Assembly (NCBI GenBank): GCA_040876345.1
Contig: JBBDPM010000004.1
Span: 14,980 to 78,979, forward strand
Source of the DNA: Candidatus Woykebacteria bacterium
GTDB lineage: Bacteria > Patescibacteriota > Microgenomatia > Woykebacterales > RBG-16-39-9b
Reading direction: 5' to 3'
DNA length: 64,000 bases
Position numbers and translations under genes: made by a program. This document shows positions 1-64,000 of this stretch, piece by piece. The notes under the pieces were generated by a model. That model was not told the DNA's origin. It did no database searches and worked only from the letters and a program-made list of their open reading frames with translations. Position 1 is the first letter of the stretch, and the number at the start of each line of letters is the position of its first letter.

Positions 1-330
1 TTCCATGCCATTTTCATCTTTGATAGCAAACTTGTCAGTTATAAACCGTCCAACACTAGTGATACGCTGTTGACCATCCAAAACTTCCAAATTGCTAGCA
101 CTCACTTTATTAAAATAAATTAAACCTATCGGGTACCCCTTAAGAACTGATTCAATAACGGCCATTTCTTTCTTACCACCGTCAGACGCATAAATATAGT
201 TGCGTTGGTATTCTGGCTGGATAGTCAATTTACCAGACAAACCAAATAGACCTTTACCCTCCAGTTCGTTATAGACAAATCCATCACAGATTTCTTTTAC
301 AGTTATGGTAGTTTCTAAAATTGTTTTCAT
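1..330 (-). CDS. DUF262 (ParB/Srx-like, GmrSD-N-terminal-type) domain protein, N-terminal part; gene runs past window start
   Basis: Open minus-strand frame from ATG at 330 to the window edge: [96 protein letters not shown]... LDGQQRIT is the DUF262 hallmark. Absent from the ORF track because it is partial. Confidence 0.55.
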
Positions 331-331
331 A

Positions 332-1522
332 TTATTTTTTCTTGTATTTAATAATTACTCTCATGTAAGGAATAGTGGCCTTTCCGTTTTCATTATAATA
401 GCCAAGAATTGGATGGTCTTCACTAATTGATCCTGTGCCTCCATTTTGATAATAATTACTTACAAACTCTTTATTTAAACCCTTTGGTGTAAGCTCTCTA
501 TATAAGTTACCTTGACCTAATCCAATAATTTCAAACTGCTCGGGAGAATACTTATCCAAAAAGCTAATCGGGACACCCATCAAACCGTTATAATCGCTCG
601 GGATATTTTTTACCAATGATACTTCTATCGCCTCATAATTGTCATATTTGTCATATGGTTTTTTTGTTACAAACTTGATTACCTCTGCCTTGGTCATAAG
701 CGGTAATGGTTCGTGACGACGTCCATGATCAAGGTTGGTGAACCAGCGGACGCCTTGCACTCTAGTGATATAAACTTTCTTGCCACTTTCATTTGTTTTT
801 ATTTCACGAACTTGCTCTAAATTTGCAATACCTTCTGGTATCTCAAAAAACATTGCACCACCATTGATTTTATAATTATTACCTAACCAAATTTTATTAT
901 CCTTAATTAGAGGAAATATATTCGTATATTTTAAAGCATTCAAGTTGCCGATGATCAAAAACTTTTTGTCATACTTAACAAGTTGTTGTATATACTCACG
1001 AAACAAACTGAATGGCGGATTAGTTACCACAATGTCAGATTGTTTCAGTAAATCTATAGACTCGTCACTACGAAAGTCGCCATCTCCTTCTAGTGGCGTC
1101 CATTCGTTATTCTTGTTTGCCTTTAACTGCTTGGCGACATCTTTTAAGTTAAATTCGCCATCACCGTCTATATCTTTCACTTCGTTGATAATAAATTTGT
1201 TGGCGGTTATCTTCGGACGTCCTTTTGACTTTGTGAGAGTTTTGTCGTCGCCAAATAATTGTAGTTGCGTGTTGGCGACAGGTGATGGCTTGTAGCTGGT
1301 AGTGATAAGCTGATTTAATCCGAGTTTGTTAAAATTGAGCACGAAATAGCGAAAAAAATTGCTTTCAAACGGATCGTCGCAGTTGCAATATATTACCTTA
1401 CCTCGGAATACATCGGGGTTATATTCTAAATATGCCCCAATCTCTTTCTGAATATCGCTATATTGGGTATAAAACTCGTCGTTCTTTACCCGTTTTGCAT
1501 TTGTAAGATTTTTGTTTGCCAT
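332..1522 (-). CDS. N6-adenine DNA methyltransferase (N6_Mtase-type, NPPF motif IV)
   Basis: ORF 332..1606. TNPPFSLF is motif IV of amino-MTases. Start chosen at ATG 1522 (MANKNL), preceded by GGAGAATAATTTT; this avoids overlap with the upstream gene, which ends at 1527. Confidence 0.7.
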
Positions 1523-1526
1523 AAAA

Positions 1527-2138
1527 TTATTCTCCACTCTCAATTCTTCGTCTGCGTTCATCGAGGGTTTCGCCGTCATACATCCAGTAATCAGTGCCTG
1601 CAACATTATAAGTAACCCCGAGAATTTTTTGAGCGGATGTTGAAAGACTTGTCACTTCACCACTATACTCAATTGATTTTCCTGAATTAAGATTTACGAC
1701 TTTAGCTTTTTTAGACTCGTCACGGCTGAAATAAATTTCAGAACCTAACGGAATGTTTGCCAATTCAAAATTAAACCTTCCACGCCGCTCAAGCGCTTCC
1801 TCGTGCGCCTCACGGTCTTCCTTAGATTCAATTAAATCTTTTTTAGGAGTAATATTTTCAACCTCTGCCAATTTTAAAGCCGCGACCACACGTTCCGGTG
1901 CAATTTGAAAGAATTCCCGACGTGGGTTCACACGGTTGTTATCAAAGGCATCGTGAAGTTGGTGTTCAACGAATTGAGAATTTTTTACAGTGCAAGCATA
2001 GAAAACTATAAAAGGTAACGGTACGCTAGTTGATGCACTTAATTCTCGAACGCGTTGTTCAAGGTTGTTATTTGTTTTCCCAATCTTCACATAACCAGGC
2101 ATCGCTTCATTAGTCAGGATATAAATAATCTCATTCAT
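1527..2138 (-). CDS. GIY-YIG nuclease superfamily protein (T5orf172/MUG113-like N-terminus, DUF4357-like C-terminus)
   Basis: N-terminus IYILTNEAMPGYVKIGKT...RV.EL resembles the T5orf172 GIY-YIG-like domain. First gene of a tightly packed minus-strand operon with the MTase and DUF262 genes. Confidence 0.6.
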   Translation of the reverse strand: MNEIIYILTNEAMPGYVKIGKTNNNLEQRVRELSASTSVPLPFIVFYACTVKNSQFVEHQLHDAFDNNRVNPRREFFQIAPERVVAALKLAEVENITPKKDLIESKEDREAHEEALERRGRFNFELANIPLGSEIYFSRDESKKAKVVNLNSGKSIEYSGEVTSLSTSAQKILGVTYNVAGTDYWMYDGETLDERRRRIESGE

Positions 2139-2203
2139 ATATTTTAATCAGCTTTGATCTAACATCAGTCTCGTTATCTGATAGTTTCATAATTTTATTT
2201 AGC

Positions 2204-2270
2204 TTGATTTTATCAAAAAAAGCTTGAATTAAACAGAAGAACTTTACTTTTAGATTGTTATAACAGAAAA
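2204..2270. repeat. Copy A of a ~66 bp direct repeat (ttgattttatcaaaaaaagcttgaattaaacagRagaactttaYYtttagattgttataRcaRaaaa)
   Basis: Near-identical, with 4 mismatches, to 3234..3300. Lies about 66 bp upstream of the GIY-YIG gene start on the minus strand. Confidence 0.85.
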
Positions 2271-2569
2271 ATTGAATTAAGGGCGGAAAACCCAAATCTT
2301 CAATATTGACCGAGGCAATTTAATTTTGGAAGTATAGAAATAAGGGGAAAGTATGTTGGTTTACTGCGAAAAGCAAGTTAGGCTAATTAATCAGGAGAGT
2401 TTTATCTTTGGATTATTGTAGAAGAAAATTCGTACTATGTGAAATTGACATTACTTGACAAAGTTGTTAATATATATTTTGGATGAGTGATAAGTCCGAT
2501 ACAGGTTGTTCTTAGTGTTCCCATTCATCTGTTTGGCTAAGCTAGGACAAAACAAGCCTGTAAGGCAAC

Positions 2570-3225
2570 TCATCCTTTTAAGTATAAATCCTCAAACTTT
2601 ACTTTCTCCTTAAAAGTTTCTAACCACTCTGTATCTCTTCTCTCATATTTTTGAAAGACTCCCCAGCAAAACATATCGGCAACCTGCAGCCCAGCACTTT
2701 GTTTCGAATCCCAATGATACATATCAAGAGTTACTTTGGGATCTAATCTACCTTGAATTTGAGAGCGGATATAAAAATTAAACTCATCAATCTCGGGTTT
2801 ACTTTTGGACCTATCAATAATAAGCTCGACCCTGTTTACATGGTTCTTTTCAAAAGGAATTTTGTCGATAACTTGTCTTGCAATAAAATTGTAAACTCTG
2901 GGTTTATCTTTAGTGAGTCTATCAAAGACCCTCTTCTTATTGAGAGTTATTGCATAAATCTCAAATTTAACTTTACTTAATTGATTGTAGAAGTACTGCT
3001 TAACTTCTAAAGTTGTATCTTTTCCTTTTAACTCTTCAACAATTCTTCTGCGGTGCCTTTTGGGGTTTAGTTTTCTACGCAGGGTAACCTTTACCCCTTT
3101 TGTTAATTTTCGATTGTCTTCTATCCCACTCACAGCCAAAATAGAAATCGTGAAGAATTTTGAAGGTTTTTTGTTGACAAAGTCAAACCCTAAATCACCA
3201 CTTTCGTCTAAGTATAAATACCACA
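2570..3225 (-). CDS. DUF3800 family protein
   Basis: MWYLYLDESGDLGF at the N-terminus and LQVADMFCWG near the C-terminus are the DUF3800 hallmarks. The ORF-track start at 3246/3247 is a TTG; the ATG at 3225 (MWYLYLDESG) is the more likely start. Confidence 0.7.
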
Positions 3226-3233
3226 TAGTTCCG

Positions 3234-3300
3234 TTTGATTTTATCAAAAAAAGCTTGAATTAAACAGGAGAACTTTATCTTTAGATTGTTATAGCAAAAA
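3234..3300. repeat. Copy B of the ~66 bp direct repeat
   Basis: Matches 2204..2270. Lies immediately upstream of, and overlapping, the 5' end of the DUF3800 gene on the minus strand. Confidence 0.85.
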
Positions 3301-3320
3301 ATACGTGATCATAAAACTGC

Positions 3321-3408
3321 TTGACTTGTAATTTTAACTCTGATATAAATTGATTCACTTAAATATTGTTTGTTCTGAACACTGCCTCAAAAGGCAGTTT
3401 TTTGTTTC
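3321..3408 (+). promoter_or_regulatory. Sigma70-like promoter (TTGACT, 17 bp spacer, TATAAA) followed about 30 nt downstream by an intrinsic-terminator-like hairpin (ACTGCC tcaaaa GGCAGT plus T-run), in the leader of the pilin/T4SS operon
   Basis: -35 at 3321-3326, -10 at 3344-3349. Hairpin at 3381-3398, followed by tttttgtttct. The RBS GGGGGTGA of the pilin gene follows at about 3422. Confidence 0.4.
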
Positions 3409-3434
3409 TAATCCACCCGAAAGGGGGTGAAGGC

Positions 3435-3767
3435 ATGAAAAAACTTATTGTATTACAGTCATTATTTGTAACCTCTCTGATTGTTGCCGCTCCGGCGTTT
3501 GCACAGAGCGCAGATGTGTCTAAAATCTCGAACTTTATCCAAAACATAATTACAATCTTAGTTACTCTCTCAGGATTTGTGGCAACAGGCTTTTTCGTCT
3601 GGGGAGGATTCAGCTACATTACCAGTACCGGAAACCCTGAATCACTGGATAGATCAAAAAAGACGATCTTCTATTCAGCAATCGGTTTGGCAATTGTACT
3701 TGGAGCATTTGTTATCAGTAATATTGTCACTCAGGTTGCAACTGGCGCGTTTGGCACAGGTAACTAA
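3435..3767 (+). CDS. Small secreted two-TM pilin-like protein (VirB2/TrbC-like topology)
   Basis: Start MKKLIVLQSL at 3435 with RBS AAAGGGGGTGAAGGC. Signal peptide ending AFA-QS, then a hydrophobic segment, GGFSYITSTGNPESL, and a second hydrophobic segment. Paralogous to the N-terminus of the next gene. Confidence 0.45.
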   Translation: MKKLIVLQSLFVTSLIVAAPAFAQSADVSKISNFIQNIITILVTLSGFVATGFFVWGGFSYITSTGNPESLDRSKKTIFYSAIGLAIVLGAFVISNIVTQVATGAFGTGN

Positions 3768-3792
3768 GGCAACTCTCTTAAGCCTAAATGTT

Positions 3793-5082
3793 ATGAGAAT
3801 GTTAACTTTTTTTGGCGCCGTGGCCTTATTTCTAATATCGACTACTTCGGCATATGCCGCGAGTAACACTGAAATTGCCAATTTTACCAACCAAACCCTT
3901 TCTGTCTTAATTATTATTGCTTCTTTGGCCTGTACTTTTTTCTTAATCAAGGGCGGTTATGCCTATATAACTTCAACTGGAAAACCCTATTCCCTTGAGA
4001 ACGCTAAAACCACAATTAGAAACGCACTTATTGGTTTTGTAGTTGTTCTGGGAGCTGGAGTAATTTCTTCCCTTTTAAATAATGCCTTTACCACACCAAC
4101 ATCCGGTCTAAATCCAAGTCAACTTAGTCTGACTCCAATCGTGCCTTCAACTCCAACCGGCGGTTTAACGCAAATACTACTTGATGCCGTATCCGGTTTT
4201 CTACAAAATATTGTTCAAAGTGCAACCAAGCCATTAACTGACGGGATCGTTTCCTTTCTGACTACAACACCGTCTCTGGTTTCAAACTCGGTCATTTTTA
4301 ACTTTTGGTTGGTCGTAGTCGGCATTACCGATTCGCTCTTTGCGCTGGTAATTGCCCTTTTAGGTTTCCACTTGATGAGTGCTTCAACTTTTGGGTTTGG
4401 TGAAATAGAGTTTAAACATTTACTCCCAAGAGTGGGCCTGGCCTTTTTACTAGCCAATACCTCAATCTTTCTGGCTGACTGGGTCGTTCAAAGCTGTAAT
4501 GTACTGGTCTCGGCGGTCCTGCATGCAACCGGGGGTATAAACAACGCTCTGGTAACAAATGCATTTGATCCGACTGCACTCTCAACCGGTACAACTCCGC
4601 TTATTATGCTGATTTTTATGATCCTGTTTGTAATTTTAGCAATAGTCCTGCTGCTTTTTTACGTCAGCCGGCTGATTTTTATTGCCTTAGGTGCAGTCCT
4701 CGCACCTCTTATCTTTCTTTTATGGGCAGTTCCAAAATTTACCGACTTTGCCGAAATTTCGATGAAAACCTACATCTTCACCGTATTTACGATTTTTGTT
4801 CATGTCGTAGTTATTCAACTTTCAACTGCATTTTTAACCCTGCCCGGACAAGTCGGAACAAATTCTCTGATTTCAATACTAGTTGGAATTGGGCTTTTGT
4901 TTACTCTTTTAAAAACTCCTTCAATCATGATGCAGTTGGTTTTCTACACTGCCGGTAATAGCTTGATTAAAAAAGTTGGCGGCCAAATTATGAACGTCAT
5001 GACCACGGATAAAAATGCGCCAGGAACAGTCGAGGAAACTGGTAGAGCTGTTTCTACCCCGAGAAAGGTGGTCAAGGCGTGA
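3793..5082 (+). CDS. VirB6/TrbL-like polytopic membrane protein with N-terminal pilin-like domain
   Basis: Start MRMLTFFGAV at 3793; the ORF-track extension back to 3577 overlaps the pilin gene. The N-terminal ~100 aa (signal peptide AYA-AS, GGYAYITSTGKPYSL) are homologous to the 3435..3767 product. This is followed by a Thr/Pro linker and at least 6 TM helices. Confidence 0.5.
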   Translation: MRMLTFFGAVALFLISTTSAYAASNTEIANFTNQTLSVLIIIASLACTFFLIKGGYAYITSTGKPYSLENAKTTIRNALIGFVVVLGAGVISSLLNNAFTTPTSGLNPSQLSLTPIVPSTPTGGLTQILLDAVSGFLQNIVQSATKPLTDGIVSFLTTTPSLVSNSVIFNFWLVVVGITDSLFALVIALLGFHLMSASTFGFGEIEFKHLLPRVGLAFLLANTSIFLADWVVQSCNVLVSAVLHATGGINNALVTNAFDPTALSTGTTPLIMLIFMILFVILAIVLLLFYVSRLIFIALGAVLAPLIFLLWAVPKFTDFAEISMKTYIFTVFTIFVHVVVIQLSTAFLTLPGQVGTNSLISILVGIGLLFTLLKTPSIMMQLVFYTAGNSLIKKVGGQIMNVMTTDKNAPGTVEETGRAVSTPRKVVKA

Positions 5083-5597
5083 GAACTCAAGTAATTCCAG
5101 CCCAAATCACCACAGTTGAGGATAAAATTGCCGGAAGTCTGAATTTAACCCAAATAATTCTTTTGATCTTTCCAGCTTTCTGGGCAACTATTGTTTATTC
5201 CTTATTTATCCCGAGACTTCAGCTTTCCTTATATAAATTACCACTGGTTTTGATTGTTTTGATCCTTTGTCTTGCTCTTTCAGTTCGAATTAAAGGCAGG
5301 GTGGTAATTAACTGGCTAGTAACAATTTTTAGATATAACCTGCGTCCGAAATACTATGTATTTGATAAGAACGATAGCTTTGCCAGAACACTGGATTTGC
5401 CTAACTTTAAAATGAGACAAAAATCCCAAATCAAGAAAACTATTACAATAGATGAAACCGAGAAAATTGCCGCCCCGGTAACAATTGGCAATTTAGTAAA
5501 ACTGGAAGGATTATTTACAAATCCTAAATACAGCTTTTCATTTAAATCAGGCCGAAAAGGAGGCTTAGATGTTGCTTTTAAACAAGAACAAAAATAG
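5079..5597 (+). CDS. PrgI/VirB3-like small membrane protein of Gram-positive T4SS
   Basis: TVEDKIAGSLNLTQIILLIFPAF... with two TM helices. Lies immediately upstream of VirB4, as in pCF10-type loci. Assignment from memory of the PrgI family pattern. Confidence 0.4.
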   Translation: MRTQVIPAQITTVEDKIAGSLNLTQIILLIFPAFWATIVYSLFIPRLQLSLYKLPLVLIVLILCLALSVRIKGRVVINWLVTIFRYNLRPKYYVFDKNDSFARTLDLPNFKMRQKSQIKKTITIDETEKIAAPVTIGNLVKLEGLFTNPKYSFSFKSGRKGGLDVAFKQEQK

Positions 5598-6189
5598 GGT
5601 CAGCTCAAGGCGCCAAATTCAGATCAAAGAGGTCAAAAACGGCACTTTAGTTCTGCCAGACAATGAATACAGATTAATTATTGAAACCTCCTCAATAAAC
5701 TTCGAGCTTAAAAGTGAGGAGGAGCAGGATATTTTAATTGACAATTTCCAAAACTTTCTTAACTCGCTTCCCTGTGAGCTTCAAGTTCTGGTTCGGGTTC
5801 GTGAAGTCGATATCGACCGTTATTTGGAGGAAATCGGTAAGAGCAAAGCGACTGAGCGCGAGAAGGTTTATCGAGATCAAATCAAAAACTACTGTAGTTT
5901 TATTAAAAACTTGGTGGCCGGCAATAAAATTTTATCACGGCGTTTTTACGTGGTTATCCCTTATAAGAATTCTGACAAAAACAGAGAGTTTGCACTAATT
6001 GAGGAACAAATTAACTTGCAGAAAGATATTATCCTGAGAGGCCTGGAGAAGCTAGGAATGAAAGCCAGGGTTTTGGACAGCTTAGAGCTTCTCGACCTGT
6101 TCTACAGCTTCTACAGCCCTGCACAGGCCAAAACTCAGGAGCTTAAAGGCCACACCATCGAAGCCCTGCTGGAGAATCAATATGTTTAA
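5569..6189 (+). CDS. VirB4/TrbE-like N-terminal domain protein (split from the ATPase)
   Basis: RBS AAAGGAGG precedes the ATG at 5569. 206 aa. Ends within ATGTTTAA, overlapping the start of the next ORF, which is in the +1 frame. Confidence 0.55.
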   Translation: MLLLNKNKNRVSSRRQIQIKEVKNGTLVLPDNEYRLIIETSSINFELKSEEEQDILIDNFQNFLNSLPCELQVLVRVREVDIDRYLEEIGKSKATEREKVYRDQIKNYCSFIKNLVAGNKILSRRFYVVIPYKNSDKNREFALIEEQINLQKDIILRGLEKLGMKARVLDSLELLDLFYSFYSPAQAKTQELKGHTIEALLENQYV

Positions 6190-8032
6190 TACTCTTGAAA
6201 AGCTAAATGAAATATCAGCACCTTATCTTGAGAAGCTCAAGAAAGTTAACCGCCGTAAGCGAACTTCCAAGAAAGAACAGGTTAAAAGATCATTTCAATT
6301 TAACTTTGGGGAGCAAGATCAAATTGATTTAATTTCTTACTCCGGTCTTGAAGAAAACAGCACTTACCTTCAGGTTGATAATAAATTTGTTCGAACACTT
6401 TTTATTTCCGGCTTTCCTTATGTAGCCTCAACCGGCTGGCTAAACATGCTGATTAATTTCAATCACAACATTGATATTTCTTATCACATTGAACAGGTAG
6501 ATCCCATTTATGCCCTGCCTAAACTCAACCGGAAAATTACTGAACTTGAATCAACTAAACGAGCCATGCTCAAAGACGGCAAAGTCATAGGTTCGGAAAT
6601 AACTGATCCGCTCAAATCAGCCATAGAGCTTAAAGACAAAATTCAAAGAGGTCAGGAAAAACTCTTCCAAGTCTCAATTTATATGACCATCTCAGCTGAC
6701 AGCTTAGTTGAGCTAAATAAAACAACCACAATTTTGGAAACTGTTATGTCGACCCGACTTTTTTATATCAAAACCGCCACCTTTCAACAGTTAGAGGGAT
6801 TGCAATCCACATTGCCCCGAGCAGAAAACATCTTAAACCAAAGACGCAATCTGGACAGCTCTTCGGCGGCCTTAACTTTTCCCTTTGTTTCCTCAGAACT
6901 CGTGCAGGAGTCCGGAATACTTTATGGAATCAATAAATCGAATAATTCACTCGTAATTATTGATAGGTTCTCGCTAAATAACGCTAACAGTATTGTCTTT
7001 GCCCAATCCGGAAGTGGTAAAAGTTACACCGCTAAAGTGGAAATTCTCAGACAACTGATGCAAGGAACAAAAGTCATTGTAATTGATCCGGAACGTGAAT
7101 ATAAACAATTAGCGGCGTCAGTAAACGGAACCTATATCAAGTTATCAGCCAAATCCATAGAGAAAATAAACCCTTTTGACTTTTCTTTAAGTTCTTATGG
7201 TGCCGAAAACGATTTAGCGGAGCATATTCAGGATTTAACGGAAATTATTTCTCTCATCGTCGGGGGCTTAAATTCAGAGGAAAAAGCCATTGTTGATAAA
7301 GCAATCATCCAAACCTACAAACAACAAGGTTTCTCACTGAATTACACATATATTCCAAAAGAGAATAAAAGTACTCGAGGTCGAAAGCCAAAAGATAGAA
7401 CTTACCCGCTACTGAAAGACTTTTACCAAGTCTTAAAAGAAATGCGACAAAAAGACCTTTGTGATCGTTTGGAAAAGTTTGTCAACGGGTCACTCTCTTC
7501 GGTCTTTGATTCCCAGACTAATATTGAACTTAATAATAGGCTAGTTGTCTTTGACATCAAAGACTTAAATGAATCTCTGCGAGAAATAATGATGTTAGCG
7601 GTTGCAAACTTTGTTAATTCGCAAGTTAAATCAAGCCCGCAGAAACAAATTCTAGTAATTGATGAGGGCTGGTTACTCCTGGAACATGAAGAGAGCGCCA
7701 GATTCGTTTCGGCACTTGTGAGGCGAGCCAGAAAATATTACTTGGGGGTAACGATTATTTCCCAACAGGCAAATGATTTTCTAAACAGTGAATATGGTCG
7801 GGCGATTGCGTCCCAGTCGTCGCTTAGAATCTTAATGAGGCAAGACACAACCACGATTAAAAAGGTGGCTGAAGAGTTTAAATTAAGCGAGTATGAAGAA
7901 CAGTTTCTTTTAACCTGTGATCGTGGAGAGGCACTGATAATTTCCGATCAGAACCACGTTGCCCTAAAAGTTGTTGCCTCAGACAAGGAACATCCTCTCC
8001 TAACTACTGACCCCAGAGAGATCTACATTTAA
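6182..8032 (+). CDS. VirB4/TrbE/CagE-family T4SS ATPase (C-terminal ATPase part)
   Basis: Walker A in FAQSGSGKSYTAK and Walker B in ILVIDEGW; 616 aa. Confidence 0.85.
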   Translation: MFNTLEKLNEISAPYLEKLKKVNRRKRTSKKEQVKRSFQFNFGEQDQIDLISYSGLEENSTYLQVDNKFVRTLFISGFPYVASTGWLNMLINFNHNIDISYHIEQVDPIYALPKLNRKITELESTKRAMLKDGKVIGSEITDPLKSAIELKDKIQRGQEKLFQVSIYMTISADSLVELNKTTTILETVMSTRLFYIKTATFQQLEGLQSTLPRAENILNQRRNLDSSSAALTFPFVSSELVQESGILYGINKSNNSLVIIDRFSLNNANSIVFAQSGSGKSYTAKVEILRQLMQGTKVIVIDPEREYKQLAASVNGTYIKLSAKSIEKINPFDFSLSSYGAENDLAEHIQDLTEIISLIVGGLNSEEKAIVDKAIIQTYKQQGFSLNYTYIPKENKSTRGRKPKDRTYPLLKDFYQVLKEMRQKDLCDRLEKFVNGSLSSVFDSQTNIELNNRLVVFDIKDLNESLREIMMLAVANFVNSQVKSSPQKQILVIDEGWLLLEHEESARFVSALVRRARKYYLGVTIISQQANDFLNSEYGRAIASQSSLRILMRQDTTTIKKVAEEFKLSEYEEQFLLTCDRGEALIISDQNHVALKVVASDKEHPLLTTDPREIYI

Positions 8033-8036
8033 TCCA

Positions 8037-8669
8037 GTGTCTCCAAATCTTTCCGCGATTGCAGCAATTTGGTCTTTCCGTCGAGAACTAAAATTTGTTT
8101 TCTTCGCCTTTCTAATTACCTTACTTATTCCCGTGCTTGCCGTCATTTTAGTTGCCAATATCGGCTTGAGTGTAGTTTCCAATGCGCTGGCGACAATAAA
8201 CCTGCAGAACAACACTGTCGAAATCCATGATCCGAGAACCGGACAAATAGTCCAGGAGCTTAAAATAACCGCTGTCTGGCCGGTACACGGGATTGTGACC
8301 CTGGAATTCGGCGAAAGCAACTTTCCTTTCCAGGTTTTTCATACCGGAATAGACATAGCCAGTCCTACGAGACAAATTGGCGATCCAGTGACACCTTTTA
8401 TGGAAGGAACGGTAACTTTTGCCGGAGAAATTCCCCTGGGACTTGGAAAACACGTCATAATTGATCACGGAAATAATATTACTTCCTATTACGGTCACTT
8501 AAGTGCCATTTATGTAGTAAAGGGACAAAAAGTAAAACCGGGCGACATAATTGGGGCGGAAGGAGAAACCGGCTGGGCAACTGGTCCACACGTGCATTTT
8601 CAAATTAATGTCTATGGAATCCCAGTTAACCCAAGAACTTTTTTACAAGGCAACCCTTCTTTAAGGTGA
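8037..8669 (+). CDS. M23 family metallopeptidase (LytM-like) with N-terminal TM anchor
   Basis: HTGIDIA, GHLS and GPHVHFQ motifs. GTG start at 8037. Confidence 0.8.
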   Translation: MSPNLSAIAAIWSFRRELKFVFFAFLITLLIPVLAVILVANIGLSVVSNALATINLQNNTVEIHDPRTGQIVQELKITAVWPVHGIVTLEFGESNFPFQVFHTGIDIASPTRQIGDPVTPFMEGTVTFAGEIPLGLGKHVIIDHGNNITSYYGHLSAIYVVKGQKVKPGDIIGAEGETGWATGPHVHFQINVYGIPVNPRTFLQGNPSLR

Positions 8670-8708
8670 AATACAAACTATCTCTAAAGATTGTATAATG
8701 AGGAAAAT

Positions 8709-8915
8709 ATGAACTCTCAAGAACAGCTAGGTAAAAACTTAAAAAAAGCTAGACAAAAGTCTGGAATGACCCAGGCCACTGTGGCTGAAAAGGCCGAGGT
8801 ACATGTTAATTATTATGCTAGAATTGAAAGAGGTGAGGTAAACCCGTCGATTGAAATCTTGGAGAACATAGCCAAAGCTTTGAAAGTAAACTCTTCTGAA
8901 ATCTTACCTTTTTAA
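8709..8915 (+). CDS. XRE-family helix-turn-helix transcriptional regulator
   Basis: GMTQATVAEKAEVHVNYYARIERGE is an HTH_3 pattern. ATG at 8709 with RBS TGAGGA. Confidence 0.7.
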   Translation: MNSQEQLGKNLKKARQKSGMTQATVAEKAEVHVNYYARIERGEVNPSIEILENIAKALKVNSSEILPF

Positions 8916-9352
8916 ATAAATCTCTTGAGTTTCAGAAAATCAAACATTTGATTTACAGTTTCAGATCCTTCTATCCTTCTCATTATTTCGCGGCTGTGGT
9001 TTTGGGAAAAAATGTTAAGACTGCCTTCCCAGAGAACAGTTCTATCAAGTATGGCCAGCTTTCGATGGTGATTGCCCAGGCAAATTAGCACTTGAACTCC
9101 TACGACTTCAAATGCTCGTATTCCCGTCTCGGATTGTTGTTCGAGTTTGATCTCATGCTCCTTTGGATTTCTCGTAATGACGAACACCCTTACATTTTTG
9201 TTTAGCAATTTTTTAAGAATTGGTAAGAATAATTTCATTCTTTCGTTGGTTATATAAGGACTTTCAATAATTACTTCCTTTTGACAACTGACTAGGTCTT
9301 TTATAAAAGCTTGGTAAAAAGTTGTCTCATCAAAGAGTTGGGAGGAGAACAT
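8912..9352 (-). CDS. PLD-family (single HKD) nuclease, Nuc-like
   Basis: Perfect HxK(x4)D(x6)GSxN motif in HHRKLAILDRTVLWEGSLN. Start overlaps the stop of the recombinase gene (TAATG). Confidence 0.75.
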   Translation of the reverse strand: MFSSQLFDETTFYQAFIKDLVSCQKEVIIESPYITNERMKLFLPILKKLLNKNVRVFVITRNPKEHEIKLEQQSETGIRAFEVVGVQVLICLGNHHRKLAILDRTVLWEGSLNIFSQNHSREIMRRIEGSETVNQMFDFLKLKRFI

Positions 9353-10992
9353 TACTCTTCCTCCTCTTCCTTATGGTAAACTTCCATTAACTGACTCAGC
9401 CAGGCTAAAAGCGGTTCAAAAGAAAGTGCGGTTGGGTCACCATATGCTTTTTGTTCAGACAAAAAAGCTGGTTGGAGGGTATCGTAAGGTTGTTTTAGCC
9501 TCACATCCACAACTGTTTTGTTATCAATAACAAATTCCTCGATAAATGCATTGATAAACATTCTCTTAGTTGTGGGATCTGCGATTTTGTAGAGATCGTA
9601 ACAATTATTAAGTATACTTAGTGTTTTATCTAAAGCCCGAAGTCTCATCTTCTCGTCCTCTGTGGTTGATTGTCTATGTTGATTTAGAACAGCCGTTTGT
9701 CGATCGTACTCAACAATCTTTACTTCATAAATATCTTCCGGTATTCTCTTTTCCAAATGTTCCTCGACTAACCTTAACCGCTTTTCCAAAAGAGCCTTAT
9801 ACGCTTTATCAGCTGTTTCTTTTGTTAACCCGGACTGTTCTTTTACCTCCTGCTCAATTTGCTTAACCCGTATTGAAACTAAATTGTACATTGCCTTAGG
9901 AAGTTGAAGTCTCTTGAATATATTCTCAACCTTATCCTCGAGAATTGATGCTGACACCATTGGTTGGTCACAAAGCTCTCGACCGTTTCTAATTGAGCCA
10001 ATACATCTGTGATAGAGCCACTGACCTCTTTGTAAATCTCTTGTTAAACCACTTCCACACCTGAAACATTTTAACTTACTTGCCGTTAAGACAACATCTG
10101 CCGTATTAGTAGTTCTGGTCTTGGGTTTCTGTCTAAGTTTAAGAACCTCCTGAATTCTGTGCCAGGTTGGATCATTCCACATTGGTGGGTGCTCTCCTTT
10201 TGACTCCACAACCTCGTTCGTTTTTCGATCTTTAAATGTAACAAGCCCTGCGTAGAACTTACTTGAAAGTATTCTCCTCAAACCCTCAGTTCTAATAGGC
10301 CGCCCGTTGTGAGTTAGGTATCCTGAGTTGTTAAGCTCCTTGCATATTTGGTGAAGGGTAAACTGATCAGTAGAATAAAGTTTGCCTGCGTATTTAAGTG
10401 CATCAAATCTTTGTGGATCAATCTCAATCCAACTCTTTCTTCTCCCGTCCTCTAGCAGAATTCGTTTATTCAAGTATCCTTGCGGTGCAACAAACATCCA
10501 CTTGCCATCCTTTGTTCTCTGTTTCATACCTTTTACTACTTCTTGAGCTAGATTTCTTATATACCATTCATTAATCAAACTCATTTGTCTTCGAGCAAAC
10601 CAACCAGCAGGATTTGTGGGGTCAATGGGTTCTGAAGCACTAACAATAGACACCCCAATTTTATTCAAGTCTTTTTCATACTTCTGAAATTCAAAATCGT
10701 TTCTGAAAGCTCGATCGAACTTGTGAATGATTATATATTTGAAGAATCCTTGTTTAGCGTCATTAAGCAATTGGTTAAACTCTTCTCGGTTCTCAGCCAG
10801 CTTCCCACTTTCTAAATCGACATACTCTCTGTAGATTGGCAATTTTGGTGGTAGGATAAGGTTTTGGCCAAACTGAATGGCCTTGTAACAATTGTCGAGC
10901 TGAGCTGGTATCGAGACTTCTTTCTTTTGTCTTTCTTCATCACTCATTCGACAATAAATAGCTACTTTCTCTTCTGGTTCAATCTTTTTCAT
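9352..10992 (-). CDS. Large serine recombinase (integrase)
   Basis: N-terminal resolvase domain with VAIYCRMSDEE (catalytic Ser), then a recombinase domain and a Cys-rich zinc ribbon (CFRCGSGL...HRC). Start MKKIEPEE at 10992, preceded by GGAAGTGA. Confidence 0.85.
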   Translation of the reverse strand: MKKIEPEEKVAIYCRMSDEERQKKEVSIPAQLDNCYKAIQFGQNLILPPKLPIYREYVDLESGKLAENREEFNQLLNDAKQGFFKYIIIHKFDRAFRNDFEFQKYEKDLNKIGVSIVSASEPIDPTNPAGWFARRQMSLINEWYIRNLAQEVVKGMKQRTKDGKWMFVAPQGYLNKRILLEDGRRKSWIEIDPQRFDALKYAGKLYSTDQFTLHQICKELNNSGYLTHNGRPIRTEGLRRILSSKFYAGLVTFKDRKTNEVVESKGEHPPMWNDPTWHRIQEVLKLRQKPKTRTTNTADVVLTASKLKCFRCGSGLTRDLQRGQWLYHRCIGSIRNGRELCDQPMVSASILEDKVENIFKRLQLPKAMYNLVSIRVKQIEQEVKEQSGLTKETADKAYKALLEKRLRLVEEHLEKRIPEDIYEVKIVEYDRQTAVLNQHRQSTTEDEKMRLRALDKTLSILNNCYDLYKIADPTTKRMFINAFIEEFVIDNKTVVDVRLKQPYDTLQPAFLSEQKAYGDPTALSFEPLLAWLSQLMEVYHKEEEEE

Positions 10993-11167
10993 TATCACTT
11001 CCATTTTGTTCTGATAAATTTACAGTGTCAACCATACCTGCTTGTTCAGACAAATAGGTTCGGTCCTTATCAAATGCTTGCCAAACTGCCATAGAAAGCT
11101 CTTCAACTCTAAGTTGCCAGATCTTTAAGCATCCTCATTCTGTTCCCCAGTCTCTTTCCTAATAAGT

Positions 11168-11536
11168 TCAAGGTCTAGCATCTTGCCCTTCCTTAAACTT
11201 CGTTTGATAGCCCCATCTTTTTAGAATGCCTTGAAAGTAGATGGCTCTCTTTCGAACAAGACGTCCTTCGGTGGCGGCAAGTTTAGTAAAGCTCAAAGCC
11301 TCGTATAGTTTCTGGGGGTCGTAGTTATTAGCAAGTAGTCGGTAATAACCAAGGCTTCTCTCGTCACTGAGACCTTGAGCGAGAACCTTCGCCACACTTT
11401 CCTCTTCTAAGCCAAAGGAGCTAACCAAGTGGTTGACTTGGTCTGTTACAGTAATACTGTTAACTGTATTTGAATTCCTCTTAAGACTGTTAACAGTTTC
11501 TTCTTTTCCCTTCAAGGTTTCTTTAAGACTTTCCAT
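11168..11536 (-). CDS. Hypothetical protein with DnaD/DDBH2-like C-terminal motif
   Basis: C-terminal AIYFQGILKRW fits the YxxxIxxxW motif of DnaD-like replication proteins, which are common in mobile elements. Confidence 0.35.
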   Translation of the reverse strand: MESLKETLKGKEETVNSLKRNSNTVNSITVTDQVNHLVSSFGLEEESVAKVLAQGLSDERSLGYYRLLANNYDPQKLYEALSFTKLAATEGRLVRKRAIYFQGILKRWGYQTKFKEGQDARP

Positions 11537-11764
11537 AAACTAAAATCTGCCGGCTCAGAGAGTAACCAGCAGATTACGGCCTCCCTGAAATTGCCAACTA
11601 AAAAGCAGCCCTTGGTTCATCGTTAATCTTTAATCATTTGACGAACTTTCGGCTGCTACCTTGAGCAACTGTGGAGACTGGAAAGTCCTACCACCTTATT
11701 TATTTGTTAATCATATTATAACACAAGCAACAAGATTGTGCTGGAATCTCTTTAATTAAACATT

Positions 11765-11841
11765 GGCCTAGCAGCAAATAAGACGTGAAAGCGTCGGAGT
11801 CGTAATGCGGCACATCCCGTTGACTCTGACGCTGCTAGGCC
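11765..11841 (+). other. GC-rich imperfect long hairpin (GGCCTAGCAGC...GCGTCGGAGTC / GACTCTGACGC-TGCTAGGCC) with a duplicated TGCGGCACAT(C/T)C box
   Basis: Complementarity was read directly from the sequence. Lies between the recombinase/DnaD-like genes and a small ORF with strong RBS AAAGGAGG. Confidence 0.4.
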
Positions 11842-11902
11842 GATGACGAGGGGTGTGTCGCACTATTTTGCGGCACATTCACAACCAAAGGAGGTCTAGC
11901 AA

Positions 11903-12127
11903 ATGGGTTACTGGGAAATAATAGGTATATTGTTCTTGATTTCCGTTCTTCTAGCGGGGATCTTGGAAAAGAATTGGAAACCGCTACTTGGTTTGATTGG
12001 AGCAATCATATTTCTAGTCTTATTCTTTCTCTTTGTGGACTGGCTTTCACCTAAACCTGGTGAAACCACACCCGAATCCGATCCAAGTTGTATCGAAATG
12101 CAAGGGCAAACAAGGTTGGGCTGCTAA
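11903..12127 (+). CDS. Small two-TM membrane protein
   Basis: Strong RBS AAAGGAGG 8 nt upstream. 74 aa, hydrophobic. Confidence 0.4.
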   Translation: MGYWEIIGILFLISVLLAGILEKNWKPLLGLIGAIIFLVLFFLFVDWLSPKPGETTPESDPSCIEMQGQTRLGC

Positions 12128-12414
12128 CCAATTTCCTAGCAAATCTTAACAAGTAGGTACTTACTCAACATTTCTCAACAAAATCGATTCTGTGAGCAAA
12201 TAGGCACGCTCAGAAACTTAGAATAGATGTTTAGGGCGATTTCCCCAAATACTGCGCGACTAGGTGAGGCATTTAGATAAAGTAAATTATTTTCCAAAAA
12301 GGGTGGTGCGGTAGGGCACTAGCATTTTGAGGCTGAAGTTTCTCTAAACTCCTAAATACTATTTAGTTATTTTAAGTTTGCCGACAACGAGAATAATTGT
12401 TAGAATAGACTACT

Positions 12415-13386
12415 ATGAGTCAGAATAAGGCAGCACTTACTAACAAACCAAAGAAGCACCACTATGTTTCTCAGTTCTATCTGAGGGGCTTTCTGGATTC
12501 AAATAGTCAATTAAACATCTTTGATAGGTACAACAAAGTCTTTTTGAAACGTACTCCTGGTGGTATTGCTTATAACGAGAACTACTACACTGTCGACACC
12601 AAACAGGAGAAGGGCAGCACTATTCTTGAAGAGACACTCGGGCTAGTTGAAACAAAAGCAAAGCCAGTAATTGACAAGCTAACTCAGCACGGAGCTGTGT
12701 TAACCAAAGAGGAACGTGAGAATCTTGGCCTTTTCCTAGCTCTTCAACAACAAAGGGTGCCTGATAGTGAAAAAGCTAAGCGGGAAATGGCGGAAAAGAC
12801 TTATAAAGCCGTGGCTCAGAAGTTTGCTCATCTTTTGGCGACAAATAATGAGGCCTTTGAAACCACCAAGAAAAAGGTGCCTAAAGTTAAGGGCTCGCCA
12901 GAATTAACGCAAGAAGATTGGCTTGGGCTTGCTACAGGTGAGAAGTTTAAATTGGAAATTGAGGTACCGCACAGTTTTGTAGTTAAGCAGATGTTTGACT
13001 TGGCGCTTGAAGTCGCTCCGCTTATTTGTCAAATGAATTGGAAAGTTCTTTACGCATCGAAGAGTAGGGCTTTCACTACATCAGACAACCCATTCATCTT
13101 AAGTGGTAGTCCTTGGGCTCCAGGTAGAGGTGTGGGGCTTATTACGCCGAGGTCAAGAAAGTTCTTCCCTTTAACAAAGGGCGCTTGTTTGTTTATGGGC
13201 GATCAGCCAACAGCAACACTGGAGTTTGCTAGTGCTACTTCAGATGGGGTTCGTCAAATTAACAGGTTGACTGCACTTAACAGTGATAGATATATAATCT
13301 CTCATAATCAAGATCTGCTGAAGAGAATAGTAAAGATAACGAAAGTCGATACCTTCATAAAAGAGGAACGAGTTCAAGTAGGATAG
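12415..13386 (+). CDS. DUF4238 family protein
   Basis: N-terminal HHYVSQFYLRGF matches the DUF4238 signature (HYVPQFYL.xF), from memory. Own promoter TTGCCG, 17 bp spacer, TAGAAT at about 12374-12402. Confidence 0.55.
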   Translation: MSQNKAALTNKPKKHHYVSQFYLRGFLDSNSQLNIFDRYNKVFLKRTPGGIAYNENYYTVDTKQEKGSTILEETLGLVETKAKPVIDKLTQHGAVLTKEERENLGLFLALQQQRVPDSEKAKREMAEKTYKAVAQKFAHLLATNNEAFETTKKKVPKVKGSPELTQEDWLGLATGEKFKLEIEVPHSFVVKQMFDLALEVAPLICQMNWKVLYASKSRAFTTSDNPFILSGSPWAPGRGVGLITPRSRKFFPLTKGACLFMGDQPTATLEFASATSDGVRQINRLTALNSDRYIISHNQDLLKRIVKITKVDTFIKEERVQVG

Positions 13387-13388
13387 AT

Positions 13389-13976
13389 TTACTCACAAGC
13401 TGTGCCGTCACCATCCCTATCAAGGTCGTAAATATCATAACCTATTACCTGAACCGGGCCTGAGACATAAGCAGGGCCATTTCCAGATCCCCCAGCGCAA
13501 TCAACATCGCTAGCAATTGGAACACAACCAGAATAGTTGGGGTCACAATTTGATTTCTGAGCTAATGGGGCAACATAAGTGCCGTTCGCCACAATCTTTT
13601 TCACAGGTTCAGTAACAATCTTTTCAGAAATCTTTTTGCGCGAAACCTCAACACCACCCTCATAAGTAACCTCGTACTTGATCTCCTTTGTACCATCTCT
13701 TCCTTCCTGAGTTATCCTCGTCTTACCTTTTTCCAGCGTAGTGTCGATAGCTTCCTCAGTTTCAAAGGAAACGTTCTCGGTTTCGGTAATAGTCTTAACT
13801 TCGTTTGTTGGCTTTGATTCTTGAATGGTACTCTCTACTTTGGGAGCTGGTTTCGGTTCAGATGAGGGTGAAACAGCCGCAGCAAACACAGTGCCGCTTA
13901 CTAACGCGGCACCAATAAAGGCAGCCTTACCGGCGAGCGAGAGAGCGGAGAACTGAGATTTAAGTTTGTTCAGCAT
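13389..13976 (-). CDS. Secreted G5-domain protein with C-terminal Excalibur calcium-binding domain
   Basis: Signal peptide. G5-like segment ITQEGRDGTKEIKYEVTYEGG. C-terminal CDPNYSGCVP...DLDRDGDGTACE is the Excalibur DxDxDGxxCE motif. Confidence 0.6.
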   Translation of the reverse strand: MLNKLKSQFSALSLAGKAAFIGAALVSGTVFAAAVSPSSEPKPAPKVESTIQESKPTNEVKTITETENVSFETEEAIDTTLEKGKTRITQEGRDGTKEIKYEVTYEGGVEVSRKKISEKIVTEPVKKIVANGTYVAPLAQKSNCDPNYSGCVPIASDVDCAGGSGNGPAYVSGPVQVIGYDIYDLDRDGDGTACE

Positions 13977-14048
13977 ATTTCACGGCGATTGTACCATATT
14001 TGCTTGATAAAGTAATAAATTGCCTTTTGGGTCTATAATGAACCGGCA

Positions 14049-14444
14049 ATGCAAGAAGAAACTGAAAGCTCAAGTTCTGGGTCTAACCTCTGTGGTGGTC
14101 TATTTTGGGCCGTCGTTATTATAGGTGGTTTGATCTGGTTTGGAAACAAAGTATACAGAAATAACATCGAAAGCGAGAAGAAGCCTTTTTGGAGTGGGAC
14201 TGAAACTGTGCAAGTTTGCAAAGCTCCGTATTACTCCAGCAGCGACTGCTACAAACTACCCGTAACTTTGATTGACGAGGAAAGGGCACAAATTAGATTC
14301 AACAATGGAGGGTATGTTGTTGTCGGCGGCCTAAATTGTTGGAACGCGGCAAAGTTGGATGAGACTCCTCGTTATGTCTTTTGCAGAAGTGAGGATAATG
14401 AGGGAAACCGTTGGGATTTCCTACCGAACTGGGTAAATTATTAA
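14049..14444 (+). CDS. Hypothetical membrane-anchored Cys-containing protein
   Basis: One TM helix and 6 Cys. No recognised domain. Confidence 0.3.
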   Translation: MQEETESSSSGSNLCGGLFWAVVIIGGLIWFGNKVYRNNIESEKKPFWSGTETVQVCKAPYYSSSDCYKLPVTLIDEERAQIRFNNGGYVVVGGLNCWNAAKLDETPRYVFCRSEDNEGNRWDFLPNWVNY

Positions 14445-14480
14445 AATGGTAACTACTAAACAGGCACTTCAACGCGTGCT

Positions 14481-15587
14481 TTACCCCACCTTATCGTAAG
14501 GATCATATTCGACTTCTTCCGTTTCTGCGAAATTAAAGTCCCCAGAATCATCGTCCTTAATACCTAAGTAACCAGCAAAGCCTGTGTCGAGGTTTATTCC
14601 TTTGACAAGAGTAGGAATCTTTTTGAGTATTTCTTGAGAGTACTTCTCAGCATTGCCATTACCTACCACGTGCAGAATGGTTTCTTCCTTGCAAGATTTC
14701 AGCATTTCTTTGATAATTTCATCTCTTGCTTTGTACCCTATTAGATAAACCTCGTCCGCCTTACTAAACAATTCTTTGCCTGCCGCAATAATCTTTTCGT
14801 AGAACCCAGTCACGAACTTGTACTCTTTAATTGTCAACGGGAGAAATATAAGTGGGTAGAAATGTTGGTTGCCAAATCTACTACTAACAAGAGGGTGTAG
14901 TTGGTTTAGGTCGGGGTGATTTACTTCTACAACCTTTGTGTCTGTAACCTGTAAGGGTGGGGCACTAAAAATTAGACTGCTCGCAAGATCATAACGAACT
15001 CTCATATCAAAGCGACCCTCTTCAGATATACCCCGATCGTCCTTTCTCTTTGGTATCAACCAATTAACTGAGCCGTGAGGTTTGAGATAGACGATATTTA
15101 AGTCATTATTAAGGCAATCATCCAATGTCCAAAATTCTGCGCCAAACACCTCACTCAGGGCTTTATCTAGTAATATATCGTAATTGAAGTTTACCAAGCC
15201 AAACTCCTCCTCACTCTTAGCCAGCTTGTTTGCAAACACCTTATAGAGGTTTGTTTCGTCATAAGTGTCGGATACCGCTCTAAGTAGGTTCCATACATAT
15301 AAAGCTATTCTTCCAAAGAGTCTCATCTCTGACTCCTTTTGCCAAGGCTTCTTTAACTTCTGTACGTTAAGCCAACGTTCGGTTAAATAATCTTCCAAAC
15401 TCTCGTAGCCGGAGACATCTTTTGCCAAGGACTCCAAGTCTTTTGTAGATAAACCTACTTCCTTGGCGCGATCAGCGTATTGCGAGTTAAATAAATCGTT
15501 TGTTACTGGAGATTCGGTCACTACAGTATGAACTTGCGATCCTTTTGAAGCTCCAGCGCCGAAAATGTACACTTTCATAGCTGCCAT
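14481..15587 (-). CDS. SIR2-like (SIR2_2 / DHS-like NAD-binding) domain protein
   Basis: VYIFGAGASKGS at the N-terminus and KPHGSVNWL are the SIR2_2 hallmarks seen in defence SIR2 proteins (ThsA, DSR). 368 aa. Confidence 0.6.
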   Translation of the reverse strand: MAAMKVYIFGAGASKGSQVHTVVTESPVTNDLFNSQYADRAKEVGLSTKDLESLAKDVSGYESLEDYLTERWLNVQKLKKPWQKESEMRLFGRIALYVWNLLRAVSDTYDETNLYKVFANKLAKSEEEFGLVNFNYDILLDKALSEVFGAEFWTLDDCLNNDLNIVYLKPHGSVNWLIPKRKDDRGISEEGRFDMRVRYDLASSLIFSAPPLQVTDTKVVEVNHPDLNQLHPLVSSRFGNQHFYPLIFLPLTIKEYKFVTGFYEKIIAAGKELFSKADEVYLIGYKARDEIIKEMLKSCKEETILHVVGNGNAEKYSQEILKKIPTLVKGINLDTGFAGYLGIKDDDSGDFNFAETEEVEYDPYDKVG

Positions 15588-15650
15588 TCTAGCATTTTTG
15601 GCCTAAATTATACTAGTTTTCCAATTAATCTAACCTTATAATCACCATAT

Positions 15651-16514
15651 ATGCCGTTTTACTTGTATGCCTGGATTGCGACTATTTCCTTTGGTTTTGT
15701 AGTAGTTATAGTTAAGTTTGCCAGTAAGTATTCCATTTCAAACCCATGGCTGTTTAATTTTCTTACTCAACTCATACTAACGCTCCTACTGATACCCACT
15801 GCGATTTACTATCGTTCGTTTTTGCCAAGTGAATGGCTGTTCCTGGGCATATCTTCTGTTTTTAACGCTATCTGGGTACTCATGTACGTTTTTAGCCTAT
15901 ACAAACTAGATGTATCTGTATTCACACCTCTTTACAACTTTAGGGTCATATTTGCTGTCCTTTTTGGCTTCTTTCTGTTGGGAGAGACGCTTGCACTTTA
16001 CCAATTAGCTTTGTTTTGTGTGATTATAATCGGAGGGCTTTTTGTAAGTATTGATGAGAAATTAAGCCTAAAATCATTCTTTAATAAATCAATCGGTTTA
16101 GCTATAGTTGCTATGTTGTTTTTGGTCCTAAGTAATATCTACGCTAAGAAAACCTTGGCTGTAAATGATGTTTGGGAGGTAGCGCTTTGGACAAATGTAA
16201 TCACCACGTTATTTCTGATTCCGACAATCCCGAAATTTCGTAAAGATATAGGAAAACTTGGGAAGAAACAAATCCCTCCCTTAGTTCTAATGGGTTTAGC
16301 TTCAGTAATAGGCACAATTTTCGTCAATCTGGCTTATCAGATAAATGTAGGTGTTACAGCGATAATTCTTGCTATACCAACATCTATGATTTTGGCTGTA
16401 GGCATTTCTATCTTTATACCAGGCTTTCTAGAGAAACATACTAACAAAGTCTACGCAATTCGTTTTACTGCAGCGGCTGCTATGATTGTTGCTGCTTTAC
16501 TGATATCATTGTGA
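15651..16514 (+). CDS. DMT-superfamily (EamA-like) transporter
   Basis: About 10 TM helices with two-repeat architecture. Confidence 0.55.
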   Translation: MPFYLYAWIATISFGFVVVIVKFASKYSISNPWLFNFLTQLILTLLLIPTAIYYRSFLPSEWLFLGISSVFNAIWVLMYVFSLYKLDVSVFTPLYNFRVIFAVLFGFFLLGETLALYQLALFCVIIIGGLFVSIDEKLSLKSFFNKSIGLAIVAMLFLVLSNIYAKKTLAVNDVWEVALWTNVITTLFLIPTIPKFRKDIGKLGKKQIPPLVLMGLASVIGTIFVNLAYQINVGVTAIILAIPTSMILAVGISIFIPGFLEKHTNKVYAIRFTAAAAMIVAALLISL

Positions 16515-16576
16515 CCCTGGATTATTCTCTCTAATCAGTGCTATAGGATTTTTGTGTCGAGATTCTGAGACACCCC

Positions 16577-16806
16577 TTTTTATAGGGTCTCATTTGTCTC
16601 ATTTAGCCTCCTGATGAGACAAGACCCTTGCGACTATAATCGTCCTCGATTTAGTCCACGAGGTGGTCGCAAAGCGCGAAGCGATCTACATCTCGCCGCT
16701 TGAAACTCTGCGAGTTATAATCGCAGATTACATCAGCTCTTGTAACACAAGAGTGTTATAGCGACTGAACTGACCGAGACCCCAATGCTTCACCATTGTT
16801 GTTTCC
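16577..16806. repeat. Intergenic repeat family, copy 1 (~230 bp), ends GGGTCTC...GAGACCC
   Basis: 5' block tttttataGGGTCTCATTTGTCTCA, internal ATTTAGCCTC, and 3' block AGCGACTGAACTGACCGAGACCCCAATGCTTCACCA are shared with copy 2. Contains an internal hairpin GGGTCTcattTGTCTCAT...ATGAGACAagaccc. Confidence 0.8.
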
Positions 16807-16875
16807 TTGGTGACAAATGGCCCAATTAGCTCGAAGGATAAGTAAGTTCAAGAAAGGCAGGAGGGCAGGTAAGAA

Positions 16876-17286
16876 CTACGGTTTGCGAGAATCAGAGGTT
16901 GCACTACCAAAAGCTCTACCATCAGCTTTGGCAGCCTCTGGTTGAGAATCTGCAACACTATTAGCAAAGTCTGCATTGGAGTTTACCTCACTAACAGATT
17001 GTCCAAAAGTTTGACCATCTAACTTTGGTTCCTCAGGGGTTCTTTCCGAAACCCCAAGGTTTGCATTATCTTCTGCAGTTGTATTGTTGATAACAACATT
17101 TGAAGGCTCAGCTCCTGTTGGGTGGTTTTCCTTTACGTATTCGGAAACAGCAGAACCGGAAATTTTTGCTTCATCAGAAGGATTAGTATCTTTTGAAGCT
17201 GGAACAGACCCACTAACTGCAGCAGAAATACTAACTACAATGGCAAGAACGGCAGCAACAAAGGCTTCTATCATAAAATTAGTCAC
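16876..17286 (-). CDS. Hypothetical secreted low-complexity protein
   Basis: N-terminal TM/signal segment, then a Ser/Ala/Asn/Glu-rich region. Confidence 0.4.
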   Translation of the reverse strand: MTNFMIEAFVAAVLAIVVSISAAVSGSVPASKDTNPSDEAKISGSAVSEYVKENHPTGAEPSNVVINNTTAEDNANLGVSERTPEEPKLDGQTFGQSVSEVNSNADFANSVADSQPEAAKADGRAFGSATSDSRKP

Positions 17287-17437
17287 CTCCTAACCAATAG
17301 TGTTATTACTTGTATTGTACAGATAAATTACACATTTATAATTAGGAGCACCTTTCGAAAAGTGGGCTAAAGAACCTTCGTGGTCACCAATTAGCCTCTT
17401 TTGACTAGCCTTCTATGCAAACTGTATAATTAAATTA

Positions 17438-18439
17438 ATGCTCAATCAAAATGTTCCTAATCCACTCGCCAAAAATCCTAATCTCTATACCCACAAAGTC
17501 TTTGCTGCAATTGGAATAATTCTAATAGTAATAATAATTATCTGTGGTGGGATTTGGTATTTTGCCCAAAGTGCTGAAGACAAATCTCCAACAGTAATTA
17601 AAACTTCAAATTGGAAAAGTTATTCTTCTGAAAGAGAAGGAATAAGTTATACTGTTAAGTACCCGTTAAACTTTAAAATTTACCCAAATTTAAAAACAGA
17701 CCAAAACCCGTCCGTAGACTATATCAGTAACCAGTCTTCTCTGATGGAAAATTCGAAGCCAGGCGATATATCAATATCAATTAGTGTAGAAACTTCTGAT
17801 ACTGTTAATGATTCCTACTCTGATTCAAAATTAGGAAATGTTGAGGCTAAAAGAAAAGAAAGCATAGGCAGTTCAGTACATGGCCCAGACTCTTCAATTA
17901 TTGATTATGAAGTGCCTTTCATAAACGGCAAGGATACCCTCATGGTTTCTTGCTATTTTATGCCAGCGGGGGATAAAAAAGGTAGAGACGCTTGCGAAAA
18001 GATAATTGGAACTTTTAATATTATCGTAGATAAAACTTTAAAATGGGATAGCTATACAAATGACAAATTCAAATATTTTTTTAAATACCCGTCAGACCTC
18101 GTGGTTATTAACGCATACGAGGATGTTTTAGGTGTGCCAACTGACGATAAGGGGTATAAAACTACAAGCAAAATTTATATTCAGAATGCAGCAGGTAGAA
18201 TATTCACGTTATCTGTTTTCAAAAACAATCAAAGCCTCCCAGATTTGGAAAACAAAACAAAGACGGATAAAGCAAATTCTAATATTAGCAAACTTCAAAT
18301 TTCGGGAGTTGAAGCAATAGACTTTAAAAGAGATGGAACTAAGTTTATGGAGGTGGTAAACCGTGGCCAACAATTTGAATTTGCGGTTGCTGATGAAACA
18401 AGAATAGACGAAGTGCTTCAAACATTTAAATTCCTATAA
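17438..18439 (+). CDS. Hypothetical membrane-anchored extracellular protein
   Basis: N-terminal TM helix followed by a hydrophilic domain. Confidence 0.5.
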   Translation: MLNQNVPNPLAKNPNLYTHKVFAAIGIILIVIIIICGGIWYFAQSAEDKSPTVIKTSNWKSYSSEREGISYTVKYPLNFKIYPNLKTDQNPSVDYISNQSSLMENSKPGDISISISVETSDTVNDSYSDSKLGNVEAKRKESIGSSVHGPDSSIIDYEVPFINGKDTLMVSCYFMPAGDKKGRDACEKIIGTFNIIVDKTLKWDSYTNDKFKYFFKYPSDLVVINAYEDVLGVPTDDKGYKTTSKIYIQNAAGRIFTLSVFKNNQSLPDLENKTKTDKANSNISKLQISGVEAIDFKRDGTKFMEVVNRGQQFEFAVADETRIDEVLQTFKFL

Positions 18440-18605
18440 ATTGCTCAGATTCTAATCAACTTAGGTAGTTATGCCCCAACTTGTTGTTAGCCTCGAAAGA
18501 CTGTAGTATATTTAAGTTGCCCCATTGTGTCAGAACCTGGTTCAATGTGTTTAATTGCAGGGTTGCTAGGGTCACCATTAGTCTCTAGCACAAAATTCAA
18601 GAAAA

Positions 18606-20162
18606 ATGGCGCACAATACACGTTTATCACTGACCGGATTAATGATTGCTTGTGCTCTCTATGGAGAATCTCTTCGTCCAGTTTTACTTCCCCTTAACAC
18701 AAACAGCCAAATTATTTTTAGTGGTATTGTGATTGCTATTGGTTATGAAATTGGTGTGCTACTTTCGGTGACAGCTCAAAAATTAGGGATTAGGAAGGTC
18801 GCGTTACAAAGAAGCCTTAAATATTTTATCGCCACCTTAGTTGTTTTAGTTGCGGGGTTTCTCTCATGGAGGGCTATGGACGCTCAACAGAGCTTTCGCG
18901 ACTTTTTAGTAATTGCGGCTCCTGCACCAAATTGGGTAGTAGTCTGGCTGGGATCTTTATTAGTAGCGGCATTGTTAGTTCATTTGGGTTTGCTAATACG
19001 AGCTTTTGCCAGGTGGTGTGGGAAAAAAGTGCAAACCTATCTTAACAAAAAATTTACCTACAATTTCACCTGGCTGCTAGTTGCTGGACTAGGGTATCTG
19101 CTGCTTATTTTATTGGTAGTTGTAATGCAAATATTAGTTGATATCAGTTCGCGAGCAAAGCCGAGGGAAACTTACCAGAAAAGCTCTACTTTTCTTAGCG
19201 GAGGCGAAGGGTCACTGATCTCTTGGGAGGGTTTGGGCCAAAACGGTAGGGAGTTTGTTTCTAGGGATATACAAGCTTTGATGCAGTCGATTATTGGGGA
19301 ACTTCCGCTAAAAACGATGAAACCGATCCGAATTTACGCAGGAATCGACAACGAGCCAGATTTGGAAAAGAGAGTAGATCTAGTGATGAGAGAGTTTGAG
19401 AGAACAAGGGCGTTTGAACGTTCGGTTGTGGTGATGTTTACCCCATCAGGTAGCGGTTGGGTAAACCCCGTGGGAGTTGAATCAGTTGAGTTTGTTACCA
19501 GGGGAGATTCCGCCTCGGTTTCATTGCAATATTCAAACAATCAGCCAATCTTGCAATACATAAGAGATCGCGGGATGCCCGCTAGAGCCAGCAATCTTCT
19601 GTTTTCTAAAATTCGTAGTCGTCTTAATCAGGTGCCAGAGGTAGCACGACCGAAGCTTTACGTTTACGGTGAAAGCTTAGGTTCTCTAGGTTCTCAAGAA
19701 ATGTTCCAGAATACCCCCCAAAGGAATCTAGTAAACGAAGTGGATGGCGCACTTTGGGTTGGTTCGCCTGCTTCCGGTCCACTTTGGTCGGCGTTTGGAC
19801 TTGCCGAGTTATACTCTGGTGGAGAAAGCTCTTTGGTTCGTGTCGAGCCTCACTCGAGAGACTTAACTAGCAATTTGAGTTCGTGGGGACCACCACGCTT
19901 GGCATTTCTCTTCAACTCCACCGACCCAATTGTTTGGTCTAACCCACTAGTTATTTATAAGTTCCCAAGATGGTTAAAAGAACCACGCTTTCCGGAAGTA
20001 AGTAAAGAAGCCCGTTGGTTACCATTACTCACCTTTGGACATATGTGGTTTGAACTATTCTCGGCCAAGAATTTACCCAGTGGTATTGGTCATAACTACG
20101 ATCAGGAAATTCCTTGTGCAATTGCAAATGTTGTACAACCTAGAATTGAGGAGATGTGCTAA
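18606..20162 (+). CDS. Membrane-bound alpha/beta hydrolase (Abhydrolase_9-like, N-terminal multi-TM domain)
   Basis: 4-5 N-terminal TM helices. GESLG nucleophile elbow in YVYGESLGSLGS. Confidence 0.6.
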   Translation: MAHNTRLSLTGLMIACALYGESLRPVLLPLNTNSQIIFSGIVIAIGYEIGVLLSVTAQKLGIRKVALQRSLKYFIATLVVLVAGFLSWRAMDAQQSFRDFLVIAAPAPNWVVVWLGSLLVAALLVHLGLLIRAFARWCGKKVQTYLNKKFTYNFTWLLVAGLGYLLLILLVVVMQILVDISSRAKPRETYQKSSTFLSGGEGSLISWEGLGQNGREFVSRDIQALMQSIIGELPLKTMKPIRIYAGIDNEPDLEKRVDLVMREFERTRAFERSVVVMFTPSGSGWVNPVGVESVEFVTRGDSASVSLQYSNNQPILQYIRDRGMPARASNLLFSKIRSRLNQVPEVARPKLYVYGESLGSLGSQEMFQNTPQRNLVNEVDGALWVGSPASGPLWSAFGLAELYSGGESSLVRVEPHSRDLTSNLSSWGPPRLAFLFNSTDPIVWSNPLVIYKFPRWLKEPRFPEVSKEARWLPLLTFGHMWFELFSAKNLPSGIGHNYDQEIPCAIANVVQPRIEEMC

Positions 20163-20234
20163 ATTTAAGGTGTTTTTTCATATGATTCCTAAAGTAAAAC
20201 TAGAAAGGGACAGCTTACAGTACACAAGAAATTA

Positions 20235-20453
20235 GATGCGAAACATATACAAAGAAACTACAAAAAGATCTTTGATGAAGCCAAAAAGACTAAAGAGCCC
20301 GTGTTTGTCATGAAGAACAATAAACCACAGGTCGCCATCATCGATGCAAAAAAGCTTGAAGAGATGGAAGCTATACTAGCTGTTCTGGAAAGTAGAGAAG
20401 AGGCTAGGGCTGGTAAGACAAAGGTTTTGCGATCTCTCAAAGATCTGTGTTAG
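20235..20453 (+). pseudogene. Phd/YefM-family antitoxin, apparently frameshifted at an A5 run
   Basis: The frame ending at TAG 20451-20453 reads ...AKHIQRNYKKIFDEAKKTKEPVFVMKNNKPQVAIIDAKKLEEMEAILAVLESREEARAGKTKVLRSLKDLC, which is Phd/YefM-like. The only upstream ATG (20236) is in another frame and reads MRNIYKETTKRS..., and the frames meet near caaaaag (20261-20267). Confidence 0.45.
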
Positions 20454-20690
20454 ATGAAGATCCACTACTCGTCAAAGTTTGCTAGAGAATACAAGAAGTT
20501 ACCAAATAGCGTTAAAGACATTGCTGAAAATAAAGAAGATATTCTTCGTCTTGATCCTTTTAACCCTCGGCTGAAGACTCACAAGTTAAAAGGAGAGTTG
20601 GCAGATTTTTATTCGTTTTCGATCACTTACCAGCTAAGGATAGTTTTTCACTTCGGTTGCTTGTTTTTACCCAATAAAAGTACAATATAA
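20454..20690 (+). CDS. RelE/ParE-family toxin, possibly C-terminally degenerate
   Basis: KLPNSVKDIAENKEDILRLDPFNPRLKTHKLKGELADFYSFSITYQLRIVF is a RelE/ParE pattern. The start overlaps the antitoxin stop (TAGATG). C-terminus is atypical. Confidence 0.6.
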   Translation: MKIHYSSKFAREYKKLPNSVKDIAENKEDILRLDPFNPRLKTHKLKGELADFYSFSITYQLRIVFHFGCLFLPNKSTI

Positions 20691-20694
20691 ATAG

Positions 20695-21471
20695 ATGTTT
20701 CCTTTTTCCAAGAAAACCGATTTTGGGTACTTGCGAAAATTCAACCTAATTATGGCTGCCTTGCACGCACTTCAAGGTATCGCCATTTTACTTCTTAGCA
20801 CAGACTTCAAGCTTCCAGTTACCGCTGGATATTTAACCTTTAATGCAGCCACTCAAGCTCTGGAACCGGCTAAAGAAACTTTGTTTGATCTTTCACTTGC
20901 TCCCCTTGTGGCTATCTTTTTCTTTCTTTCAGCTGCGGCTCACTTAACCATTGCCACGCTTTGGAGAAAAGGTTACGAGAATGATTTATCCAAAGGGATG
21001 AACAGAGCCCGTTGGTTTGAATACGCGCTATCAGCAAGTGTGATGATGGTGGCTATTGCTCTTTTAGTTGGAATCTACGAGGTTACCCAGCTGATCATGA
21101 TCTTTGCTTTGGTTGCTTTTATGAACCTGATGGGACTCTTGATGGAAGTATATAACCAAACTACCCAAAAGACTAATTGGCTCTCATTTATAATCGGCAG
21201 TTTTGCCGGGATTGTACCCTGGTTGGTCGTTGGCCTTTACTTCTGGGCCGCAGCGGCCTTTGGAGAAGGAGAGGTACCTACCTTTGTTTACTGGATTTAC
21301 GTATCAATCCTTATTTTCTTCAATTGCTTCGCAATAAATATGTACCTGCAATACAAGAAAGTTGGAAAATGGAGGGACTATATTTTTGGTGAAAAATCTT
21401 ATATAGTTCTGAGCCTGGTTGCAAAATCCGCTCTTGCTTGGCAAGTATTCGCTGGGACACTCCGACCGTAA
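20695..21471 (+). CDS. Heliorhodopsin
   Basis: 7-TM protein. The C-terminal helix EKSYIVLSLVAKSALAWQVF, and also LRKFN, RWFEYALSASVMM and FAGIVPW, match what I recall of heliorhodopsin 48C12, including the Schiff-base Lys in VAKS. Confidence 0.75.
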   Translation: MFPFSKKTDFGYLRKFNLIMAALHALQGIAILLLSTDFKLPVTAGYLTFNAATQALEPAKETLFDLSLAPLVAIFFFLSAAAHLTIATLWRKGYENDLSKGMNRARWFEYALSASVMMVAIALLVGIYEVTQLIMIFALVAFMNLMGLLMEVYNQTTQKTNWLSFIIGSFAGIVPWLVVGLYFWAAAAFGEGEVPTFVYWIYVSILIFFNCFAINMYLQYKKVGKWRDYIFGEKSYIVLSLVAKSALAWQVFAGTLRP

Positions 21472-21493
21472 AACTTGATATACTTAAAATACT

Positions 21494-22303
21494 ATGGATA
21501 AAACACCTGTAAATAAGCTATTAGATCTTTCCTCCAAGACTGCTGTGGTTACCGGTGCAGGTGTAGGAATTGGATTTGGGATAGCCAGCCGATTGGCTGA
21601 GGCTGGGGCAAACGTGGTAGTAGCTGATCTAAGTGAGGAGAGAGCTTCTGAGGCAGCAAGAAAGCTATCTGGTAACGGTTTTAAGGCGACAGCAATAGCA
21701 GTCGATGTTTCAAAAGAGGAAGATGTTCAGAAAATGGCAGATGAGTCTATAAAGCAGTTTGGCGGGATAGACATATTAGTAAACAACGCTGGTATTTACC
21801 CAAACATTTTAGTAATGAATATGACCCAGGAAGATTTTGATAAACTAATCGCTGTGAACCTGAGAAGTGTGTTCCTATGCACCAAAAAAGTCGCTGAGAA
21901 GATGATTGGCCAAGGAAAAGGTGGGAGAGTCATCAACATTACCTCCATTGACGCTCTTCACCCCTCGTCTGCCGGTCTTGCTCACTATGATGCTTCTAAA
22001 CACGGGGTTTGGGGTTTCACCAAGAACGTTGCGTTGGAACTGGCTCCACACAAAATCTGGGTAAACGCAGTGGCTCCAGGAGGCATTGCTACCCCGGGCG
22101 TGGAAGAAGTTCAGAAAAAGATGGAACTTCCCAAAGGAGTGGATATGAGTAAGCTCCTTGAAGCTTTTATGGCAAAAATCCCAATTAAGAGGATGGGAGA
22201 TCCAGATGACATTGGCAAAGCCGTACTCTTCTTGGCTTCAGATATGTCCTCCTATATGACTGGTTCCCAAATTGTGGTTGATGGCGGAGTTCTTCTTTCT
22301 TAA
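21494..22303 (+). CDS. SDR-family oxidoreductase (classical short-chain dehydrogenase)
   Basis: TGAGVGIGFG cofactor motif, NNAG, and the YxxxK pair in YDASKHG. Confidence 0.85.
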   Translation: MDKTPVNKLLDLSSKTAVVTGAGVGIGFGIASRLAEAGANVVVADLSEERASEAARKLSGNGFKATAIAVDVSKEEDVQKMADESIKQFGGIDILVNNAGIYPNILVMNMTQEDFDKLIAVNLRSVFLCTKKVAEKMIGQGKGGRVINITSIDALHPSSAGLAHYDASKHGVWGFTKNVALELAPHKIWVNAVAPGGIATPGVEEVQKKMELPKGVDMSKLLEAFMAKIPIKRMGDPDDIGKAVLFLASDMSSYMTGSQIVVDGGVLLS

Positions 22304-22324
22304 ACCTTAATTTTAGACATTCAC

Positions 22325-22452
22325 TTTTTATACTGTCTCATTTGTCTCACTTCGGTATCCTCGGTGTAAACACTTCGACTTCACTCAGTACAAGCATTTA
22401 GCCTCTAAGCGATTGAACTGACCGAGACCCCAATGCTTCACCAAATTTGTTT
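22325..22452. repeat. Intergenic repeat family, copy 2 (~128 bp)
   Basis: Shares both terminal blocks and the ATTTAGCCTC box with copy 1, in the same orientation. Confidence 0.8.
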
Positions 22453-22524
22453 TTGAGCCTCGCGGCTTCGCAATTATATTGATAGTGCATTGCTATTTGC
22501 CAACTAATGTTCTAATATAAATAC

Positions 22525-22776
22525 ATGGCTATATACATTGCAAACGAGGCTCATGAGGAAGGCGAACATGAAAATAAAGTAAAGGAAGTAGAAAGTTTTC
22601 GATCACCATTGAAGGAGGTAACTTTTTACGCCAGCTGTTCTACTGGTGGTCCACACCGCTCTTTTATCATAGTTCACGCCGACTCATTGGACGAGGCAAA
22701 ATCTGGTGTCCCTGAAGGTTTTAGAGAAAATTTAGTTGAAGTCGAAGAAATGGACTGGGGTCCAGCACCAGAGTAG
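22525..22776 (+). CDS. Hypothetical small acidic protein
   Basis: ORF only. No clear RBS. Confidence 0.25.
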   Translation: MAIYIANEAHEEGEHENKVKEVESFRSPLKEVTFYASCSTGGPHRSFIIVHADSLDEAKSGVPEGFRENLVEVEEMDWGPAPE

Positions 22777-22777
22777 T

Positions 22778-23299
22778 TTATCCTTTTTCAAGCCATTCAA
22801 AAAATTCAGTTTCGTAGCCAATAATTGTCCACTTATAATTCTTTTTAGTGAGTAATGTATCTTTTACCTCCGAGATTGGTAACAATTTAAGTTCCTCCAC
22901 CTCGTCTTTATCAAATTTAATTTTTGAAATGTCCCCGTACCAAAGTATTTTAAAAATAGATTGAAATTCTTTATGATCCCTATCTTTGAATATTTTAAAA
23001 AGTGTAAGGTCCTTTTTCCTAACGCTAAGGCCAAGTTCTTCATTAACTTCTTGAACAGCTGACTCCAAATATTCTTGGTTGGGTTTTAGATGCCCTCCGA
23101 AAAAAGGCTCCCAAAATCCGGGGTTACTATCTTTCTTCAGGGATCTTTTTTGACAAAGGATTTCGTCGCGGGAGTTTATTATCCAAACGTGCGAATTACG
23201 ATGCCATAAGCCTTTGGAATGAGCCTCATCTCTTGGTCTTGACTCAATGGGATTATTATTTTCATCCACGACAAATATCTCTTCTTTTTTGTTTAACAC
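22778..23299 (-). CDS. NUDIX hydrolase
   Basis: Nudix box GGHLKPNQEYLESAVQEVNEELGL. Confidence 0.8.
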   Translation of the reverse strand: MLNKKEEIFVVDENNNPIESRPRDEAHSKGLWHRNSHVWIINSRDEILCQKRSLKKDSNPGFWEPFFGGHLKPNQEYLESAVQEVNEELGLSVRKKDLTLFKIFKDRDHKEFQSIFKILWYGDISKIKFDKDEVEELKLLPISEVKDTLLTKKNYKWTIIGYETEFFEWLEKG

Positions 23300-23346
23300 T
23301 AAATTTATTCTACAGCACCCAAGGTATTTTTGATATAATCAGCCTC

Positions 23347-23805
23347 ATGGAAAAAGAAAAAAGAAAAGTGAGCCGAATCTGCCTTTGTTCAAGCGCCTCC
23401 TTCTTTAAAGAAGTGTTAGAGATAGAAAAAGAACTTAAGAAAATGGGTTTTAGTGTTTCGGTGCCCCTCACCTCCAAAAAAATGGAGAAATCAGGCAATT
23501 TTGACGTTTCGCACTACAAAAATTGGTATAAAGATAAAAGTGAATATAGAAGAAAAGCGTACTTGATGAGGAACCATTTTGAAAAAATAGAGAAGAGTGA
23601 CGCTATTTTAGTCGTTAATTTAAAAAAGAATGGTTTGGACGGTTACATTGGTGGTAACGGGTTAATAGAGATGGCTTTGGCTTTTTGGCTTAAGAAAAAG
23701 ATATTTGTTTTAAACAAAGTCTCCGAGAAATCGTCGTTGTATGAAGAAATACTAGGAGTTCAACCTATCTTTCTAGATGCTGATTTAAACAGGCTTAGAG
23801 TCTAG
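23347..23805 (+). CDS. Nucleoside 2-deoxyribosyltransferase-like fold protein
   Basis: Start MEKEKRKV at 23347; the ORF-track start at 23233 overlaps the NUDIX gene. ICLCSSASF and DGYIGGNGLIEMALAFWLKKKIFVL resemble the NDT-like family. Weak. Confidence 0.35.
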   Translation: MEKEKRKVSRICLCSSASFFKEVLEIEKELKKMGFSVSVPLTSKKMEKSGNFDVSHYKNWYKDKSEYRRKAYLMRNHFEKIEKSDAILVVNLKKNGLDGYIGGNGLIEMALAFWLKKKIFVLNKVSEKSSLYEEILGVQPIFLDADLNRLRV

Positions 23806-24236
23806 GCCGATGTCTCTGCTTTTGGAGTAGTGCGAGGGTAATGGTGCCGTTTCACTCTTAGTCTAGCTAAAGACTTCTCTAGAGCAGCCGCTACAGCTGC
23901 ATATTCTTCGCTAGATAGTCTTTCTTTATCTTTCAGAGCTTCTTCAGCTCGTTTTCTTGCTTCCTCTGCTTCCTTTTCGGAGATTTCAGCCGCTCCTTCA
24001 GCAAGATCAGTCAAAACAGAAACGTTTTTAGCAGAAATTTCGGCAAAGCCGAAGCCAACGGCTAAATGCGAGTCTTTACCTTTTTGAACTGCGATAAGCT
24101 CTCCCGGGGAGATTTGGGTTACTAGAGAGGTATGCCCTGGTAAAACGGTGATTTGTCCTGTAGTTGTTGGTAGGGACACTTGGTCCACCTCACCTTCAAA
24201 AGTTTTTTTCTCTGGAGTTGCGATGGTTAATTGCAT
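23802..24236 (-). CDS. atpC: F1 ATP synthase epsilon subunit
   Basis: Sequence pattern and position at the end of the atp operon. Confidence 0.85.
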   Translation of the reverse strand: MQLTIATPEKKTFEGEVDQVSLPTTTGQITVLPGHTSLVTQISPGELIAVQKGKDSHLAVGFGFAEISAKNVSVLTDLAEGAAEISEKEAEEARKRAEEALKDKERLSSEEYAAVAAALEKSLARLRVKRHHYPRTTPKAETSA

Positions 24237-24240
24237 GGTA

Positions 24241-25611
<1,371 letters not shown>

Positions 25612-26469
25612 TCACTCCATTGCAATTTGGGCAGTGGTTATGTCCAAAATTTCACTGGTTATTGCCCCCTGACGAATACCATTGTAAGTGAGTGTTAAAT
25701 CATCAACTAGGTCCAAGGCGTTATCAGTTGCATTTTTCATGGCAACCATTCTGGAGGAGTGCTCTGAGGCCTTCGCTTCGAGAAGTATTTGGTAGAGCTC
25801 CATTAAAACGTAATGTGGTAAAATTGTCGCCAAAACTTCATCCGCATTTGGCTCAAACAAAGGCTCGGATATTTCTTCTTCGAATTCAATAATTAATTCT
25901 TCTAGAATCTTCCCATCTAGAATCGGAAGAAGTTGCCGTACTCTAGGTTCTTGCCTTAAAGTAGAGATAAACTCACTATAAAGCACGTGTACTTGGTCAA
26001 ACTCGCCATTCAGAAAACCCTCAAGTACAAGTTTGTAGATAGATCGTATATCCGCAAGGGTCGGTTTTTCCGGTAGAGGGAAATCGGCTAATAAGTCTTT
26101 ACCGGACTTCACTACATAATTTCTTGCTTTTTTACCGATTGAGATAAACTTTAGTTCGCCCACCAGACTAGAAAGCTCTTTAAAAAGATTGCTGTTCAGG
26201 GCACCAGCAAGCCCGCGGTCAGTGGAGAAAAAGATAATGGCAGAGTTTTTACCCTCGACCTTAGAGAGTAGGGGGTGCAGTTCAGGGTTGATTTTGCTAG
26301 CAATTCTTCGTAGCACTCGGTTTACTAGATCTGAGTAAGGTTTTCCAGAGAGGGCTGCATCCTGGGCTTTTTTCATTTTTGCAGCGGACACAAGTTCCAT
26401 GGCATGGGTGATTTTAGCGGTGTTATTTATAGATTTTATTCTCTTGCGTATCTCCTTAGTATTACTCAT
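25612..26469 (-). CDS. atpG: F1 ATP synthase gamma subunit
   Basis: Conserved gamma N- and C-terminal helices. Operon position. Confidence 0.9.
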
Positions 26470-27967
26470 GTTTGAAGCCTTTTTTAAATTCCCCGACTGC
26501 TTCCTCTAGTTCTTTTTCGAGTTTGTCGGAGAGGAATTTCTCCTTCATAATTGCTTCCGACAGTTTAGAGCGCCGTGCCGACATAAAATCTAGAAACTTT
26601 TTCTCAAACTCAGAGATTTTTTCAACTGAAATATCATCCAAATGGCCTTTGGTAGAGGCCCAAATAAGGGCGATTTGTCTTTCCACGGAGATGGGTTCGT
26701 ATTGAGGTTGCTTGAGTATCTCCAATAAGCGTTTGCCTCGCTCAAGTCGCTTTTGAGTTGACTCGTCCAAATCGGATCCAAATTGAGCGAAGGAGGCAAG
26801 CTCTCGGTATTGGGCAAGGTCAAGCCGCAAAGATCCCGCCACTTGTTTCATCGCTTTTATTTGGGCTGCTCCTCCAACCCGAGAAACGGAAAGCCCAACA
26901 TTAATTGCCGGCCGAGTCCCTGCGTAAAAAAGGTCCCCCTCAAGATAGATTTGTCCATCTGTTATTGATATGACATTAGTTGGTACATATGCGGAAACGT
27001 CTCCCGCCTGAGTTTCTATTATTGGTAGTGCTGTAAGGGAACCGCCGCCGTAATTTTTATTTAATTTGGCAGCCCGTTCCAAAAGCCTGGAATGAAGGTA
27101 AAATACATCTCCTGGGTATGCTTCACGCCCGGAAGGACGCCGCATTAATAGAGAAAGCTGACGATAGGCCCAGGCGTGTTTTGATAAGTCATCGTAAATT
27201 ACTAGAGCGTCCTTGCCTTGGTCCATAAAATATTCGCCGATAGCACATCCTGTGTACGGGGCAAGATACTGCATAGCAGCAGAATCCGCGGCCGAGGCTG
27301 ACACTACAATTGTATGGTCAAGCGCGTCGTTTTTTTCGAGTGTATCCACTATCTGGGCAACTTTCGATGTTTTTTGGCCAACTGCAACATAAATACAAAC
27401 AACCCCGGCATCTTTTTGGTTTATAATTGTGTCCAAAGTTATGGCTGTTTTTCCTAGGCCTCTGTCCCCAATTATAAGTTCTCGTTGCCCTCGGCCAATT
27501 GGGATCATACTGTCAACTGCTTTAATACCAGTCTGCAGGGGAGTGTTTACTGGCTCTCGTGTAATTACTCCTGGAGCTATCTTTTCTACCGGGTACATTT
27601 TTGTAGTTTTAATTGGTCCCTTACCATCAAGCGGCTCTCCCAAAGCATTTACTACCCTTCCCGGCAAAGCTTCACCAACTGGGACCTGGAGGATCCGGCC
27701 AGTAGTGGAGACCTCGTCACCCTCCTTTAGAAGAGTGTAGTCACCAAAAATAACAATACCGACACTCGTCTCTTCTAAGTTTAAAGCTAGGCCCTTAAGA
27801 TTGTTAGGCAATTCCACTAGTTCGTTGAAGGCTACATTTGAAAGCCCATCTACTTTGGCAACACCATCGTAAACCTCAGTAATAACCCCCACGTTTTTTG
27901 CCTCTTGGCTAGTTTTCAAATTTGCTATTTCTCTTTTGATTTCGTCTACTAAATTAGCCACGGGCAA
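26462..27967 (-). CDS. atpA: F1 ATP synthase alpha subunit
   Basis: GDRGLGKT P-loop; conserved alpha subunit. Confidence 0.95.
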
Positions 27968-28352
27968 TCTCCTTAAAGGCAGATAGAGTTTGATTTATAG
28001 AATAGTCCCAGACGTTGTCGCCGAGCTTTACTTTCAAACCACCAACTAGAGACGGATTTTCCCTAAATTCAATTTCCAGACTTTTGCTTTCCCTTTTCTC
28101 AAAAATCTCCCTAATCTTAATTAAACTTTTTTCATCAATAACTTTGGAAGACTGGGTAAAAATTGTTTTTTGCCTGTAAAAAGAGCTAACAAAAGCCAAA
28201 AGTGATTTAAGGAGGCCGATACTTTTCCTTGGACTTAAGTTTTTGATTTTTTTAATCCAGCTAGAGATTTTTGCCTCGTCCAATTCCCCATCGGCAATAT
28301 TTGATAGGAATATGTACTTTGCGATTTTAATGTCTTTCTTAGCTAATTTCAT
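27954..28352 (-). CDS. atpH: ATP synthase delta (OSCP) subunit, short form
   Basis: Operon position between atpF and atpA; 132 aa. Confidence 0.65.
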
Positions 28353-28846
28353 GATTCTAGTTCCTTAATTGACTTTTGCACTAGCTCCTGATTGTCCTTG
28401 GAAGTTAGGCTCTTTTCCAAAACTTTTTTGGTGGTTTCAGCTACCAAGTCGGCCATCTCTGCCTTTACTTGGGAGATCATCTTCTCCCTTTCAAGAGTGG
28501 CTGCCTCTTTCGCCTTAGTTAAAGTTTCTTCGACTTTCTTGGCAGTTTCAGTTAAAGTTTCTTCTTGAAGTTTTTTAGCAGCCCCCTTAGTTTCTTCGAT
28601 TATTCTTGAGGCGCTAGATTCGGCAGAGGAAATTATTTCTTTTTGCCTCATCTCTGTTTCCTCAAGCCTCTTTTGAATTTCCTCGGCTTGTTTTACACTA
28701 GTTTCAATCTTTTGCTTTCTTTCTGCCAATACCTTCATTATCGGTTTGTAGAAAAACCGTTTCAGAATCAATAGCAAAATTAAAAAATTTACTATTTGAG
28801 CTAGTAGTAAGAGGGGATTTACCCCAAAATCTTTAAGAAATTCCAT
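28349..28846 (-). CDS. atpF: Fo ATP synthase b subunit
   Basis: N-terminal TM helix plus a long charged coiled coil. Operon position. Confidence 0.75.
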   Translation of the reverse strand: MEFLKDFGVNPLLLLAQIVNFLILLLILKRFFYKPIMKVLAERKQKIETSVKQAEEIQKRLEETEMRQKEIISSAESSASRIIEETKGAAKKLQEETLTETAKKVEETLTKAKEAATLEREKMISQVKAEMADLVAETTKKVLEKSLTSKDNQELVQKSIKELES

Positions 28847-28851
28847 TTAGT

Positions 28852-29058
28852 CTATCCTCTAAAAGCCAAAACTAACGCGTAAATTGCAATTGCCTCGGCA
28901 AACGCCATTCCCAAAAGCATCGCTGGTAAAACTTTAGCCTGAGCTTCAGGGTTTCGACCAATCGCTTCCATAGCCTTGGCGCCAATCAAACCAATACCAA
29001 TTGCCGGTGCAATACCACCGATTGCTATAATCAGACCACCGCTTACAGAAAACTCCAT
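28852..29058 (-). CDS. atpE: Fo ATP synthase c subunit
   Basis: Two TM helices, 68 aa. Operon position. Confidence 0.9.
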   Translation of the reverse strand: MEFSVSGGLIIAIGGIAPAIGIGLIGAKAMEAIGRNPEAQAKVLPAMLLGMAFAEAIAIYALVLAFRG

Positions 29059-29096
29059 TTAGCCACCTCCTCTCCGGTTGATAAGCTGACTGCAAA

Positions 29097-29834
29097 TTAA
29101 TGAACAGCTTGCTTATCGGTAAGAATAACCATAAATACTAATGTTAACATCATAAATATTGCTGCCTGAACAAACCCGACTATTATTTCCAAAAACATAA
29201 AGGGCAAGGGAAGAATAAAAGCCGCCATTGACGATATCGTCAAGAGCAGAGCTTCTCCCGCAAATACATTACCAAAGAGCCGGAACGAAAGCGATAGTAT
29301 TTTAGTAAATTCAGCGACAATTTCTAAGAGCCCAACGAATAAGTTTACCGGGTTCAAACTGATATAGCGTCCTAGATATTTGAAGATTCCTAGGGTGGAT
29401 ATTGAATAATAATGAGTGATTGATACTGATATCAGAGCGAGGGCTAGAGTCACATTTAAGTCGCTATTTATCGAGCGTAGTAGCGGAATTAAAGTTTTCT
29501 CTTCACCATGGTGCTCAAAAAAACCCACTGTCGAAAATCCAGGCAAAAGACCTAGGTAATTTGCGACTATTATATAGATAAAAAACGTGGCGACAAAAGG
29601 TAAAAACTTCTTTGCTCTTTTTTCATCAGCTAGACTAAGAGTAAGATTGTATATTGTGTCGATTACTACTTCAGCAATAGATTGAGCCAGACTGGGCACC
29701 AAAGAAACTTTTCGTGTCGCAATAAATGCCAGAGTGACTACCACAACCATTGTCAACCAGGTTGTGATTAAAGTATTGGTGATGGGAAAATTTCCCACCG
29801 TAAAGATTTTTTCGGCAAATAAAGTAACTTCCAT
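29097..29834 (-). CDS. atpB: Fo ATP synthase a subunit
   Basis: Polytopic protein with the conserved Arg in the LSLSFRLFGN helix. Confidence 0.85.
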   Translation of the reverse strand: MEVTLFAEKIFTVGNFPITNTLITTWLTMVVVVTLAFIATRKVSLVPSLAQSIAEVVIDTIYNLTLSLADEKRAKKFLPFVATFFIYIIVANYLGLLPGFSTVGFFEHHGEEKTLIPLLRSINSDLNVTLALALISVSITHYYSISTLGIFKYLGRYISLNPVNLFVGLLEIVAEFTKILSLSFRLFGNVFAGEALLLTISSMAAFILPLPFMFLEIIVGFVQAAIFMMLTLVFMVILTDKQAVH

Positions 29835-29835
29835 T

Positions 29836-30204
29836 TTAGCTAGGTTTTCTAACCCCGGAGAAGGTGGCCATAAAAGTTTCTACGAATACGTCCGGATATC
29901 TTTCTCTGATTGTATCCTTTGCTTTTTGGAGGTTTTCCCGATGTCTTTCTAATGAGTTATCAGGTCCGTAGGCACCGCAATCTTCGTGATCAAAAATATA
30001 AACTGCTTCAGGCTGGTGAAGTTTAAAAGATATGTCAATACTACCCTCAATTTTATCAAAATTGAGCGAAGATCCCGGCACGGTAACTAAATCGTACTTA
30101 CCTTCCAACTTTTCATCTTGGGTAAGATAGTCTCTAACCTGGCTAATGAATCTGAAATCAATACAGGTGATAGCTAACGCCTCACAATTTTGGCTCTGTG
30201 ACAT
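29836..30204 (-). CDS. Hypothetical small protein with beta-carbonic-anhydrase-like CxDxR and HxxCG motifs, first gene of the atp operon
   Basis: CIDFR at residues 14-18 and HEDCG at 83-87. Ends 1 nt before the atpB start. Occupies the usual atpI position but is soluble. Confidence 0.35.
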   Translation of the reverse strand: MSQSQNCEALAITCIDFRFISQVRDYLTQDEKLEGKYDLVTVPGSSLNFDKIEGSIDISFKLHQPEAVYIFDHEDCGAYGPDNSLERHRENLQKAKDTIRERYPDVFVETFMATFSGVRKPS

Positions 30205-30237
30205 AACGGAGTATCATAGCAAAAGTGATCTAAGCCT

Positions 30238-30269
30238 GCAAGGGTTTTTTGATATTGAAAAACCCTTGC
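30238..30269. promoter_or_regulatory. Perfect 12 bp inverted repeat GCAAGGGTTTTT-tgatattg-AAAAACCCTTGC in the ~95 bp divergent intergenic region between the atp operon and gpmI
   Basis: Read directly. Both flanking genes start here, not end, so a terminator role is unlikely. Candidate operator. Confidence 0.45.
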
Positions 30270-30299
30270 CAAGAGCGCTATGATAGATATACACCCTTA

Positions 30300-31865
30300 A
30301 TGCCAATTTCATCTAATAAAGCAGCCAAACCCTTAATAATTATTATTCTAGACGGTTGGGGAGTGGCAGCGGAAAACTCCTCAAACGCAATTACACTCGC
30401 CCGCAAGCCAAATATGGACTCATATTACAGTAGCTTTCCCCACACCGAGCTTTTGGCAGCTGGTACCGCTGTCGGTTTGCCAACTGCAGAATCGGGAAAT
30501 TCCGAGGTTGGACATCTCAACTTAGGTGCTGGTAGGGTAGTTTATCAAGATCTTGAGAGAATAAACATGGCCATCGCCGATGGCTCTTTTCTTGAAAACG
30601 AAGTACTAAAGAGCGCAATTGAGCACGCTACAAAAAATAAATCCAAAGTTCATCTTCTCGGTTTAGTAGGCTCCGGGGCAGTCCATTCAAGCCTTGAGCA
30701 TTTATACGCCCTGCTTTGGCTTTTAAAGAGCTTAGGGGTGCCGCAGGCTTTTATGCACTTATTTACTGACGGCAGAGACTCACCCCCTTCTTCGGCCTTG
30801 AGGTTAGTTACAGAGTTATCTGGCAAATTAAAAGAAATTGGATACGGGGAAATTTCTTCAGTAAGTGGGCGGTATTACGCTATGGATAGAGACAATCGTT
30901 GGGAAAGAACAAGTGCTGTCTACAGGCGGATTGTTAACGGGGAAGGAAGGATTGCCCAAAGTGCCCCTCAGGTTATAGAAGACTCCTACAAGAATAAAAT
31001 CACTGATGAATTTGTTGAACCGACATTAGTAGCGGCTAAAGATAAGGGTCCTACAACAATCAAAGACAACGATGCCGTAATATTCTTTAATTTTAGACCT
31101 GATAGGGCAAGACAACTTACCAAGGCGATTGTTTCGCAAAACTTCCCCTACTTTGATAGAGGCCAAAAATTAAACAACGTTTTTTTTGTAACAATGACCG
31201 AATATGAAAAGGGTCTACCTTGCTCAGTCGCATTCCCGGCTCCCAAAGTGAACTTTCCGATAGCTCAAGTAATATCTGAGTCAGGTTTTCGTCAACTTCA
31301 TATTAGCGAGACTGAAAAATACGCTCACGTCACTTACTTTTTTAATGGTGGGGTTGAAGGACCTTTTGTCCAGGAAAACCGAATTCACCTACCATCCCCA
31401 AGGGTAGCCACTTACGACTTAAAACCAGAAATGTCAGCTGAACTCATCACCGACACTTTATTACAAAAATTAAGAGGGGAGCAGTATGACTTTTACGTAG
31501 TTAATTTTGCAAATGCCGATATGGTTGCTCATACCGGTTCTCTTGAAGCTACTATACAGGCTGTTGAATTTCTTGATAAATGTGTCGGTAGAATTGTTCT
31601 GGAAACTTTATCATTGGGAGGGGCGGTTGTAATTACCGGAGACCACGGTAATGCAGAGCAAATGAGAAATCTACTGACAGGTGAAGTTGATACTGAGCAC
31701 TCATCCAATCCCGTGCCCTTTTTAGCCCTAACCGAATCTTTGCGGAGAAGACCTGATAAACTCCAATCCGGAGTTCTAGCCGACATTGCGCCCACAATAC
31801 TGTTTTTACTCAAACTCCAAAAACCAAATGTAATGACCGGCCGAAATCTTCTAGCGCAGTACTAA
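30300..31865 (+). CDS. gpmI: 2,3-bisphosphoglycerate-independent phosphoglycerate mutase
   Basis: Start MPISSNKAAKPLIIIILDGWG at 30300. iPGM family pattern throughout. Confidence 0.9.
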   Translation: MPISSNKAAKPLIIIILDGWGVAAENSSNAITLARKPNMDSYYSSFPHTELLAAGTAVGLPTAESGNSEVGHLNLGAGRVVYQDLERINMAIADGSFLENEVLKSAIEHATKNKSKVHLLGLVGSGAVHSSLEHLYALLWLLKSLGVPQAFMHLFTDGRDSPPSSALRLVTELSGKLKEIGYGEISSVSGRYYAMDRDNRWERTSAVYRRIVNGEGRIAQSAPQVIEDSYKNKITDEFVEPTLVAAKDKGPTTIKDNDAVIFFNFRPDRARQLTKAIVSQNFPYFDRGQKLNNVFFVTMTEYEKGLPCSVAFPAPKVNFPIAQVISESGFRQLHISETEKYAHVTYFFNGGVEGPFVQENRIHLPSPRVATYDLKPEMSAELITDTLLQKLRGEQYDFYVVNFANADMVAHTGSLEATIQAVEFLDKCVGRIVLETLSLGGAVVITGDHGNAEQMRNLLTGEVDTEHSSNPVPFLALTESLRRRPDKLQSGVLADIAPTILFLLKLQKPNVMTGRNLLAQY

Positions 31866-32525
31866 AGTCATCTCTCCTTTAAGGGACCTGCCTTTAACCT
31901 GTTCGAAAACTTCCGGGACTTTCCCCTTCAATTTCTCCTCGTTTACTTTAGTAAGCTCACGCGCTAAAGCTAATTCACGCTCAGGGAAACTCGCATCTAA
32001 AATCTCCAAAGTAGTCAGGATTCGGTGGGGAGTTTCAAAGAAGACTACCGTAATTTTAAGATCCCTAACTAGAATACTAATTTTTTCAAGAAATTTATCC
32101 TGTTTACCCTTTTTCTTTGGGAAGTATCCAAGAAAAGCGAAAGAGTCAGTCGGAAGTCCTGATGCAGCCAAGGCTGCCAAAATTGCCGATGCCCCAGGGA
32201 TTGAAAACACGTTTATTTTCTCCTCATAACACCGGCGCACTAATTTAAACCCTGGGTCTGATAGAGTTGGTGTTCCTGCGTCCGAAATTAAGGCGACGTT
32301 TTGCCCACTTTTTAAAATGCCGATAATTTCATCTTCCCTTCGCAATTCATTGTGCTCATGGAAGCTAGATAGGGGCTTCTTAATTTCGAAATGTTTAAGC
32401 AAGACGCCAGCCCTGCGTGTGTCCTCCGCGAGAATTAAATCCACCTCTTTGAGAGTCTCCAAAGCTCTGAAAGTTATGTCCTGCAGATTACCGATCGGGG
32501 TGCCGACCAAGTAGAGATTACCCAT
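31851..32525 (-). CDS. rsmI: 16S rRNA (cytidine1402-2'-O)-methyltransferase
   Basis: N-terminus LYLVGTPIGNLQDITFRALETL and tetrapyrrole-methylase fold pattern. Confidence 0.85.
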   Translation of the reverse strand: MGNLYLVGTPIGNLQDITFRALETLKEVDLILAEDTRRAGVLLKHFEIKKPLSSFHEHNELRREDEIIGILKSGQNVALISDAGTPTLSDPGFKLVRRCYEEKINVFSIPGASAILAALAASGLPTDSFAFLGYFPKKKGKQDKFLEKISILVRDLKITVVFFETPHRILTTLEILDASFPERELALARELTKVNEEKLKGKVPEVFEQVKGRSLKGEMTLVLR

Positions 32526-32566
32526 ATTTGGTCATTATACAACCTTTATGATAGACTAATTATTTA

Positions 32567-33199
32567 GTGATATATTCAATACTTGAGACTATCACCAGCT
32601 TTGTCATAAACTTAATATCCACCTTTGGATATTTTGGTGTTTTCGCTGCCATGGCGATAGAATCTGCCTCAATTCCACTTCCCTCAGAAATAATAATGCC
32701 TTTTTCAGGATTTTTGGTAACTCAAGGTAAGTTTAATTTTTGGCTGTTAGTTTTAGTTGGGGCAGCTGGTAATTTGTTTGGTTCCTGGGTTATGTATTTT
32801 CTGGGTTATTGGGGTCAAGAGGTTGTAGTTCGGAGGCTAATAAGAGCCTGGGGTAAGTACGTTTTGGTATCAGAAAAAGAGCTTGATCAGGCAGAGAAGT
32901 GGTTCAATCGATTTGGCTCCTGGATTATTTTTTTCTCAAGAATTCTACCCGTGGTTCGTACTTTTATCTCCGTTCCCGCAGGGATTGCAAAGATAGATAT
33001 TGTGCGCTTTAGCATTCTAACTTTCTTAGGATCCTTCATTTGGTCCGCAGTTCTAGCCTACATAGGAGTTGTTTTAGGTGAGAATTGGCGAAATATCGAG
33101 CCCTTGTTTCGCCGTTTTGATATTCTGGTTGCAATTTTTATTATAATTTTAATTGGCTTTTTCCTTTACCATAAATCCAAGGAGTTTTCTAAACCCTAA
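32567..33199 (+). CDS. DedA-family (VTT domain) membrane protein
   Basis: GYFGVFAAMAIESASIPLPSE DedA motif. Confidence 0.8.
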   Translation: MIYSILETITSFVINLISTFGYFGVFAAMAIESASIPLPSEIIMPFSGFLVTQGKFNFWLLVLVGAAGNLFGSWVMYFLGYWGQEVVVRRLIRAWGKYVLVSEKELDQAEKWFNRFGSWIIFFSRILPVVRTFISVPAGIAKIDIVRFSILTFLGSFIWSAVLAYIGVVLGENWRNIEPLFRRFDILVAIFIIILIGFFLYHKSKEFSKP

Positions 33200-34455
33200 T
33201 GATTAAGAAGCTAAGAAAGTTTTTAAAAATAGTTGGACCAGGGGTAATCACCGGTGCATCTGATGATGACCCATCTGGTATTGCAACCTATTCTCAAGCT
33301 GGAGCCCAGGGTGGCTTTAGTATGCTCTGGACTGCTCCCTTAACATTTCCCCTAATGGCAGGGGTTCAAGAGATGTGCGCCAGAGTCGGTCTTGTTACCG
33401 GACACGGACTTTCCGGAGTTTTAAAAAAGCATTACCCCTCCTGGGTAGTTTATCTGCTTGCCGCCCTTGTTCTTTTCGCCAACACCATAAATATAGCCGC
33501 CGATATTGCCGGTATGGCCGCGGCCGCAAATCTTCTGATCCCAATCCCAAATTTTATTTTGGCTGTTTTTTTCTCAGGGGTAATAATTTGCCTGCTAATT
33601 TATGCTCCTTACCACCTGATAGCCAATTACTTGAAGTGGTTTACTCTGGCTCTTTTTGCCTACTTCATTGTCCCTTTTGCAATCAGGACAGACTGGTTAG
33701 ACGTCATTTACCATACAACCCTACCAAATATTAAGTTTGACTCTTTAACCATAACGTTGTTTGTGGCAATACTGGGTACCACAATCTCTCCATACCTTTT
33801 CTTCTGGCAAGCGTCGATGGAGGTTGAAAACAAGTTAGACGAGATAAAAGCAAAAGTTCTGAAGCGCTGGGTAGTTACAAAACACGAGGTCAGACTTATG
33901 GAGGAAGATGTTACCTTGGGGATGTTTTTTTCAAACATAACGATGTGGTTCATTATAATCGCCACTGCCGTCACTTTAGCGCCATCCGGAATAGTTAATA
34001 TTGAAACTGCTGAGCAAGCAGCCGCCGCCTTAAAACCAATAGCGGGGGATTTTGCCTCGCTTCTTTTTACTTTGGGAATTGTTGGAACAGGGTTTTTAGC
34101 AATACCAGTGCTTGCCGGATCTTCCTCCTACGTTCTTTCTGAGGCTTTTGGTTGGGAAGAAGGATTAAATAAACCGTTTCATAAAGCCAAGAAATTTTAC
34201 CTGGTGATAATTTTTTCAACAATTGTTGGGGCCTTAATAAACTTCATTGGCCTAAACCCCATTAAAATGCTTCTTTACACGGCCGTAATCTACGGGATAG
34301 TTTCACCACCGCTAATCTTAGTTATCTTACACATAGCCAACAACAAAAAAATAATGGGTGACTGGACAAATGGTAGGATTTCCAATTACTTGGGAATTTC
34401 TACTTTGTTTTTAATGTCTTTTGCGGCGGTTGCTTTCTTTGTAGTAAATTTGTAG
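33199..34455 (+). CDS. mntH: NRAMP-family divalent metal transporter
   Basis: GPGVITGASDDDPSGIATYSQAGA and MAG motifs. Confidence 0.85.
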   Translation: MIKKLRKFLKIVGPGVITGASDDDPSGIATYSQAGAQGGFSMLWTAPLTFPLMAGVQEMCARVGLVTGHGLSGVLKKHYPSWVVYLLAALVLFANTINIAADIAGMAAAANLLIPIPNFILAVFFSGVIICLLIYAPYHLIANYLKWFTLALFAYFIVPFAIRTDWLDVIYHTTLPNIKFDSLTITLFVAILGTTISPYLFFWQASMEVENKLDEIKAKVLKRWVVTKHEVRLMEEDVTLGMFFSNITMWFIIIATAVTLAPSGIVNIETAEQAAAALKPIAGDFASLLFTLGIVGTGFLAIPVLAGSSSYVLSEAFGWEEGLNKPFHKAKKFYLVIIFSTIVGALINFIGLNPIKMLLYTAVIYGIVSPPLILVILHIANNKKIMGDWTNGRISNYLGISTLFLMSFAAVAFFVVNL

Positions 34456-34459
34456 AAAT

Positions 34460-35077
34460 TTAGTGGTACTTTCTTATGACTCCAACTACCTTGCCTTGAA
34501 TTTTAACGTTCCTAGTAAGGATAGGATTCATTGAGGAATTTGCTGGCTCAAGACGCACGTGATCAATTTCTCTAAAATATCTTTTTAAAGTAGCAAATGA
34601 GTCGTTTAGCAAAGCTACAACAATATCTCCGTTTTGCGCATCTTCCTGTTGCTCAATTACTACGAAGTCACCATCCAAAATTGCTGCTTCCACCATGGAG
34701 TTTCCTTTGACTTGGAGAACATAGCAGCGCTTATTACCAACCATGTCTGGTGGAATCATTACCGAGGAGGTGTGATCCTCAATTGCTTCTATTGGAGAGC
34801 CAGCTGCAATTCTGCCTACCAATGGGAGCTCGACTGCCGATGGTACCCAGCCAATCGCTCTTTGATCCACTACTTCAATTCCGCGGCGTACCCCATCTGT
34901 TTTTTTAAGCACCCCCTTAGCCATTAAGTTTTGGATGTGCTCGTGCACAGTAGCGGGAGAGCGAAGGCCCAGACCATCACAAATTTCGGCCAAAGTTGGG
35001 GCATAGCCATGCTTTTGCATAAACTGCGAAACAAATTGTAGTAAGTCTCTTTGTCGTTTGTAAATTACTGGGGCCAT
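34460..35077 (-). CDS. lexA: LexA repressor
   Basis: N-terminal winged HTH, C-terminal S24 peptidase with GNSM and the catalytic Ser/Lys region. Confidence 0.9.
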   Translation of the reverse strand: MAPVIYKRQRDLLQFVSQFMQKHGYAPTLAEICDGLGLRSPATVHEHIQNLMAKGVLKKTDGVRRGIEVVDQRAIGWVPSAVELPLVGRIAAGSPIEAIEDHTSSVMIPPDMVGNKRCYVLQVKGNSMVEAAILDGDFVVIEQQEDAQNGDIVVALLNDSFATLKRYFREIDHVRLEPANSSMNPILTRNVKIQGKVVGVIRKYH

Positions 35078-35233
35078 ATGAGTTTTTATTTAAATTATAA
35101 ACTAGAAGACGAGCAGGTTTTGTTAGAACTACTTCGTCTAATTTCTGGATTAATTATCGCCCTATTTTCGGGGTTGGTCAAGAGAGTCAAAATGGGTAAA
35201 AAAGGGTCAGATATGGTCAGTTGAAATATATCC

Positions 35234-35261
35234 TTGACGTAAAGCTCGTTTGGTATATAAT
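35234..35261 (+). promoter_or_regulatory. Strong sigma70-like promoter (TTGACG, 16 bp spacer, TATAAT)
   Basis: -35 at 35234-35239, -10 at 35256-35261. Fires into the GC-rich ORF-less region upstream of uvrB. Confidence 0.55.
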
Positions 35262-35269
35262 AATTTTGG

Positions 35270-35700
35270 AATTGCGGGTTTTCCTAGTTCGTGTAGGGAA
35301 GCAGGCCCACCACCTTAACTTCCCGCCTGCAATGACCTGGACCGCTCCAAAGCCTCCCTGCCGAGGAGCGGACAGAGAGATCTCAGAGCGAAAGCTCTGT
35401 TTTCTTGTAGAGCGCCAAATTAGCGCTCACAACTAATTTTGTGGATCTGGGTCACGCCCTTCCCGTACACCAGTGTGGCCTGGGGAAGCGTGCAGGAGTT
35501 TGTCGGCCTGTGGCCTACTCCTGCCACGAAATTTCCATGGAAAGCGCTAACCACGCGCCATCCATTTAGGCTGTCTTCTGGTCTCGTGTGCTGGTACGTC
35601 CCTCCTCCAGGACGAACACCGCACGCGGGAATCAGAATGATCGCTACGGGCCCAAGTTGAGCGCTCCTCACCGAGAATCTCTTGGGCCCTAACCCTTTAG
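35270..35700 (+). ncRNA. Candidate structured ncRNA or long structured leader of unknown class (GC-rich island)
   Basis: About 430 nt, much more GC-rich than its surroundings. Only short overlapping ORFs on both strands. Many local hairpins: gcaggc/gcctgc, ccgctcc/ggagcgg, cagagc-GAAA-gctctg, gagcgc/gcgctc, and a 9 bp closing-type helix GGGCCCAAG...CTTGGGCCC at the 3' end. Lies downstream of the promoter above. Confidence 0.4.
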
Positions 35701-35775
35701 GTTATTCACTTTTCCTAGAATGCTTATTACTCGAGGTCTTTAATACTTCAACTTCTTAAGTTAGAATCTAGATTT

Positions 35776-37800
35776 ATGAACAAGTTTAAACTAAAGTCCC
35801 CCTGGCCGCCGACGGGTGATCAACCAGTGGCGATAGAAAAGCTAGTCAAGGGGCTTCAGGAGGGCTTTAAACACCAAGTTTTGCTGGGCGCCACTGGGAC
35901 CGGTAAGACTTTTACCATGGCCAATGTTGTGGCCCAGATTAACAAACCAACTCTGTTAATCGCTCATAATAAGACTTTAGCAGCCCAACTTGCTTCTGAG
36001 TTTCGTGAATTTTTCCCCGAAAATGCTGTCGAATATTTTGTAAGCTATTACGATTACTACCAACCAGAAGCGTATGTCCCGCAGATTGACTTATACATCG
36101 AAAAAGACGCCGATATTAATGAAGAAATAGATAGGCTTAGACTGGCAGCTACAAAAGCTTTAATGACTAGAAGTGATGTCCTAATCGTTGCATCAGTTTC
36201 TTGTATTTACAATATTGGCTCGCCAGAGGCTTACAAAGAGAGCGTTTTAACGCTTTTCAAAGGCCAAAAAATCTTGGTTAAAGAAATCTTGGCAAGGCTC
36301 GTAGAAATCCAGTACGAGAGAAATGATCTTGATCTGAAAAGGGGAAAATTTAGAGTGAAGGGGGACACGGTGGAAATTTACCCTGCCTATGAGGAGTTTG
36401 TGGTAAGAGTAAGTTTCCTTGGAGATTCGATTGAGAAGATTGAAAAGCTAGACCCGACAAGCTTCGATAATCAAGAAGCTCTTGAAGAGATAGTTGTTTT
36501 CCCAGCCCGCCATTACGTAATGCCTCGTCAAAACCTCGAAGATCCACTTTCTCAAATTAGAAATGATCTTGATGGCAGACTAAAATATCTAAAAAAAGAA
36601 AACAGGGTAGTTGAAGCAAAAAGACTGGAAGCCCGCACCAAATTTGACCTTGAACAACTTGAGCAGCTCGGTTTTGTAAAGGGAATAGAGAATTATTCAC
36701 GCTATTTTGACGGTCGTGAGGCTGGAGAACCACCATACACCCTGATTGATTATTTTCCCAAGGACTATCTTTTAATTATTGATGAATCCCACATGAGTGT
36801 GCCGCAAATAAAGGCGATGTGGCACGGGGAACGAGCTCGAAAGAATGTCCTGATTGATAACGGCTTTAGACTACCTAGTGCAATGGATAACCGGCCTTTA
36901 ACTTTTGAAGAATTTTCCCGGAAAGTAAATCAAGTGGTTTACACTTCTGCGACCCCAAGCGTCTATGAAACTTCTCTTGCGGAGAGAGTTGTTGAACAAG
37001 TAATAAGGCCGACTGGTATTGTTGATCCCCAGATTGAGGTAAGAAAAACAAAGGGACAAATTCAGGATTTGATTGAGGAAATACAAAAACGAGTTAAAAA
37101 GGGTCAACGAGTCTTAGTTACCACGCTAACGAAACACATGGCTGAGGACCTTACTGAGTTTTTAGCTGAACGCGAGATAAAAGTGATGTACATTCACTAC
37201 CAAGTGGATACTTTGCAAAGAATAGACATCCTGCGGGATTTAAGAAAGGGAATTTATGACGTACTGGTCGGAATAAATCTACTTCGAGAAGGATTGGACC
37301 TTCCCGAAGTTTCCTTGGTCGCAATACTAGATGCCGATAAAGAAGGTTTCTTGCGGTCTCAAACGAGTTTGATTCAAACAACTGGCAGAGCTGCCCGTCA
37401 CATTGAGGGTAGAGTGATAATGTATGCCGATAACATCACTGGCTCCATGAAAGCGGCAATTGCGGAGACTAATCGTCGGCGCAACGTTCAAATCTCGTAT
37501 AACAAAAAGCACAATATCACACCTGCCACAATTCAGAAAGCGATTCATGATATTGGTGAGAGGCTAGCTGAACTTCAGCCAGAAGTAACAACGGTCGAAG
37601 AGCTTGATTTCACTAAGATTCCTAAAACTGAAATAAAAAGGTTGTCGAAAGATTTGGAATCTGAGATGAAGCTAGCTGCCGAAAACCTCGAGTTCGAGCG
37701 CGCAGCCTTACTTCGTGATCAATTTTTAGAGCTAAAAAACCAAAATTTGGTAATTCCCAAAACAATAACAACTAAAGAAGCAAGAAAAATTAAAATGTAG
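35776..37800 (+). CDS. uvrB: Excinuclease ABC subunit B
   Basis: GATGTGKT helicase motif I, beta-hairpin region, C-terminal UVR domain. Confidence 0.95.
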
Positions 37801-38130
37801 GTGGTGGAGCCAAGTTCGCCGTGTCAACGACGGGGGCGGAAACTCAACCCCACCTGAACTGTTGTCAACCTAGTTGACTCAACGACCATCCTCAACCTTC
37901 ACTCCTAGACTGATGGACGCGATGTTGGTCCGAAGAACCTGGAACCATGGACGGCGTGCGATCATCAGCAGCTCTGGTCAAGACAGGAACGCTTCGGCTT
38001 AATCTATACCAGCTCCTCTTGGTCAGGCAAGGTGCCGTGGTAGGGACTATCCTACAGAGGGTGATCCTCACCGCACCTAGTTTCGACTCACTTCTAATTA
38101 GTTGCATTTTAAACTTTAATATTGCGAGTT
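37801..38130. other. GC-rich structured intergenic element between uvrB and uvrA; contains the palindrome GTCAAC-cta-GTTGAC at 37864-37878
   Basis: ORF-poor and GC-rich. Multiple stems, for example GGTGGTGG...CCCCACC at the 5' edge. Confidence 0.35.
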
Positions 38131-38191
38131 GTTGTAAAAATTTGCGAAAGAGACTATACTTTTACGCTACGCTATTTCAGTAATCACGATC

Positions 38192-41032
38192 ATGGCCGAT
38201 AAAATAATTATCCGCGGAGCCCGCGAGCACAACTTGAAAAACGTTGATGTAGAAATTCCCAAAAACAAATTGGTAGTAATTACCGGTATCTCCGGATCTG
38301 GTAAATCCTCTCTTGCTTTTGACACAATTTACGCCGAAGGGCAAAGGCGCTACGTCGAGTCCCTTTCGGCCTACGCTCGGCAGTTTCTAGGACTTATGGA
38401 AAAGCCTGATGTTGATCAGATTGAAGGTTTATCACCGGCAATTTCAATTGATCAAAAAAGCGCTCCTAAAAACCCCCGCTCGACGGTGGGCACAATTACC
38501 GAAATTTACGATTACATGAGGCTTCTTTGGGCTAGAGTTGGAGTTCCGCACTGCCCAATCGATGGCAAGGAGATTAAAGCCCAAACCCCCCAAGAAATCG
38601 TGGATCAGATAATTGAAATTGGTAGCAAACAAGTTAAAGGCCACAAGAGCGCAGAGTCGTTAATTCTAATCCTTGCCCCAATAGTGAAAGGTAGGAAAGG
38701 TATTTATGACGAGGTTTTTGTGGATCTGCGAAAAAAAGGTTACGTTAGGGTAAGGGTCGACGGTAAAGTCTACGAGATAGGGGAGACTCCGAAACTTGGT
38801 CGCTATAAAATCCATGATATTGAGGCGGTTGTTGATAGGATTGCGTCGCCATTTGAAAGACAAAGGCTTACCGAGTCTGTCGAAACTGCTCTAAAGTTAT
38901 CCGATGGTATTATAATCACCTCTGTCAAACAAAAAGACTACACGTTCTCCGAAAAATTTGCTTGTCCGCAGCACGGTGTATCTCTTCCAGAAATAGAGCC
39001 CCGAACTTTTTCATTTAATTCTCCCTATGGCGCTTGCCCTTCTTGCGCTGGAATTGGGTCAAAACTTACCGTGGATCCCGATCTTGTGATCCCAAACAAA
39101 AGCCTTTCAATTTCGGAAGGGGCAATACTACCCTGGAGTAGAATACTTGGGGCCGACACTTGGTCTGCAAGAAGGCTAGAAGCTCTTTTTGAGCACTTAA
39201 ATCTTTCTTTAAGTACCCCTATAAAAGATTTACCAAAAGATTCCCTGGACATTGTTCTTTACGGATCTGAAGATGAGGTTTTTGAGGTTTCGGGCAGGAA
39301 TCGCTTTGGTAGACAAATCACGTTTAATACTACTTTTGAAGGTGTAGTCCCGGAGATTCTACGCCGCTATAAGGAAACTGACAGTGACTGGACAAAACGA
39401 GAGATAGAAAAATATATGAGAGAGGAAACTTGTGAAGTTTGTCGGGGGTTTAGATTAAAAAAAGAGGCCAAATTTATTACAGTCGGCGGAAAGTCCATTA
39501 GTGAGGTAAGCGCTTCCTCAATTCAAGAGTCAAATCAGTGGTTTGGGGATCTTACTCTTTCGGAAAAAAAAGAAAAAATCGCAAAACAAGTGCTTAAGGA
39601 AATAAGGAGTAGACTAAAGTTTCTACTAGACGTCGGTTTGGGTTACTTAACTATTGATAGAACGAGCGCAACTTTGGCCGGTGGGGAGGCGCAAAGAATT
39701 CGTCTTGCATCGCAAATCGGTTCGGGTCTCTCTGGCGTGCTTTACGTTTTGGATGAGCCTTCCATCGGGCTTCACCAAAAGGATAATGGCAAACTTATCG
39801 AAACTTTGAAAAACCTGAGAGACTTAGGAAACACTGTTATTGTGGTTGAGCATGATAAAGAAACCATTGAAAATGCCGATTGGGTTATTGACGTTGGGCC
39901 GGGAGCCGGTGAGCACGGGGGAAAAATTATTGCCTCCGGCACACCGGAGACCATAAAGAGGGCAAAAGACTCGATAACAGGAGATTTTCTAGTAGGCAAA
40001 AGAAAGATTCGTACCAAAGCCCAGCGTAGTGTTAAAGCCAATCATAAACTTACTATTCTAGGAGCTGAAGAGCACAATCTTAAAAATATTGACGTTGAGT
40101 TTCCACTAGGCTTATTTATTTGCGTCACCGGAGTTTCGGGAAGTGGAAAATCCACCCTGGTCGAAGATACACTTCGTAAGGCGCTAAGTAGCAAGATATA
40201 CAGGTCAAAGGAAAAAATCGGCAGACACAAAGAAATTGTTGGAATGGAGCATATCGATAAGGTGGTTAACATAGACCAATCACCTATAGGGAGAACGCCA
40301 AGAAGTAACCCGGCTACTTATACTGGGGCTTTCTCGCATATTAGAGAGCTCTTCGCGAAAACTCCAGAGTCTAAGATAAGAGGCTACAAGTCAGGTAGAT
40401 TCTCCTTTAATGTAAAAGGAGGTCGCTGCGAAGCTTGCGAGGGGGATGGCGTGATAAAAATCGAAATGCAGTTTCTTCCTGATGTATATGTAACTTGCGA
40501 AACTTGTCAAGGGAAACGTTACAATCGAGAAGCCCTAGAAATAACTTTTAAGGGTAAAAATATTTCCGACGTTCTTGATATGACCGTTGAGGAGGCACTT
40601 CTCTTCTTCCAAAATATCCCAGTAATAAATAACAAGCTTCAAACACTATCTGACGTTGGACTCTCCTATATAAGGCTTGGGCAAAGAGCAACGACTTTAT
40701 CCGGTGGTGAGGCCCAAAGAATAAAACTTTCGGCAGAGCTTTCAAAAAGGAGTACTGGTCGGACTTTTTATATACTGGATGAGCCAACAACTGGGCTTCA
40801 TTTTGCCGACATCGAGAACCTCCTCTCAGTTTTGCAAAGACTAGTTGAACTTGGAAACACTGTTTTAGTTATCGAACACAATCTCGATGTAATTAAAGAT
40901 GCTGACTGGCTAATCGACTTGGGGCCGGACGGTGGAGATTTAGGTGGGAGGGTAGTGGCTGTCGGGACTGTTGAGCAAACCGCGAAAAATGCAGCTTCAT
41001 ACACCGGCTCTTATCTGAAAAAAATAATTTAG
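38192..41032 (+). CDS. uvrA: Excinuclease ABC subunit A
   Basis: Two ABC ATPase modules (GISGSGKSS and GVSGSGKST) and zinc-finger Cys pairs. Confidence 0.95.
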
Positions 41033-41088
41033 GCTATATAAAACCGGTTTGCCCATTAGCTACTAAATGTGTTAAACTCGATTCTTGA

Positions 41089-41484
41089 GTGAGTACTTTT
41101 TCCAATAAAGAAAATGCTACGATCAAGATACTTTTGGTGGATGACGACCCTTCATGCTTGAAACTGTATAAGCTTAAGTTTGAATTAGATGGGTTTGATG
41201 TTAGAGTGGCTAAGGATGGAAAAGAAGGTCTTGAAAAGGCAATAGCTGATGCTCCAAATATAATTCTTCTAGATATAAAAATTCCCGAGATGGATGGCTT
41301 GGAACTTTTAAAAAACCTAAAAAATACCGAAAGTCTGAGCAACACTTCTGTTGTGGTATTTTCGAACTTCGATGATCAAGAGCTAATTGAAAAAAGTCTG
41401 AGCATTGGGGCCAAAGACTACATTGTAAAATCTCAATTCACTCCCGAAGAAATTTCGACTAAAATTAAAACGTTGGTCAGATGA
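41089..41484 (+). CDS. Single-domain response regulator (REC/CheY-like)
   Basis: Phospho-acceptor region LLVDDD...ILLDIKIPEMDG. GTG start. Confidence 0.8.
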   Translation: MSTFSNKENATIKILLVDDDPSCLKLYKLKFELDGFDVRVAKDGKEGLEKAIADAPNIILLDIKIPEMDGLELLKNLKNTESLSNTSVVVFSNFDDQELIEKSLSIGAKDYIVKSQFTPEEISTKIKTLVR

Positions 41485-43376
41485 AAGCAAAGGCTACACT
41501 TCTCTCACTACTAACTATTCTTTCGTTGATACTTCCAATTTATTTGCGAAGCGGTGAAGTGCAGGCTGCCTCTTTTTCGGTCGCCTACGACATCACCTTT
41601 ATCTTCAATGAAGATGGTAGCGCCAGAGCCGTCCAGAAGATTGCTCTGAAAAATCTAACCACCGACCTCTACCCTTCGGAGTACAGCTTAAACATTGGAC
41701 CTGGCAATGTAACGAAAATAGCGGGCAGCGACTCCTTAGGAGCTATCCAGGTGCGAAGTTTAAAGGATAAGGATTCAACTGTTTTAAGAGCCGAGATAAA
41801 TGAAAAAGTCATCGGTAAGAATAAAAAAACTGATTTGACTCTAAATTATACTATTAAAAATCTTGCCTCAAAGAAAGGGAGGATGTGGGAACTTTTGGTA
41901 CCTGGAATCAACACGTCCGAAAATCTTGACTCGTTCAGAGTCAAGATAGAAGTCCCCAAAAAATGGGGCAGCGTGTACTCAATTTATCCCTCTTCTACAA
42001 AAAAAGAAAATGTTGGCTCTACCCAGATCCTAACATTCGACAAGAAAAAAAATCCTGCGGAGAACATAATTGCTAGTTTTGGAGACTATCAGGTTGTGGA
42101 ATTTTCCCTAAGCCAGAAACTGAAGAATCCCAACTTCTTCGCTAGAGAGGGGTCAATTTTGGTACCTTCAGATACCCAGTTCCAAGAGATATATTTTTCG
42201 CAAATCCAGCCTCGTCCAGACAAATTTGAAACCGATCAAGACGGAAACTGGGGTGCCAGATATAATCTTAAAGCGGGTGAAGAAAAGAATGTCTTAATCA
42301 AGGGCTTAGCCAGAATAGATAAAACTTTGGCCGAGAAAGTTCCTTCACCAGAGAGTGAAAATGCAAGGGGGAGTTTAAGGTTTTGGGAGGCGGACTCCAA
42401 GGAAATTTCGGAACAAGCCAAAAAATTGCAGGGCCCGAAAGAAATCTATAACTTTGTTCTTGAAACCCTAACTTTCAATAAAGAACTAGCAAAAGAGAAA
42501 CTTGATAAACGAGACGGGGCGCAGGGTTCTTTACGCAGCCCTGATAAGGCCCTGACAAGCGAATTTGCTGACCTTTTCATAGCCTTGGCCAGGGCAAAGG
42601 GAATCAAGGCGCGTCAACTAGTAGGCTTTGCCTTTGGAGACGGCTCCGACCTGACACCTACCCTTGTGAACGGTGAGAGAGGAACAGATAAACTTCATTC
42701 TTGGGTCGAATATCAAGATCCCGGTAGCAGCGTCTGGAGGCAGGTTGATCCTGCCTGGGGTGAGACCAGAAGTGTTAATTACTTTGATTACTTTGATTCA
42801 AATCATTTCTCTCTTTTTACGAGGGGGGAGAATAGCGAAAACCCCAAAATACCAGACACAGTCTTTAGCGCAGGTTCTCAAGGCGGAACTCTCGAGGTAA
42901 AGCTTGTTGAAACAGATTTCAATTTTGTAGCCCAACCAAAAATGGAGGTCGACTTAAACAGTGTTGTTTCAGGGTTTCCTTCCACTGGAAAATTAATAAT
43001 CTTTAACGATTCTGGCAAGTCCCTGAGGGCCGCAACCTTAACTTTCTCCCCAAATTCTTTAAAATTAATTGGCGAGCCTACCCAAAACCTAGGCACAATT
43101 CTACCTTTTAGCCAGTATGTGTTAAACTTCAAACTGAGAAGTGGGTCACTCTTAAGCAGTGACAACGGGGAAGTCAACGCTCTCCTTTCTGGGTTTGATC
43201 AAGGCAACAAAAAAGACTTTACGGTTACAAAACAAGTCCAAATTAAACCCTTCTTTAGCTTAAATTTGCCTCAAATCATTCTACTAATAATACTTATAGT
43301 CACTTTAGCGGGCCTTGGCGCCCCTTTCTATAAAAAATTCTTAAGAATAGTAAGAGAGACTTCTGATGAAACTTAA
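41481..43376 (+). CDS. Secreted, C-terminally anchored protein with a transglutaminase-like domain; the nucleophile position appears to be Ser/Thr, not Cys
   Basis: Signal peptide. LTSEFADLFIALARAKGIKARQLVGFAF and HSWVEYQD...W...DPAWGE fit the transglutaminase-like core with His and Asp, but the usual G-x-C is L-T-S. C-terminal TM helix. Overlaps the REC stop (ATGA) and the uvrC start. Confidence 0.5.
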   Translation: MKAKATLLSLLTILSLILPIYLRSGEVQAASFSVAYDITFIFNEDGSARAVQKIALKNLTTDLYPSEYSLNIGPGNVTKIAGSDSLGAIQVRSLKDKDSTVLRAEINEKVIGKNKKTDLTLNYTIKNLASKKGRMWELLVPGINTSENLDSFRVKIEVPKKWGSVYSIYPSSTKKENVGSTQILTFDKKKNPAENIIASFGDYQVVEFSLSQKLKNPNFFAREGSILVPSDTQFQEIYFSQIQPRPDKFETDQDGNWGARYNLKAGEEKNVLIKGLARIDKTLAEKVPSPESENARGSLRFWEADSKEISEQAKKLQGPKEIYNFVLETLTFNKELAKEKLDKRDGAQGSLRSPDKALTSEFADLFIALARAKGIKARQLVGFAFGDGSDLTPTLVNGERGTDKLHSWVEYQDPGSSVWRQVDPAWGETRSVNYFDYFDSNHFSLFTRGENSENPKIPDTVFSAGSQGGTLEVKLVETDFNFVAQPKMEVDLNSVVSGFPSTGKLIIFNDSGKSLRAATLTFSPNSLKLIGEPTQNLGTILPFSQYVLNFKLRSGSLLSSDNGEVNALLSGFDQGNKKDFTVTKQVQIKPFFSLNLPQIILLIILIVTLAGLGAPFYKKFLRIVRETSDET

Positions 43377-44619
43377 TTTAACTAGAATAGTGCAAAAACC
43401 GGGGGTTTATTTGCTAAAAGACCAAGAGGGGTCGGTACTTTATGTGGGAAAGGCGATAAATCTTAAGAGCCGCCTTCGTGCATACAGTGCGCCGCCGCAA
43501 GATTTAAGGCAAAAAAGTCTCCAAGAAAAAATCCACAAGGTTGAAACTATTGAGGTAGGATCGGAAATAGAAGCTTTAGTTTTAGAAGCAAACCTGATAA
43601 AAAAACACTACCCTCAATTTAATTCCCAACTTAAGGACGATAAGGATTATTTATATATTGTTGTAACCAAAGAAAAGTATCCAAAAGTTATCCCCGTTAG
43701 GAAACGATCAATTGAGGACTCTTTAGCCTATTTTGGTCCCTTTCCGGCCGCTTCTTCAGTAAGATTAACCTTGAGATCCATCAGAAAGATATTTCCCTTT
43801 AGCACTTGCTCACCCACCGCTAAAAAAGCTTGTCTTTACTACCACCTCGGCCTTTGTCCTGGAGTTTGTGTCGGCGCAATTAGCGAAAAAGCCTACCAGA
43901 AAAACATTAAAAACATTGTTTTGTTTCTCCAGGGGAAAAAGCAAAAGGTTACCCAGGATTTGCGAAAAGACATCGCTAAGGCGGCCAAGGAAACGCGCTA
44001 CGAAGAAGCCCAAGAACTTCTGAAAAAACTAAGAAGCATGGAGTATATACTTCAGCCAAGAGCCGACGTTACTAAATATCTTGAGGAGCCTGAGTTTTTG
44101 AAAAACTACCGAAGGGAAGAGCTGGAAGAGCTAAAAAAAATCCTTTCCCTTCCTAAAATACCAAAACGAATCGAAGGTTATGACATTTCTAATATTCACG
44201 GGCAGTACGCGACTGGATCCATGGTGGTTTTAAAAGATGGGGAAGTAGATAAAGCAAGTTATCGAAAGTTTAAGATTAAGAGTGTCAAAGGCATTAATGA
44301 TACGAAGATGCTTGAAGAAGTTCTCAAAAGAAGGTTTAATAACGATTGGGAGAGGCCGGATCTTATTGTTGTCGACGGTGGGAAAGGCCAACTTTCGGCT
44401 TGTTCTTCAGTTTTACGGCAAAGAGATCTTTCAATAGCCCACGTTTCCCTTGCAAAAAGGTTAGAAGAAATCTACGTGCCGAATTTAGAGAGACCCTTAA
44501 GGTTGGAAAGAAACTCAAAAGCGCTCCACCTAGTTCAAAGGCTGAGAGACGAAGCCCACCGCTTCGCGGTTTCTTATCACCGAAAGCTTAGGGATAGCAA
44601 CCTTCTGGTGGTTACATAA
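43366..44619 (+). CDS. uvrC: Excinuclease ABC subunit C, compact form lacking the C-terminal (HhH)2 domain
   Basis: GIY-YIG module (GVYLLKD...YVGKA), Cys cluster CLYYHLGLCPGVCV, UVR domain, and endonuclease domain (IEGYDISN ... EAHRFAVSYHRKLR). 417 aa. Confidence 0.85.
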   Translation: MKLNLTRIVQKPGVYLLKDQEGSVLYVGKAINLKSRLRAYSAPPQDLRQKSLQEKIHKVETIEVGSEIEALVLEANLIKKHYPQFNSQLKDDKDYLYIVVTKEKYPKVIPVRKRSIEDSLAYFGPFPAASSVRLTLRSIRKIFPFSTCSPTAKKACLYYHLGLCPGVCVGAISEKAYQKNIKNIVLFLQGKKQKVTQDLRKDIAKAAKETRYEEAQELLKKLRSMEYILQPRADVTKYLEEPEFLKNYRREELEELKKILSLPKIPKRIEGYDISNIHGQYATGSMVVLKDGEVDKASYRKFKIKSVKGINDTKMLEEVLKRRFNNDWERPDLIVVDGGKGQLSACSSVLRQRDLSIAHVSLAKRLEEIYVPNLERPLRLERNSKALHLVQRLRDEAHRFAVSYHRKLRDSNLLVVT

Positions 44620-45017
44620 TGAAAAAACTAGCAAAACAGTTTATTTTAAGTTTCTCCTCTTTTCTTGTCGTCGCCTATTTCTACCCAGGATTTAGTTTTG
44701 AGAAGAGCCAGGTAGTGCTTCTATCTGCCTTTGCTTTTGCCCTGCTTGGCCTTTTTATGAATCCAATTCTAAAGGCCCTATCTTTACCCCTCAATCTATT
44801 CACTTTTGGCCTTTTTAGCTTCTCAAGTGGAGCTGTCTTGATTTTCTTAGTTAAGACTCTTGTAGCAGGCTTTACTGTAAAGGGTTTTGATTTCGTCGGG
44901 GCAGATTTACTTGGTTTTGTTGTACCCGGCTTTTACGTAATTCCATTCCTTTCAGCTCTTGCCGCCTCGGCTCTTATAGGTTGGCTTTCTACCATACTTC
45001 GGTGGGTGTTTCATTAG
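44619..45017 (+). CDS. Four-TM membrane protein, holin family IV / DUF360 (YvlD)-like
   Basis: Topology and size; weak family resemblance. Confidence 0.4.
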   Translation: MKKLAKQFILSFSSFLVVAYFYPGFSFEKSQVVLLSAFAFALLGLFMNPILKALSLPLNLFTFGLFSFSSGAVLIFLVKTLVAGFTVKGFDFVGADLLGFVVPGFYVIPFLSALAASALIGWLSTILRWVFH

Positions 45018-45045
45018 ATTGAAGTCTGTGGTAAAATTCCAGTTT

Positions 45046-45267
45046 ATGCTAACAAACGTTTTGCTCTTATCAATGATAGTAATTTCGGCTTCTTTGGCAG
45101 CTGTTATTTTAGTTCAGAACAAAGGCACCGGAGTTGGTTCGGTTTTTGGTGGCGGAGGCGGGGTTTACCGAAGCCGGAGAGGCGCTGAGAAATTTCTTCA
45201 TTATCTAACAATTATACTAGCTGCCCTTTTTACTTTAGTTTCTTTGACGCTTCTCATTATTAGGTGA
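45046..45267 (+). CDS. secG: Preprotein translocase subunit SecG
   Basis: Start MLTNVLLL. LVQNKGTG...GGGG...RRG.E pattern with two TM helices. Confidence 0.65.
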   Translation: MLTNVLLLSMIVISASLAAVILVQNKGTGVGSVFGGGGGVYRSRRGAEKFLHYLTIILAALFTLVSLTLLIIR

Positions 45268-46874
45268 TGGGTAAGAAACTCCGCTTCTACTATCATTTCT
45301 TAATCGTTATCGTAACAAAAAAATACCGCCAAGTTTTCCTTCTTTTAGCCGGTTTAGGTCTTATCACCCTCCTTGGCTTTTACGTAGTTCCTGATGCGTT
45401 TCACAGGCTTTACGATGGAGTTTCTAATAATATCAGGAAGCCAAAGTATATCGAAGGTATTGTTGGATCAGTCCAAACACTGAACCCAGTATATACAAAA
45501 ACTTTGGCGGAGAAAGAAATAAGCTCGCTTGTTTTTCGCTCTCTTATGAGAGTTAGTGAAGACGGAACCCTCTCTCCCGACATTGCCGAAAGTTACACCC
45601 GAAGAGGCGAAACCGAGTATATTTTCAAGTTAAAGGACAATCTTTTTTGGCAGGACGGTGCCCCAATTACAGCCGATGACGTTGTTTATACAGTTGAATT
45701 AACGCAAAAAGCATCTCCAGGCTCGGATCTAGCCCCGAACTTCAAGGATGTACTTACTACTAAGATCGACGATCTAACGGTGAGCTTTAAGCTTTCCGAG
45801 CCTTACTCTCCATTTCCTCTAAATACCGCTATAAAAATTGTCCCCAAGCACATTCCGCTGGCAGCGTACAGACCAATTGGGAGTAGTGACTTTGCCGTCA
45901 AAAGTATTTCCGATGACAAAATAGTTCTGGAAAGCAGCTTCGCGAACTTGACTTTTAGATTATATAAAAAAGCGGACGATGCTCTTCTTGCTCTGAAGTT
46001 GGGTGAGGTCGATAGCCTTGGTGGTTTGGGATTTTCGCAGGTAAACGAGATGCGTTTTTGGCAGAACTTAAATATCTACAGTCTCGATATGTCTCAGAGG
46101 CAAATAATGCTTTTCTTCAACCTAAAAGATAAAACCCTTTCGGAAAGAGAAATTAGAAGAGCCCTATCCCTTAGCGTTGCAAAAAAGCTAATAACCCAAG
46201 TGCTACCAGGATTTAACCCCCATATTGCAAATTCTTCCTACCCATTAAACAGTTGGGCAAATGATTCAAATTTTCAGACTGAAGGAAATGGTAGGGAGGA
46301 GGCAGAGAAAATTTTGGATAGTATCGGTTGGAAGAAAAAAGGCAATATTCGAACTAAGGGCAACGAGAGTCTTAAATTGAAGATAACTATAAGTGATGGG
46401 GAAGAATTTCACTCTCTTGCAAAGATTCTAGAAACTTCTTGGAAGGCGCTTGGTGCCAATGTTGCAATCTTTCCTGTTTCGGCGCTAGAAATGAGAGAGC
46501 GCGTAATACCAGAAAGAGACTTTCAAGCTTTGCTAACTACCCAGGAAATTGGAGCCGATCCAGATCAATACAGCCTTTGGCACAGCTCCCAAATACACGA
46601 AGCAAATGTGTCATCCCTTAGCTCAGCGAAAATAGATAAGATTTTGGAGGACGCAAGAAGATCGTCAGATTTAAAGTTCCGAAGGGAAAAATACTTTCTT
46701 TTTGCAAGACTTTTGGCCGATGAAACACCCGCAATATTTCTTTACTATCCAAAATACTTTTGGGTGGTTAATAAAAGAGTCGAAAACATTAAACCAAAGG
46801 GTCTTCTAAACACTTGGAACAGGTTTGATGACATCAAGGGATGGAAGCTAAATCAGAACTTCAAGTTTTGGTGA
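45264..46874 (+). CDS. ABC transporter substrate-binding protein, family 5 (peptide/nickel type)
   Basis: N-terminal TM anchor; SBP_bac_5-like pattern. Confidence 0.65.
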   Translation: MMGKKLRFYYHFLIVIVTKKYRQVFLLLAGLGLITLLGFYVVPDAFHRLYDGVSNNIRKPKYIEGIVGSVQTLNPVYTKTLAEKEISSLVFRSLMRVSEDGTLSPDIAESYTRRGETEYIFKLKDNLFWQDGAPITADDVVYTVELTQKASPGSDLAPNFKDVLTTKIDDLTVSFKLSEPYSPFPLNTAIKIVPKHIPLAAYRPIGSSDFAVKSISDDKIVLESSFANLTFRLYKKADDALLALKLGEVDSLGGLGFSQVNEMRFWQNLNIYSLDMSQRQIMLFFNLKDKTLSEREIRRALSLSVAKKLITQVLPGFNPHIANSSYPLNSWANDSNFQTEGNGREEAEKILDSIGWKKKGNIRTKGNESLKLKITISDGEEFHSLAKILETSWKALGANVAIFPVSALEMRERVIPERDFQALLTTQEIGADPDQYSLWHSSQIHEANVSSLSSAKIDKILEDARRSSDLKFRREKYFLFARLLADETPAIFLYYPKYFWVVNKRVENIKPKGLLNTWNRFDDIKGWKLNQNFKFW

Positions 46875-46958
46875 GGAACGCGCAGCCTAAAAGGCTCCCG
46901 CCCTGAGGTTGAAGTTCCCGGGTACTTACAATACAATTGTAATAACTAATAGTTAAGT

Positions 46959-46987
46959 TTGACACATGGACTAAGATTGAAGATAAT
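46959..46987 (+). promoter_or_regulatory. Sigma70-like promoter (TTGACA, 17 bp spacer, GATAAT)
   Basis: Lies upstream of the small zinc-ribbon gene, which has RBS AAAGGAGGTG. Confidence 0.5.
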
Positions 46988-47039
46988 AGCATAAGTGGTA
47001 AAAAAAGCCTAAGATTTGAAAGGAGGTGTAACTAAAAAC

Positions 47040-47180
47040 ATGTCAGAAGCATACTGCGTAAAGTGTAAGCAGAAAAGAGAAGTTACAAATCCTGAGCAAG
47101 TTACCATGAAAAATGGTAGAAAAGCCTTGAAAGGTACTTGCCCAGTTTGTGGAACAAAAATGTTTAAAATTGGAGGCTAA
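47040..47180 (+). CDS. DUF5679-like zinc-ribbon mini-protein (46 aa)
   Basis: MSEAYCVKCKQKREVTNPEQVTMKNGRKALKGTCPVCGTKMFKIGG has two CxxC pairs. Perfect RBS. Not in the ORF track because it is under 60 aa. Confidence 0.6.
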   Translation: MSEAYCVKCKQKREVTNPEQVTMKNGRKALKGTCPVCGTKMFKIGG

Positions 47181-47536
47181 AGCCTTCAGTTTAATATTCG
47201 ATAAAGCTAATGCGGCCTTGAAAGAGGTAGTATTTTTTCCCAAGAAATACAAATTCATGGTGGATATTGTAAATCTGGCTTGGAGCTATCCAGGAATTTG
47301 AATTGCGATATTGGACCGTTGTATCAGTCAATTTTACGATTCGGAACACCTGGTGTCCACTTTGGTGAACCTCGGTTCTATGTTAACGAACGAAATTATA
47401 GATCAATTAGTTGAAACTTTCAAAGAATGGGACCTTGTTTTTAAAAACTATCCTGTTAACGTAGCAACCGCGTAAAGCCATGCCTTAGGACTAAATACAA
47501 ACCTATTAAAAATTACCAGAATTTACTAGAATATAA

Positions 47537-48358
47537 TTGATGACTAAATTGCTCATTTATAGAGAAGATCTAAAAATACTTTTAAAGACAGACGGGGAGG
47601 GGTCTTTACCCAGTTTAGATTCAGACACTCCCGAAAACCTAGGGGGATATACATCCGAGAACCTTGGTTTTTCAATTCGTAGTTTTGGACAAAAACACGC
47701 TGACATCTTGATAGCCCAAAGGGTTTTCGGAAATCAGAAGGAAGGGACAGGATGGTTCGGTATAAAAAGAGCCTCAAAATCAACTGGGTTAAAAGAAACT
47801 GATATCAGAGAATGGGTTGATAATGATATTGATTACTCAACCAGAAAACAGCTTGGTCTGATTAAAAAAGTATTTGCTGAATTTAAAAATGAAGCAGTAG
47901 AAATTTTTTTATGGGGCGGCTGGGCGGTAGATTTTTTGGCGGGCACAGTCACAAGACCTCATATTGACACCGATACGCTTGTTTGGAAAAAAGATAAAGA
48001 AAAGGTTCAAAAAATTATGTCCCGCTTAGGCTTTACCACAAAGGATAAGATAAGAAAATTCCAAAACGGATTTGAAGAATTTCAATTTGACAACGATTTT
48101 GTTGAATCATATGGAGATAAATTTATTTCGAGCGTTTCTCCACAAACTTCGGGAATAGTGTGGTCCAAAGAAACTTTTTTGGAACCTGTTGAGGCCAAAC
48201 TAGATAATATTCATGCCACAGTCATAAATCCTAAATCCTTGTACTCTTTTCTTGAGCAAAAAATCAAATCTTATAAGAGAAAGGTCGGTAAAACGAGCGG
48301 TCCGGTTGAGAAAACTCAAAAAGACTTAGAAGTGCTGAAGAAAGTTATCGGGAACTAG
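47537..48358 (+). CDS. Nucleotidyltransferase, ANT(2'')/LinB-like
   Basis: LWGGWAVDFLAGTVTRPHIDTDTLV closely resembles the IGGGWAIDARLGRVTRKHDDIDL core of ANT(2'')-Ia, from memory. Confidence 0.5.
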   Translation: MMTKLLIYREDLKILLKTDGEGSLPSLDSDTPENLGGYTSENLGFSIRSFGQKHADILIAQRVFGNQKEGTGWFGIKRASKSTGLKETDIREWVDNDIDYSTRKQLGLIKKVFAEFKNEAVEIFLWGGWAVDFLAGTVTRPHIDTDTLVWKKDKEKVQKIMSRLGFTTKDKIRKFQNGFEEFQFDNDFVESYGDKFISSVSPQTSGIVWSKETFLEPVEAKLDNIHATVINPKSLYSFLEQKIKSYKRKVGKTSGPVEKTQKDLEVLKKVIGN

Positions 48359-48456
48359 TAAATTGGTGGGTTGTTTTTCTTTGGGTTTAAAGTTCGAATC
48401 AACAGTGCTTGGTGGGTTTTCTTGATAAAATCTAAGGCTAAATTTTACTAAATTTT

Positions 48457-48532
48457 TGGTGAGCCAGGAAGGACTCGAACCTTCAACCCGTTGCTTAAGA
48501 GGCAACTGCTCTGCCAATTGAGCTACTGGCCC
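48457..48532 (-). tRNA. tRNA-Lys (anticodon CTT), CCA encoded
   Basis: Manual cloverleaf: acceptor GGGCCAG/CTGGCTC, D-arm GCTC-AATTGGCA-GAGC, anticodon stem GTTGC with loop CTCTTAA, T-arm GAAGG-TTCGAGT-CCTTC. Confidence 0.85.
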
Positions 48533-48568
48533 ACAAAAGTTCACTTAATTTGAATTTAGCAAATAAAG

Positions 48569-48644
48569 TGGTACCCCAGGAGGGATTCGAACCCCCGACC
48601 TTGACGTTAGAACCGTCCTGCTCTATCCGCTGAGCTACTGGGGC
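48569..48644 (-). tRNA. tRNA-Arg (anticodon TCT), CCA encoded
   Basis: Manual fold: acceptor GCCCCAG, D-arm GCTC-AGCGGATA-GAGC, anticodon loop GTTCTAA, T-loop TTCGAAT. Position 32 is G, which is atypical. Confidence 0.7.
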
Positions 48645-48710
48645 AAGACGCTGCTATTATACCAACCCTAGCCTCAATTATCAATTATGATGGTATAATT
48701 TAAAAAGCCT

Positions 48711-49250
48711 ATGGCAAGTACCTATAGAAATATTGTGGTTTCTGGGGACGTTGGAACTGGCACCTCGACCTTGACAAAAGGATTGGCCGAAAAACTTGGC
48801 TGGGAGTACCTTTCAGCCGGGAATTTTTTTCGAAAATATTTTATTGAACACAATATTCCGCTTTGGAACAAAGCAGCAATACCTAATAGTGTTGAAAACG
48901 AGATCGATTATGATTTATACGAAAAGATGGCGAAGAATGAACACATCGTGTTTGACGGCCATTATGGCGCCTGGTTCGCAAGGGATTTACCGGACGTCTA
49001 TAGAGTTTTACTAATTTGCGACAAAAGCGAAGCAACTAAAAGAATATTAGAAAGGGAACATACTCATAAAGAAACTAAGATAGAAATTGAAAAAAGACGA
49101 GTGCAACTACGCGAAAAATTCAAAAAACTCTATTCAGAAGAAGATTATGAGGATCCAGGCTTATTTCATTTGATTATCGACACTACAAATAAAGGCCCTG
49201 AAGAAACAATTAAAGAGGCTTTGGAGAACTTTAAAACCTTGAGTAAGTAG
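48711..49250 (+). CDS. Cytidylate kinase-family (P-loop NMP kinase) protein
   Basis: IVVSGDVGTGTSTL P-loop and LGWEYLSAGNFFR. Confidence 0.65.
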   Translation: MASTYRNIVVSGDVGTGTSTLTKGLAEKLGWEYLSAGNFFRKYFIEHNIPLWNKAAIPNSVENEIDYDLYEKMAKNEHIVFDGHYGAWFARDLPDVYRVLLICDKSEATKRILEREHTHKETKIEIEKRRVQLREKFKKLYSEEDYEDPGLFHLIIDTTNKGPEETIKEALENFKTLSK

Positions 49251-49259
49251 AAAACACGA

Positions 49260-51242
49260 TCAAAGAAAAGGAACCAAGAGTAGAGCTACTATGTTAATAA
49301 CCTTTATCATTGGATTTATTGCCGGGCCCGCAGTATCCTTGTAAGGATCTCCGACCGTGTCCCCAGTAACCGCCGCTTTATGAGCTTCGCTTCCTTTTCC
49401 ACCAAGGTTGCCCTCTTCAATATACTTTTTGGCGTTGTCCCAAGCAGCACCTCCAGTGGTCATCGAAATAGCGACGAATACACCTGTAACAATCGAGCCG
49501 ACCAAGAGACCACCAAGAGCTTCTGGCCCAAGCCATAAACCAACTACTACCGGGGCAACAATTGGTATTAGAGCGGGAACAATCATTTCTTTTTGGGCAG
49601 CCGCCGTAACAATTGCAACGGCCCTTGCATAATCTGGCTTCGCAGTTCCTTCCATTATTCCGTCGATTTCTTTAAATTGACGGCGGACTTCCGTAACAAC
49701 ACTTCCGGCAGCTTTCCCCACGGCTTCCATAGCCATAGCACCAAATATATAAGGAAGGGCTGCTCCAATGAAAAGCCCCACCAAAACATTCGGGTCATCC
49801 AATCTAAATATTACTTGCTTACCCGCAGCTGAGAGCTCTTGCGAGTAAGAAGCGAAAAGAACTAGGGCGGCCAGCGCTGCTGAAGCAATGGCGTATCCCT
49901 TCGTAATAGCCTTAGTGGTGTTTCCAACAGCATCCAGGGCGTCAGTTACCTTCCGAACAGAATCTGGGAGGCCAGCCATTTCAGCTATTCCACCGGCATT
50001 ATCAGTAATTGGCCCAAAAGCATCAATTGCAACGATAATCCCTGTCATAGATAACATACTCATCGCCGCAATCGCCACTCCGTAAATCCCGGCAATATTA
50101 AAAGCGATTAGGGTTGCGCCAGAGATCAAAACGATTGGAGCCAAAGTCGATTTCATAGAAATAGCTAGCCCTTGGATAATATTTGTGGCGTGGCCTGTTT
50201 CACTCGCTTTGGCTATATTTTTGACGGAAGAGAAATTTTTTGAAGTGTAAAACTCAGTAATCCCAACCATACCTAAGGTTACGACAAGTCCCAAAAGGCT
50301 GACAGTGAATAGATCAGAGTTGTTCGGGAAAAAAATAGGGGTTACGTAGAAAAACCCTAAAGCTGCTAAAAGACCAGAAACGATCAGTCCTAGGTAAAGA
50401 GCACCCATGATATTTTTACCAATCAGGCGAACACATAAACTGCCCACTATGGAAGCGACTACTGAGATAGCCCCCAAAGCTAAAGGATAGATCAAGGCGT
50501 TTTCATTTCCCGGAAATATTAAGCTTCCAAGTAGCATCGCGGCGATTGCGGTCACGGCGTAGGTTTCAAAAAGGTCGGCGGCCATACCGGCATCATCGCC
50601 AACATTGTCGCCAACATTATCCGCAATAACGGCTGGATTCCTTGGGTCATCTTCCGGAATACCAACCTCCACTTTACCCACTAAATCAGCGCCAACGTCG
50701 GCTCCCTTAGTGTAAATACCACCGCCGAGCCTAGCAAAAACTGAAATTAAACTACCACCAAAACCAAGGCCAATTAAAGCTTTAACATCGCCGGTAACAA
50801 AATAAAAGCCGGAAACGGAAAGAAGTGCTAACCCAACAACTATCATGCCAGTTACAGCCCCACCTTTAAACGCTACGTCTAAAGATTGAGCAAGGCCGGT
50901 CTTGGCTGCTTCTGCCACTCGTACATTAGCTCGAACAGCCACATTCATTCCAATATAGCCTGCAAGAGCTGAAGCTAAGGCACCCGTCGCAAACCCAGCG
51001 GCCGTTGTTCTCTGATCAAGACCCAACCAAATAAGAAGAAATACGATAAGTCCAACAACCCCTACTACCAAATACTGGCGATTTAGATACGAAGAGGCCC
51101 CTTCTTGAATTGCTTGGGCAATCTCTTGCATTTTCTTAGTACCAGCTGACTTTCTAAGAACTAATATAGTTAGGACAATTCCATATAAAACAGCCAAAAT
51201 AGAGGCTAGCCCAATCCAAACAAACGTTTGCGAAATTTGCAT
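49260..51242 (-). CDS. hppA: Membrane-bound proton/sodium-translocating pyrophosphatase
   Basis: [10 protein letters not shown] and DxxGDxxKD-type motifs. About 15 TM helices. Confidence 0.9.
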
Positions 51243-51406
51243 AAGGCATAATTTACACTAAAGAAGAAAAATTGGCAATAGGAAGAGAGTTGACAACTTA
51301 TTTTTTTAGTTGTAGACTGATAGTAAAGACCCTTCTGCCAAATCTACTAAATAAATGTCTTTCATCCTCGCGAAAAAGTTACTAAGTAAAATATTGAAAA
51401 ATAACT

Positions 51407-52090
51407 TTGAAAGGAGGTGAAAAAATGACACTACAGGACTACATATTACTTTCCCAGGATTCAATTAATAGGCTATTCTCAACGCTTGGTAGCACAGTTA
51501 CCAATGTTATTGCGGCTGTAATCGCTTTAGCAGTTGGTCTAGTAATAGGATATATCCTCAAAAGGATTGTCGTCGAAATCTCTCAGGCAATAAACTTTGA
51601 GAAAACCATATCCGGCTGGTCAGTTTACCAAAACTTGACTAAATCACAGGAGAACATCGATCTCACAACCCTAATAGGTGAACTATTGAGATGGATTGCA
51701 GTTGCCGTATTTCTTATTCCGGCAGTCCAGTCACTGCAAGTTGTTGGGCCAGAAGAAGTGCTGACTACAGTTCTTAGTTATATTCCAAACGCGATACTTG
51801 CAGCGCTCTTCCTAATCTTAGGGTTTGTTGTGGCATGGTTCACTCACAGAATAGTTATGCTAGTAGCAGTACTAGTTGGCAATAATCCAGCCCGTTTAAT
51901 TGCCAACATAGTCTATCTTGCTATTGTAGTATTCGCAACTTTGCAAGCTTTGCTTCAACTTGGAGTAACTGGCGAAATCATTAGATTGATTGTAATTGCA
52001 GCCATTGCCGCTTCGGCTTTAGCATTAGGGCTCGGTTCGCGTGACCAAGCCATGGAACTTGTTAAAAAGTTCATGGATAAAGTAAAATAG
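51407..52090 (+). CDS. Membrane protein with conserved TM-helix repeats (MscS-N-terminal-like); paralog 1
   Basis: Internal repeats of the L..LP..V.A..I...G and IA..V(R)..L...G(FD) pattern. Tandem paralog of the next gene. Confidence 0.45.
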   Translation: MKGGEKMTLQDYILLSQDSINRLFSTLGSTVTNVIAAVIALAVGLVIGYILKRIVVEISQAINFEKTISGWSVYQNLTKSQENIDLTTLIGELLRWIAVAVFLIPAVQSLQVVGPEEVLTTVLSYIPNAILAALFLILGFVVAWFTHRIVMLVAVLVGNNPARLIANIVYLAIVVFATLQALLQLGVTGEIIRLIVIAAIAASALALGLGSRDQAMELVKKFMDKVK

Positions 52091-52176
52091 CAACAACTAC
52101 TAGACGCGTATAACTTTAATTGTCAAAATTGAAGCTCATAAGTGATATTATATTGTTTGAGTTAGGGGGTGAATGA

Positions 52177-52863
52177 ATGCTTAGAGATATAACTGATGCT
52201 GCGTTAATTGCGCTCAACGATTCCCTGGTAAATACGGCTAAGCTTCTTCCAAACTTAGTAGTGGCCCTAATTATATTCATAATTGGTGTCCTTATTGCGG
52301 CGGTAATTAAAAACACTTTGGTAAGAGTTCTAAGAGCCGCTGGATTTGATAAGCTGCTTTCCAAGACAGCGATTGACTCGGCGGTCAAGAGTATTGGTCC
52401 GGGTGTCACCATAATCACTCTTGTAGGTGAGCTTGTCCGCTGGTTTATAATCCTTATCTTCCTGATTCCAGCAGTTGATCAATTGGGACTAGGTGCTGTC
52501 AACGAAATTTTGACAGCCATACTGCTTTATATTCCAAACGTGGTGGTCGCTGTAATCATTATTGCCGTGGGTTCCGTCTTTTCAAAACTTGCCCGGGACT
52601 TAGTAGCCGCTACAACTCAAGGACTTGGTGGGCACGCTTCCGGAGTGGTTGGTCAAGTAGCCAGATGGTCTATATTCATCTTTGCGCTGCTGGCTGCTCT
52701 AAATCAACTTGGAGTCGCCACTGATCTAATCAGGATACTTTTCACCGGGCTTGTGGCTATGGTGGCAATTGCGGGCGGACTTGCGTTTGGACTAGGCGGC
52801 AAGGAGACAGCCGAAATAATCCTGAAGAAACTACGCAAAGACGTGCTTGGAGAAGAGGAGTAG
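52177..52863 (+). CDS. Membrane protein with conserved TM-helix repeats; paralog 2
   Basis: Homologous to 51407..52090. Confidence 0.45.
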   Translation: MLRDITDAALIALNDSLVNTAKLLPNLVVALIIFIIGVLIAAVIKNTLVRVLRAAGFDKLLSKTAIDSAVKSIGPGVTIITLVGELVRWFIILIFLIPAVDQLGLGAVNEILTAILLYIPNVVVAVIIIAVGSVFSKLARDLVAATTQGLGGHASGVVGQVARWSIFIFALLAALNQLGVATDLIRILFTGLVAMVAIAGGLAFGLGGKETAEIILKKLRKDVLGEEE

Positions 52864-52910
52864 GCCTTGTTTTTAACACTCCTAAATGGTAGAATTTCGG
52901 ATATTCTGCC

Positions 52911-55199
52911 ATGAAATACGTTGTAAATTTTTCGCAAGTTGGTAAAGAAGATATATCACTGGTTGGGGCTAAAGCTGCGAATCTTGGAGAACTCTCCAAA
53001 ATAAGAATCTCAGTTCCAACAGCGTATATTTTAACCTCCCAAGCATATTTTGAGTTTCTCAATCAAAACAAACTTGAAAAGGAAATCAGTAATAGACTCA
53101 AGAGAGTAAATTACGAGGATACTCATCTTCTAAACAAAATCTCCTCTGATATAAAAAATTTAATATTAGGCGCAGAATTGCCAGCGGAAATTATCGAGGA
53201 AATCAGGCAAACCCACAAGAAAATATCAATTAAAAACCCCTTTGTGGCGGTCAGAAGCTCGGCAACAGCCGAGGATTTACCTCAAGCTTCTTTTGCGGGG
53301 CAATATCAAAGCTTTCTTAACGTCAAGGGTGAGAAGGATTTGATTTTTGCAATAAGAAAATGCTGGGCTTCACTTTTTGAACCCAGGGCAATTTTTTACC
53401 GAGAGGAGAAGAGCTTTAATCATCTAAAGGTCGGTATTGCCGTAATAATTCAGGAGATGATTGAGCCAGAAGCTTCTGGTGTCATGTTTACCGTAAATCC
53501 CGTCACAAATAATAAATCCCGAATCGTAATTGAGTCTGTGTGGGGATTGGGTGAGCTGGTTGTTAAGGGGGAGGTAACTCCAGACCACTACGAAGTGGAG
53601 AAGGGTAAGTTTGTTATTATCGATAAAAAAATCAGCCTCCAAAAAGATCAGCTTGTTCTTGTAGAGGACAAAAACAGGAAAATACAGGTATCTAACAAAT
53701 ATGCCGGTTCCCAAAAGATATCCGATGTGAAAATACTTGAACTAGCTAAAATTGGTAAGAAAATTGAGAACTTATATCTTCTTCCTCAAGACATAGAGTG
53801 GGCCTATTCCGACAAGCTCTATATATTGCAATCAAGGCCCGTTACAACCTTTTCCCCTGGCCGACAAACGTCAGTCAAGACCCTGGATATAAAGCTGCCG
53901 ATACTTTTAAAGGGTACAGCAGTCTCACCAGGTATATCGCAGGGAGTAGCTAGGGTGATCAAAAATCAGAAAGATTTAGAAAAGATAAAGAGAGGAGAAA
54001 TATTAGTTGTCAGAAGTACGCAACCTAATCTCCTTCCGGCCATGAAAAAAGCCTGTGCGATAATTACCGAGCAAGGAGATAGCACCTCTCATGCTTCTAT
54101 TGTATCTCGAGAGCTTGGTAAGCCCTGCGTAGTCTCCGCTCTTGGCGCAACTGATATAGTGAAACCCGGATCTGCTCTAACAATCAACGGTACTTCGGGA
54201 ATAGTTTATAAAGGCTCCCTACCTGTATCAAAAATGAGCTTGCTGCTTTCAACCTATGAAGAAAAATCCACTGAAGGGGCGCCTAAGGATTATGAGAGCC
54301 TGAAAACAGCCACGAAAATTCTTTTAAACCTATCAGAGGTAAATTTAGCAGCTGAAGCGTCCAGCCTCAATGTAGACGGGGTGGGGTTGCTACGAGCCGA
54401 GTTTATTGTGTCTGAAATTGGAGTACACCCTCAAAAACTTATCGATGAAAAAAAGGAAAAGGATTTTATTGAGTCTCTCGCCGAGGGGTTGAAAATTTTC
54501 GGCGCTTCTTTTGAGCCCCGGCCAGTTATTTATCGGGCAGTAGATTTTAGAAGCAGTGAGTATAAAAGCTTGGGCGGCGGGGAAGATTATGAACCAGACG
54601 AGCCAAATCCATTTCTTGGTCACCGAGGCGCTTCACGATATATAAGCAACCCCAAGGTTTTCGAACTCGAGCTCTCGGCCATCAAGATTGCCCGAAACAA
54701 ATTTAACCTAAAAAACCTTTGGATATCCTTGCCTTTCGTAAGGACACTAAAGGAAATGGAGGAAGTCAAAAAAATTATTTCCGCTTCCGGTCTGCACCGC
54801 TCACCCTCCTTCAAGCTCTTAATGATAGTGGAAATTCCTTCAAACGTAGTGTTAATTGATAAATTTTTAGACTTGGGCTTAGACGGGGTAATAATTGATT
54901 TAAACGATCTAACAATGCTCATGTTGGGGATGGATAAGCATAATTCGTTTTCAGGAGGCTACCTAGAAACAGACCAATCAGTTATGTGGTCACTAGAGAG
55001 GGTTATTAAGGAGTGCCGCCAAAGAGGCCTTTACTCGGGAGTTTATGGTCATGGTCCAACGATTTATCCAAATCTTGCCGAAAAGCTAGTAGAGTGGGGA
55101 GTTACTTCAATTTCAGTTTCTCTTGATTTAGTGGAAAAAACCCGCGAAATAATTTACGAAGCCGAGAAGAAACTAGTCGCCGCTAGGTCTCATAGCTAA
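52911..55199 (+). CDS. ppsA: Phosphoenolpyruvate synthase / pyruvate, water dikinase
   Basis: N-terminal PEP/pyruvate-binding domain (GGKAANLGEL), phosphohistidine domain GDSTSHASIVSRELGKPCVV, and a C-terminal PEP-utilising TIM barrel. Confidence 0.85.
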   Translation: MKYVVNFSQVGKEDISLVGAKAANLGELSKIRISVPTAYILTSQAYFEFLNQNKLEKEISNRLKRVNYEDTHLLNKISSDIKNLILGAELPAEIIEEIRQTHKKISIKNPFVAVRSSATAEDLPQASFAGQYQSFLNVKGEKDLIFAIRKCWASLFEPRAIFYREEKSFNHLKVGIAVIIQEMIEPEASGVMFTVNPVTNNKSRIVIESVWGLGELVVKGEVTPDHYEVEKGKFVIIDKKISLQKDQLVLVEDKNRKIQVSNKYAGSQKISDVKILELAKIGKKIENLYLLPQDIEWAYSDKLYILQSRPVTTFSPGRQTSVKTLDIKLPILLKGTAVSPGISQGVARVIKNQKDLEKIKRGEILVVRSTQPNLLPAMKKACAIITEQGDSTSHASIVSRELGKPCVVSALGATDIVKPGSALTINGTSGIVYKGSLPVSKMSLLLSTYEEKSTEGAPKDYESLKTATKILLNLSEVNLAAEASSLNVDGVGLLRAEFIVSEIGVHPQKLIDEKKEKDFIESLAEGLKIFGASFEPRPVIYRAVDFRSSEYKSLGGGEDYEPDEPNPFLGHRGASRYISNPKVFELELSAIKIARNKFNLKNLWISLPFVRTLKEMEEVKKIISASGLHRSPSFKLLMIVEIPSNVVLIDKFLDLGLDGVIIDLNDLTMLMLGMDKHNSFSGGYLETDQSVMWSLERVIKECRQRGLYSGVYGHGPTIYPNLAEKLVEWGVTSISVSLDLVEKTREIIYEAEKKLVAARSHS

Positions 55200-55200
55200 G

Positions 55201-55665
55201 ATGAAAAAAGAAATTGAGCGTAGATTCCTAGTGATCAGAGAAAAACTTCCAAAACTTACGAGAGGCCAAAAAATAGTGCAAGGGTATTTATCAACGGACC
55301 CAGTAGTCAGAGTAAGGGTCAAAAACTCAAATTCCTACCTAACTCTAAAATTCAGGAAAGAAAAAGTTAATCACGAGTTTGAATATAAAATTCCCTTGCG
55401 TGATGCCCAAAAATTACTAACCGAGTGCAAATTTAAGATAGAAAAAAACCGCTACCTATTTAAGCTTAATGGTAATATCTTGGAAATTGATTTTTTTGAG
55501 GGTGAAAACTCTGGATTGATAATCACCGAAGTAGAATTTCCAAATCTAAATACGTATTTCCAAAAACCCCTCTGGCTTGGGAAAGAAATAACCGACGACG
55601 AAAAATATTTTAATGCAAACCTTGCTCAAAGGCCTTATTTAAGATGGGGTACTAAAATATCCTGA
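55201..55665 (+). CDS. CYTH-domain protein (CyaB / thiamine-triphosphatase-like triphosphate tunnel enzyme)
   Basis: N-terminal EIERRFLV is the CYTH signature. Confidence 0.75.
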   Translation: MKKEIERRFLVIREKLPKLTRGQKIVQGYLSTDPVVRVRVKNSNSYLTLKFRKEKVNHEFEYKIPLRDAQKLLTECKFKIEKNRYLFKLNGNILEIDFFEGENSGLIITEVEFPNLNTYFQKPLWLGKEITDDEKYFNANLAQRPYLRWGTKIS

Positions 55666-55693
55666 GGAAACTCCGCAATGAGCGAGAAGAAGA

Positions 55694-56242
55694 TCATTTA
55701 TGATCCTGCGTCACAGTATAGGCGGATCCATCGCTTAGCACTGCAGACAAGGAGTAAGTAGTTGAGGTTTCACTTGGTACGTAATCGTAAGGCTTTTTGG
55801 TTACTGGATCAAGCGGAATAACTTGTAAAGACCCTTCTGTTAAATCTTCAAGTTTTGCTGGATATTTTTTGTTTTTTTCAAAGTATCGACTGACCCCACC
55901 TTTAATTGTGGCCAGATCAAGTTTTCTGGTTTGATCATTCTCCGAATTCTCCGCCAGAGTAGCCTGTTTTTTCTGTTCTTCTACCCTTTGAACAACTGTT
56001 TGTTTTGTTTGATTAATATTTTGATTTTGTTGATATTGCAAGTAAAAATACCCGCCAAAGAATAAAATCAGCGTTACTAAAAGGATACCGAAAACTGAAA
56101 CCGCCGGAGAGCCAGACTTAGGGGTTTGCTTATCTGGTAAACTGGGTTGCGTTTGGTTTGGAATTGGATTAACAGGAAAATTTTGGGGTGGTTGGATATT
56201 TTGATTAGCCATTACTGGGGCTGGACTTTGCTGAGCAGGCAT
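55694..56242 (-). CDS. Hypothetical Pro/Gln-rich membrane-anchored protein
   Basis: Pro-rich N-terminus, one TM helix, C-terminal globular part. Confidence 0.45.
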   Translation of the reverse strand: MPAQQSPAPVMANQNIQPPQNFPVNPIPNQTQPSLPDKQTPKSGSPAVSVFGILLVTLILFFGGYFYLQYQQNQNINQTKQTVVQRVEEQKKQATLAENSENDQTRKLDLATIKGGVSRYFEKNKKYPAKLEDLTEGSLQVIPLDPVTKKPYDYVPSETSTTYSLSAVLSDGSAYTVTQDHK

Positions 56243-56435
56243 TAATTTTATTATCTAATTTTAGGATTAAATTGTCAAAAAATATTTTGGGCAAAGTCTT
56301 GCTAATTGAATTTTTAGCCTTGATTTGATAAAATTACTCAATCTGAAAGCCCGTAGCTCAATCAGTAGAACAATAAAGCGTTCTGCGACTACTAAAGCTG
56401 ACTATGAGCAGCGGCCTTTGAAGGAAGATTCTGCT

Positions 56436-56511
56436 GGGCGGCTAGCTCAATTGGTAGAGCAGCGGCCTTTTAAGCCGCGTGTTCTGGGTTCGAGTCCCAG
56501 GCCGCTCACCA
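56436..56511 (+). tRNA. tRNA-Lys (anticodon TTT), CCA encoded
   Basis: Acceptor GGGCGGC/GCCGCTC, D-arm GCTC-AATTGGTA-GAGC, anticodon stem GCGGC with loop CTTTTAA, T-arm CTGGG-TTCGAGT-CCCAG. Confidence 0.85.
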
Positions 56512-56894
56512 GAATCTTCTTTTTATTTTGAAAATAAATCACGTGTTCTGGGTTCTGGACCTCAATAGATTCACATCTCACCTCATAGCTAATTCGATAA
56601 ATTGACAACCTATAGTCAATGTAGTACAATACAATATGTACTACTATAGGAGGTATGTTGATAATTTCATATCAATGGCTCTTGTTAGTCTCTACGCTTC
56701 TGTTCTGCTCGCGGAAGGTAGTGAGTTTCTTGTTAAGAAAGAAATCTCTTCTAATTTAACTAACCATTCAAACGAAAAAACCATTCATTATGAATCAAGC
56801 GAATTCCCGAAGCACTTACCGGAAAAAATTCAGGGCTTTAAACTTTGCGTATGGGATAACTGCTCAATTTCCGTCAGTATCGCCGGTATTAAAC

Positions 56895-59264
56895 CTAGGC
56901 AGTAGGAATTATCGTAGCCGGCAAATCTGGCTGGACTCTTGCGGCTCTGCCTCTGAAAGGACTTGCGGTTAGAGCGTGCTTTAAAACTTCCTCCATAGAC
57001 TCCACAAATATAAATTTAAGATCCTTCTGAGTTTTTGAAGGTATCTCTTCAAGATCCTTACGATTGTCTTTGGGAAGGATAATTGTGCGCAGTCCCGCTC
57101 GGTGGGCTGCTAAAACTTTTTCCTTGACACCACCAATTTCCAAAACTTTTCCACGCAGGGTTACTTCCCCTGTCATGGTTACTTCTTTACGCGTTGGGAT
57201 TTTAGTTAAGAGGCTAATTAAGGCAGTTGTTATAGTGATACCCGCACTTGGACCATCCTTTGGTATTGCGCCAGACGGAACATGAACGTGAATGTCAGCT
57301 GTTTTGAAAAAATTATCCCTAATTCCGAATTCAACCACTTTAGACCTTGCGAAGGAGAGGGCGGCTTGCGCAGATTCTTTCATGACGTCCCCAAGTTGCC
57401 CAGTCAGAATAAGGCTTCCTTTACCTGGCATTATTGTCGCTTCAACCGAGAGAACTTCTCCGCCAACCTGCGTCCAAGCAAGACCGGTGGAAACCCCGAC
57501 TTCATCTCTTTTTTCGGCTGCCCATGGTCTAAACTTCTCCGGACCCAGATATTTTGCTATATTTTTGGAACTTACCAACACCTTACCCATCTTTTTCTCG
57601 GTAATTTCTTTTGCTATCTTTCTACAAATTGCAGCTAGCTCACGTTCCAGATTCCGCACGCCTGCCTCGCGGGTGTACTTACTAATAATGGAGCCGATTC
57701 CACTGTCTTCCAGCTTTAACTTGCTTTCTGAAAGACCGTGAGATTCAAATTGTTTTGGTAGAAGGTAATTTTTGGCGATATGAAATTTTTCCTCTTCAGT
57801 GTAACCTGGGAATTCAATTACCTCCATCCGGTCCCGAAGGGCGGGTGGAATAGTCTCAAGAACGTTTGCAGTGGTAATGAACATTACATCTGATAAGTCA
57901 AAGGGAACCTCTAAATAATGATCTGAGAAAGAATGATTTTGTTCAGGATCCAGTGCTTCAAGTAAAGCCGAAGACGGGTCTCCACGAAAATCAAATCCAA
58001 GCTTATCTATTTCATCCAGCATAAAGATTGGGTTTTTGGTAGTAGCTTCCTTTACGCCTTGAACAATTCTTCCAGGGAGCGCGCCAACATAAGTTCGGCG
58101 GTGTCCTCGAATTTCCGCTTCATCCCTAATTCCGCCAAGAGACACTTTTACAAATTTTCTCCCCAAGGCTCTCGCAATTGAGCGTCCAATCGAAGTTTTA
58201 CCCACCCCAGGAGGACCAGCAAAACAAAGTATCGGACCTTTTATCTTCCCAGTTAGTTTTTGGACGGCCAAATACTCAATAATCCGCTCTTTTACTTTAG
58301 CCAGTCCGTAATGATCAGTGTTTAAAATATTTTCGGCTCCTTTTATGTCAATTTTACTCTCACTCTTAATGCTCCATGGAAGATCCACTAACCAGTCAAG
58401 ATAGGTTCTTAAATAAGATATTTCCGGTGAAAATGAAGGCATTTTCTGAAGCCTATCAAGTTCCTTCAGTGCTTTTCCTTCTGTTTCTTTGGGCATCTTC
58501 GCATCAAGAATTTTTTTTCTAAGCTCGGAAAATTCCTCCTGCTCTTCCTTCATTCCCAGTTCTTTTTCAATTGTCTTTAGTTGTTCCCTAAGAAAAGCTT
58601 CTTTGGCGGTTTTTCCGATTTGCTCAGCTGTTTGATCTTGGATTTTTCGGGCTGTTTTCATTACGGAAAGTTCTCGAGAAATATGTCCGGCAATTTTCTT
58701 AACCCTGATTTTCAAATCTGATGCTTCAAGAAGAGATTGTTTTTCAGCTGATTTGAGATCCAGATTAAAGATTACAAGATCTACTACTTGATACGGGTTG
58801 GAAAGGTCAAAAACAGACGGCAGCACGTCCAGTGGTATTGGCTTTCCTAGAGTAATAAGCTGTCTAAATTGTTCAACAAGAGGGCGAACTAGAGTCTCTA
58901 AATCTTCCCTTGAATACTCAGTTTCCTTTAAATGATTCACCTTTACGCCAAAGTAGGGCTCTTCAGTTGAAAACTCCACTATCTTACCCTTACTTTGGCC
59001 TTCAACCAAAATATTAATCACCCCGTCTGGTTGCCGCTGGACCTGAACGATTAGGCCGATTGTTCCCGTCGAGTAGAGGTCTTCCTTTGCGGGATTATCT
59101 TGATCCTTATTCTTTTGCATAACCAAAAATATTTTCTTATCTTTTTTCAAACTTTCTTCCAAAGCAGCCACAGATTTTTCACGCTTCAAGGAAATAGGCA
59201 CCGAAGCCTTTGGAAAGATGACAACGTCTCTTACAGGTATAAGTGGTAAAGAATGTTTTTCCAT
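56895..59264 (-). CDS. lon: ATP-dependent Lon protease
   Basis: LON N-domain, AAA+ (GPPGVGKTS) and S16 protease (PKDGPSAGIT). Confidence 0.95.
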   Translation of the reverse strand: MEKHSLPLIPVRDVVIFPKASVPISLKREKSVAALEESLKKDKKIFLVMQKNKDQDNPAKEDLYSTGTIGLIVQVQRQPDGVINILVEGQSKGKIVEFSTEEPYFGVKVNHLKETEYSREDLETLVRPLVEQFRQLITLGKPIPLDVLPSVFDLSNPYQVVDLVIFNLDLKSAEKQSLLEASDLKIRVKKIAGHISRELSVMKTARKIQDQTAEQIGKTAKEAFLREQLKTIEKELGMKEEQEEFSELRKKILDAKMPKETEGKALKELDRLQKMPSFSPEISYLRTYLDWLVDLPWSIKSESKIDIKGAENILNTDHYGLAKVKERIIEYLAVQKLTGKIKGPILCFAGPPGVGKTSIGRSIARALGRKFVKVSLGGIRDEAEIRGHRRTYVGALPGRIVQGVKEATTKNPIFMLDEIDKLGFDFRGDPSSALLEALDPEQNHSFSDHYLEVPFDLSDVMFITTANVLETIPPALRDRMEVIEFPGYTEEEKFHIAKNYLLPKQFESHGLSESKLKLEDSGIGSIISKYTREAGVRNLERELAAICRKIAKEITEKKMGKVLVSSKNIAKYLGPEKFRPWAAEKRDEVGVSTGLAWTQVGGEVLSVEATIMPGKGSLILTGQLGDVMKESAQAALSFARSKVVEFGIRDNFFKTADIHVHVPSGAIPKDGPSAGITITTALISLLTKIPTRKEVTMTGEVTLRGKVLEIGGVKEKVLAAHRAGLRTIILPKDNRKDLEEIPSKTQKDLKFIFVESMEEVLKHALTASPFRGRAARVQPDLPATIIPTA

Positions 59265-59394
59265 AGAAAATATATCCTAGCATATATTAGCAGACTGGTC
59301 AAGAGGGTGCTAAACGAATGTTTGGGTGGCGGAAACCGTCGAGAATTTAATCCGGCGGTTTCCACCACACTAGGGACATTTGAAGACCCTAATA

Positions 59395-59709
59395 TCAGCA
59401 GGATGCAATACTGAGGGTTATTGTACCACCACGACGCACCTCAAAATTGTACCTGCTGATAATGACACGGTACGTGGTGTCTTCCCTGACAGTTGTACCA
59501 GTGATAACTATTTGGTCGTTGCCGATGTGGCCAGCGCTCTTGATCTTCACATCAACAACTCCCCAACATCGCGTTGGGAATGGGACAGTATCTTCGCCTT
59601 TTGGCCAAGCGCTGTCGATTGTCTCAAGCGTTGGTCCTCCGTCGTCAATTACATCCGAGCTCTCAGCCGTCGTCACCTCTAGACTCCTCTCAATCACGAA
59701 AGTACTCAC
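59395..59709 (-). CDS. Hypothetical protein; call ambiguous because long ORFs overlap on both strands in a GC-richer segment
   Basis: GTG start with no SD. Competing plus-strand ORFs at 59380..59682 and 59447..59800. Confidence 0.2.
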   Translation of the reverse strand: MSTFVIERSLEVTTAESSDVIDDGGPTLETIDSAWPKGEDTVPFPTRCWGVVDVKIKSAGHIGNDQIVITGTTVREDTTYRVIISRYNFEVRRGGTITLSIASC

Positions 59710-59918
59710 CAGGTATTGGCGAGCCTTTTTTATCCTTGTTTTGTTGTTGGGTGGGGGAATTCTTAAACCAAGACCAAAGAAGGATCGCCAACTATTTTAG
59801 TTGGTAATCCCAATAATGATACTAATTTGGTTTAAACAAGAGGTCATTTTATTTAAATACTAAAACAAAGTACGCTTGTCAAGAAAATTAACCCTTGGCA
59901 TAATACCTGAATCCTTGA

Positions 59919-60143
59919 TTAGAACTTCAGACATTCGTAATATCGTGCTTCGTCAAACACTACTTCCTGCCCAATTGCAATTTTTTGAGCACTCTCAGAG
60001 TCATCACCTCGGTCAACTAAGTATGTCGCTGCCTGTAAGCACTCTGCTTTCGCTCTCGGCCTAGCTACAAAAAAGAGATATGAGAAAAACATAAGTACAA
60101 TTGCTAAAAGTAAAATTATCAAAGCAATAAATTTTTTATTCAT
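59919..60143 (-). CDS. Small membrane-anchored hypothetical protein
   Basis: N-terminal TM helix; 74 aa. Confidence 0.35.
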   Translation of the reverse strand: MNKKFIALIILLLAIVLMFFSYLFFVARPRAKAECLQAATYLVDRGDDSESAQKIAIGQEVVFDEARYYECLKF

Positions 60144-60156
60144 AATGTTTAAACTA

Positions 60157-60232
60157 TGGGGTGGGTTAGGGGACTCGAACCCCCAGCCTTCTCCTCCACA
60201 GGGAGACGCTCTGCCATTGAGCTAAACCCACC
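60157..60232 (-). tRNA. tRNA-His (anticodon GTG) with genomically encoded G-1 and CCA
   Basis: Acceptor GTGGGTT/AACCCAC. The extra 5' G pairs with discriminator C73. Anticodon loop CTGTGGA. Confidence 0.85.
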
Positions 60233-60236
60233 ATGA

Positions 60237-60312
60237 TGGCACGCCCAGAGGGATTCGAACCCCCGACCTCATGGTCCGAAGCCATGCGCTCTATCCACTG
60301 AGCTATGGGCGC
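60237..60312 (-). tRNA. tRNA-Arg (anticodon TCG), CCA encoded
   Basis: Acceptor GCGCCCA/TGGGCGT (G1-U72), D-arm GCTC-AGTGGATA-GAGC, anticodon stem CATGG with loop CTTCGGA, T-loop TTCGAAT. Confidence 0.8.
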
Positions 60313-60339
60313 ACATTTATCAATTTTTCAAAACAGCCT

Positions 60340-60416
60340 TGGAGCGGGAGACGGGATTCGAACCCGCGACCTTCTCCTTGGAAGGGAGACGCTCTAGCCA
60401 GCTGAGCTACTCCCGC
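60340..60416 (-). tRNA. tRNA-Gly (anticodon TCC), CCA encoded
   Basis: Acceptor GCGGGAG/CTCCCGC, anticodon stem TCTCC with loop CTTCCAA, T-loop TTCGAAT. Confidence 0.85.
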
Positions 60417-60460
60417 ACGATCGTGATTATATCAAAATTGTAAGTCAGATTCAATTTGAA

Positions 60461-61033
60461 TTACGTAAGATTTGTTTGGATAATATCGGAAAGAAGTATG
60501 CCTTCAACAATGAGTCCTTTGTGACCAAGCTCTGCTACCACTAGGTCTTTAATTTTTCTCTCAGCATCATGACGGGTGGATGAATTCAGTTGCTGATATG
60601 TAAACTCGGAAAGTGCCGTGCGAATTCTACTTCTTGATACTGGCCGAATTATTTTTGAAACAAAATCCTCCCCAATGTTTTCCCACAGAGAAACAATACT
60701 TTCCTTATTTATTCTTACCAGAATCGTACCTTTAACAGTGATATTAATGTTATCGGAAGTTGTAGCGTTAATTGGGTCGTCTCCCAAAGCTTCTTTGTTT
60801 TCCTCTGCATTAAAGCCTTCCCTGATAGTATATTCAATAGTCTGAGCGTTAAAAACCTTGGCTTTTTGCCAAAAGGGGATTTTGAAGTGAAGACCAGGCC
60901 CCCAAGTGGTGCGAAGTACACCTCTGCCTTTATCATATACTGTCGAGATGTGACCAGGCGGCACATCGACAAAGAAACCACCGGCTACTTCATCTACCAA
61001 AAATGATATTACTAATTTATCAAAGGATGCCAT
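60461..61033 (-). CDS. SPFH/Band-7 (stomatin/prohibitin-like) domain protein
   Basis: PGLHFKIPFWQKAKVFNAQTIEY fits the SPFH N-terminal pattern. Confidence 0.6.
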   Translation of the reverse strand: MASFDKLVISFLVDEVAGGFFVDVPPGHISTVYDKGRGVLRTTWGPGLHFKIPFWQKAKVFNAQTIEYTIREGFNAEENKEALGDDPINATTSDNINITVKGTILVRINKESIVSLWENIGEDFVSKIIRPVSRSRIRTALSEFTYQQLNSSTRHDAERKIKDLVVAELGHKGLIVEGILLSDIIQTNLT

Positions 61034-61053
61034 ATTTAACTCTCAAAGTGTTA

Positions 61054-61794
61054 CTAACCCCGTCTTCCGGCGTGCATTATGGTTTTTATAGCAAGTGAGA
61101 AACCCACTGAAGTTGCCACAAAAACTGCCTTGGCGCTTGGCAGTAACATCAAGATTATAAAACTAATGACGGGTAAAATCAACGGATCCCACCGATCCGA
61201 CAAATGAAATCCAATATGTTTTTTCTCGTTATACTCCCACATACGCTCAACGAACAACACAACTGCAGCTATGAAACTTAGAATAAAGGCTGGGTGTGTT
61301 AAATCAAAGCCAAAAAAGAGAGTGTTTATCACATCCGGACCTTTGACAAAGCTGTATAAATGCCCATATCCAGAATTGATAATTCCCACCTGAAGAATTT
61401 GATAAAGCGCAATTAAGAAAATCACCTGGGCAAAAATTGGGATGGATTCAAGAAAAGGGTTGATACCGTGAGGTTTTGTAATTGCGGACACTTTTTCAAT
61501 TTTTTCCCGGGATGTCAGTTTTTTATCAGTCTCAATCTGATCTATTAAAGGCTTTACTTTCTCAAGCGCCTTATCCTGTTCATAGCTTCGCAATGTAAAG
61601 TGTAGAAAAATAAATCTGATTAAAATGGCCAGACCAATAATGGTTATCCCAAAGTTCGGACCAGGGGATAGGTTGTAACTAAATACAACTAGGTTTAGAA
61701 CGGGCTGATAAACAATTAAATTCCAAGCGTTGATAAAAAAATCAAACATTTTAAAAAATAGGCGCCCAAGAAACCAATTTCGAACTACTAACAA
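61054..61794 (-). CDS. yidC: Membrane protein insertase YidC/Oxa1 (short monoderm type)
   Basis: QPVLNLVVFSYN...GLAILIRFIF... and the 5-TM core. Confidence 0.75.
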   Translation of the reverse strand: MLVVRNWFLGRLFFKMFDFFINAWNLIVYQPVLNLVVFSYNLSPGPNFGITIIGLAILIRFIFLHFTLRSYEQDKALEKVKPLIDQIETDKKLTSREKIEKVSAITKPHGINPFLESIPIFAQVIFLIALYQILQVGIINSGYGHLYSFVKGPDVINTLFFGFDLTHPAFILSFIAAVVLFVERMWEYNEKKHIGFHLSDRWDPLILPVISFIILMLLPSAKAVFVATSVGFSLAIKTIMHAGRRG

Positions 61795-61956
61795 AAGCTA
61801 TTTTAACACATTGGAAGTTTCCAAAAATCTGCTAGAAACAAAAGATGATTAGAAAGGAGATCTGGACGCAAGTCCAAAGTAGGATCGGGTTTAAACATTA
61901 CTTTTGGCCAAGAAGAGCAGTTTTAAACTTTAAACTAAAAATGCTAAGATTTAACC

Positions 61957-62874
61957 ATGCAAGATGATAATCCAGAATCCAAAGAATTAGACATCCCACC
62001 AGAGCAAATGATGTCTGACCGTGGGCGAGAAGAGATAGGACAAAAATTTCAAGACCAGCTCGAGCATACTAAAAGGGACATTTTTCCCTTAGATAAAAAC
62101 AAGATAGAAGTAATTGCCCCAGATAACAGCCAACTTTTTGCAATTTTTAAAGTGGAGGATGAGTGGGGGACCGACTTCCACAGAAAGTACTTTTCCTACG
62201 ATCCCCAAACCGGAAAATTTTTAGAAGCTTCGTCTGTTAGCATCGAAAAAGCGCAGGATGAATATTTGAGATTTACAAAAGTGGGAAGAACTATAAGAGT
62301 GCCCTTCCGTGAGATTGAAGAAGTGGGTTTTGATTTTTGGGAAAATACTGAACCTGGTGAAGTTCGATATATACAAACCATTTTTAAAGGCGATCAAGTA
62401 CTAATACACAACTCAGGTCAATATAAAGAAGCGCAAAGAACTGGAATAGAAGTGGGTTATAGTAGAGAAAAGGGGGTGCTAGATCGAATCGGCGCCGTTA
62501 CCCCAGCGCGGCACTTTGTACCAAACGATTTCAATCTAATAGCTGATCTAGATAGTGAGGAGGCCTTTGAAGATTTGATAACACAGGCGTCTCAGGAAGG
62601 CGGCGAAGAATGGTTAAATAATGACGGATCTACTTGGGCAAGAGTTCCCTTTGACCCAAGTATAGGTATGTTTACCATGGAAGCAATTGGCCTGGAAGGA
62701 GAGCCAATATATGAAATTAACTTCCCCCAAAGAATTGATACCCAAGCAGTTATTGCTGAATTTAACCCCAAAAGGTTCTATGAAAACCCAACTTTACCTC
62801 CTGAAGAGGACTTGAAATGGAAGGGTTTAGAGTTCTCGACAGTTGTAGGTGTGAAAATTACTCCTTTAGTATAG
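61957..62874 (+). CDS. Hypothetical acidic cytoplasmic protein
   Basis: Clean 305 aa ORF. No recognised domain. Confidence 0.5.
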   Translation: MQDDNPESKELDIPPEQMMSDRGREEIGQKFQDQLEHTKRDIFPLDKNKIEVIAPDNSQLFAIFKVEDEWGTDFHRKYFSYDPQTGKFLEASSVSIEKAQDEYLRFTKVGRTIRVPFREIEEVGFDFWENTEPGEVRYIQTIFKGDQVLIHNSGQYKEAQRTGIEVGYSREKGVLDRIGAVTPARHFVPNDFNLIADLDSEEAFEDLITQASQEGGEEWLNNDGSTWARVPFDPSIGMFTMEAIGLEGEPIYEINFPQRIDTQAVIAEFNPKRFYENPTLPPEEDLKWKGLEFSTVVGVKITPLV

Positions 62875-63168
62875 GGATTTCAGTATTATTATCGATCAAG
62901 ATAAGGCGAGGAGTACATTTTAACAGCTAAAGTTGGTGCGTCTTTATCGTTGTAATTGCTTACTCGAATGCACTCGGCTCAGGAAGTAATGGTTGGTCGC
63001 GTAGAGGCTCAAGATTTTGAACTTCTCACTAAAGCTATTTTAACATACTGGAAACCGCCGGAAATTGATTGGAAGAAAATAGCACTTAGCCAATCGAATT
63101 CGGTGAAAGGCCAAAGTGGAATGGGATTTGAGTATTACTACTGATCAGGGAGATCAGTTTTGAACTTA

Positions 63169-63792
63169 TTAATACTTAATGTGGAAAATAAAGAATGGTT
63201 TGTCAGAAACTTCTCTTACCAGAGTGCCACCTAAAATTTGCTTCATTTCTTGTCTCTCGCCTTTTGTAAACCATTTACTAGTGTAACCGGTTTTGCTTAC
63301 ATAAACTCCCTTTTCAGAATCGCACTTGTCTATATCCGGCTCGCCAACCAATTTCGCAGCCGAGGTATACATATCAATTGCAAATTCAGAAAAAGCCTCT
63401 TGTTTGAATGAAGAAAGGATAATCTCACCCTTGCTAGCCTCGGCTACTTTCCTCATTTGCTCTAAACCAACTTTCCAATCTCCTATCCACGGACCAATTG
63501 AATTTTGCAAACACAGCAGTACTGGATTTATCAACTCATAACCTGAAAGTAACTCTGATAATTTGTTTGCGTCTCCTCGGATAATTTGAAGGTTGGGAAT
63601 TTCTGTCACCTTTTCCTCTAAGTCCTTAAACATAGAATCGTCAATCTCAACTGCGACCACATTTCTCGCTAAATCTGATAAGGTTGCAAGGACTCTGCCG
63701 TAGCCAGCTCCAACATCTATAAACGTTTTGCTCTTGGGGTTTTCGACTTCTTTAACAAACTCAATTTCCTGTTCTCCATACTGACGAAGCAT
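63169..63792 (-). CDS. Class I SAM-dependent methyltransferase
   Basis: Motif I FIDVGAGYGRV. Start placed at ATG 63792 (MLRQYGE) or GTG 63855, because the ORF-track N-terminus overlaps tRNA-Pro. Confidence 0.65.
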   Translation of the reverse strand: MLRQYGEQEIEFVKEVENPKSKTFIDVGAGYGRVLATLSDLARNVVAVEIDDSMFKDLEEKVTEIPNLQIIRGDANKLSELLSGYELINPVLLCLQNSIGPWIGDWKVGLEQMRKVAEASKGEIILSSFKQEAFSEFAIDMYTSAAKLVGEPDIDKCDSEKGVYVSKTGYTSKWFTKGERQEMKQILGGTLVREVSDKPFFIFHIKY

Positions 63793-63893
63793 AGGAAAAT
63801 TTGTAGCCTCAACGTATTTTCGATAATTATCAGGGGACCAATTGAATTTTTTCACTACAGTAGACCTCAGATTTAAAAAATTGTTAAAAACCT

Positions 63894-63968
63894 TGGTCGG
63901 GGTGACAGGACTTGAACCTGCGGCCTCACGCTCCCAAAGCGCGCGCTCTACCACTGAGCTACACCCCG
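63894..63968 (-). tRNA. tRNA-Pro (anticodon TGG), CCA encoded
   Basis: Acceptor CGGGGTG/CACCCCG, D-arm GCTC-AGTGGTA-GAGC, anticodon stem CGCGC with loop TTTGGGA, T-arm GCAGG-TTCAAGT-CCTGT. Confidence 0.85.
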
Positions 63969-64000
63969 ATGTTTATACTAACCTGTCTCTTCTGGTGCAC

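Follow-up and report, generated by a model that had tools for sequence, protein, structure and literature searches.

A composite accessory region derived from conjugative elements in the chromosome of a Candidatus Woykebacteria bacterium

The first 16 to 18 kb of the window, the 64,000-nucleotide stretch of a Candidatus Woykebacteria (Microgenomatia) chromosome analysed in this work, is a composite accessory region: it is derived from conjugative elements, has a patchwork structure and is not a single delimitable ICE. Four parts make up the mosaic: a defence island on the left, a conserved block with a mating-pair-formation (MPF) module, a 1.7-kb recombinase module cut off at 11112, and a set of unrelated accessory genes. 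On balance we favour the view that the region was built around the att site of a family of conjugative or mobilizable elements that target tRNA genes. The accessory nature of the first ~16 kb, claimed in a preliminary description of this DNA, was borne out by atypical composition and by the comparison with 80 related loci, which showed no synteny outside 3318-9440. Measured against core chunks of equal size, z was 4.2 for 1-3317, 2.4 for 3318-9433, 3.0 for 9434-11112 and 4.4 for 11113-16520, and the compositional comparison proposed in that description did separate 1-16.5 kb from the core (z 2.4-4.4). The segment 18579-23780 was core-like (z -0.1); in a sliding profile the composition became core-like again from ~17.5-18.6 kb, and the T4SS block was near core. 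Two other checks proposed there gave nothing: searches of the relatives found neither an empty-site allele nor a strain variant, and no flanking att repeats were found at the ends of the region.

The MPF (T4SS) module occupies 3318-8669 on the plus strand and encodes, as identified by Pfam, a VirB2-like pilin (3414-3767), a pilin-domain protein with VirB6/TrbL (3751-5082), a PrgI/VirB3-like protein (5079-5597), TrsD/TraC_N (5569-6189, recognised as TrsD also by NCBIfam), VirB4 (6182-8032) and an M23 peptidase (8133-8669). Its genes were found in 67 to 81 of 81 related loci, with VirB4 identities of 74-86%. An XRE regulator (8709-8915, plus strand, Pfam HTH_3) follows and, convergent with it, a PLD-family nuclease (8912-9352, minus strand, Pfam PLDc_2); they are present in 49 and 52 of the 81 loci, respectively, 0.6-8 kb downstream of the M23 gene with variable cargo between, and make up the module that ends the conserved block on the right. 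Across 80 related Microgenomatia VirB4 loci (tblastn, ORF clustering, blastn) only the genes from the pilin to the M23 peptidase, together with XRE and PLD, were conserved, and the DNA homology extended overall from 3318 to 9440, its left start falling at 3318-3321. No tRNA gene lay left of the pilin gene in any of 60 loci; tRNA genes often abutted the outer side of the sequence that we call the tail (see below). The T4SS had been regarded as typical of an ICE, but it is not diagnostic in this phylum: according to PMC12102498, ~80% of Patescibacteria genomes carry this monophyletic T4SS, mostly in single copy and mostly without relaxase. Because its composition is near core and this T4SS clade is nearly universal in the phylum, the T4SS block could be long fixed and not recently mobile.

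The recombinase of the window is an intact large serine recombinase of 546 aa (9352-10992, minus strand; Pfam Resolvase, Recombinase and Zn_ribbon; XisF/CcrB-like in NCBIfam, below cut-off), the stop of which overlaps the PLD start (TAATG at 9352); only three close homologues were found among 5.8 billion proteins. Inside its 3' end lies a 10-nt sequence, the putative att core ATGGTGACCC (9434-9443, minus strand), which resembles a tRNA acceptor end. Homology to T4SS-PLD loci stops at 9424-9440, and homology of the recombinase gene to the loci L085 and L084 stops at 9434 and 9432, respectively. In the two closest homologues (P0002, P0003) the sequence beyond the core is antisense tRNA, an 86%-identical homologue (L085/L086) runs into tRNA-Lys(UUU), and the loci of the closest homologues (L083-L086) have no T4SS or PLD beside them. 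We read the core as the junction of the conserved T4SS-PLD block with the recombinase body, and the adjacency of recombinase and PLD as an unsplit, attP-like junction; the preliminary description took this coupling for an ordinary ICE backbone, whereas it would be absent from an element integrated via that site. The other end of the recombinase module is marked by a small truncated ORF and a breakpoint (10979-11112, minus strand; 37 aa here versus 60 aa in L085), and the DNA homology between the window and L085 is limited to 9434-11112, at 78% identity.

The recombinase ORF ends in 29 codons (the tail, 9355-9441, minus strand, GDPTALSFEPLLAWLSQLMEVYHKEEEEE followed by the stop) whose peptide is also found upstream of PLD elsewhere. 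At least 22 related loci that have no recombinase next to PLD retain the tail in front of that gene, and a stop codon frequently stands directly before it. The coding signature is clear: the synonymous share is 29.7% in frame 0, compared with 11% and 5% in the two others, and stops number 0, 21 and 50, respectively. Nine loci have a tail of a second type, and in at least 36 of 51 loci PLD is preceded either by a core of the form GTGASCC...TTKGAAC or by this second type. We regard the tail as the P' arm of the att site; it goes with PLD and not with the recombinase body.

The family with T4SS, XRE, PLD and recombinase includes bona fide conjugative or mobilizable elements integrated at tRNA genes, and to this extent the ICE backbone proposed earlier stands; T4CP and relaxase are lacking in the window, and the region is not one ICE. 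In about 11 genome loci a serine recombinase (SerRec), c23, T4CP (TraG-D_C/TrwB), Replic_Relax (PF13814, a MOBC-class family, PMC5357655) and DUF2958 stand beside the T4SS, and the same arrangement was seen in L109 of the metagenome set. The recombinase ORF runs into tRNA-Gly in L011, L093 and L094, into tRNA-Arg in L020, tRNA-Lys in L089, tRNA-Asp in L104 and tRNA-Glu in L107. In the last of these, a locus without T4SS, both ends of the element are defined by an exact direct repeat of 16 nt, one copy of which lies at the tRNA-Glu/recombinase junction and the other just upstream of tail and PLD. Its recombinase has an in-frame stop, and joining the ends of the element restores the recombinase ORF with a stop overlapping the PLD start codon. 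This arrangement indicates that in L107 attP lies within the recombinase ORF, and that recombinase and PLD adjoin only in a circular or tandem form. Accretion at the att site is seen directly in L032, where two copies of the tail enclose a Fic cassette, and in L036, where two tail variants enclose a cassette of three ORFs. Other unsplit junctions are those of the two metagenome-assembled genomes L054 and L065, in which the tail is continuous with a complete recombinase module; each of these genomes has two VirB4 loci.

These observations can be combined into a history which, taken as a whole, we hold to be reasonably probable: a tRNA-targeting element family, of which the window would contain a right half and an accreted recombinase. 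As relatives show, in the circular form the last 10-45 codons of the serine recombinase gene and the coupled PLD lie beyond the crossover, attP being inside the ORF. Relatives also show that, upon integration at a tRNA 3' end, the recombinase body comes to lie at one extremity of the element and terminates in antisense tRNA codons; tail and PLD come to lie at the other, as in the T4SS-less L107. The T4SS, T4CP, the MOBC/Replic_Relax relaxase, DUF2958 and cargo would lie between these ends; we infer this two-end layout for T4SS-bearing elements, because none among the examined loci had both ends in one locus. The ring model for such elements draws on L107, on L031 and L109 with one end each, and on the conservation of the tail. 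Window positions 3318-9443 correspond to the right-hand half of such an element (MPF module, XRE, PLD and tail). At the core this half is joined to a recombinase body that is itself intact but belongs to a module cut off at 11112. The unsplit junction in the chromosome would most likely be the trace of a second element accreted in tandem, which may since have lost everything except its recombinase; no second PLD with tail, T4CP or T4SS was found right of the junction in the window.

The defence cargo noted earlier includes real defence genes, as judged by Pfam and PADLOC, and these lie on both sides of the conserved block. At the left the window edge cuts a DUF262/GmrSD_N gene with HNH (3' part, 1-331, minus strand), which continues leftward; on contig L002 the full protein has 389 aa (gene 1904-3073; PF03235 with a weak HNH), and PADLOC assigns it to REase_II (E=2.6e-80). 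The neighbouring gene (332-1579, minus strand) encodes an EcoRI-type N6-adenine methyltransferase (PF13651, E=7e-125; PADLOC MTase_II, E=9e-105), and the two are predicted to be the endonuclease and the MTase of a type II R-M pair, found left of the pilin gene also in L005 and L006. The T5orf172/GIY-YIG protein (1527-2138, minus strand; PF10544, E=1e-18; PADLOC PDC-S57, E=8e-68) is a candidate for the defence gene PDC-S57; in L031 its homologue adjoins DUF2958. Next to it lies a DUF3800 cassette (2204-3301) bracketed by 67-nt direct repeats (2204-2270 and 3235-3301, 93% identical) and comprising a DUF3800 gene (2570-3247, minus strand, Pfam) and a DUF3800-V RNA (2480-2576, plus strand; Rfam RF02964, 64.5 bits); Logan contigs of other samples show breaks at ~2233 and ~3413. 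Together with PDC-M36, which lies further left, the type II R-M pair, PDC-S57 and DUF3800 with its RNA occupy the hotspot for cargo on the upstream side of the pilin gene.

The genes of 11113-15587, for which the 168 loci examined contained no homologue, are further accessory DNA. They encode a 122-aa unknown protein (11168-11536, minus strand), a 74-aa membrane ORF, DUF4238 (12415-13386, plus strand; Pfam; PADLOC DUF4238-Pers, 1e-6), a secreted protein with G5 and Excalibur domains (13389-13976, minus strand, Pfam), a 131-aa unknown protein and a weakly SIR2-like protein (14481-15587, minus strand) with sub-threshold scores (Pfam E=1e-4, PADLOC ~2e-4) and no NCBIfam or PDB match. Most families of the initial gene list were recovered by Pfam; SIR2 was so only below threshold, and the label 'DnaD-like', given to the 122-aa protein, is unsupported, family and PDB searches being empty. 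The EamA/DMT transporter that follows (15651-16514, plus strand, Pfam EamA) is probably chromosomal backbone; it has more than 200 homologues across Microgenomatia, nearly all of 287 aa. Housekeeping genes had been placed after 16.5 kb. They are indeed present, but begin at 23.8 kb with the ATP synthase operon, followed by UvrA/B, iPGM, PPDK, H+-PPase and Lon, and are preceded (16.5-23.8 kb) by genes for two unknown proteins, an Abhydrolase_9 protein of patchy distribution, a pair resembling a toxin-antitoxin system, a membrane protein and an SDR. The right boundary of the region lies somewhere between 11.1 and 18.6 kb. One boundary proposed earlier (11.0-11.9 kb) is close to the real breakpoint at 11112, where L085 homology ends; the other, a repeat at 16.6 kb, has its partner at 22.3-22.45 kb and is unrelated to the att core. 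A second exact copy of the core (18569-18578, on the minus strand like the first, with a 29-codon open frame following) is a weak candidate for the distal att site: the match covers 10 nt, similarity in its flanks is weak, and the composition is core-like from about there.

A different explanation for the junction would be that T4SS, XRE and PLD are an old, fixed, co-opted chromosomal locus, in which a tRNA-like pseudo-attB before PLD takes up independent recombinase elements and cassettes; the window would be one such integration, and the T4SS would never have belonged to the same mobile unit. This would agree with the wide distribution of the mostly single-copy, relaxase-free T4SS clade, with the near-core composition of the block, with the cassettes in L032 and L036, and with the closest recombinase homologues adjoining no T4SS or PLD. 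However, in L107 the direct repeats enclose tail and PLD, which stand at the far end and thus are part of the mobile unit, and protein-level constraint on tails that are untranslatable in place is hard to square with a host attB. Moreover, the integrated recombinase/T4CP/relaxase modules at tRNA genes are on the pilin side, where in 60 other loci no tRNA gene adjoins the pilin gene, and it is the outer side of the tails that tRNA genes abut. We consider this explanation rather unlikely.

The preliminary description saw a single intact ICE, reaching from beyond the left edge to ~16.5 kb, with recombinase and PLD as integration module and the listed defence genes as cargo. The joint presence of T4SS, recombinase, XRE regulator and defence genes and the atypical composition until ~16.5-18.6 kb are what such an element would show, but T4CP and relaxase are absent, the recombinase stands in mid-region in the unsplit attP state and not at a tRNA-flanked end, its module is truncated, the genes of 11.1-15.6 kb have no counterpart in related elements, and flanking att repeats were not found. 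This reading is already disfavoured, and we give it little credence. Still more improbable, in our opinion, is that the locus has no mobile history of its own and is a variable, rapidly evolving stretch of a small genome in which the junctions coincide by chance. Synteny is poor everywhere in Microgenomatia, and even around the conserved EamA gene the neighbours differ at 70% identity; but the coinciding homology breakpoints, which agree within 10 nt between two independent sets of relatives, contradict it, as do the 16-nt exact repeat in L107 and the recurrent recombinase-tRNA fusions.

It is useful to compare the favoured tRNA-targeting family with known systems. MPF_FATA-type ICEs and IMEs of monoderms with large serine recombinases (e.g. 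Tn5397/TndX, Tn4451/TnpX, the SCC Ccr recombinases) as a rule insert into protein-coding genes or at specific sites. The window resembles them in its integrase with Resolvase, Recombinase and Zn-ribbon domains, its monoderm-conjugation-like T4SS and the defence/resistance cargo; it differs in lacking T4CP and relaxase, and its relatives in integrating at tRNA 3' ends, with attP within the recombinase ORF and PLD coupled downstream. In SSV1-type integrases of archaeal fuselloviruses and integrative plasmids attP also lies within the integrase gene and tRNA integration partitions the gene, but these are tyrosine recombinases split roughly in two, whereas the bacterial serine recombinase would shed only its last 10-45 codons and be uncoupled from the downstream PLD gene. 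In the integration-dependent immunity of mycobacteriophages, reportedly described by Broussard and colleagues in 2013 for phages with tyrosine integrases, attP is in the repressor gene; the likeness is an attP in a coding region, with C-termini differing between integrated and free forms, whereas here it is in the recombinase gene, and a degradation-tag role is not implied. ICESt3-type tandem arrays, in which ICEs and cis-mobilizable elements accrete at a shared att site through tyrosine integrases, are similar in the shared attachment site and the att-bracketed non-autonomous cassettes (L032, L036), but here a serine recombinase is involved and the tandem origin of the window junction is inferred. 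The Nuc endonuclease of the IncN plasmid pKM101 is likewise a small PLD-superfamily nuclease beside a T4SS on a conjugative element, a likeness of gene type and setting; unlike Nuc, the PLD of the window family is translationally coupled to a recombinase tail.

The closest match for the T4SS itself is the Patescibacteria clade described by Quinonero-Coronel et al. 2025 (PMC12102498) and reviewed in PMC12857230. As in the former study, the window has VirB2-like pilins, VirB6, PrgI/VirB3, a TrsD gene that precedes VirB4 and a peptidase gene that follows it, the system is chromosomal, and virB4 has no adjacent relaxase or T4CP; the study treats it as a co-opted chromosomal system. A bounding recombinase, PLD gene or att site is not described in the part of it considered here, whereas the Microgenomatia version ends at an att core, and a minority of Microgenomatia loci are flanked by T4CP, MOBC and a recombinase integrated at tRNA genes.

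T4CP, relaxase (Replic_Relax/MOBC) and DUF2958 were found neither in the window nor in L002, which extends 4.3 kb further left; together these sequences extend leftward from the pilin gene for 7.7 kb, and the recombinase/tRNA end of the resident element is not within them. Since there is no T4CP or relaxase in the window or in these 4.3 kb, the locus by itself would be incapable of DNA transfer, and its T4SS has probably been retained for the contact-dependent role that was proposed for Patescibacteria.

The T4SS named in the preliminary description is present in the window: at 3414-8669, Pfam and NCBIfam matches identify a VirB2-like pilin, a protein combining a pilin domain with VirB6/TrbL, PrgI, a TraC_N/TrsD-like protein, VirB4 and an M23 peptidase. 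A VirB4-based genome scan yielded 178 relatives, of which the best 80 loci, with VirB4 74-86% identical, were analysed; these came from Daviesbacteria, Roizmanbacteria, Levybacteria, Shapirobacteria, Collierbacteria, WWE3, Pacebacteria and some mislabelled MAGs. Five MAGs had two VirB4 copies, and a VirB4 scan of viral contigs returned no relatives. By tblastn, all-against-all ORF clustering and blastn only one block proved to be recurrent: pilin, VirB6, PrgI, TrsD, VirB4 and M23. It is followed by variable cargo of 0.6-8 kb, then by the XRE gene, a small ORF and, on the opposite strand, the PLD gene. DNA homology of the relatives to the window extends from 3318 to at most 9440, and outside the block, left of the pilin or right of PLD, nothing was common to more than 12 loci. 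Cargo at variable positions included type I R-M, OLD/AAA_15, Fic, SNF2 helicases, heavy-metal ATPases, CsoR and ABC exporters. Many of the carriers (L008, L010, L014-L024 and others) are TPA MAGs entitled 'uncultured Gammaproteobacteria', 'Pseudomonadales', 'Methylococcaceae', 'Anaerolineae' or 'Micrarchaeota'; such records with a Microgenomatia-type T4SS are probably mislabelled or mis-binned. Another gene order (pilin, VirB6, PrgI, TrsD, VirB4, T4CP, opposite-strand PLD) was seen in the more distant metagenome loci L095, L097, L100, L102, L106, L113, L118 and L120, in whose lineages the T4CP was thus retained by the T4SS locus, between VirB4 and PLD.

PMC12102498 describes a Patescibacteria T4SS clade that occurs in about 80% of genomes, is monophyletic, mostly single copy and usually without a nearby relaxase, and is considered co-opted; the relaxases counted there number 109 in 103 genomes, 58 of them MOBC and fifteen near virB4. 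The predicted genes of the window locus fit the gene set of this clade, with no relaxase nearby. A T4SS alone is therefore no evidence of an ICE in this phylum.

At its right end the block meets a junction. The adjoining gene (9352-10992, minus strand) is intact, and its predicted 546-aa product fits the large serine recombinase type with Resolvase, Recombinase and zinc ribbon domains (Pfam PF00239, 4e-21; PF07508, 3e-11; PF13408, 6.5e-6). Pfam likewise recovered the PLD nuclease (PLDc_2), and the translational coupling proposed for the two genes holds, the recombinase stop overlapping the PLD start codon. Only three close homologues of the recombinase were found among 5.8 billion proteins. 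DNA homology to the 86% homologue (loci L085/L086) is confined to 9434-11112 and that to the 71% homologue (L083/L084) to 9432-11129. The window recombinase and both homologues share '...YG(D/E)P' and diverge right after it: the homologous protein P0002 goes on as 'GGIRTHN...', which is read from the antisense strand of a tRNA-Lys(UUU) gene that its 3' end overlaps, P0003 enters a 3' piece of a tRNA adjoining tRNA-Val, and the window ORF continues instead as GDPTALSFEPLLAWLSQLMEVYHKEEEEE*. From these homology breakpoints and tRNA fusions we infer that the tRNA-acceptor-like 10 nt at 9434-9443 (minus strand) are an att core; the T4SS-PLD block has its end, and the recombinase body its start, at these 10 nt. 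The contiguous arrangement of recombinase body, core, tail (the last 29 recombinase codons, 9355-9441, minus strand) and PLD in the window, which we call unsplit, was confirmed by two assemblies.

Twenty-two related loci lacking a recombinase at this place also have the tail directly upstream of PLD, and several of these recombinase-less tails have an in-frame stop 0-5 codons upstream and no start codon. The tails evolve like coding sequence. Differences by codon position number 862, 664 and 1213, the synonymous share of differing codons is 29.7% in frame 0 vs 11% and 5% in the other frames, and there are no stops in frame 0 vs 21 and 50 in the others. Another PLD subtype comes with a tail of its own, APSGTMLEPI*, the conservation of which begins abruptly at GTGCACCATCTGG; this type was found in nine loci, with or without recombinase, and the two types together in at least 31. 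PLD is preceded by a core of the form GTGASCC, ~12 nt and TTKGAAC, or by the second tail type, in at least 36 of 51 loci, and further core variants upstream of PLD are visible by eye. What looked like a tail at the left end of L085 lacks a core and was discarded.

The T4SS block of about 11 genome loci has a second module as its neighbour, made up of a serine recombinase, the ~100-aa protein c23, a ~860-aa T4CP (TraG-D_C + TrwB_AAD_bind), Replic_Relax (PF13814), which belongs to the MOBC relaxase class (PMC5357655), and DUF2958. The module is immediately left of the pilin in L011, L020, L022, L024 and L076, partly so in L018, L031, L066 and L072, and right of PLD in L054 and L065, with the recombinase alone in L041. 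In L031 the T4CP, relaxase and DUF2958 genes stand left of a single T4SS, and PLD with the tail to the right of it. Recombinase, T4CP, relaxase, DUF2958 and T4SS are all in one piece in L109, and L111 has the order T4SS, T4CP, recombinase, tRNA.

Recombinase ORFs located on the pilin side run antisense into a tRNA gene, which is tRNA-Gly in L011 and tRNA-Arg in L020. Additional tRNA-integrated loci came from a T4CP-anchored metagenome scan; in the metagenome loci the recombinase meets tRNA-Lys (L089), tRNA-Gly (L093, L094), tRNA-Asp (L104) or tRNA-Glu (L107). The last of these is a fully delimited 11.6-kb element in tRNA-Glu (4145-15795 of L107). Its 16-nt direct repeat TCACCATAAAGGGATT stands where tRNA-Glu meets the recombinase (4214) and again at 15780, directly before tail and PLD. 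The repeats enclose the genes for the recombinase, Replic_Relax, T4CP and PLD and, as cargo, an ABC-3C defence pair (CTD10/HNH and DUF2326); as there is no T4SS among them, we regard L107 as a mobilizable element. Joining its ends restores a recombinase ORF ending in '...ADLENKDV*', the stop of which overlaps the PLD start codon as in the window, and therefore attP lies inside the recombinase ORF. An in-frame stop interrupts the L107 recombinase near its N-terminus, after the catalytic-serine motif, so that this copy may be locked in place. With attP in this position, recombinase and PLD adjoin each other only while the element is circular or in tandem, and they come to lie at opposite ends once it is integrated. 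L107 and the tails show such a split-on-integration architecture for the family; the window itself has the joined, not the integrated, form. The arrangement of L031 fits this architecture, and so do two observations on tRNA genes. In 60 loci that lack the module, the 7 kb to the left of the pilin contain no tRNA gene, which counts against a separate element merely landing beside the T4SS. On the outer side of the tail, by contrast, tRNA genes are often direct neighbours (L045, L060, L077), as expected for insertion at the 3' end of an array's first tRNA. Direct-repeat searches found no second core within the fetched range of tRNA-integrated loci other than L107, and PLD was not within the fetched range of loci with the recombinase on the pilin side.

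The window shares with these relatives the adjacency of PLD and recombinase, but the other four module genes are absent from its 64 kb and from L002, a 6.5-kb Logan contig from another sample that ends at ~2233 and reaches 4.3 kb past the window's left edge. Apart from this extension, look-ups of identical MTase, T5orf172, VirB4 and PLD proteins led to no context other than that of the window. In these two sequences tblastn with 11 T4CPs of related elements gave nothing significant, no Replic_Relax/MOBC or DUF2958 homologues were found, and Pfam scans detected no relaxase domain. The ICE backbone proposed in the preliminary description is therefore present in part: the T4SS with VirB4 and the intact recombinase stand, but T4CP and relaxase are missing from these two sequences, although a T4CP may be encoded elsewhere in the genome, and the T4SS of the window is probably non-transmissible. 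A 122-aa protein of the window, labelled 'DnaD-like' in the same description, had no Pfam, NCBIfam or PDB match, and the label was dropped; its kinship with c23 was also considered and rejected (hmmsearch 5 bits, hhalign probability 0.9%).

How, then, did an unsplit junction come to be in the chromosome? An element integrated via the 9434-9443 site would not show it. The att site is demonstrably a place of DNA accretion: in L032 (16871-18060) two ~70-nt tail copies starting at the core enclose a Fic cassette, in L036 (15200-16910) two tail variants enclose three small ORFs, and both recombinase-less cassettes look like non-autonomous elements accreted at the site. The two MAGs in which a complete recombinase module is joined to the tail (L054, L065) have two VirB4 loci each, and the L065 contig ends 1.2 kb past DUF2958, as expected at a repeat. 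Because of the unsplit chromosomal junction, the accretion seen at the site and the MAGs with two VirB4 loci, we read the window as a tandem accretion. A resident T4SS element would have its right end at 9443, and a second element would have accreted onto it, of which only the recombinase and 108 nt of an upstream small ORF would survive, up to the breakpoint at 11112. An intact, unoccupied tRNA-Lys(UUU) gene, the type targeted by the 86% homologue (L085/L086), is present at 56436-56511 (plus strand), 47 kb from the attP-like site and in direct orientation to it; if these two sites recombined, core genes would be lost.

The left part of the window stands out in composition: the tetranucleotide profile of 1-16.5 kb is unlike that of the core (z 2.4 to 4.4 per segment), that of 18.6-23.8 kb is core-like. 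In a sliding profile the deviation peaked in the left defence island (z up to 5.4), the T4SS genes came close to the core, and core composition was regained at about 17.5-18.6 kb. GC is ~0.36-0.40 over the first 10 kb and ~0.42 elsewhere. As had been supposed, the left boundary is outside the window; the left end of the accessory region lies beyond L002 as well. The conserved block itself begins at 3318, directly after the second copy of a 67-nt repeat beside DUF3800. Each of the two direct repeats (2204-2270 and 3235-3301; 93% identity) immediately precedes a gene on the minus strand, and the pair brackets a ~1-kb cassette (2204-3301) consisting of the DUF3800 gene and a DUF3800-V RNA (Rfam RF02964, 64.5 bits, 2480-2576, plus strand). 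Assemblies of other samples break near this cassette, at ~2233 and ~3413, the latter being where L001, a 43.9-kb Logan contig that runs rightwards through T4SS and recombinase into the flank, joins the window; these breaks hint at population heterogeneity or at repeat-induced breakage.

On the right side the junction at 9434-9443 and the breakpoint at 11112 are certain, and the accessory DNA ends somewhere within 15.6-18.6 kb. None of the 168 fetched loci has anything corresponding to the genes at 11.1-15.6 kb. The repeat at 16.6 kb, put forward earlier as a possible boundary, does not qualify as an att site: its partner is at 22.3-22.45 kb, it has no similarity to the att core, and among all fetched loci it was found only in L001, which is the same genome sequence. 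The two copies (16576-16804 and 22324-22452) share two blocks in direct orientation, 29 nt at 90% and 45 nt at 91% identity. Both sit in convergent intergenic regions, and the 5.7 kb between them encode Abhydrolase_9, a membrane protein, an SDR, a toxin-antitoxin-like pair and two proteins of unknown function. The first copy is longer by ~100 nt and, unlike the second (z=0.8), folds strongly (z=-6.4); the repeat has no Rfam match. The unsplit junction at 9434-9443 was the one att-type junction found in the region, apart from a weak second core copy. This copy, at 18569-18578 (minus strand, the strand of the recombinase) in the p333/p518 intergenic region, is an exact core, ATGGTGACCC, and is followed by TA, later by TTGAACCA, and by the 29-codon open frame GDPSNPAIKHIEPGSDTMGQLKYTTVFRG*. 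Extended by its flanks it becomes AATGGTGACCCTA (13 nt), which the distal tail copy in L032 matches exactly, and it coincides with the return to core-like composition; we regard it as a weak candidate for the distal att site. Searching via the right-flank genes did not reveal an empty-site allele or strain variant: Abhydrolase_9 homologues were at most 57% identical and in unrelated contexts, and the 70% and 53% EamA homologues had no neighbour in common with the window. The EamA gene is widely conserved in Microgenomatia and is probably chromosomal backbone.

The housekeeping genes said to follow from 16.5 kb onwards are real (AtpD, iPGM, UvrA/B, H+-PPase, PPDK, Lon and seven tRNAs), but they start only at 23.8 kb; 16.5-23.8 kb carries genes for an SDR, an Abhydrolase_9 of patchy distribution, a toxin-antitoxin-like pair and proteins of unknown function. 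The Abhydrolase_9 membrane protein (18606-20162) has few Patescibacteria homologues (at most 57% identity) and otherwise matches mainly Nocardia, Rhodococcus and Mycobacterium proteins at ~30% identity, which suggests a patchy, possibly horizontal, distribution. The small gene pair at 20301-20690 resembles Phd/RelE-type toxin-antitoxin systems, its second ORF being 35% identical to a YafQ_toxin-annotated gene that adjoins the EamA homologue in L169. An unusually long stretch (11537-12414, 878 nt) contains only one ORF, for a 74-aa membrane protein (11903-12127). An Rfam search over 11.0-23.8 kb gave no matches at E<=1.

Pfam bore out the EcoRI-type MTase, T5orf172/GIY-YIG, DUF3800, XRE and DUF4238 genes of the preliminary description and added a G5+Excalibur protein and EamA. 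The DUF262 gene is cut by the window edge; L002 shows it to encode a 389-aa GmrSD_N+HNH protein. The gene, on L002 and window 1-331, matches PADLOC REase_II (2.6e-80), the neighbouring MTase matches MTase_II (9e-105), and together they form a predicted type II R-M pair. PADLOC also assigned T5orf172 to PDC-S57 (8e-68) and a DUF8370/8371 protein farther left to PDC-M36A (2e-20). The SIR2 assignment is weaker: Pfam SIR2_2 (E=1e-4) and PADLOC SIR2 models (~2e-4) gave matches, all sub-threshold, but NCBIfam and PDB gave none. Of the ICE-like region originally proposed there remains an ICE-derived mosaic island rich in defence genes; it could not be delimited as an ICE and is probably not self-transmissible.

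For the window the message is the more modest one of a defence-rich accessory island with a T4SS that is probably unable to transmit. The unusual result is at the level of the family, in which the gene of a serine recombinase targeting tRNA 3' ends spans attP and is coupled to PLD, and in which the orphaned recombinase tail is the end mark of the T4SS block throughout Microgenomatia. In the literature searched we found no description of an attP-spanning recombinase coupled to PLD for Patescibacteria. Large serine recombinases with an ORF across attP and tRNA 3' targets would also be of interest for genome-engineering tool mining.

The question at stake is whether the near-universal T4SS of Patescibacteria still moves DNA or has been repurposed for an epibiotic lifestyle. 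The att core and conserved tail bounding the Microgenomatia T4SS block, the tRNA-integrated relatives with T4CP and MOBC relaxase, and one fully delimited element provide sequence-level handles on it. We propose tentatively, and consider it somewhat less probable than its opposite, that the Microgenomatia T4SS loci regarded as co-opted are the right-hand halves of living or fossil tRNA-targeting ICEs, in which the recombinase gene spans attP, full-length recombinase and translationally coupled PLD are expressed as one operon only in the excised or tandem form, and integration leaves PLD orphaned and the recombinase with a C-terminus encoded by antisense tRNA sequence. If this is true, these elements would have a built-in switch reporting their integration state, and at least part of the Patescibacteria T4SS repertoire would still be conjugative, via MOBC/Replic_Relax relaxases.

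Follow-up and report, generated by a model that had tools for sequence, protein, structure and literature searches.

A Patescibacteria-type T4SS operon of Candidatus Woykebacteria and its possible place in an ICE-like island

A pilus-type T4SS operon is carried by most ultra-small Patescibacteria (CPR), and this T4SS family as a whole has already been published, between 2023 and 2025 (Wang 2023; Quinonero-Coronel 2025; PMC10633639, PMC12102498, PMC12857230). VirB4 was found in 2,417 of 3,035 Patescibacteria genomes, its closest homologues nearly always come from the same class, its clade falls inside MPF_FATA, and the commonest virB4 partner reported is TrsD (PMC12102498). The family is near-universal in Patescibacteria and mainly vertically inherited (PMC10633639, PMC12102498). 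In S. epibionticum ML1, epibiotic growth requires homologous T4SS genes and a pilin array, the T4CP is non-essential and a recognisable relaxase is absent (PMC10633639; PMC12102498, PMC12857230). The surveys conclude that co-option has taken the T4SS of Patescibacteria away from conjugation (PMC10633639, PMC12102498).

The operon described here lies at positions 3435–8669 of a 64-kb window (the whole stretch of DNA analysed, 64,000 nucleotides, to which all coordinates refer) from a MAG of Candidatus Woykebacteria (Microgenomatia), not from Saccharibacteria. In agreement with the original prediction, which was made from the sequence alone, it is a compact co-directional cluster of six genes on the + strand, all with intact ORFs; neighbouring genes overlap by 4, 29 or 8 nt or lie 4–25 nt apart, and the order is pilin, pilin–VirB6 fusion, PrgI/VirB3, TrsD-like, VirB4 and M23. 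On the basis of profile matches for all six proteins, a structure model with VirB6 fold matches and conserved synteny, the cluster is identified with high confidence, in both identity and architecture, as a Patescibacteria-type T4SS operon derived from MPF_FATA.

The first gene (3435..3767, +) starts with an ATG preceded by GGGGGTGAAGG and encodes a VirB2/TrbC-like pilin of 110 aa, an assignment upheld by Pfam TrbC (44.2 bits, cut-off 27.9) and T4SS_pilin (42 bits, cut-off 26.6); the Mycoplasma ICE pilin-like family NF045849 scores below threshold (36.8 bits, cut-off 40). Behind a Sec-type signal peptide (...APAFA|QS) the pilin has a hydrophobic hairpin of two helices, the hydrophobic segments being residues 1–19, 34–52 and 77–95. 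The second gene (3793..5082, +) encodes a 429-aa protein made up of a Sec-type signal peptide (aa 1–22), a two-helix pilin hairpin (aa ~23–99, nt 3859–4089), a Pro/Thr/Ser linker (aa ~100–124) and a polytopic VirB6/TrbL-like domain (aa ~125–407, nt 4165–5013). The predicted paralogy of its N-terminus with the free pilin is borne out by 41% identity over 76 aa (BLASTP, E 7e-17) and by Pfam T4SS_pilin (33.5 bits). The VirB6/TrbL-like part matches Pfam TrbL_4 at 26.5 bits, slightly under the cut-off of 27, and the five best Foldseek matches of the AF2 model (mean pLDDT 74) in the PDB are all TrwI/VirB6 of R388 (E 0.04–0.37, probability 0.87–0.99). The model contains helices at 26–60 and 65–99, disorder at 103–111 and seven long helices thereafter, and the topology is self-consistent, with the pilin C-terminus outside, the Pro/Thr linker next and the VirB6 N-terminus also outside.

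The third gene (5079..5597, +) has a GTG start that overlaps the stop of the fusion gene by 4 nt and encodes a 172-aa PrgI/VirB3-like membrane protein with two TM-like segments (17–35 and 51–69). Its own Pfam PrgI score is 22.8 bits, under the cut-off of 27, and the predicted assignment is secured by its orthologues, 28 of 28 of which match PrgI and practically no other family (best E 5.8e-9); there is also a weak match to positions 2–126, at the N-terminus, of the Mycoplasma VirB3–VirB4 fusion NF045975. The split VirB4 that had been proposed is real: the TrsD-like protein (206 aa, 5569..6189, +) is a separate VirB4 N-terminal domain that covers positions 11–175 of the NCBIfam CD1110 VirB4 model (E 2.4e-10) and matches the TrsD/TraD family (E 1.4e-5) and Pfam TraC_F_IV, and the 616-aa ATPase part (6182..8032, +) covers positions 180–734 of the same model (conju_CD1110, 359.5 bits, cut-off 325). 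The latter also matches Pfam P-loop_TraG, AAA_10 and DUF87, and has intact Walker A (AQSGSGKS) and Walker B (ILVIDE) motifs. Its ATG overlaps the stop of the TrsD-like gene by 8 nt (ATGTTTAA); a sequencing frameshift was considered and rejected, as the two-gene layout of ~206 aa plus ~600 aa is found in every related locus examined. The last gene (8037..8669, +) encodes a membrane-anchored M23 (LytM-type) peptidoglycan endopeptidase of 210 aa, the hydrolase that had been predicted (Pfam Peptidase_M23, 98.7 bits), whose HxxxD (HTGID) and HxH (HVH) motifs are intact and whose TM anchor lies at 21–39; it is the functional analogue of VirB1.

The synteny of the six genes is identical in ~30 CPR loci, and gene order, VirB4 split and pilin–VirB6 fusion persist in relatives down to ~27% identity. 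M23 always follows VirB4 in these relatives, except in the distant locus L038, where the same operon has a CHAP hydrolase instead and the TrbL part is 32% identical. More than 1,282 homologues of the fusion, of ~430 aa, have the same domain pair (PF18895 with PF19590 or PF19597), and the pilin domain is present in ~45 cluster representatives at 27–67% identity. Judged from these sequences, the patescibacterial T4SS family is normally built with the fusion and a split VirB4, neither of which is a local oddity.

Neither a T4CP nor a relaxase-like ORF occurs in the 64-kb window, where HMMs built from relatives return nothing at E≤1 and housekeeping functions account for the large ORFs. The original prediction had noted this absence correctly and had taken it to suggest that the apparatus could serve secretion or host contact rather than conjugation, an argument whose premise holds only up to the window edge. 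A T4CP orthologue (P0411) is found on the operon's own 469,346-bp contig (JBBEDR010000004.1), and inspection of the upstream sequence, placed through overlaps of 100% identity between the T4CP locus L043 and L035 (3,101 bp) and between L035 and window positions 1–2233, locates this T4CP at window-equivalent −13788..−11170 (+; TrwB_AAD_bind 38 bits, TraG-D_C 25.6 bits), followed by a Replic_Relax protein at −10550..−9789 (+; 29.6 bits), with a 136-aa ORF between them. Both are above Pfam cut-offs and share the operon's strand, 13–17 kb upstream of the pilin gene, the T4CP being 11–14 kb upstream of the window start. The Replic_Relax protein is a candidate relaxase with a presumed relation to MOBC relaxases; as Glu stands in place of the nearly invariant Asp of its PDAY motif and Lys in place of the residue of YFLE that is usually acidic, it could be inactive.

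Between this pair and the operon lie cargo and defence genes on the − strand, which within the window (332..3247) comprise an EcoRI-like adenine methyltransferase (332–1606; Pfam EcoRI_methylase 417 bits, PADLOC MTase_II), a T5orf172/PDC-S57 gene (1527–2138; Pfam T5orf172 68 bits, PADLOC PDC-S57) and a DUF3800 gene (2570–3247; Pfam 56 bits, PADLOC DUF3800_VII); further upstream, in L035/L043, the run continues with GmrSD_N/HNH, DUF8370/8371, DUF2779, HEPN, Y-family polymerase and SRAP. A terminator-like GC hairpin with a T-run (3381..3408, +; 7-pair stem, TTTTTTG tail) precedes the operon.

Downstream, a 74-aa XRE-type HTH protein (8691..8915, +; Pfam HTH_3 63.7 bits) is convergent with a gene for a 146-aa single-HKD, Nuc-like protein of the PLD family (8912..9352, −; Pfam PLDc_2 42.9 bits, HRKLAILD motif), and this HTH/PLD pair follows M23 in at least 11 loci. 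The PLD gene, which also follows the operon in L002, L004, L007, L009, L014, L019, L025, L026, L030, L031 and the second copy described below, is co-transcribed with a gene for a 550-aa large serine recombinase (9352..11004, −; XisF/CcrB-like in NCBIfam; Pfam Resolvase 76 bits, Recombinase 44 bits, Zn_ribbon_recom 27 bits), a candidate integrase marking the right end of an island. Large serine recombinases also sit beside the operon in L010, L012, L013, L017, L018, L021 and L024, to which the present one is only distantly related (E 1e-8 to 1e-21). Directly upstream of it is a 122-aa ORF (11168..11536, −) that falls in no family of Pfam, NCBIfam or PADLOC. A terminator-like hairpin comes after it (11544–11575), and in L010, L012, L013, L018, L021 and L024 its slot is taken by a small ORF unrelated to it.

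In window orientation, the arrangement thus reads T4CP, 136-aa ORF and Replic_Relax, ~13 kb of opposite-strand defence and repair cargo, the operon, HTH, and PLD, recombinase and 122-aa ORF in reverse, to 11536. In 14 of ~33 related loci T4CP and Replic_Relax lie within 10 kb upstream of the operon, and a compact ~11-kb block unites the full set in L012, L013, L018, L021 and L024, running from DUF3768 through Replic_Relax and T4CP and then the T4SS operon to a small ORF and the serine recombinase; the flanks of this block are unrelated between genomes. Flanking genes vary across loci, and defence and metal-resistance cargo abounds among them. Because of these linked loci, compact blocks and variable flanks, together with the T4CP and Replic_Relax on the contig and the serine recombinase, an ICE-like context is proposed: the operon, a complete and selectively maintained T4SS copy, would be the transfer-apparatus module of a ~25-kb ICE-like island. 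This reading as a whole is about an even call, and the odds that the copy works in conjugative transfer of DNA and not in host interaction are even or a shade below. An oriT, att sites and an excised circular form were not identified for the island.

In the R388 structure, VirB2 is reportedly recruited and polymerised on a VirB6 platform. By analogy, PrgI/VirB3 and the TrsD-like N-domain would dock the VirB4 hexamer on the membrane, and an oligomer of VirB6 domains would form the channel base; the pilin hairpins tethered to it might, purely by inference, provide a fixed first ring or stalk replacing the missing VirB5/VirB8, on which free pilin could polymerise into a pilus or conduit, and the anchored M23 protein would locally open the thin peptidoglycan. 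The serine recombinase would excise the island before the linked T4CP delivers the Replic_Relax-processed substrate, presumably island DNA.

A second, paralogous operon, inverted, begins just past the 3' end of the window and adjoins ksgA/yidC, a conserved chromosomal position. The copies share 89% (VirB4), 82% (pilin), 80% (fusion) and 64% (PrgI) identity and only ~77% identity in DNA, which makes collapse or duplication of the two by the assembler impossible. With dN/dS between them at 0.05–0.07 (dS saturated) and all ORFs intact, function appears to have been maintained. That the operon is instead a leftover of an old mobile element, with a frameshifted VirB4, or a mis-assembled duplicate is thus very improbable and largely refuted. 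Such decay would fit the broken genes of some relatives (VirB4 as two ORFs in L017, the fusion as two ORFs in L025 and L031), and an artefact would fit short-read contigs that end at the operon border: independent contigs of both copies start at the base homologous to 3413, where L034 begins and from which L001 (copy 2) aligns. Against both stand the strong purifying selection, the catalytic motifs, the VirB4 split kept in every locus, and independent Logan contigs that match window positions 3413–18032 and 1–2233 at 100% identity.

A host-interaction apparatus, a pilus or channel for host attachment, effector delivery or material uptake rather than transfer of its own DNA, is the reading of the original prediction and of the published view, and is here judged less likely than not; this copy would then be an accessory paralogue giving variety in pilin and host specificity, and the T4CP and Replic_Relax unrelated neighbours or exapted. 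The essential S. epibionticum T4SS with its dispensable T4CP (PMC10633639) and the prevalence and same-class homologues of VirB4 (PMC12102498) favour it, as do the housekeeping neighbours of the operon in L038 (glycolysis, KsgA, UvrD), the position of copy 2, the divergence of the copies being greatest in pilin, fusion and PrgI, and the absence of a T4CP within 7–10 kb in the closest relatives L002, L040 and L041. The mainly vertical inheritance of the T4SS and its S. epibionticum role (PMC10633639, PMC12102498), those three relatives, the Replic_Relax substitutions and the distant recombinase likewise weaken the conjugation reading. Host interaction is less readily reconciled with the same-strand T4CP and Replic_Relax linked in 14 of ~33 loci and in the present genome, the compact recombinase units in unrelated flanks, and an operon devoid of effector candidates. 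An inward-working machine of the kind represented by ComB of Helicobacter and the archaeal Ced system, taking up host DNA, RNA or nucleotides for processing by the cytoplasmic PLD nuclease, is improbable. CPR bacteria do lack nucleotide biosynthesis, in both copies and in at least 11 loci the operon has the PLD gene beside it, and a 2026 preprint ties T4SS-like pili to host RNA acquisition (10.64898/2026.06.21.733656). However, the T4CP resembles CedD, the DNA-importing ATPase of archaea, at 45 bits, far under the cut-off of 600 bits and no higher than its TraD-type matches; the PLD protein lacks a signal peptide, and its matches are confined to generic PLD domains found in defence proteins; and nothing in the locus indicates the direction of transport. 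In S. epibionticum, essentiality independent of comEC excludes a T4SS role that depends on ComEC transformation, without thereby showing import (PMC12857230).

Compared with known systems, the VirB4 ATPase ranks the Firmicutes CD1110 family best and the Mycoplasma ICE VirB4 next (290.9 bits), which, with the MPF_FATA placement (PMC12102498), sustains the label of a minimal Gram-positive-type T4SS. The pilin–VirB6 fusion, which had been called unusual, is so against model T4SSs, whereas within the patescibacterial family it is the rule.

Six co-directional open reading frames (ORFs) occupy window positions 3435–8669 on the forward strand, as originally predicted from the sequence alone, and are spaced as in an operon: three overlaps measure 4, 29 and 8 nt, and two gaps 25 and 4 nt. 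Just 5' of them, at 3381–3408, is a GC hairpin followed by a run of T. The first gene (3435–3767, 110 aa) encodes a protein with a signal peptide and two hydrophobic helices separated by a short polar loop, which scores 44.2 bits against the Pfam TrbC/VirB2 family (cut-off 27.9) and 42 bits, also above the cut-off, against T4SS_pilin. Judged by profile, signal peptide and a hairpin that is also modelled in its fusion paralogue, this protein is a VirB2/TrbC-type pilin, with a putative role in pilus formation. The second gene (3793–5082, 429 aa) encodes a pilin-VirB6 fusion. Its N-terminus matches T4SS_pilin (33.5 bits) and is 41% identical to the free pilin over 76 residues (E 7e-17), which upholds the proposed paralogy, and residues ~127–403, equivalent to positions 199–475 in a longer 501-aa ORF starting at 3577, score 26.5 bits against TrbL_4 (cut-off 27); precomputed PF19590 or PF19597 matches exist in many of its orthologues.

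The third protein (5079–5597, 172 aa) is PrgI/VirB3-like: its own PrgI match falls below the Pfam cut-off, and PrgI (PF12666) is matched by all 28 of the orthologues collected, with essentially no other family (best E 5.8e-9). VirB4 is divided between two genes that overlap by 8 nt. The TrsD-like protein (5569–6189, 206 aa), representing the VirB4 N-domain, covers positions 11–175 of the CD1110-family VirB4 model and also matches the TrsD/TraD family; the C-terminal part (6182–8032, 616 aa) covers positions 180–734 of the same model (NF045971, conju_CD1110), scoring 359.5 bits (cut-off 325), and its Walker A (AQSGSGKS) and Walker B (ILVIDE) motifs are both intact. The last gene (8037–8669, 210 aa) encodes an M23 peptidase (98.7 bits), anchored in the membrane by its N-terminus and containing the motifs HxxxD and HxH. 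Profile searches thus bear out the parts assigned beforehand, namely pilin, fusion, PrgI/VirB3, two-part VirB4 and M23 hydrolase. Among the module proteins, Pfam/NCBIfam profile searches found no match to the VirB7, VirB9 or VirB10 families and profile searches none to a VirB8-like family; the latter result, together with the presence of two VirB2-type domains, makes the module a derived variant of MPF_FATA, as the literature already states. Profile-versus-PDB sequence searches gave no meaningful match for the fusion, PrgI-like or TrsD-like families. With high confidence we regard the cluster as a genuine Patescibacterial type IV secretion system (T4SS).

The AlphaFold2 model of the fusion, built with 59 homologues (mean pLDDT 74, pTM 0.67), comprises a signal helix, a hairpin (helices 26–60 and 65–99; pLDDT 82–90), a disordered Pro/Thr/Ser linker (~100–124) and seven long helices. 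In a Foldseek comparison of this model with the PDB, the best five matches were all TrwI/VirB6 chains of the R388 T4SS stalk (7o3v, 8rtd, 8rt9), although statistically weak (E 0.04–0.37, probability 0.87–0.99, TM 0.37–0.42), and lower-ranked matches were noise. The fusion is accordingly predicted to be a polytopic membrane protein with at least five transmembrane helices and a VirB6 fold, features expected of VirB6/TrbL proteins. In Agrobacterium, the N-terminus of VirB6 is outside the membrane; the topology of the fusion is self-consistent in this respect, with the pilin hairpin end likewise outside the membrane after signal peptide cleavage.

The original prediction described such a fusion as unusual, which holds in that solved systems offer no counterpart, but not in the sense of rarity, as the domain pair recurs in over 1,282 homologous proteins of ~430 aa, already named 'pilin' or 'TrbL family protein' at NCBI. 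A search with the TrbL part alone against 1.84 billion cluster representatives returned 572 families. All of the ~45 full-length representatives (27–67% identity) have a pilin-HMM match in the ~100–130 residues preceding the TrbL part, and unfused proteins of ~280 aa and high-GC, apparently actinobacterial proteins occur only among the weaker matches; overall, the fusion is seen across 27% to 97% identity. The fusion, TrbL, Replic_Relax and a recombinase go unmentioned in PMC10633639, PMC12102498, PMC12857230 and the supplements searched, and Replic_Relax, TrbL, Resolvase and PLDc_2 returned nothing in two supplement files of the 2025 survey (PMC12102498), which describes VirB6 as 'scarce' in Microgenomatia. 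The family-wide fusion may be new to the literature and probably accounts for the 'missing' VirB6 of this class. The covalent joining of VirB2 to VirB6 may define the T4SS of Patescibacteria and be ancient, and may supply a built-in pilus base in place of VirB5/VirB8, a testable structural hypothesis for pilus nucleation without these two proteins.

A scan of species-representative genomes recovered 30 CPR loci. Every locus that is covered by enough sequence keeps one gene order (pilin, fusion, PrgI, VirB4-N, VirB4-C, hydrolase) and encodes VirB4 in two genes; this operon is also found amid housekeeping genes in a distant locus, L038, where the TrbL part is 32% identical. Since the split is kept throughout, it represents a TrsD plus VirB4 arrangement, and a frameshift or pseudogene reading is ruled out. 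Among the best 120 VirB4 homologues (79–100% identity), all those with a named organism are Patescibacteria, mostly Microgenomatia, and include Woykebacteria, Daviesbacteria, Gottesmanbacteria and Curtissbacteria. The best curated VirB4 models are of MPF_FATA type, CD1110 followed by Mycoplasma ICE.

Several peculiarities of individual relatives were also observed. In L038/L039 (12056–12556) a CHAP-domain hydrolase follows VirB4 in place of M23, the position being kept and the enzyme family exchangeable. The VirB4 C-part is broken into two ORFs in L017 (4848–6760), as is the pilin-VirB6 gene in L025 (10303–11639) and L031 (10305–11566), reflecting either pseudogenisation or sequencing errors. 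Nine loci (L005, L006, L007, L009, L014, L022, L025, L030 and L032) are titled 'uncultured Gammaproteobacteria/Pseudomonadales' in the species-representative collection; these titles are probably wrong, because gene content and closest homologues are Patescibacterial.

When six-frame translations of the 64 kb were searched with HMMs made from the relatives, no type IV coupling protein (T4CP) or relaxase was found in the window at E ≤ 1. A hidden T4CP or relaxase is ruled out there, the large ORFs being UvrABC, PPase, PPDK, Lon and similar. The original prediction took the lack of VirD4 and relaxase in the window to favour secretion or host contact over conjugation and, whilst it named the parts correctly, this premise fails in the adjoining sequence of the same contig, where it had itself proposed to look. 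A search with the T4CP of the closest relative identified an orthologue (P0411) on the contig that holds the window, which is 469,346 bp long. The locus of this orthologue, L043, shares 3,101 bp at 100% identity with L035, which in turn corresponds to window 1–2233. In coordinates that run negative upstream of the window, the T4CP gene lies at −13788 to −11170 (forward strand, 872 aa; TrwB_AAD_bind 38 bits and TraG-D_C 25.6 bits, above the Pfam cut-offs) and is followed on the same strand by a 136-aa ORF and a Replic_Relax (PF13814) gene at −10550 to −9789 (29.6 bits, above the Pfam cut-off). T4CP and Replic_Relax (L043 10001–14000, equal to −13788 to −9789) are thus 13–17 kb upstream of the pilin gene and on its strand, with 23 genes between the T4CP and virB4. 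The ~13 kb of cargo between Replic_Relax and the operon is on the opposite strand and encodes DUF2958, SRAP, a Y-family polymerase, HEPN, DUF2779, DUF8370/8371, GmrSD/HNH, an EcoRI-like methylase, T5orf172 and DUF3800.

Replic_Relax proteins are presumably akin to MOBC relaxases; a literature search gave no direct support for this link, and profile searches found no NCBIfam or PDB relative. In the protein from this genome, the nearly invariant Asp of the PDAY motif is replaced by Glu and the acidic residue of YFLE by Lys. From its sequence, it is a relaxase candidate. The 136-aa ORF has no Pfam match and contains a Q...CGAAC motif reminiscent of papain/C39-like peptidases. Directly 5' of the T4CP gene (L043 6075–9900, about −17700 to −13900) are a bAvd-like gene and a reverse transcriptase gene (RVT_1), a pair resembling a diversity-generating retroelement, preceded by two paralogous ORFs of 267 and 268 aa (~77% DNA identity) and shorter internal repeats. 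Further 5', a tRNA gene (L043 3951–4024; tRNA and repeat together 3951–4115) is followed by a ~100-bp sequence that starts in the tRNA 3' end and recurs inverted, with 93% identity, at window 47276–47375 on the reverse strand, between an SBP_bac_5 gene and a 273-aa ORF. This repeat matched no Rfam family and may be either the relic of an old att site or an intergenic element that occurs repeatedly.

The survey of Patescibacterial T4SSs found relaxases to be rare and T4CPs rarely within ±20 genes of virB4 (PMC12102498). A view of this width misses coupling proteins set apart by cargo and, as 23 genes lie between T4CP and virB4 here, T4CP linkage may have been underestimated. Among the relatives, 14 loci have a T4CP of ~850 aa (TrwB_AAD_bind and TraG-D_C above cut-offs) and a Replic_Relax protein of ~250 aa encoded upstream of the operon. 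In type A loci, like that of this genome, both genes are on the operon strand with 3.5–7 kb of cargo between, and HTH/PLD genes often follow; in L010, a serine recombinase gene adjoins that of the T4CP. Type B loci (L012, L013, L018, L021 and L024) are compact blocks of ~11 kb, the flanks of which are unrelated between genomes, and contain, in order, DUF3768, Replic_Relax and T4CP (divergent), the six-gene operon, a small ORF and a large serine recombinase. Block extents are, for example, 4141–20250 in L013 and 5902–17129 in L018, and partial blocks were seen in L015, L023, L028 and L033. Type B blocks look like small integrative conjugative elements (ICEs) and are candidates for minimal ICEs of CPR bacteria. 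T4CP presence is scattered on the VirB4 neighbour-joining tree and differs within close pairs (L007 and L031, L010 and L019), and in some loci scored as lacking it the T4CP may lie beyond 10 kb, as in this genome.

Downstream of the hydrolase gene are an XRE-type HTH gene (8691–8915) and, convergent with it, a gene for a single-HKD PLD-family protein (8912–9352, reverse strand; Nuc-like, no signal peptide), which overlaps by one base a large serine recombinase gene (9352–11004, reverse strand). Two features expected of an ICE are therefore found at this locus, a recombinase at the end of the element, with a putative island role, and, outside the window, a T4CP in linkage with the MPF genes, at 17 kb upstream of the pilin gene and on its strand. 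The action of serine recombinases does not create long direct repeats. The HTH/PLD pair recurs 3' of the hydrolase in L002, L004, L007, L009, L014, L019, L025, L026, L030, L031 and L036, with 0–4.5 kb of variable genes between, as if the pair ended the conserved backbone; in PADLOC it gave only generic domain matches (MkoC/DrmC PLD and control-protein HTH), corresponding to no defined defence system.

The stretch 5' of the operon (window 332–3247, L035 1904–6285) is a hotspot of defence genes, with an EcoRI-like methyltransferase, T5orf172/PDC-S57, DUF3800, GmrSD_N/HNH and HEPN; the same place in a related genome (L041 18–6941) contains T5orf172, SNF2, a Dnd-associated SMC-like ATPase and a D12 methyltransferase. 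On the other side, 3' of the recombinase (window 12415–15587), are DUF4238 and a SIR2-like protein. Between hotspot and operon (window 3381–3413), two independent short-read contigs, L034 with this operon (copy 1) and L001 with a paralogous operon (copy 2), both begin at the base homologous to 3413, after the hairpin and T-run, and the sequence 5' of the ribosome-binding site (translated ...HPKGGEGM) is kept between the copies; a shared repeat probably breaks the assemblies at this point.

Copy 2 is inverted and situated just past the 3' end of the window. A second VirB4 (P0131, 89% identical) and a second fusion (P0007, 80% identical) are encoded on the same contig, and the Logan contig L036 runs from VirB4, M23, a 79-aa ORF and PLD with 100% identity into window 64000–60371. 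Positions 7304–3675 of L036 correspond to window 60371–64000, with KsgA, a 305-aa ORF, YidC and Band_7, and copy 2 is contained in L036 1–3674 and L001. Copy 2 adjoins ksgA/yidC (KsgA ORF at 63169–63954), the conserved chromosomal neighbourhood of Patescibacterial T4SSs (PMC12102498). A tRNA-Pro gene (63894–63968, reverse strand) runs across the GTG annotated as the start codon of the KsgA ORF, and the true ksgA start is probably further downstream. Elsewhere the window contains ordinary chromosomal genes (UvrABC, H+-PPase, PPDK, Lon) and, judging by the sizes and order of the genes, an apparent ATP synthase operon. VirB4, UvrB and Lon proteins identical to those encoded here are recorded at NCBI under the name Candidatus Woykebacteria bacterium.

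The two copies share ~77% DNA identity, and amino-acid identities are 82% for the pilin, 80% for the fusion, 64% for the PrgI-like protein, 83–87% and 89% for the N- and C-parts of VirB4, 86% for M23 and 57% for PLD. With dN/dS of 0.05–0.07 (dS being saturated), both copies are maintained genes; that copy 1 is a decaying relic is very improbable. Other samples contain relatives of each copy that are closer to it than its own paralogue, yet the two are sisters in a small VirB4 tree. Two operons ~55 kb apart appear uncommon for one small CPR genome, 2,474 VirB4 proteins having been counted in 2,417 assemblies (PMC12102498).

By homology with known systems, the PrgI/VirB3 and TrsD-like domains would dock the VirB4 ATPase on the membrane and the VirB6 domain would form the channel base. 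The tethered pilin hairpins would provide a fixed first layer upon which the free pilin polymerises, and the anchored M23 enzyme would open the wall. As to what passes through, we consider the chances nearly balanced that copy 1 belongs to an ICE-like island and serves DNA transfer, a reading based on the cis-linked T4CP, Replic_Relax and serine recombinase, the defence cargo, the variable flanks and the type B units. The published view, host interaction, is a tenable reading to which we give less than even probability. It is favoured by the near-universal occurrence and mostly vertical inheritance of the T4SS in Patescibacteria, by its being essential in S. epibionticum, where the T4CP is dispensable, by the closest relatives (L040, L041 and L002) having no T4CP nearby and by the two substituted acidic positions in Replic_Relax. 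A role in import is improbable.

With regard to DNA transfer, the recurrent sets of T4CP, Replic_Relax, T4SS and serine recombinase suggest that some Patescibacterial T4SSs are still conjugative. ICEs of CPR bacteria may combine a T4CP with an initiator of the Replic_Relax type and a large serine recombinase, down to ~11 kb in size, and such compact units, with their T4SS, can be tested for transfer and could become genetic tools for these bacteria. We propose only tentatively the two novelties together, that the fusion is defining and ancient for the Patescibacterial T4SS and that this type of T4SS is still a transfer machine of CPR ICEs.

The system as such is already published, and the locus adds no new kind of system. 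The Patescibacterial T4SS, one of the new branches of its superfamily that currently attract most discussion, is a monoderm system with pilins and the first T4SS shown to be essential for the growth of its bearer. Wang et al. (2023; PMC10633639) demonstrated that S. epibionticum requires the T4SS and its pilin array to grow as an epibiont, and found no recognisable coupling or relaxase proteins. Quinonero-Coronel et al. (2025; PMC12102498) surveyed 3,035 genomes and placed the Patescibacteria VirB4 clade within MPF_FATA, with TrsD as the commonest VirB4 partner, PrgI/VirB3 homologues, and VirB2 arrays especially in Microgenomatia and Saccharimonadia; a 2025 review restates the points of both studies (PMC12857230). 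The module described here, from Candidatus Woykebacteria (class Microgenomatia), shares with these systems, including SEML1_0006–0019 of S. epibionticum ML1, the host phylum, a separate TrsD-like gene beside VirB4, PrgI/VirB3 and VirB2-like pilin genes in a monoderm-type cluster, a peptidase directly 3' of virB4, and the lack of VirB7/9/10, of a recognisable VirB8 and of a relaxase within ±20 genes. It differs in having just two pilin-type units (a free and a fused one), where the S. epibionticum-type system has an array of six, and in the fusion of VirB6 to a pilin domain, on which the papers on this clade are silent. Copy 1 resides in a recombinase/defence island with T4CP and Replic_Relax 13–17 kb upstream, whereas the published systems are dnaA/ksgA-proximal, a position occupied in this genome by copy 2.

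Relative to the conjugative MPF_FATA systems of Firmicutes (CTn2 CD1110; pGO1/pSK41 TrsC-TrsD-TrsE; pCF10 PrgI-PrgJ-PrgH-PrgK), the VirB4 here exceeds the CD1110 cut-off and a separate TrsD-like N-domain gene is shared with pGO1/pSK41; a VirB3 of PrgI type, an operon-encoded cell-wall hydrolase and a monoderm architecture lacking an outer-membrane core are further common features. Gram-positive systems, however, have adhesins in place of VirB2-type pilins, a VirB8-like PrgL/TraM, an SLT/CHAP-type VirB1, and a canonical relaxase and T4CP inside the operon, in contrast to the pilins and pilin-VirB6 fusion, the lack of a VirB8-like match, the M23 hydrolase and the T4CP set apart by cargo found here. 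Similarity to the Mycoplasma ICE (MICE) falls below all family cut-offs: the pilin and the fusion N-terminus score 36.8 and 24 bits against the Mbov_0395 pilin-like family (cut-off 40), VirB4 scores 290.9 bits against the Mbov_0397 VirB3-VirB4 ATPase, and the PrgI-like protein matches the N-terminus of Mbov_0397. The system here resembles MICE in being minimal, in being wall-poor or monoderm, and in its location on an integrative (here ICE-like) element that has no classical relaxase, but in MICE VirB3 is fused to VirB4 and the recombinase is a DDE transposase, whereas here VirB3 and the two parts of VirB4 are three genes and the recombinase is of the serine type. Finally, in the R388 T4SS, with its stalk of a TrwI/VirB6 pentamer and VirB5 and its VirB2 pilus, VirB6 is the platform that recruits VirB2. 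The C-terminal 300 aa of the fusion have a similar fold, albeit by a weak match, and the pilin domains match Pfam TrbC/VirB2; VirB5, VirB8 and VirB7/9/10 are all missing from the module, and its pilin-like hairpin is joined covalently to VirB6, unlike anything in solved systems such as R388.

Follow-up and report, generated by a model that had tools for sequence, protein, structure and literature searches.

A DUF4238 gene and a stand-alone SIR2-like gene beside an ICE-like element of a Candidatus Woykebacteria chromosome

Gene content of the locus

The stretch of DNA analysed here (the window; 64,000 nucleotides) comes from a genome of Candidatus Woykebacteria (CPR). It holds a DUF4238 gene and a gene for a SIR2-like protein, separated, as a preliminary description of the sequence had stated, by genes for a G5/Excalibur protein and a Cys-rich membrane protein; we confirmed all four open reading frames (ORFs) at the positions it gave, and the DUF4238 and SIR2-like genes are intact (Table 1). 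Together with an adjoining EamA transporter gene they lie on alternating strands (+, -, +, -, +), with intergenic gaps of 2, 72, 36 and 63 nt. Because the strands alternate, we take the DUF4238 gene, which has a 1.4-kb spacer upstream and the G5/Excalibur gene convergent downstream, and the SIR2-like gene, which is convergent with that of the membrane protein, to be monocistronic. The same description had also given each of the two its own promoter. Strand geometry bears out the single-gene organisation, but a consensus scan returned 9 promoter-like sites in the region against 10.1 expected in shuffles. One such site, the only one just upstream of the DUF4238 gene, and a TATAAT in the 63-nt divergent spacer between the SIR2-like and EamA genes are listed as candidates. 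The true start of the SIR2-like gene is probably the second ATG (position 15578; 365 aa), since homologs start with MKV, as does the 365-aa NCBI record.

Table 1. Coordinates of features in the window
Feature	Position	Strand	Basis or remark
T4SS/conjugation module: T4SS pilin-TrbL, PrgI-like, TraC N-terminal part, VirB4-like ATPase, M23 peptidase	3577..8669	+	Pfam
VirB4-like ATPase of the module	6182..8032		NCBIfam conju_CD1110, E 3.7e-107
Large serine recombinase, 550 aa	9352..11004	-	Pfam Resolvase 4e-21, Recombinase 2.9e-11, Zn_ribbon_recom 6.5e-6; NCBIfam call XisF/CcrB-like
Promoter-like site TTGCCG-17-TAGAAT with TG, 9 nt upstream of DUF4238 ATG	12378..12406	+	Consensus match only
DUF4238 gene, single-domain protein, 323 aa	12415..13386	+	ORF; Pfam PF14022
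Secreted or anchored G5 + Excalibur protein, 195 aa, N-terminal hydrophobic anchor	13389..13976	-	Pfam
Small membrane protein, 131 aa, one TM helix, 5 Cys	14049..14444	+	ORF
SIR2-like gene, 368 aa from first ATG	14481..15587	-	ORF; sirtuin fold, invariant NAD-site motifs
Perfect TATAAT, 19 nt upstream of first SIR2-like ATG	15607..15612	-	Consensus only, read from sequence

In the G5/Excalibur protein, the G5 domain is matched with an E value of 2e-21 and the Excalibur domain with 20.4 bits, just below the Pfam cut-off of 22. PADLOC returned no match for it, and we found no evidence tying it to the DUF4238 or the SIR2-like gene. The membrane protein likewise has no family match in Pfam or PADLOC, nor a homolog beside other SIR2-like genes.

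The large serine recombinase, separated from the DUF4238 gene by 1.4 kb and from the SIR2-like gene by 3.5 kb, probably belongs to an ICE-like element on its left that carries the T4SS module. Further genes of the same accessory stretch encode a type II methyltransferase (MTase_II, E 9.7e-105), a PDC-S57/T5orf172 protein (PDC-S57, E 7.8e-68), a DUF3800 protein and a PLD nuclease; like the T4SS, all lie no more than 12 kb away, the MTase, PDC-S57 and DUF3800 genes on the left arm. Counting the DUF4238 gene, these four fall within 15 kb. The idea of an integrase-proximal defence island keeps its first half, an accessory stretch beside the recombinase of a T4SS-bearing ICE-like element; as to its second half, the SIR2-like family shows no consistent defence-island pattern in a small sample of loci (see below). 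The variable stretch that would hold both genes spans at least 20 kb and lies next to, possibly within, the ICE-like element of the Woykebacteria chromosome.

The DUF4238 protein

The DUF4238 protein matches its Pfam family over profile positions 1–281 of 281 (E 4.5e-47; 161.2 bits, cut-off 27), carries HHYVSQFYLRGF at residues 15–26, and has no further Pfam domain within its 323 aa. We collected 4014 representative clusters of the family at E ≤ 1e-3, and nearly all of the best 150 members are ~300–320 aa long. Nine residues are invariant (H16, F26, E72, R114, P116, W209, D224, P226 and N283), of which H16, E72, R114, D224 and N283 are polar; H15 and K249 are nearly invariant. The AF2 model has a pLDDT of 93.1. 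We found no relative of its fold in the PDB; among viral proteins, the only structural match comes from Stenotrophomonas phage Smp131 (E 4.5e-11). Invariant polar residues on a confident model with no solved relative suggest that the protein is an enzyme, and the residue list and model could steer mutagenesis.

To call this family one of unknown function, as the preliminary description did, is to understate what is known, as a single-gene DUF4238 protein from a P2-like prophage hotspot confers strong T7 resistance in E. coli (Rousset et al. 2022, PMC9122126). Judged by its sequence, the window gene belongs, as a distant member, to the family of this validated anti-T7 system. PADLOC model DUF4238-Pers matches it weakly and partially (E 9.8e-7; 26.5 bits), pairing protein residues 13–230 with profile positions 5–221 of 309. 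In the Woykebacteria host, the protein would most likely act on its own against phages or MGEs, and the gene is a distant, CPR-borne addition to this validated family.

Motifs, fold and distribution of the SIR2-like protein

Both FGAGAS and HGSVNW are present in the SIR2-like protein. Pfam SIR2_2 (PF13289) covers residues 132–176 only, with a score of 22.8 bits (E 1e-4) below the gathering score of 24.5, and no other Pfam family matches at E ≤ 0.01. Just 5 of 54 homologs, which are mostly 333–378 aa long, have a precomputed PF13289 match, placing the family at the edge of the SIR2_2 model; with scores under the Pfam threshold, it may be overlooked by automated tools. The earlier label of a SIR2_2-family protein is therefore sound as to SIR2, an assignment that rests on fold and invariant catalytic motifs and not on Pfam, whereas the match to SIR2_2 itself is sub-threshold. 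In an alignment of 31 sequences with 23–44% identity to the window protein, we find G10-A-G-A-S14, N135-Y-D137, K169, H171-G-S-V-N-W176, G284 and D289 to be invariant. A helical insert at residues ~35–125 is also conserved at E65, L68, T69, W72, Y97 and W99. The protein has two cysteines, C158 and C299, neither conserved in the alignment, and no Cys4 zinc ribbon of the CobB type. PADLOC SIR2 and Aga_SIR2 models give weak matches on both halves of the protein, with the SIR2 models at residues 240–312, and a profile match to PsSIR2 (8w9l) aligns NYD...HGSVNW and GYxxxD.

In the AF2 model (pLDDT 90.8), the whole ~345-aa core adopts the SIR2 fold. The C-terminal ~110 aa make up the latter half of the Rossmann fold, with strands and helices of residues 243–340 extending the sheet, and the tail (residues ~345–368) is acidic and disordered. 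Neither Pfam nor the model reveals an extra sensor domain, and with no conserved neighbour either, the protein is indeed short and devoid of partner or sensor, as first described. Foldseek gave 57 matches in the PDB (E ≤ 1e-3); the 50 listed are all SIR2-family structures, among them anti-phage SIR2 complexes, ThsA, Avs5, SPARSA and human SIRT1/2/3. The best are SIR2 chains of SIR2-HerA (8sub, 8w9l, 8wld; E 4e-7 to 1e-5), followed by a tier of SIRT2/3 (E 5e-5 to 1e-3), Avs5, ThsA and SPARSA; TM-scores against known SIR2 structures are modest, at 0.4–0.5. Grouping with housekeeping sirtuins, or a CobB zinc ribbon, would have spoken against a defence role; we find neither, as the SIR2 of SIR2-HerA ranks ahead of SIRT2/3 and the two cysteines are not conserved. 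On this model, the protein has a sirtuin fold whose NAD pocket, formed by the GAGAS loop, Asn135/Asp137 and His171, is intact.

By analogy, the SIR2-like protein is likely an NAD-consuming enzyme. The SIR2 proteins of SIR2-HerA, ThsA, DSR2 and SPARSA are NAD+ glycohydrolases activated by oligomerisation, and because the relatives with known activity are of this kind, the window protein would most likely cleave NAD+ or transfer ADP-ribose. The protein is presumably inactive until a trigger acts on the helical insert or on its oligomeric state. It counts against this reading that an NADase active at all times would be toxic if neither an inhibitor nor a sensor restrained it, which leaves the regulatory step conjectural. 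Abortive infection is our leading guess for its role, and the gene is a possible defence gene.

The second tier of structural matches also fits a different kind of enzyme, a non-defence regulator: an NAD-dependent protein deacylase or ADP-ribosyltransferase whose helical insert would bind a cellular substrate and whose proximity to a recombinase would be incidental. This we consider rather doubtful. In its favour, classical sirtuins are the next-best matches, and the conserved helical module (E65, W72, Y97, W99) occupies the site that binds the acyl-lysine substrate in sirtuins; the protein, however, lacks the Zn-binding module, and its top matches are defence NADases rather than deacylases.

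Among 185,579 species genomes, we found 64 SIR2-like loci. About 16 are close full-length relatives at a flat 31–40% identity, scattered over at least eight CPR lineages and MAGs of Gammaproteobacteria, Zixibacteria and Chloroflexi. Phage and plasmid collections gave no matches, and viral contigs two distant ones only. The notion of a new SIR2 configuration is weak, as solo SIR2_2-like proteins of ~340–400 aa occur in these 64 species-representative genomes, from many phyla. At least 7 of 21 SIR2-like contexts have MGE hallmarks (recombinase, toxin-antitoxin or Cas1) no more than 10 kb away. Besides the window, serine recombinases are found 1.5–7 kb from the gene in loci L001, where a PrimPol-helicase is also present, L017 and L026; other contexts feature a Tyr integrase, transposase and HicAB (L008), a Gp49/HTH toxin-antitoxin pair with DUF3800 (L009), and, in L010, a solo Cas1 accompanied by an excisionase-like gene (HTH_17). 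In a small sample of 107 neighbour ORFs from 12 other loci, the recognisable ones are mostly housekeeping, and neighbours of the family include DnaK, RecA, IMPDH, ribosomal protein S6, SSB, ProRS and DnaE. PADLOC matches among the 107 ORFs are generic kinases and helicases, and the same models also match UvrA, UvrB and Lon in the window. With such neighbours and such generic matches, these few loci show no consistent association of the SIR2-like family with defence islands. The family has no conserved partner gene, no neighbour family occurring in more than 3 of ~55 loci.

These neighbourhoods bear on each of the alternatives. A non-defence enzyme agrees with the many homologs whose surroundings are housekeeping genes and show neither MGE nor defence markers, but a rare and patchy family at flat identity across phyla is a poor fit to a housekeeping regulator. 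Two further observations argue against it: 4 of 21 close-family contexts have a recombinase no more than 10 kb away, and one copy (L015) is apparently split into two ORFs, which suggests a dispensable gene. An improbable alternative is that the ICE-like element carries one or both genes as cargo for its own benefit and not the cell's, for addiction or stabilisation (as a toxin-like NADase) or exclusion of competing plasmids and ICEs rather than anti-phage defence. A T4SS module, an HTH regulator, the PLD nuclease and the recombinase lie immediately to the left, the MTase, PDC-S57 and DUF3800 genes are on that arm as well, and other family members lie near serine recombinases or the solo Cas1. 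Large serine recombinases are usually found at the end of an element, however, a position that would leave both genes outside; further, we detected no att repeats or element boundary and no conserved antitoxin-like partner, and most family members are far from any element.

We regard it as highly improbable that the two genes, possibly with the two between them, form one multi-gene defence system, although they lie no more than 3.2 kb apart and Excalibur-domain or SNase secreted proteins occur near SIR2-like genes in three other loci (L001, L012, L017). The alternating strands preclude an operon of the four genes, no neighbour family is common to more than 3 SIR2-like loci, and the Cys-rich protein has no counterpart beside other family members. 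Moreover, DUF4238 acts alone in E. coli (PMC9122126). The linkage implied at the outset fails, as no DUF4238 gene is found in ~70 other SIR2-like loci; the two never occur together elsewhere, and a joint system is close to refuted.

The reading we prefer, and hold with roughly even confidence, is that these are two unrelated, self-contained accessory genes, one a distant member of the DUF4238 family and the other encoding a sirtuin-fold probable NAD enzyme. For the Woykebacteria host, we infer NADase activity, its regulation and a defence role of either gene, and both are annotation-level candidates at present. Only tentatively do we extend this to the proposal that the ~345-aa SIR2-like family is a single-protein NAD+-depleting immune effector, with the helical insert as built-in sensor or with oligomerisation as the sole trigger, that has spread horizontally in ultra-small CPR bacteria and a few other phyla. 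If true, the solo family would be a minimal SIR2 defence module and among the first CPR defence effectors to be characterised; our literature search found nothing on SIR2 defence in CPR bacteria and no solo SIR2 of this size shown to defend. CPR bacteria are reported to rely largely on salvaged cofactors. A working solo NADase would show how little a regulated NAD-depletion effector needs and would offer a handle on CPR immunity.

Comparison with known systems

Among known SIR2 systems, SIR2-HerA (Nezha/Gao_Her_SIR2; 8sub, 8su9, 8w9l, 8wld) is the best structural match, with alignments that cover the whole protein. Its SIR2 subunit is similar in size (~350–400 aa), shares the NYD...HGS(V/I)NW and GYxxxD motifs, and also has no Zn ribbon. 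The window protein is nevertheless only 13–16% identical to it (TM-score 0.4–0.5), and no HerA gene adjoins the SIR2-like gene, whose neighbours encode the EamA transporter and the Cys-rich membrane protein; the only nearby FtsK/HerA-type ATPase is the T4SS VirB4, 6.4 kb off in another operon.

ThsA, DSR1/DSR2, SPARSA SIR2-APAZ and Avs5 share the SIR2 fold and the catalytic Asn/His, and in published work they hydrolyse NAD+ and are activated through oligomerisation. Each of them has a sensor, as a domain or as a partner: SLOG and ThsB in Thoeris, a long C-terminal repeat domain in DSR1/DSR2, pAgo in SPARSA and a STAND NTPase in Avs5. The window protein, in contrast, is a bare SIR2 domain, and matches to the ThsA/SPARSA/Avs5 group are weaker (E 2e-4 to 5e-4). 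Neither the SIR2-like protein nor the window ORFs scanned (8037–16514) match a Thoeris TIR or SLOG; the 368-aa protein has no additional domain such as the large sensor region of DSR1/DSR2 (over 1000 aa in total), and no pAgo or STAND gene is a neighbour. With CobB and SIRT2/3, the second structural tier, it shares a Rossmann core with GAGxS, N..D and HG motifs, but it lacks their Cys4 zinc ribbon, has a different and larger helical insert, and is rare and patchy in distribution where they are near-universal.

The DUF4238 gene differs from the hotspot system (Rst_DUF4238) in its location, which is next to an ICE-like element in the chromosome of a CPR bacterium rather than in a P2 prophage. 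Its product is 26% identical to the hotspot type, measured over 76% of the length against the Peduovirus pro483 homolog from the gpA-portal hotspot, and matches the PADLOC model weakly and in part. It nonetheless has in common with Rst_DUF4238 the identical full-length Pfam family, a single-domain architecture of ~310–320 aa and a stand-alone gene, and the HHxxSQxYLxGF, E, RxP, NW and SDNP signatures are found in both the window protein and the pro483 homolog.

The SIR2-like protein and its fold

The Pfam SIR2_2 match of the SIR2-like protein is sub-threshold (22.8 versus 24.5 bits), so this label needed independent support. Database searching gave 54 homologs, the majority 333-378 aa long; nearly all are unnamed, and those with a name derive from Levybacteria and Kerfeldbacteria. 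In an alignment of 31 sequences, whose members share 23-44% identity with the window protein, we observe invariant G10-A-G-A-S14, N135-Y-D137, K169, H171-G-S-V-N-W176, G284 and D289, positions equivalent to the NAD loop and the catalytic Asn/Asp and His of the sirtuin fold. AlphaFold, run from the alignment, gives a confident model (pLDDT 90.8, pTM 0.89), and all 50 listed Foldseek matches in the PDB are SIR2-family structures. The top matches are the SIR2 subunits of SIR2-HerA (8sub, 8su9, 8w9l and 8wld; E 4e-7 to 1e-5, TM 0.4-0.5), followed among those listed by human SIRT2/3 and then by Avs5 SIR2-STAND, ThsA and SPARSA. In an independent profile search of PDB sequences, NYD...HGSVNW and a later GYxxxD align with PsSIR2. 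With an invariant catalytic set and NADases as its nearest structural relatives, the protein is most likely an NAD+-cleaving enzyme, a chemistry read from homology; as an NAD-consuming enzyme it is a credible candidate. One of the two main rivals to this reading is that it is a non-defence deacylase or ADP-ribosyltransferase.

The protein contains two Cys in total, neither conserved, and therefore lacks the CobB-type zinc ribbon that the preliminary description had named as evidence against its proposal. The C-terminal ~110 aa, singled out there for domain analysis, form beta-alpha-beta units that finish the Rossmann sheet in the AlphaFold model (strands 243-247, 279-283, 304-308 and 328-333), and PADLOC SIR2 models match residues 240-312. 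Apart from its C-terminal tail, the protein is a bare SIR2 domain, whose conserved helical insert (residues ~35-125) is sizeable. The gene belongs to a little-noticed clade of solo SIR2-fold proteins lying just under the Pfam threshold. The window copy also carries a 24-residue acidic, disordered C-terminal tail, KDDDSGDFNFAETEEVEYDPYDKVG, which is common to no homolog; most homologs stop about 20-25 residues earlier.

Distribution and neighborhoods of the SIR2-like family

Scanning 185,579 species-representative genomes from motif seeds gave 64 loci, a lower bound because exact motifs are required. Close full-length relatives (about 16 of the 64) occur in Levyi-, Kerfeld-, Parcu-, Sacchari-, Roizman-, Gottesman-, Peri- and Uhrbacteria, as well as in MAGs labelled Gammaproteobacteria, Zixibacteria and Chloroflexi, with a flat identity of 31-40% except for the Uhrbacteria copy (26%). 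The distant relatives, also solo ORFs of about 340-400 aa, derive from Acidobacteria, Nitrospira, Actinobacteria and archaea. Such a distribution marks an accessory gene that is rare and moves horizontally, and not a housekeeping gene. Carriage by phages or plasmids was rejected, as the phage and plasmid collections hold no copy and viral contigs gave two distant matches. In one Zixibacteria MAG (L015), the frame is split into two ORFs of 142 and 187 aa, which may reflect pseudogenization or misassembly.

All-against-all BLAST of the neighbors at 19 close loci plus the window, and at 36 distant loci, revealed no family common to more than three loci. A two-gene system with a conserved partner was rejected on this basis, in agreement with the preliminary description, which had noted no known sensor partner. 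Individual candidates were also set aside. The sole candidate for a HerA partner is the VirB4 of the type IV secretion system; the EamA proteins adjacent to the gene in the window and at locus L006 are barely related to one another, indicating coincidence; the Cys-rich protein has no homolog at L001 or elsewhere; and the genes upstream, considered as possible sensors, are unrelated and without pattern (DnaK, YraN, a glyoxalase-like protein and unknowns).

In at least 7 of the 21 close-family contexts, hallmarks of mobile elements are found no more than 10 kb away: a serine recombinase in the window, at L001 (with a PrimPol-helicase), at L017 and at L026; a tyrosine integrase, a transposase and HicAB at L008; a Gp49/HTH toxin-antitoxin pair with DUF3800 at L009; and a solo Cas1 with an HTH_17 gene at L010. 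By rough reckoning, this frequency would exceed the expectation for a random gene in a genome of ~1 Mb that encodes one or two recombinases. On the L010 metagenome contig, the solo Cas1 (530 aa) and the HTH_17 gene are close to the SIR2-like gene, which follows a 1093-aa protein without a Pfam match by 27 nt; this context may be casposon-like or otherwise mobile.

Among 107 neighboring ORFs pooled from 12 loci, housekeeping families dominate, and the PADLOC matches are protein kinases (PD-T4-6 models), mad6 and MkoA. The same library, applied to the window, matches UvrA as mad3 (E 4.6e-104) and mad8, UvrB as PbeA and DinG, and Lon as BrxL. Since these housekeeping proteins match too, and since nearly all of the S. 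thermophilus strains listed have a PD-T4-6 call (PMC11514479), raw PADLOC HMM matches are unreliable as defence-gene calls. Given the housekeeping neighbors, the generic PADLOC matches, the absence from the phage and plasmid collections and the near-absence from viral contigs, the proposed defence-island association of the SIR2-like family was not established. Secreted Excalibur-domain or SNase proteins lie beside or near the gene in 4 of about 21 contexts. As CPR genomes are reported to encode many secreted nucleases, this recurrence may be due to chance.

DUF4238 and its relation to the SIR2-like gene

The DUF4238 ORF gives a robust full-length Pfam match (E 4.5e-47) to a family of 4014 representative clusters (E ≤ 1e-3), almost all single-domain and ~300-320 aa in length. 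The residues H15, H16, Y22, L23, F26, D37, Y58, E72, E79, R114, P116, W209, F220, D224, P226, G241, K249, P252 and N283 are invariant or nearly so, and the conserved His-His, Glu, Arg, Asp and Asn suggest catalysis. The structure model is confident (pLDDT 93.1), and neither its sequence nor its fold (best E 0.46) found a relative with a solved structure. Among predicted viral proteins it matches just one, which is uncharacterised and comes from Stenotrophomonas phage Smp131 (E 4.5e-11), and tblastn against phage genomes identified a DUF4238 gene in Peduovirus pro483 (26.5% identical across 76% of the query). The pro483 gene lies between a gpA-type nickase and the portal gene, and its product has the signature residues in common with the window protein. 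A single DUF4238 protein from this gpA-portal hotspot confers strong resistance to T7 (Rousset et al., PMC9122126). A 2024 survey still listed Rst_DUF4238 among systems not assignable to any known domain family. The "unknown function" initially ascribed to DUF4238 thus holds for its chemistry and not for its biological role. The window protein is a new, distant member of this known family of defence proteins and, extending from family to function, most likely a one-protein anti-phage factor.

The DUF4238 and SIR2-like genes do not form one system. Their strands are opposite and two unrelated genes separate them, hmmsearch with the DUF4238 profile gave no match in about 70 other SIR2-like loci, and DUF4238 is sufficient alone in E. 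coli (PMC9122126). Of the intervening products, one has a solid G5 domain (E 2e-21) and a marginal Excalibur motif, and the other, of 131 aa, has a single TM helix and five Cys and matches no family. All four ORFs are present as first described, confirming that observation. Their strands alternate (+,-,+,-, then EamA on +), and the gaps measure 2, 72, 36 and 63 nt; it follows that each of the four is necessarily its own transcription unit. The accompanying claim of individual promoters gained little from a consensus scan (9 sites versus 10.1 expected by shuffling), which placed one TG-extended promoter-like site directly 5' of the DUF4238 gene; a perfect TATAAT lies 19 nt 5' of the SIR2-like ATG.

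Genomic setting and proposed function

The window consists of an accessory left part (1 to about 22 kb) and a core right part, where the ATP synthase operon (from 23.8 kb) is accompanied by iPGM, UvrABC, H+-PPase, PPDK and Lon. The SIR2-like ORF has 100% identity to a hypothetical protein from a Candidatus Woykebacteria MAG (CPR/Microgenomates), and a record of that organism matches the DUF4238 ORF. Positions 3577-11004 constitute an ICE-like module in a CPR chromosome, with type IV secretion genes, whose VirB4-like ATPase matches NCBIfam conju_CD1110 (E 3.7e-107), an HTH regulator, a PLD nuclease and a large serine recombinase. The other main rival is that the genes described here serve this ICE rather than the cell; a 1.4-kb spacer with two small ORFs separates them from the recombinase. 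The ends of the module were not found, and a repeat search of the window gave no att-like pair around 11-16 kb. Rfam has no matches in 11-16 kb, and GC and skew give no island signal in the window. The closest DUF4238 homologs lie on contigs of 1.5-7 kb, and the one relative that the Abhydrolase_9 gene has in metagenomes shows no synteny.

The accessory part holds further features of note. The T5orf172/PDC-S57 ORF is immediately 5' of, and overlaps, the methyltransferase gene, and the pair may be a restriction-modification-like unit; PDC-S57 is a candidate defence family. Direct repeats flank the DUF3800 cassette. Two intergenic blocks (29 and 45 nt) recur in the same order 5.7 kb apart, enclosing the Abhydrolase_9, heliorhodopsin and SDR genes.

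Features of the window and of other loci with SIR2-like family members (handles beginning with L)
Feature	Position	Strand	Remark
M.EcoRI-type methyltransferase	332-1606	-	PADLOC MTase_II, E 9.7e-105
T5orf172 (GIY-YIG-like)/PDC-S57 ORF	1527-2138	-	PDC-S57 full-length match, E 7.8e-68
67-nt direct repeats	2204-2270, 3235-3301		93% identical
DUF3800-V RNA motif	2480-2576	+	Rfam, 64.5 bits (gathering score 37.4); abuts DUF3800 gene
DUF3800 protein	2570-3247	-	
Type IV secretion module	3577-8669		pilin/TrbL, PrgI-like, TraC N-terminal part, VirB4-like ATPase, M23 peptidase
HTH regulator			between type IV secretion module and PLD nuclease
PLD-family nuclease	8912-9352		
Large serine recombinase	9352-11004		
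DUF4238 gene	12415-13386	+	
Secreted G5/Excalibur protein	13389-13976	-	
131-aa Cys-rich membrane protein	14049-14444	+	
SIR2-like gene	14481-15587	-	
Acidic tail of SIR2-like protein	14481-14555	-	residues ~345-368
29-nt/45-nt repeat blocks	16576-16804, 22324-22452		90-91% identical
Heliorhodopsin gene	20695-21471	+	Pfam PF18761, E 1.9e-99; accessory-looking stretch
Housekeeping proteins matched by PADLOC HMMs	35776-41032, 56895-59264		
Secreted Excalibur/SNase proteins	L001 9054-9776; L012 9178-9927; L017 6830-7096		
SIR2-like gene with 1093-aa protein, Cas1 and HTH_17 gene	L010 626-9065		
Split SIR2-like frame	L015 9926-10945		

The interpretation of both genes as anti-phage candidates is therefore borne out in part: DUF4238 falls within a known defence family. 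For the SIR2-like gene, we regard a defence role as plausible, and the narrower idea that it serves CPR bacteria as a minimal SIR2 immune effector, complete in itself, as rather unlikely. Such an NAD+-cleaving protein would, speculatively, need to stay off until triggered, and, by analogy with SIR2-HerA, ThsA, DSR2 and SPARSA, the only candidates for this control would be its helical insert and its oligomeric state.
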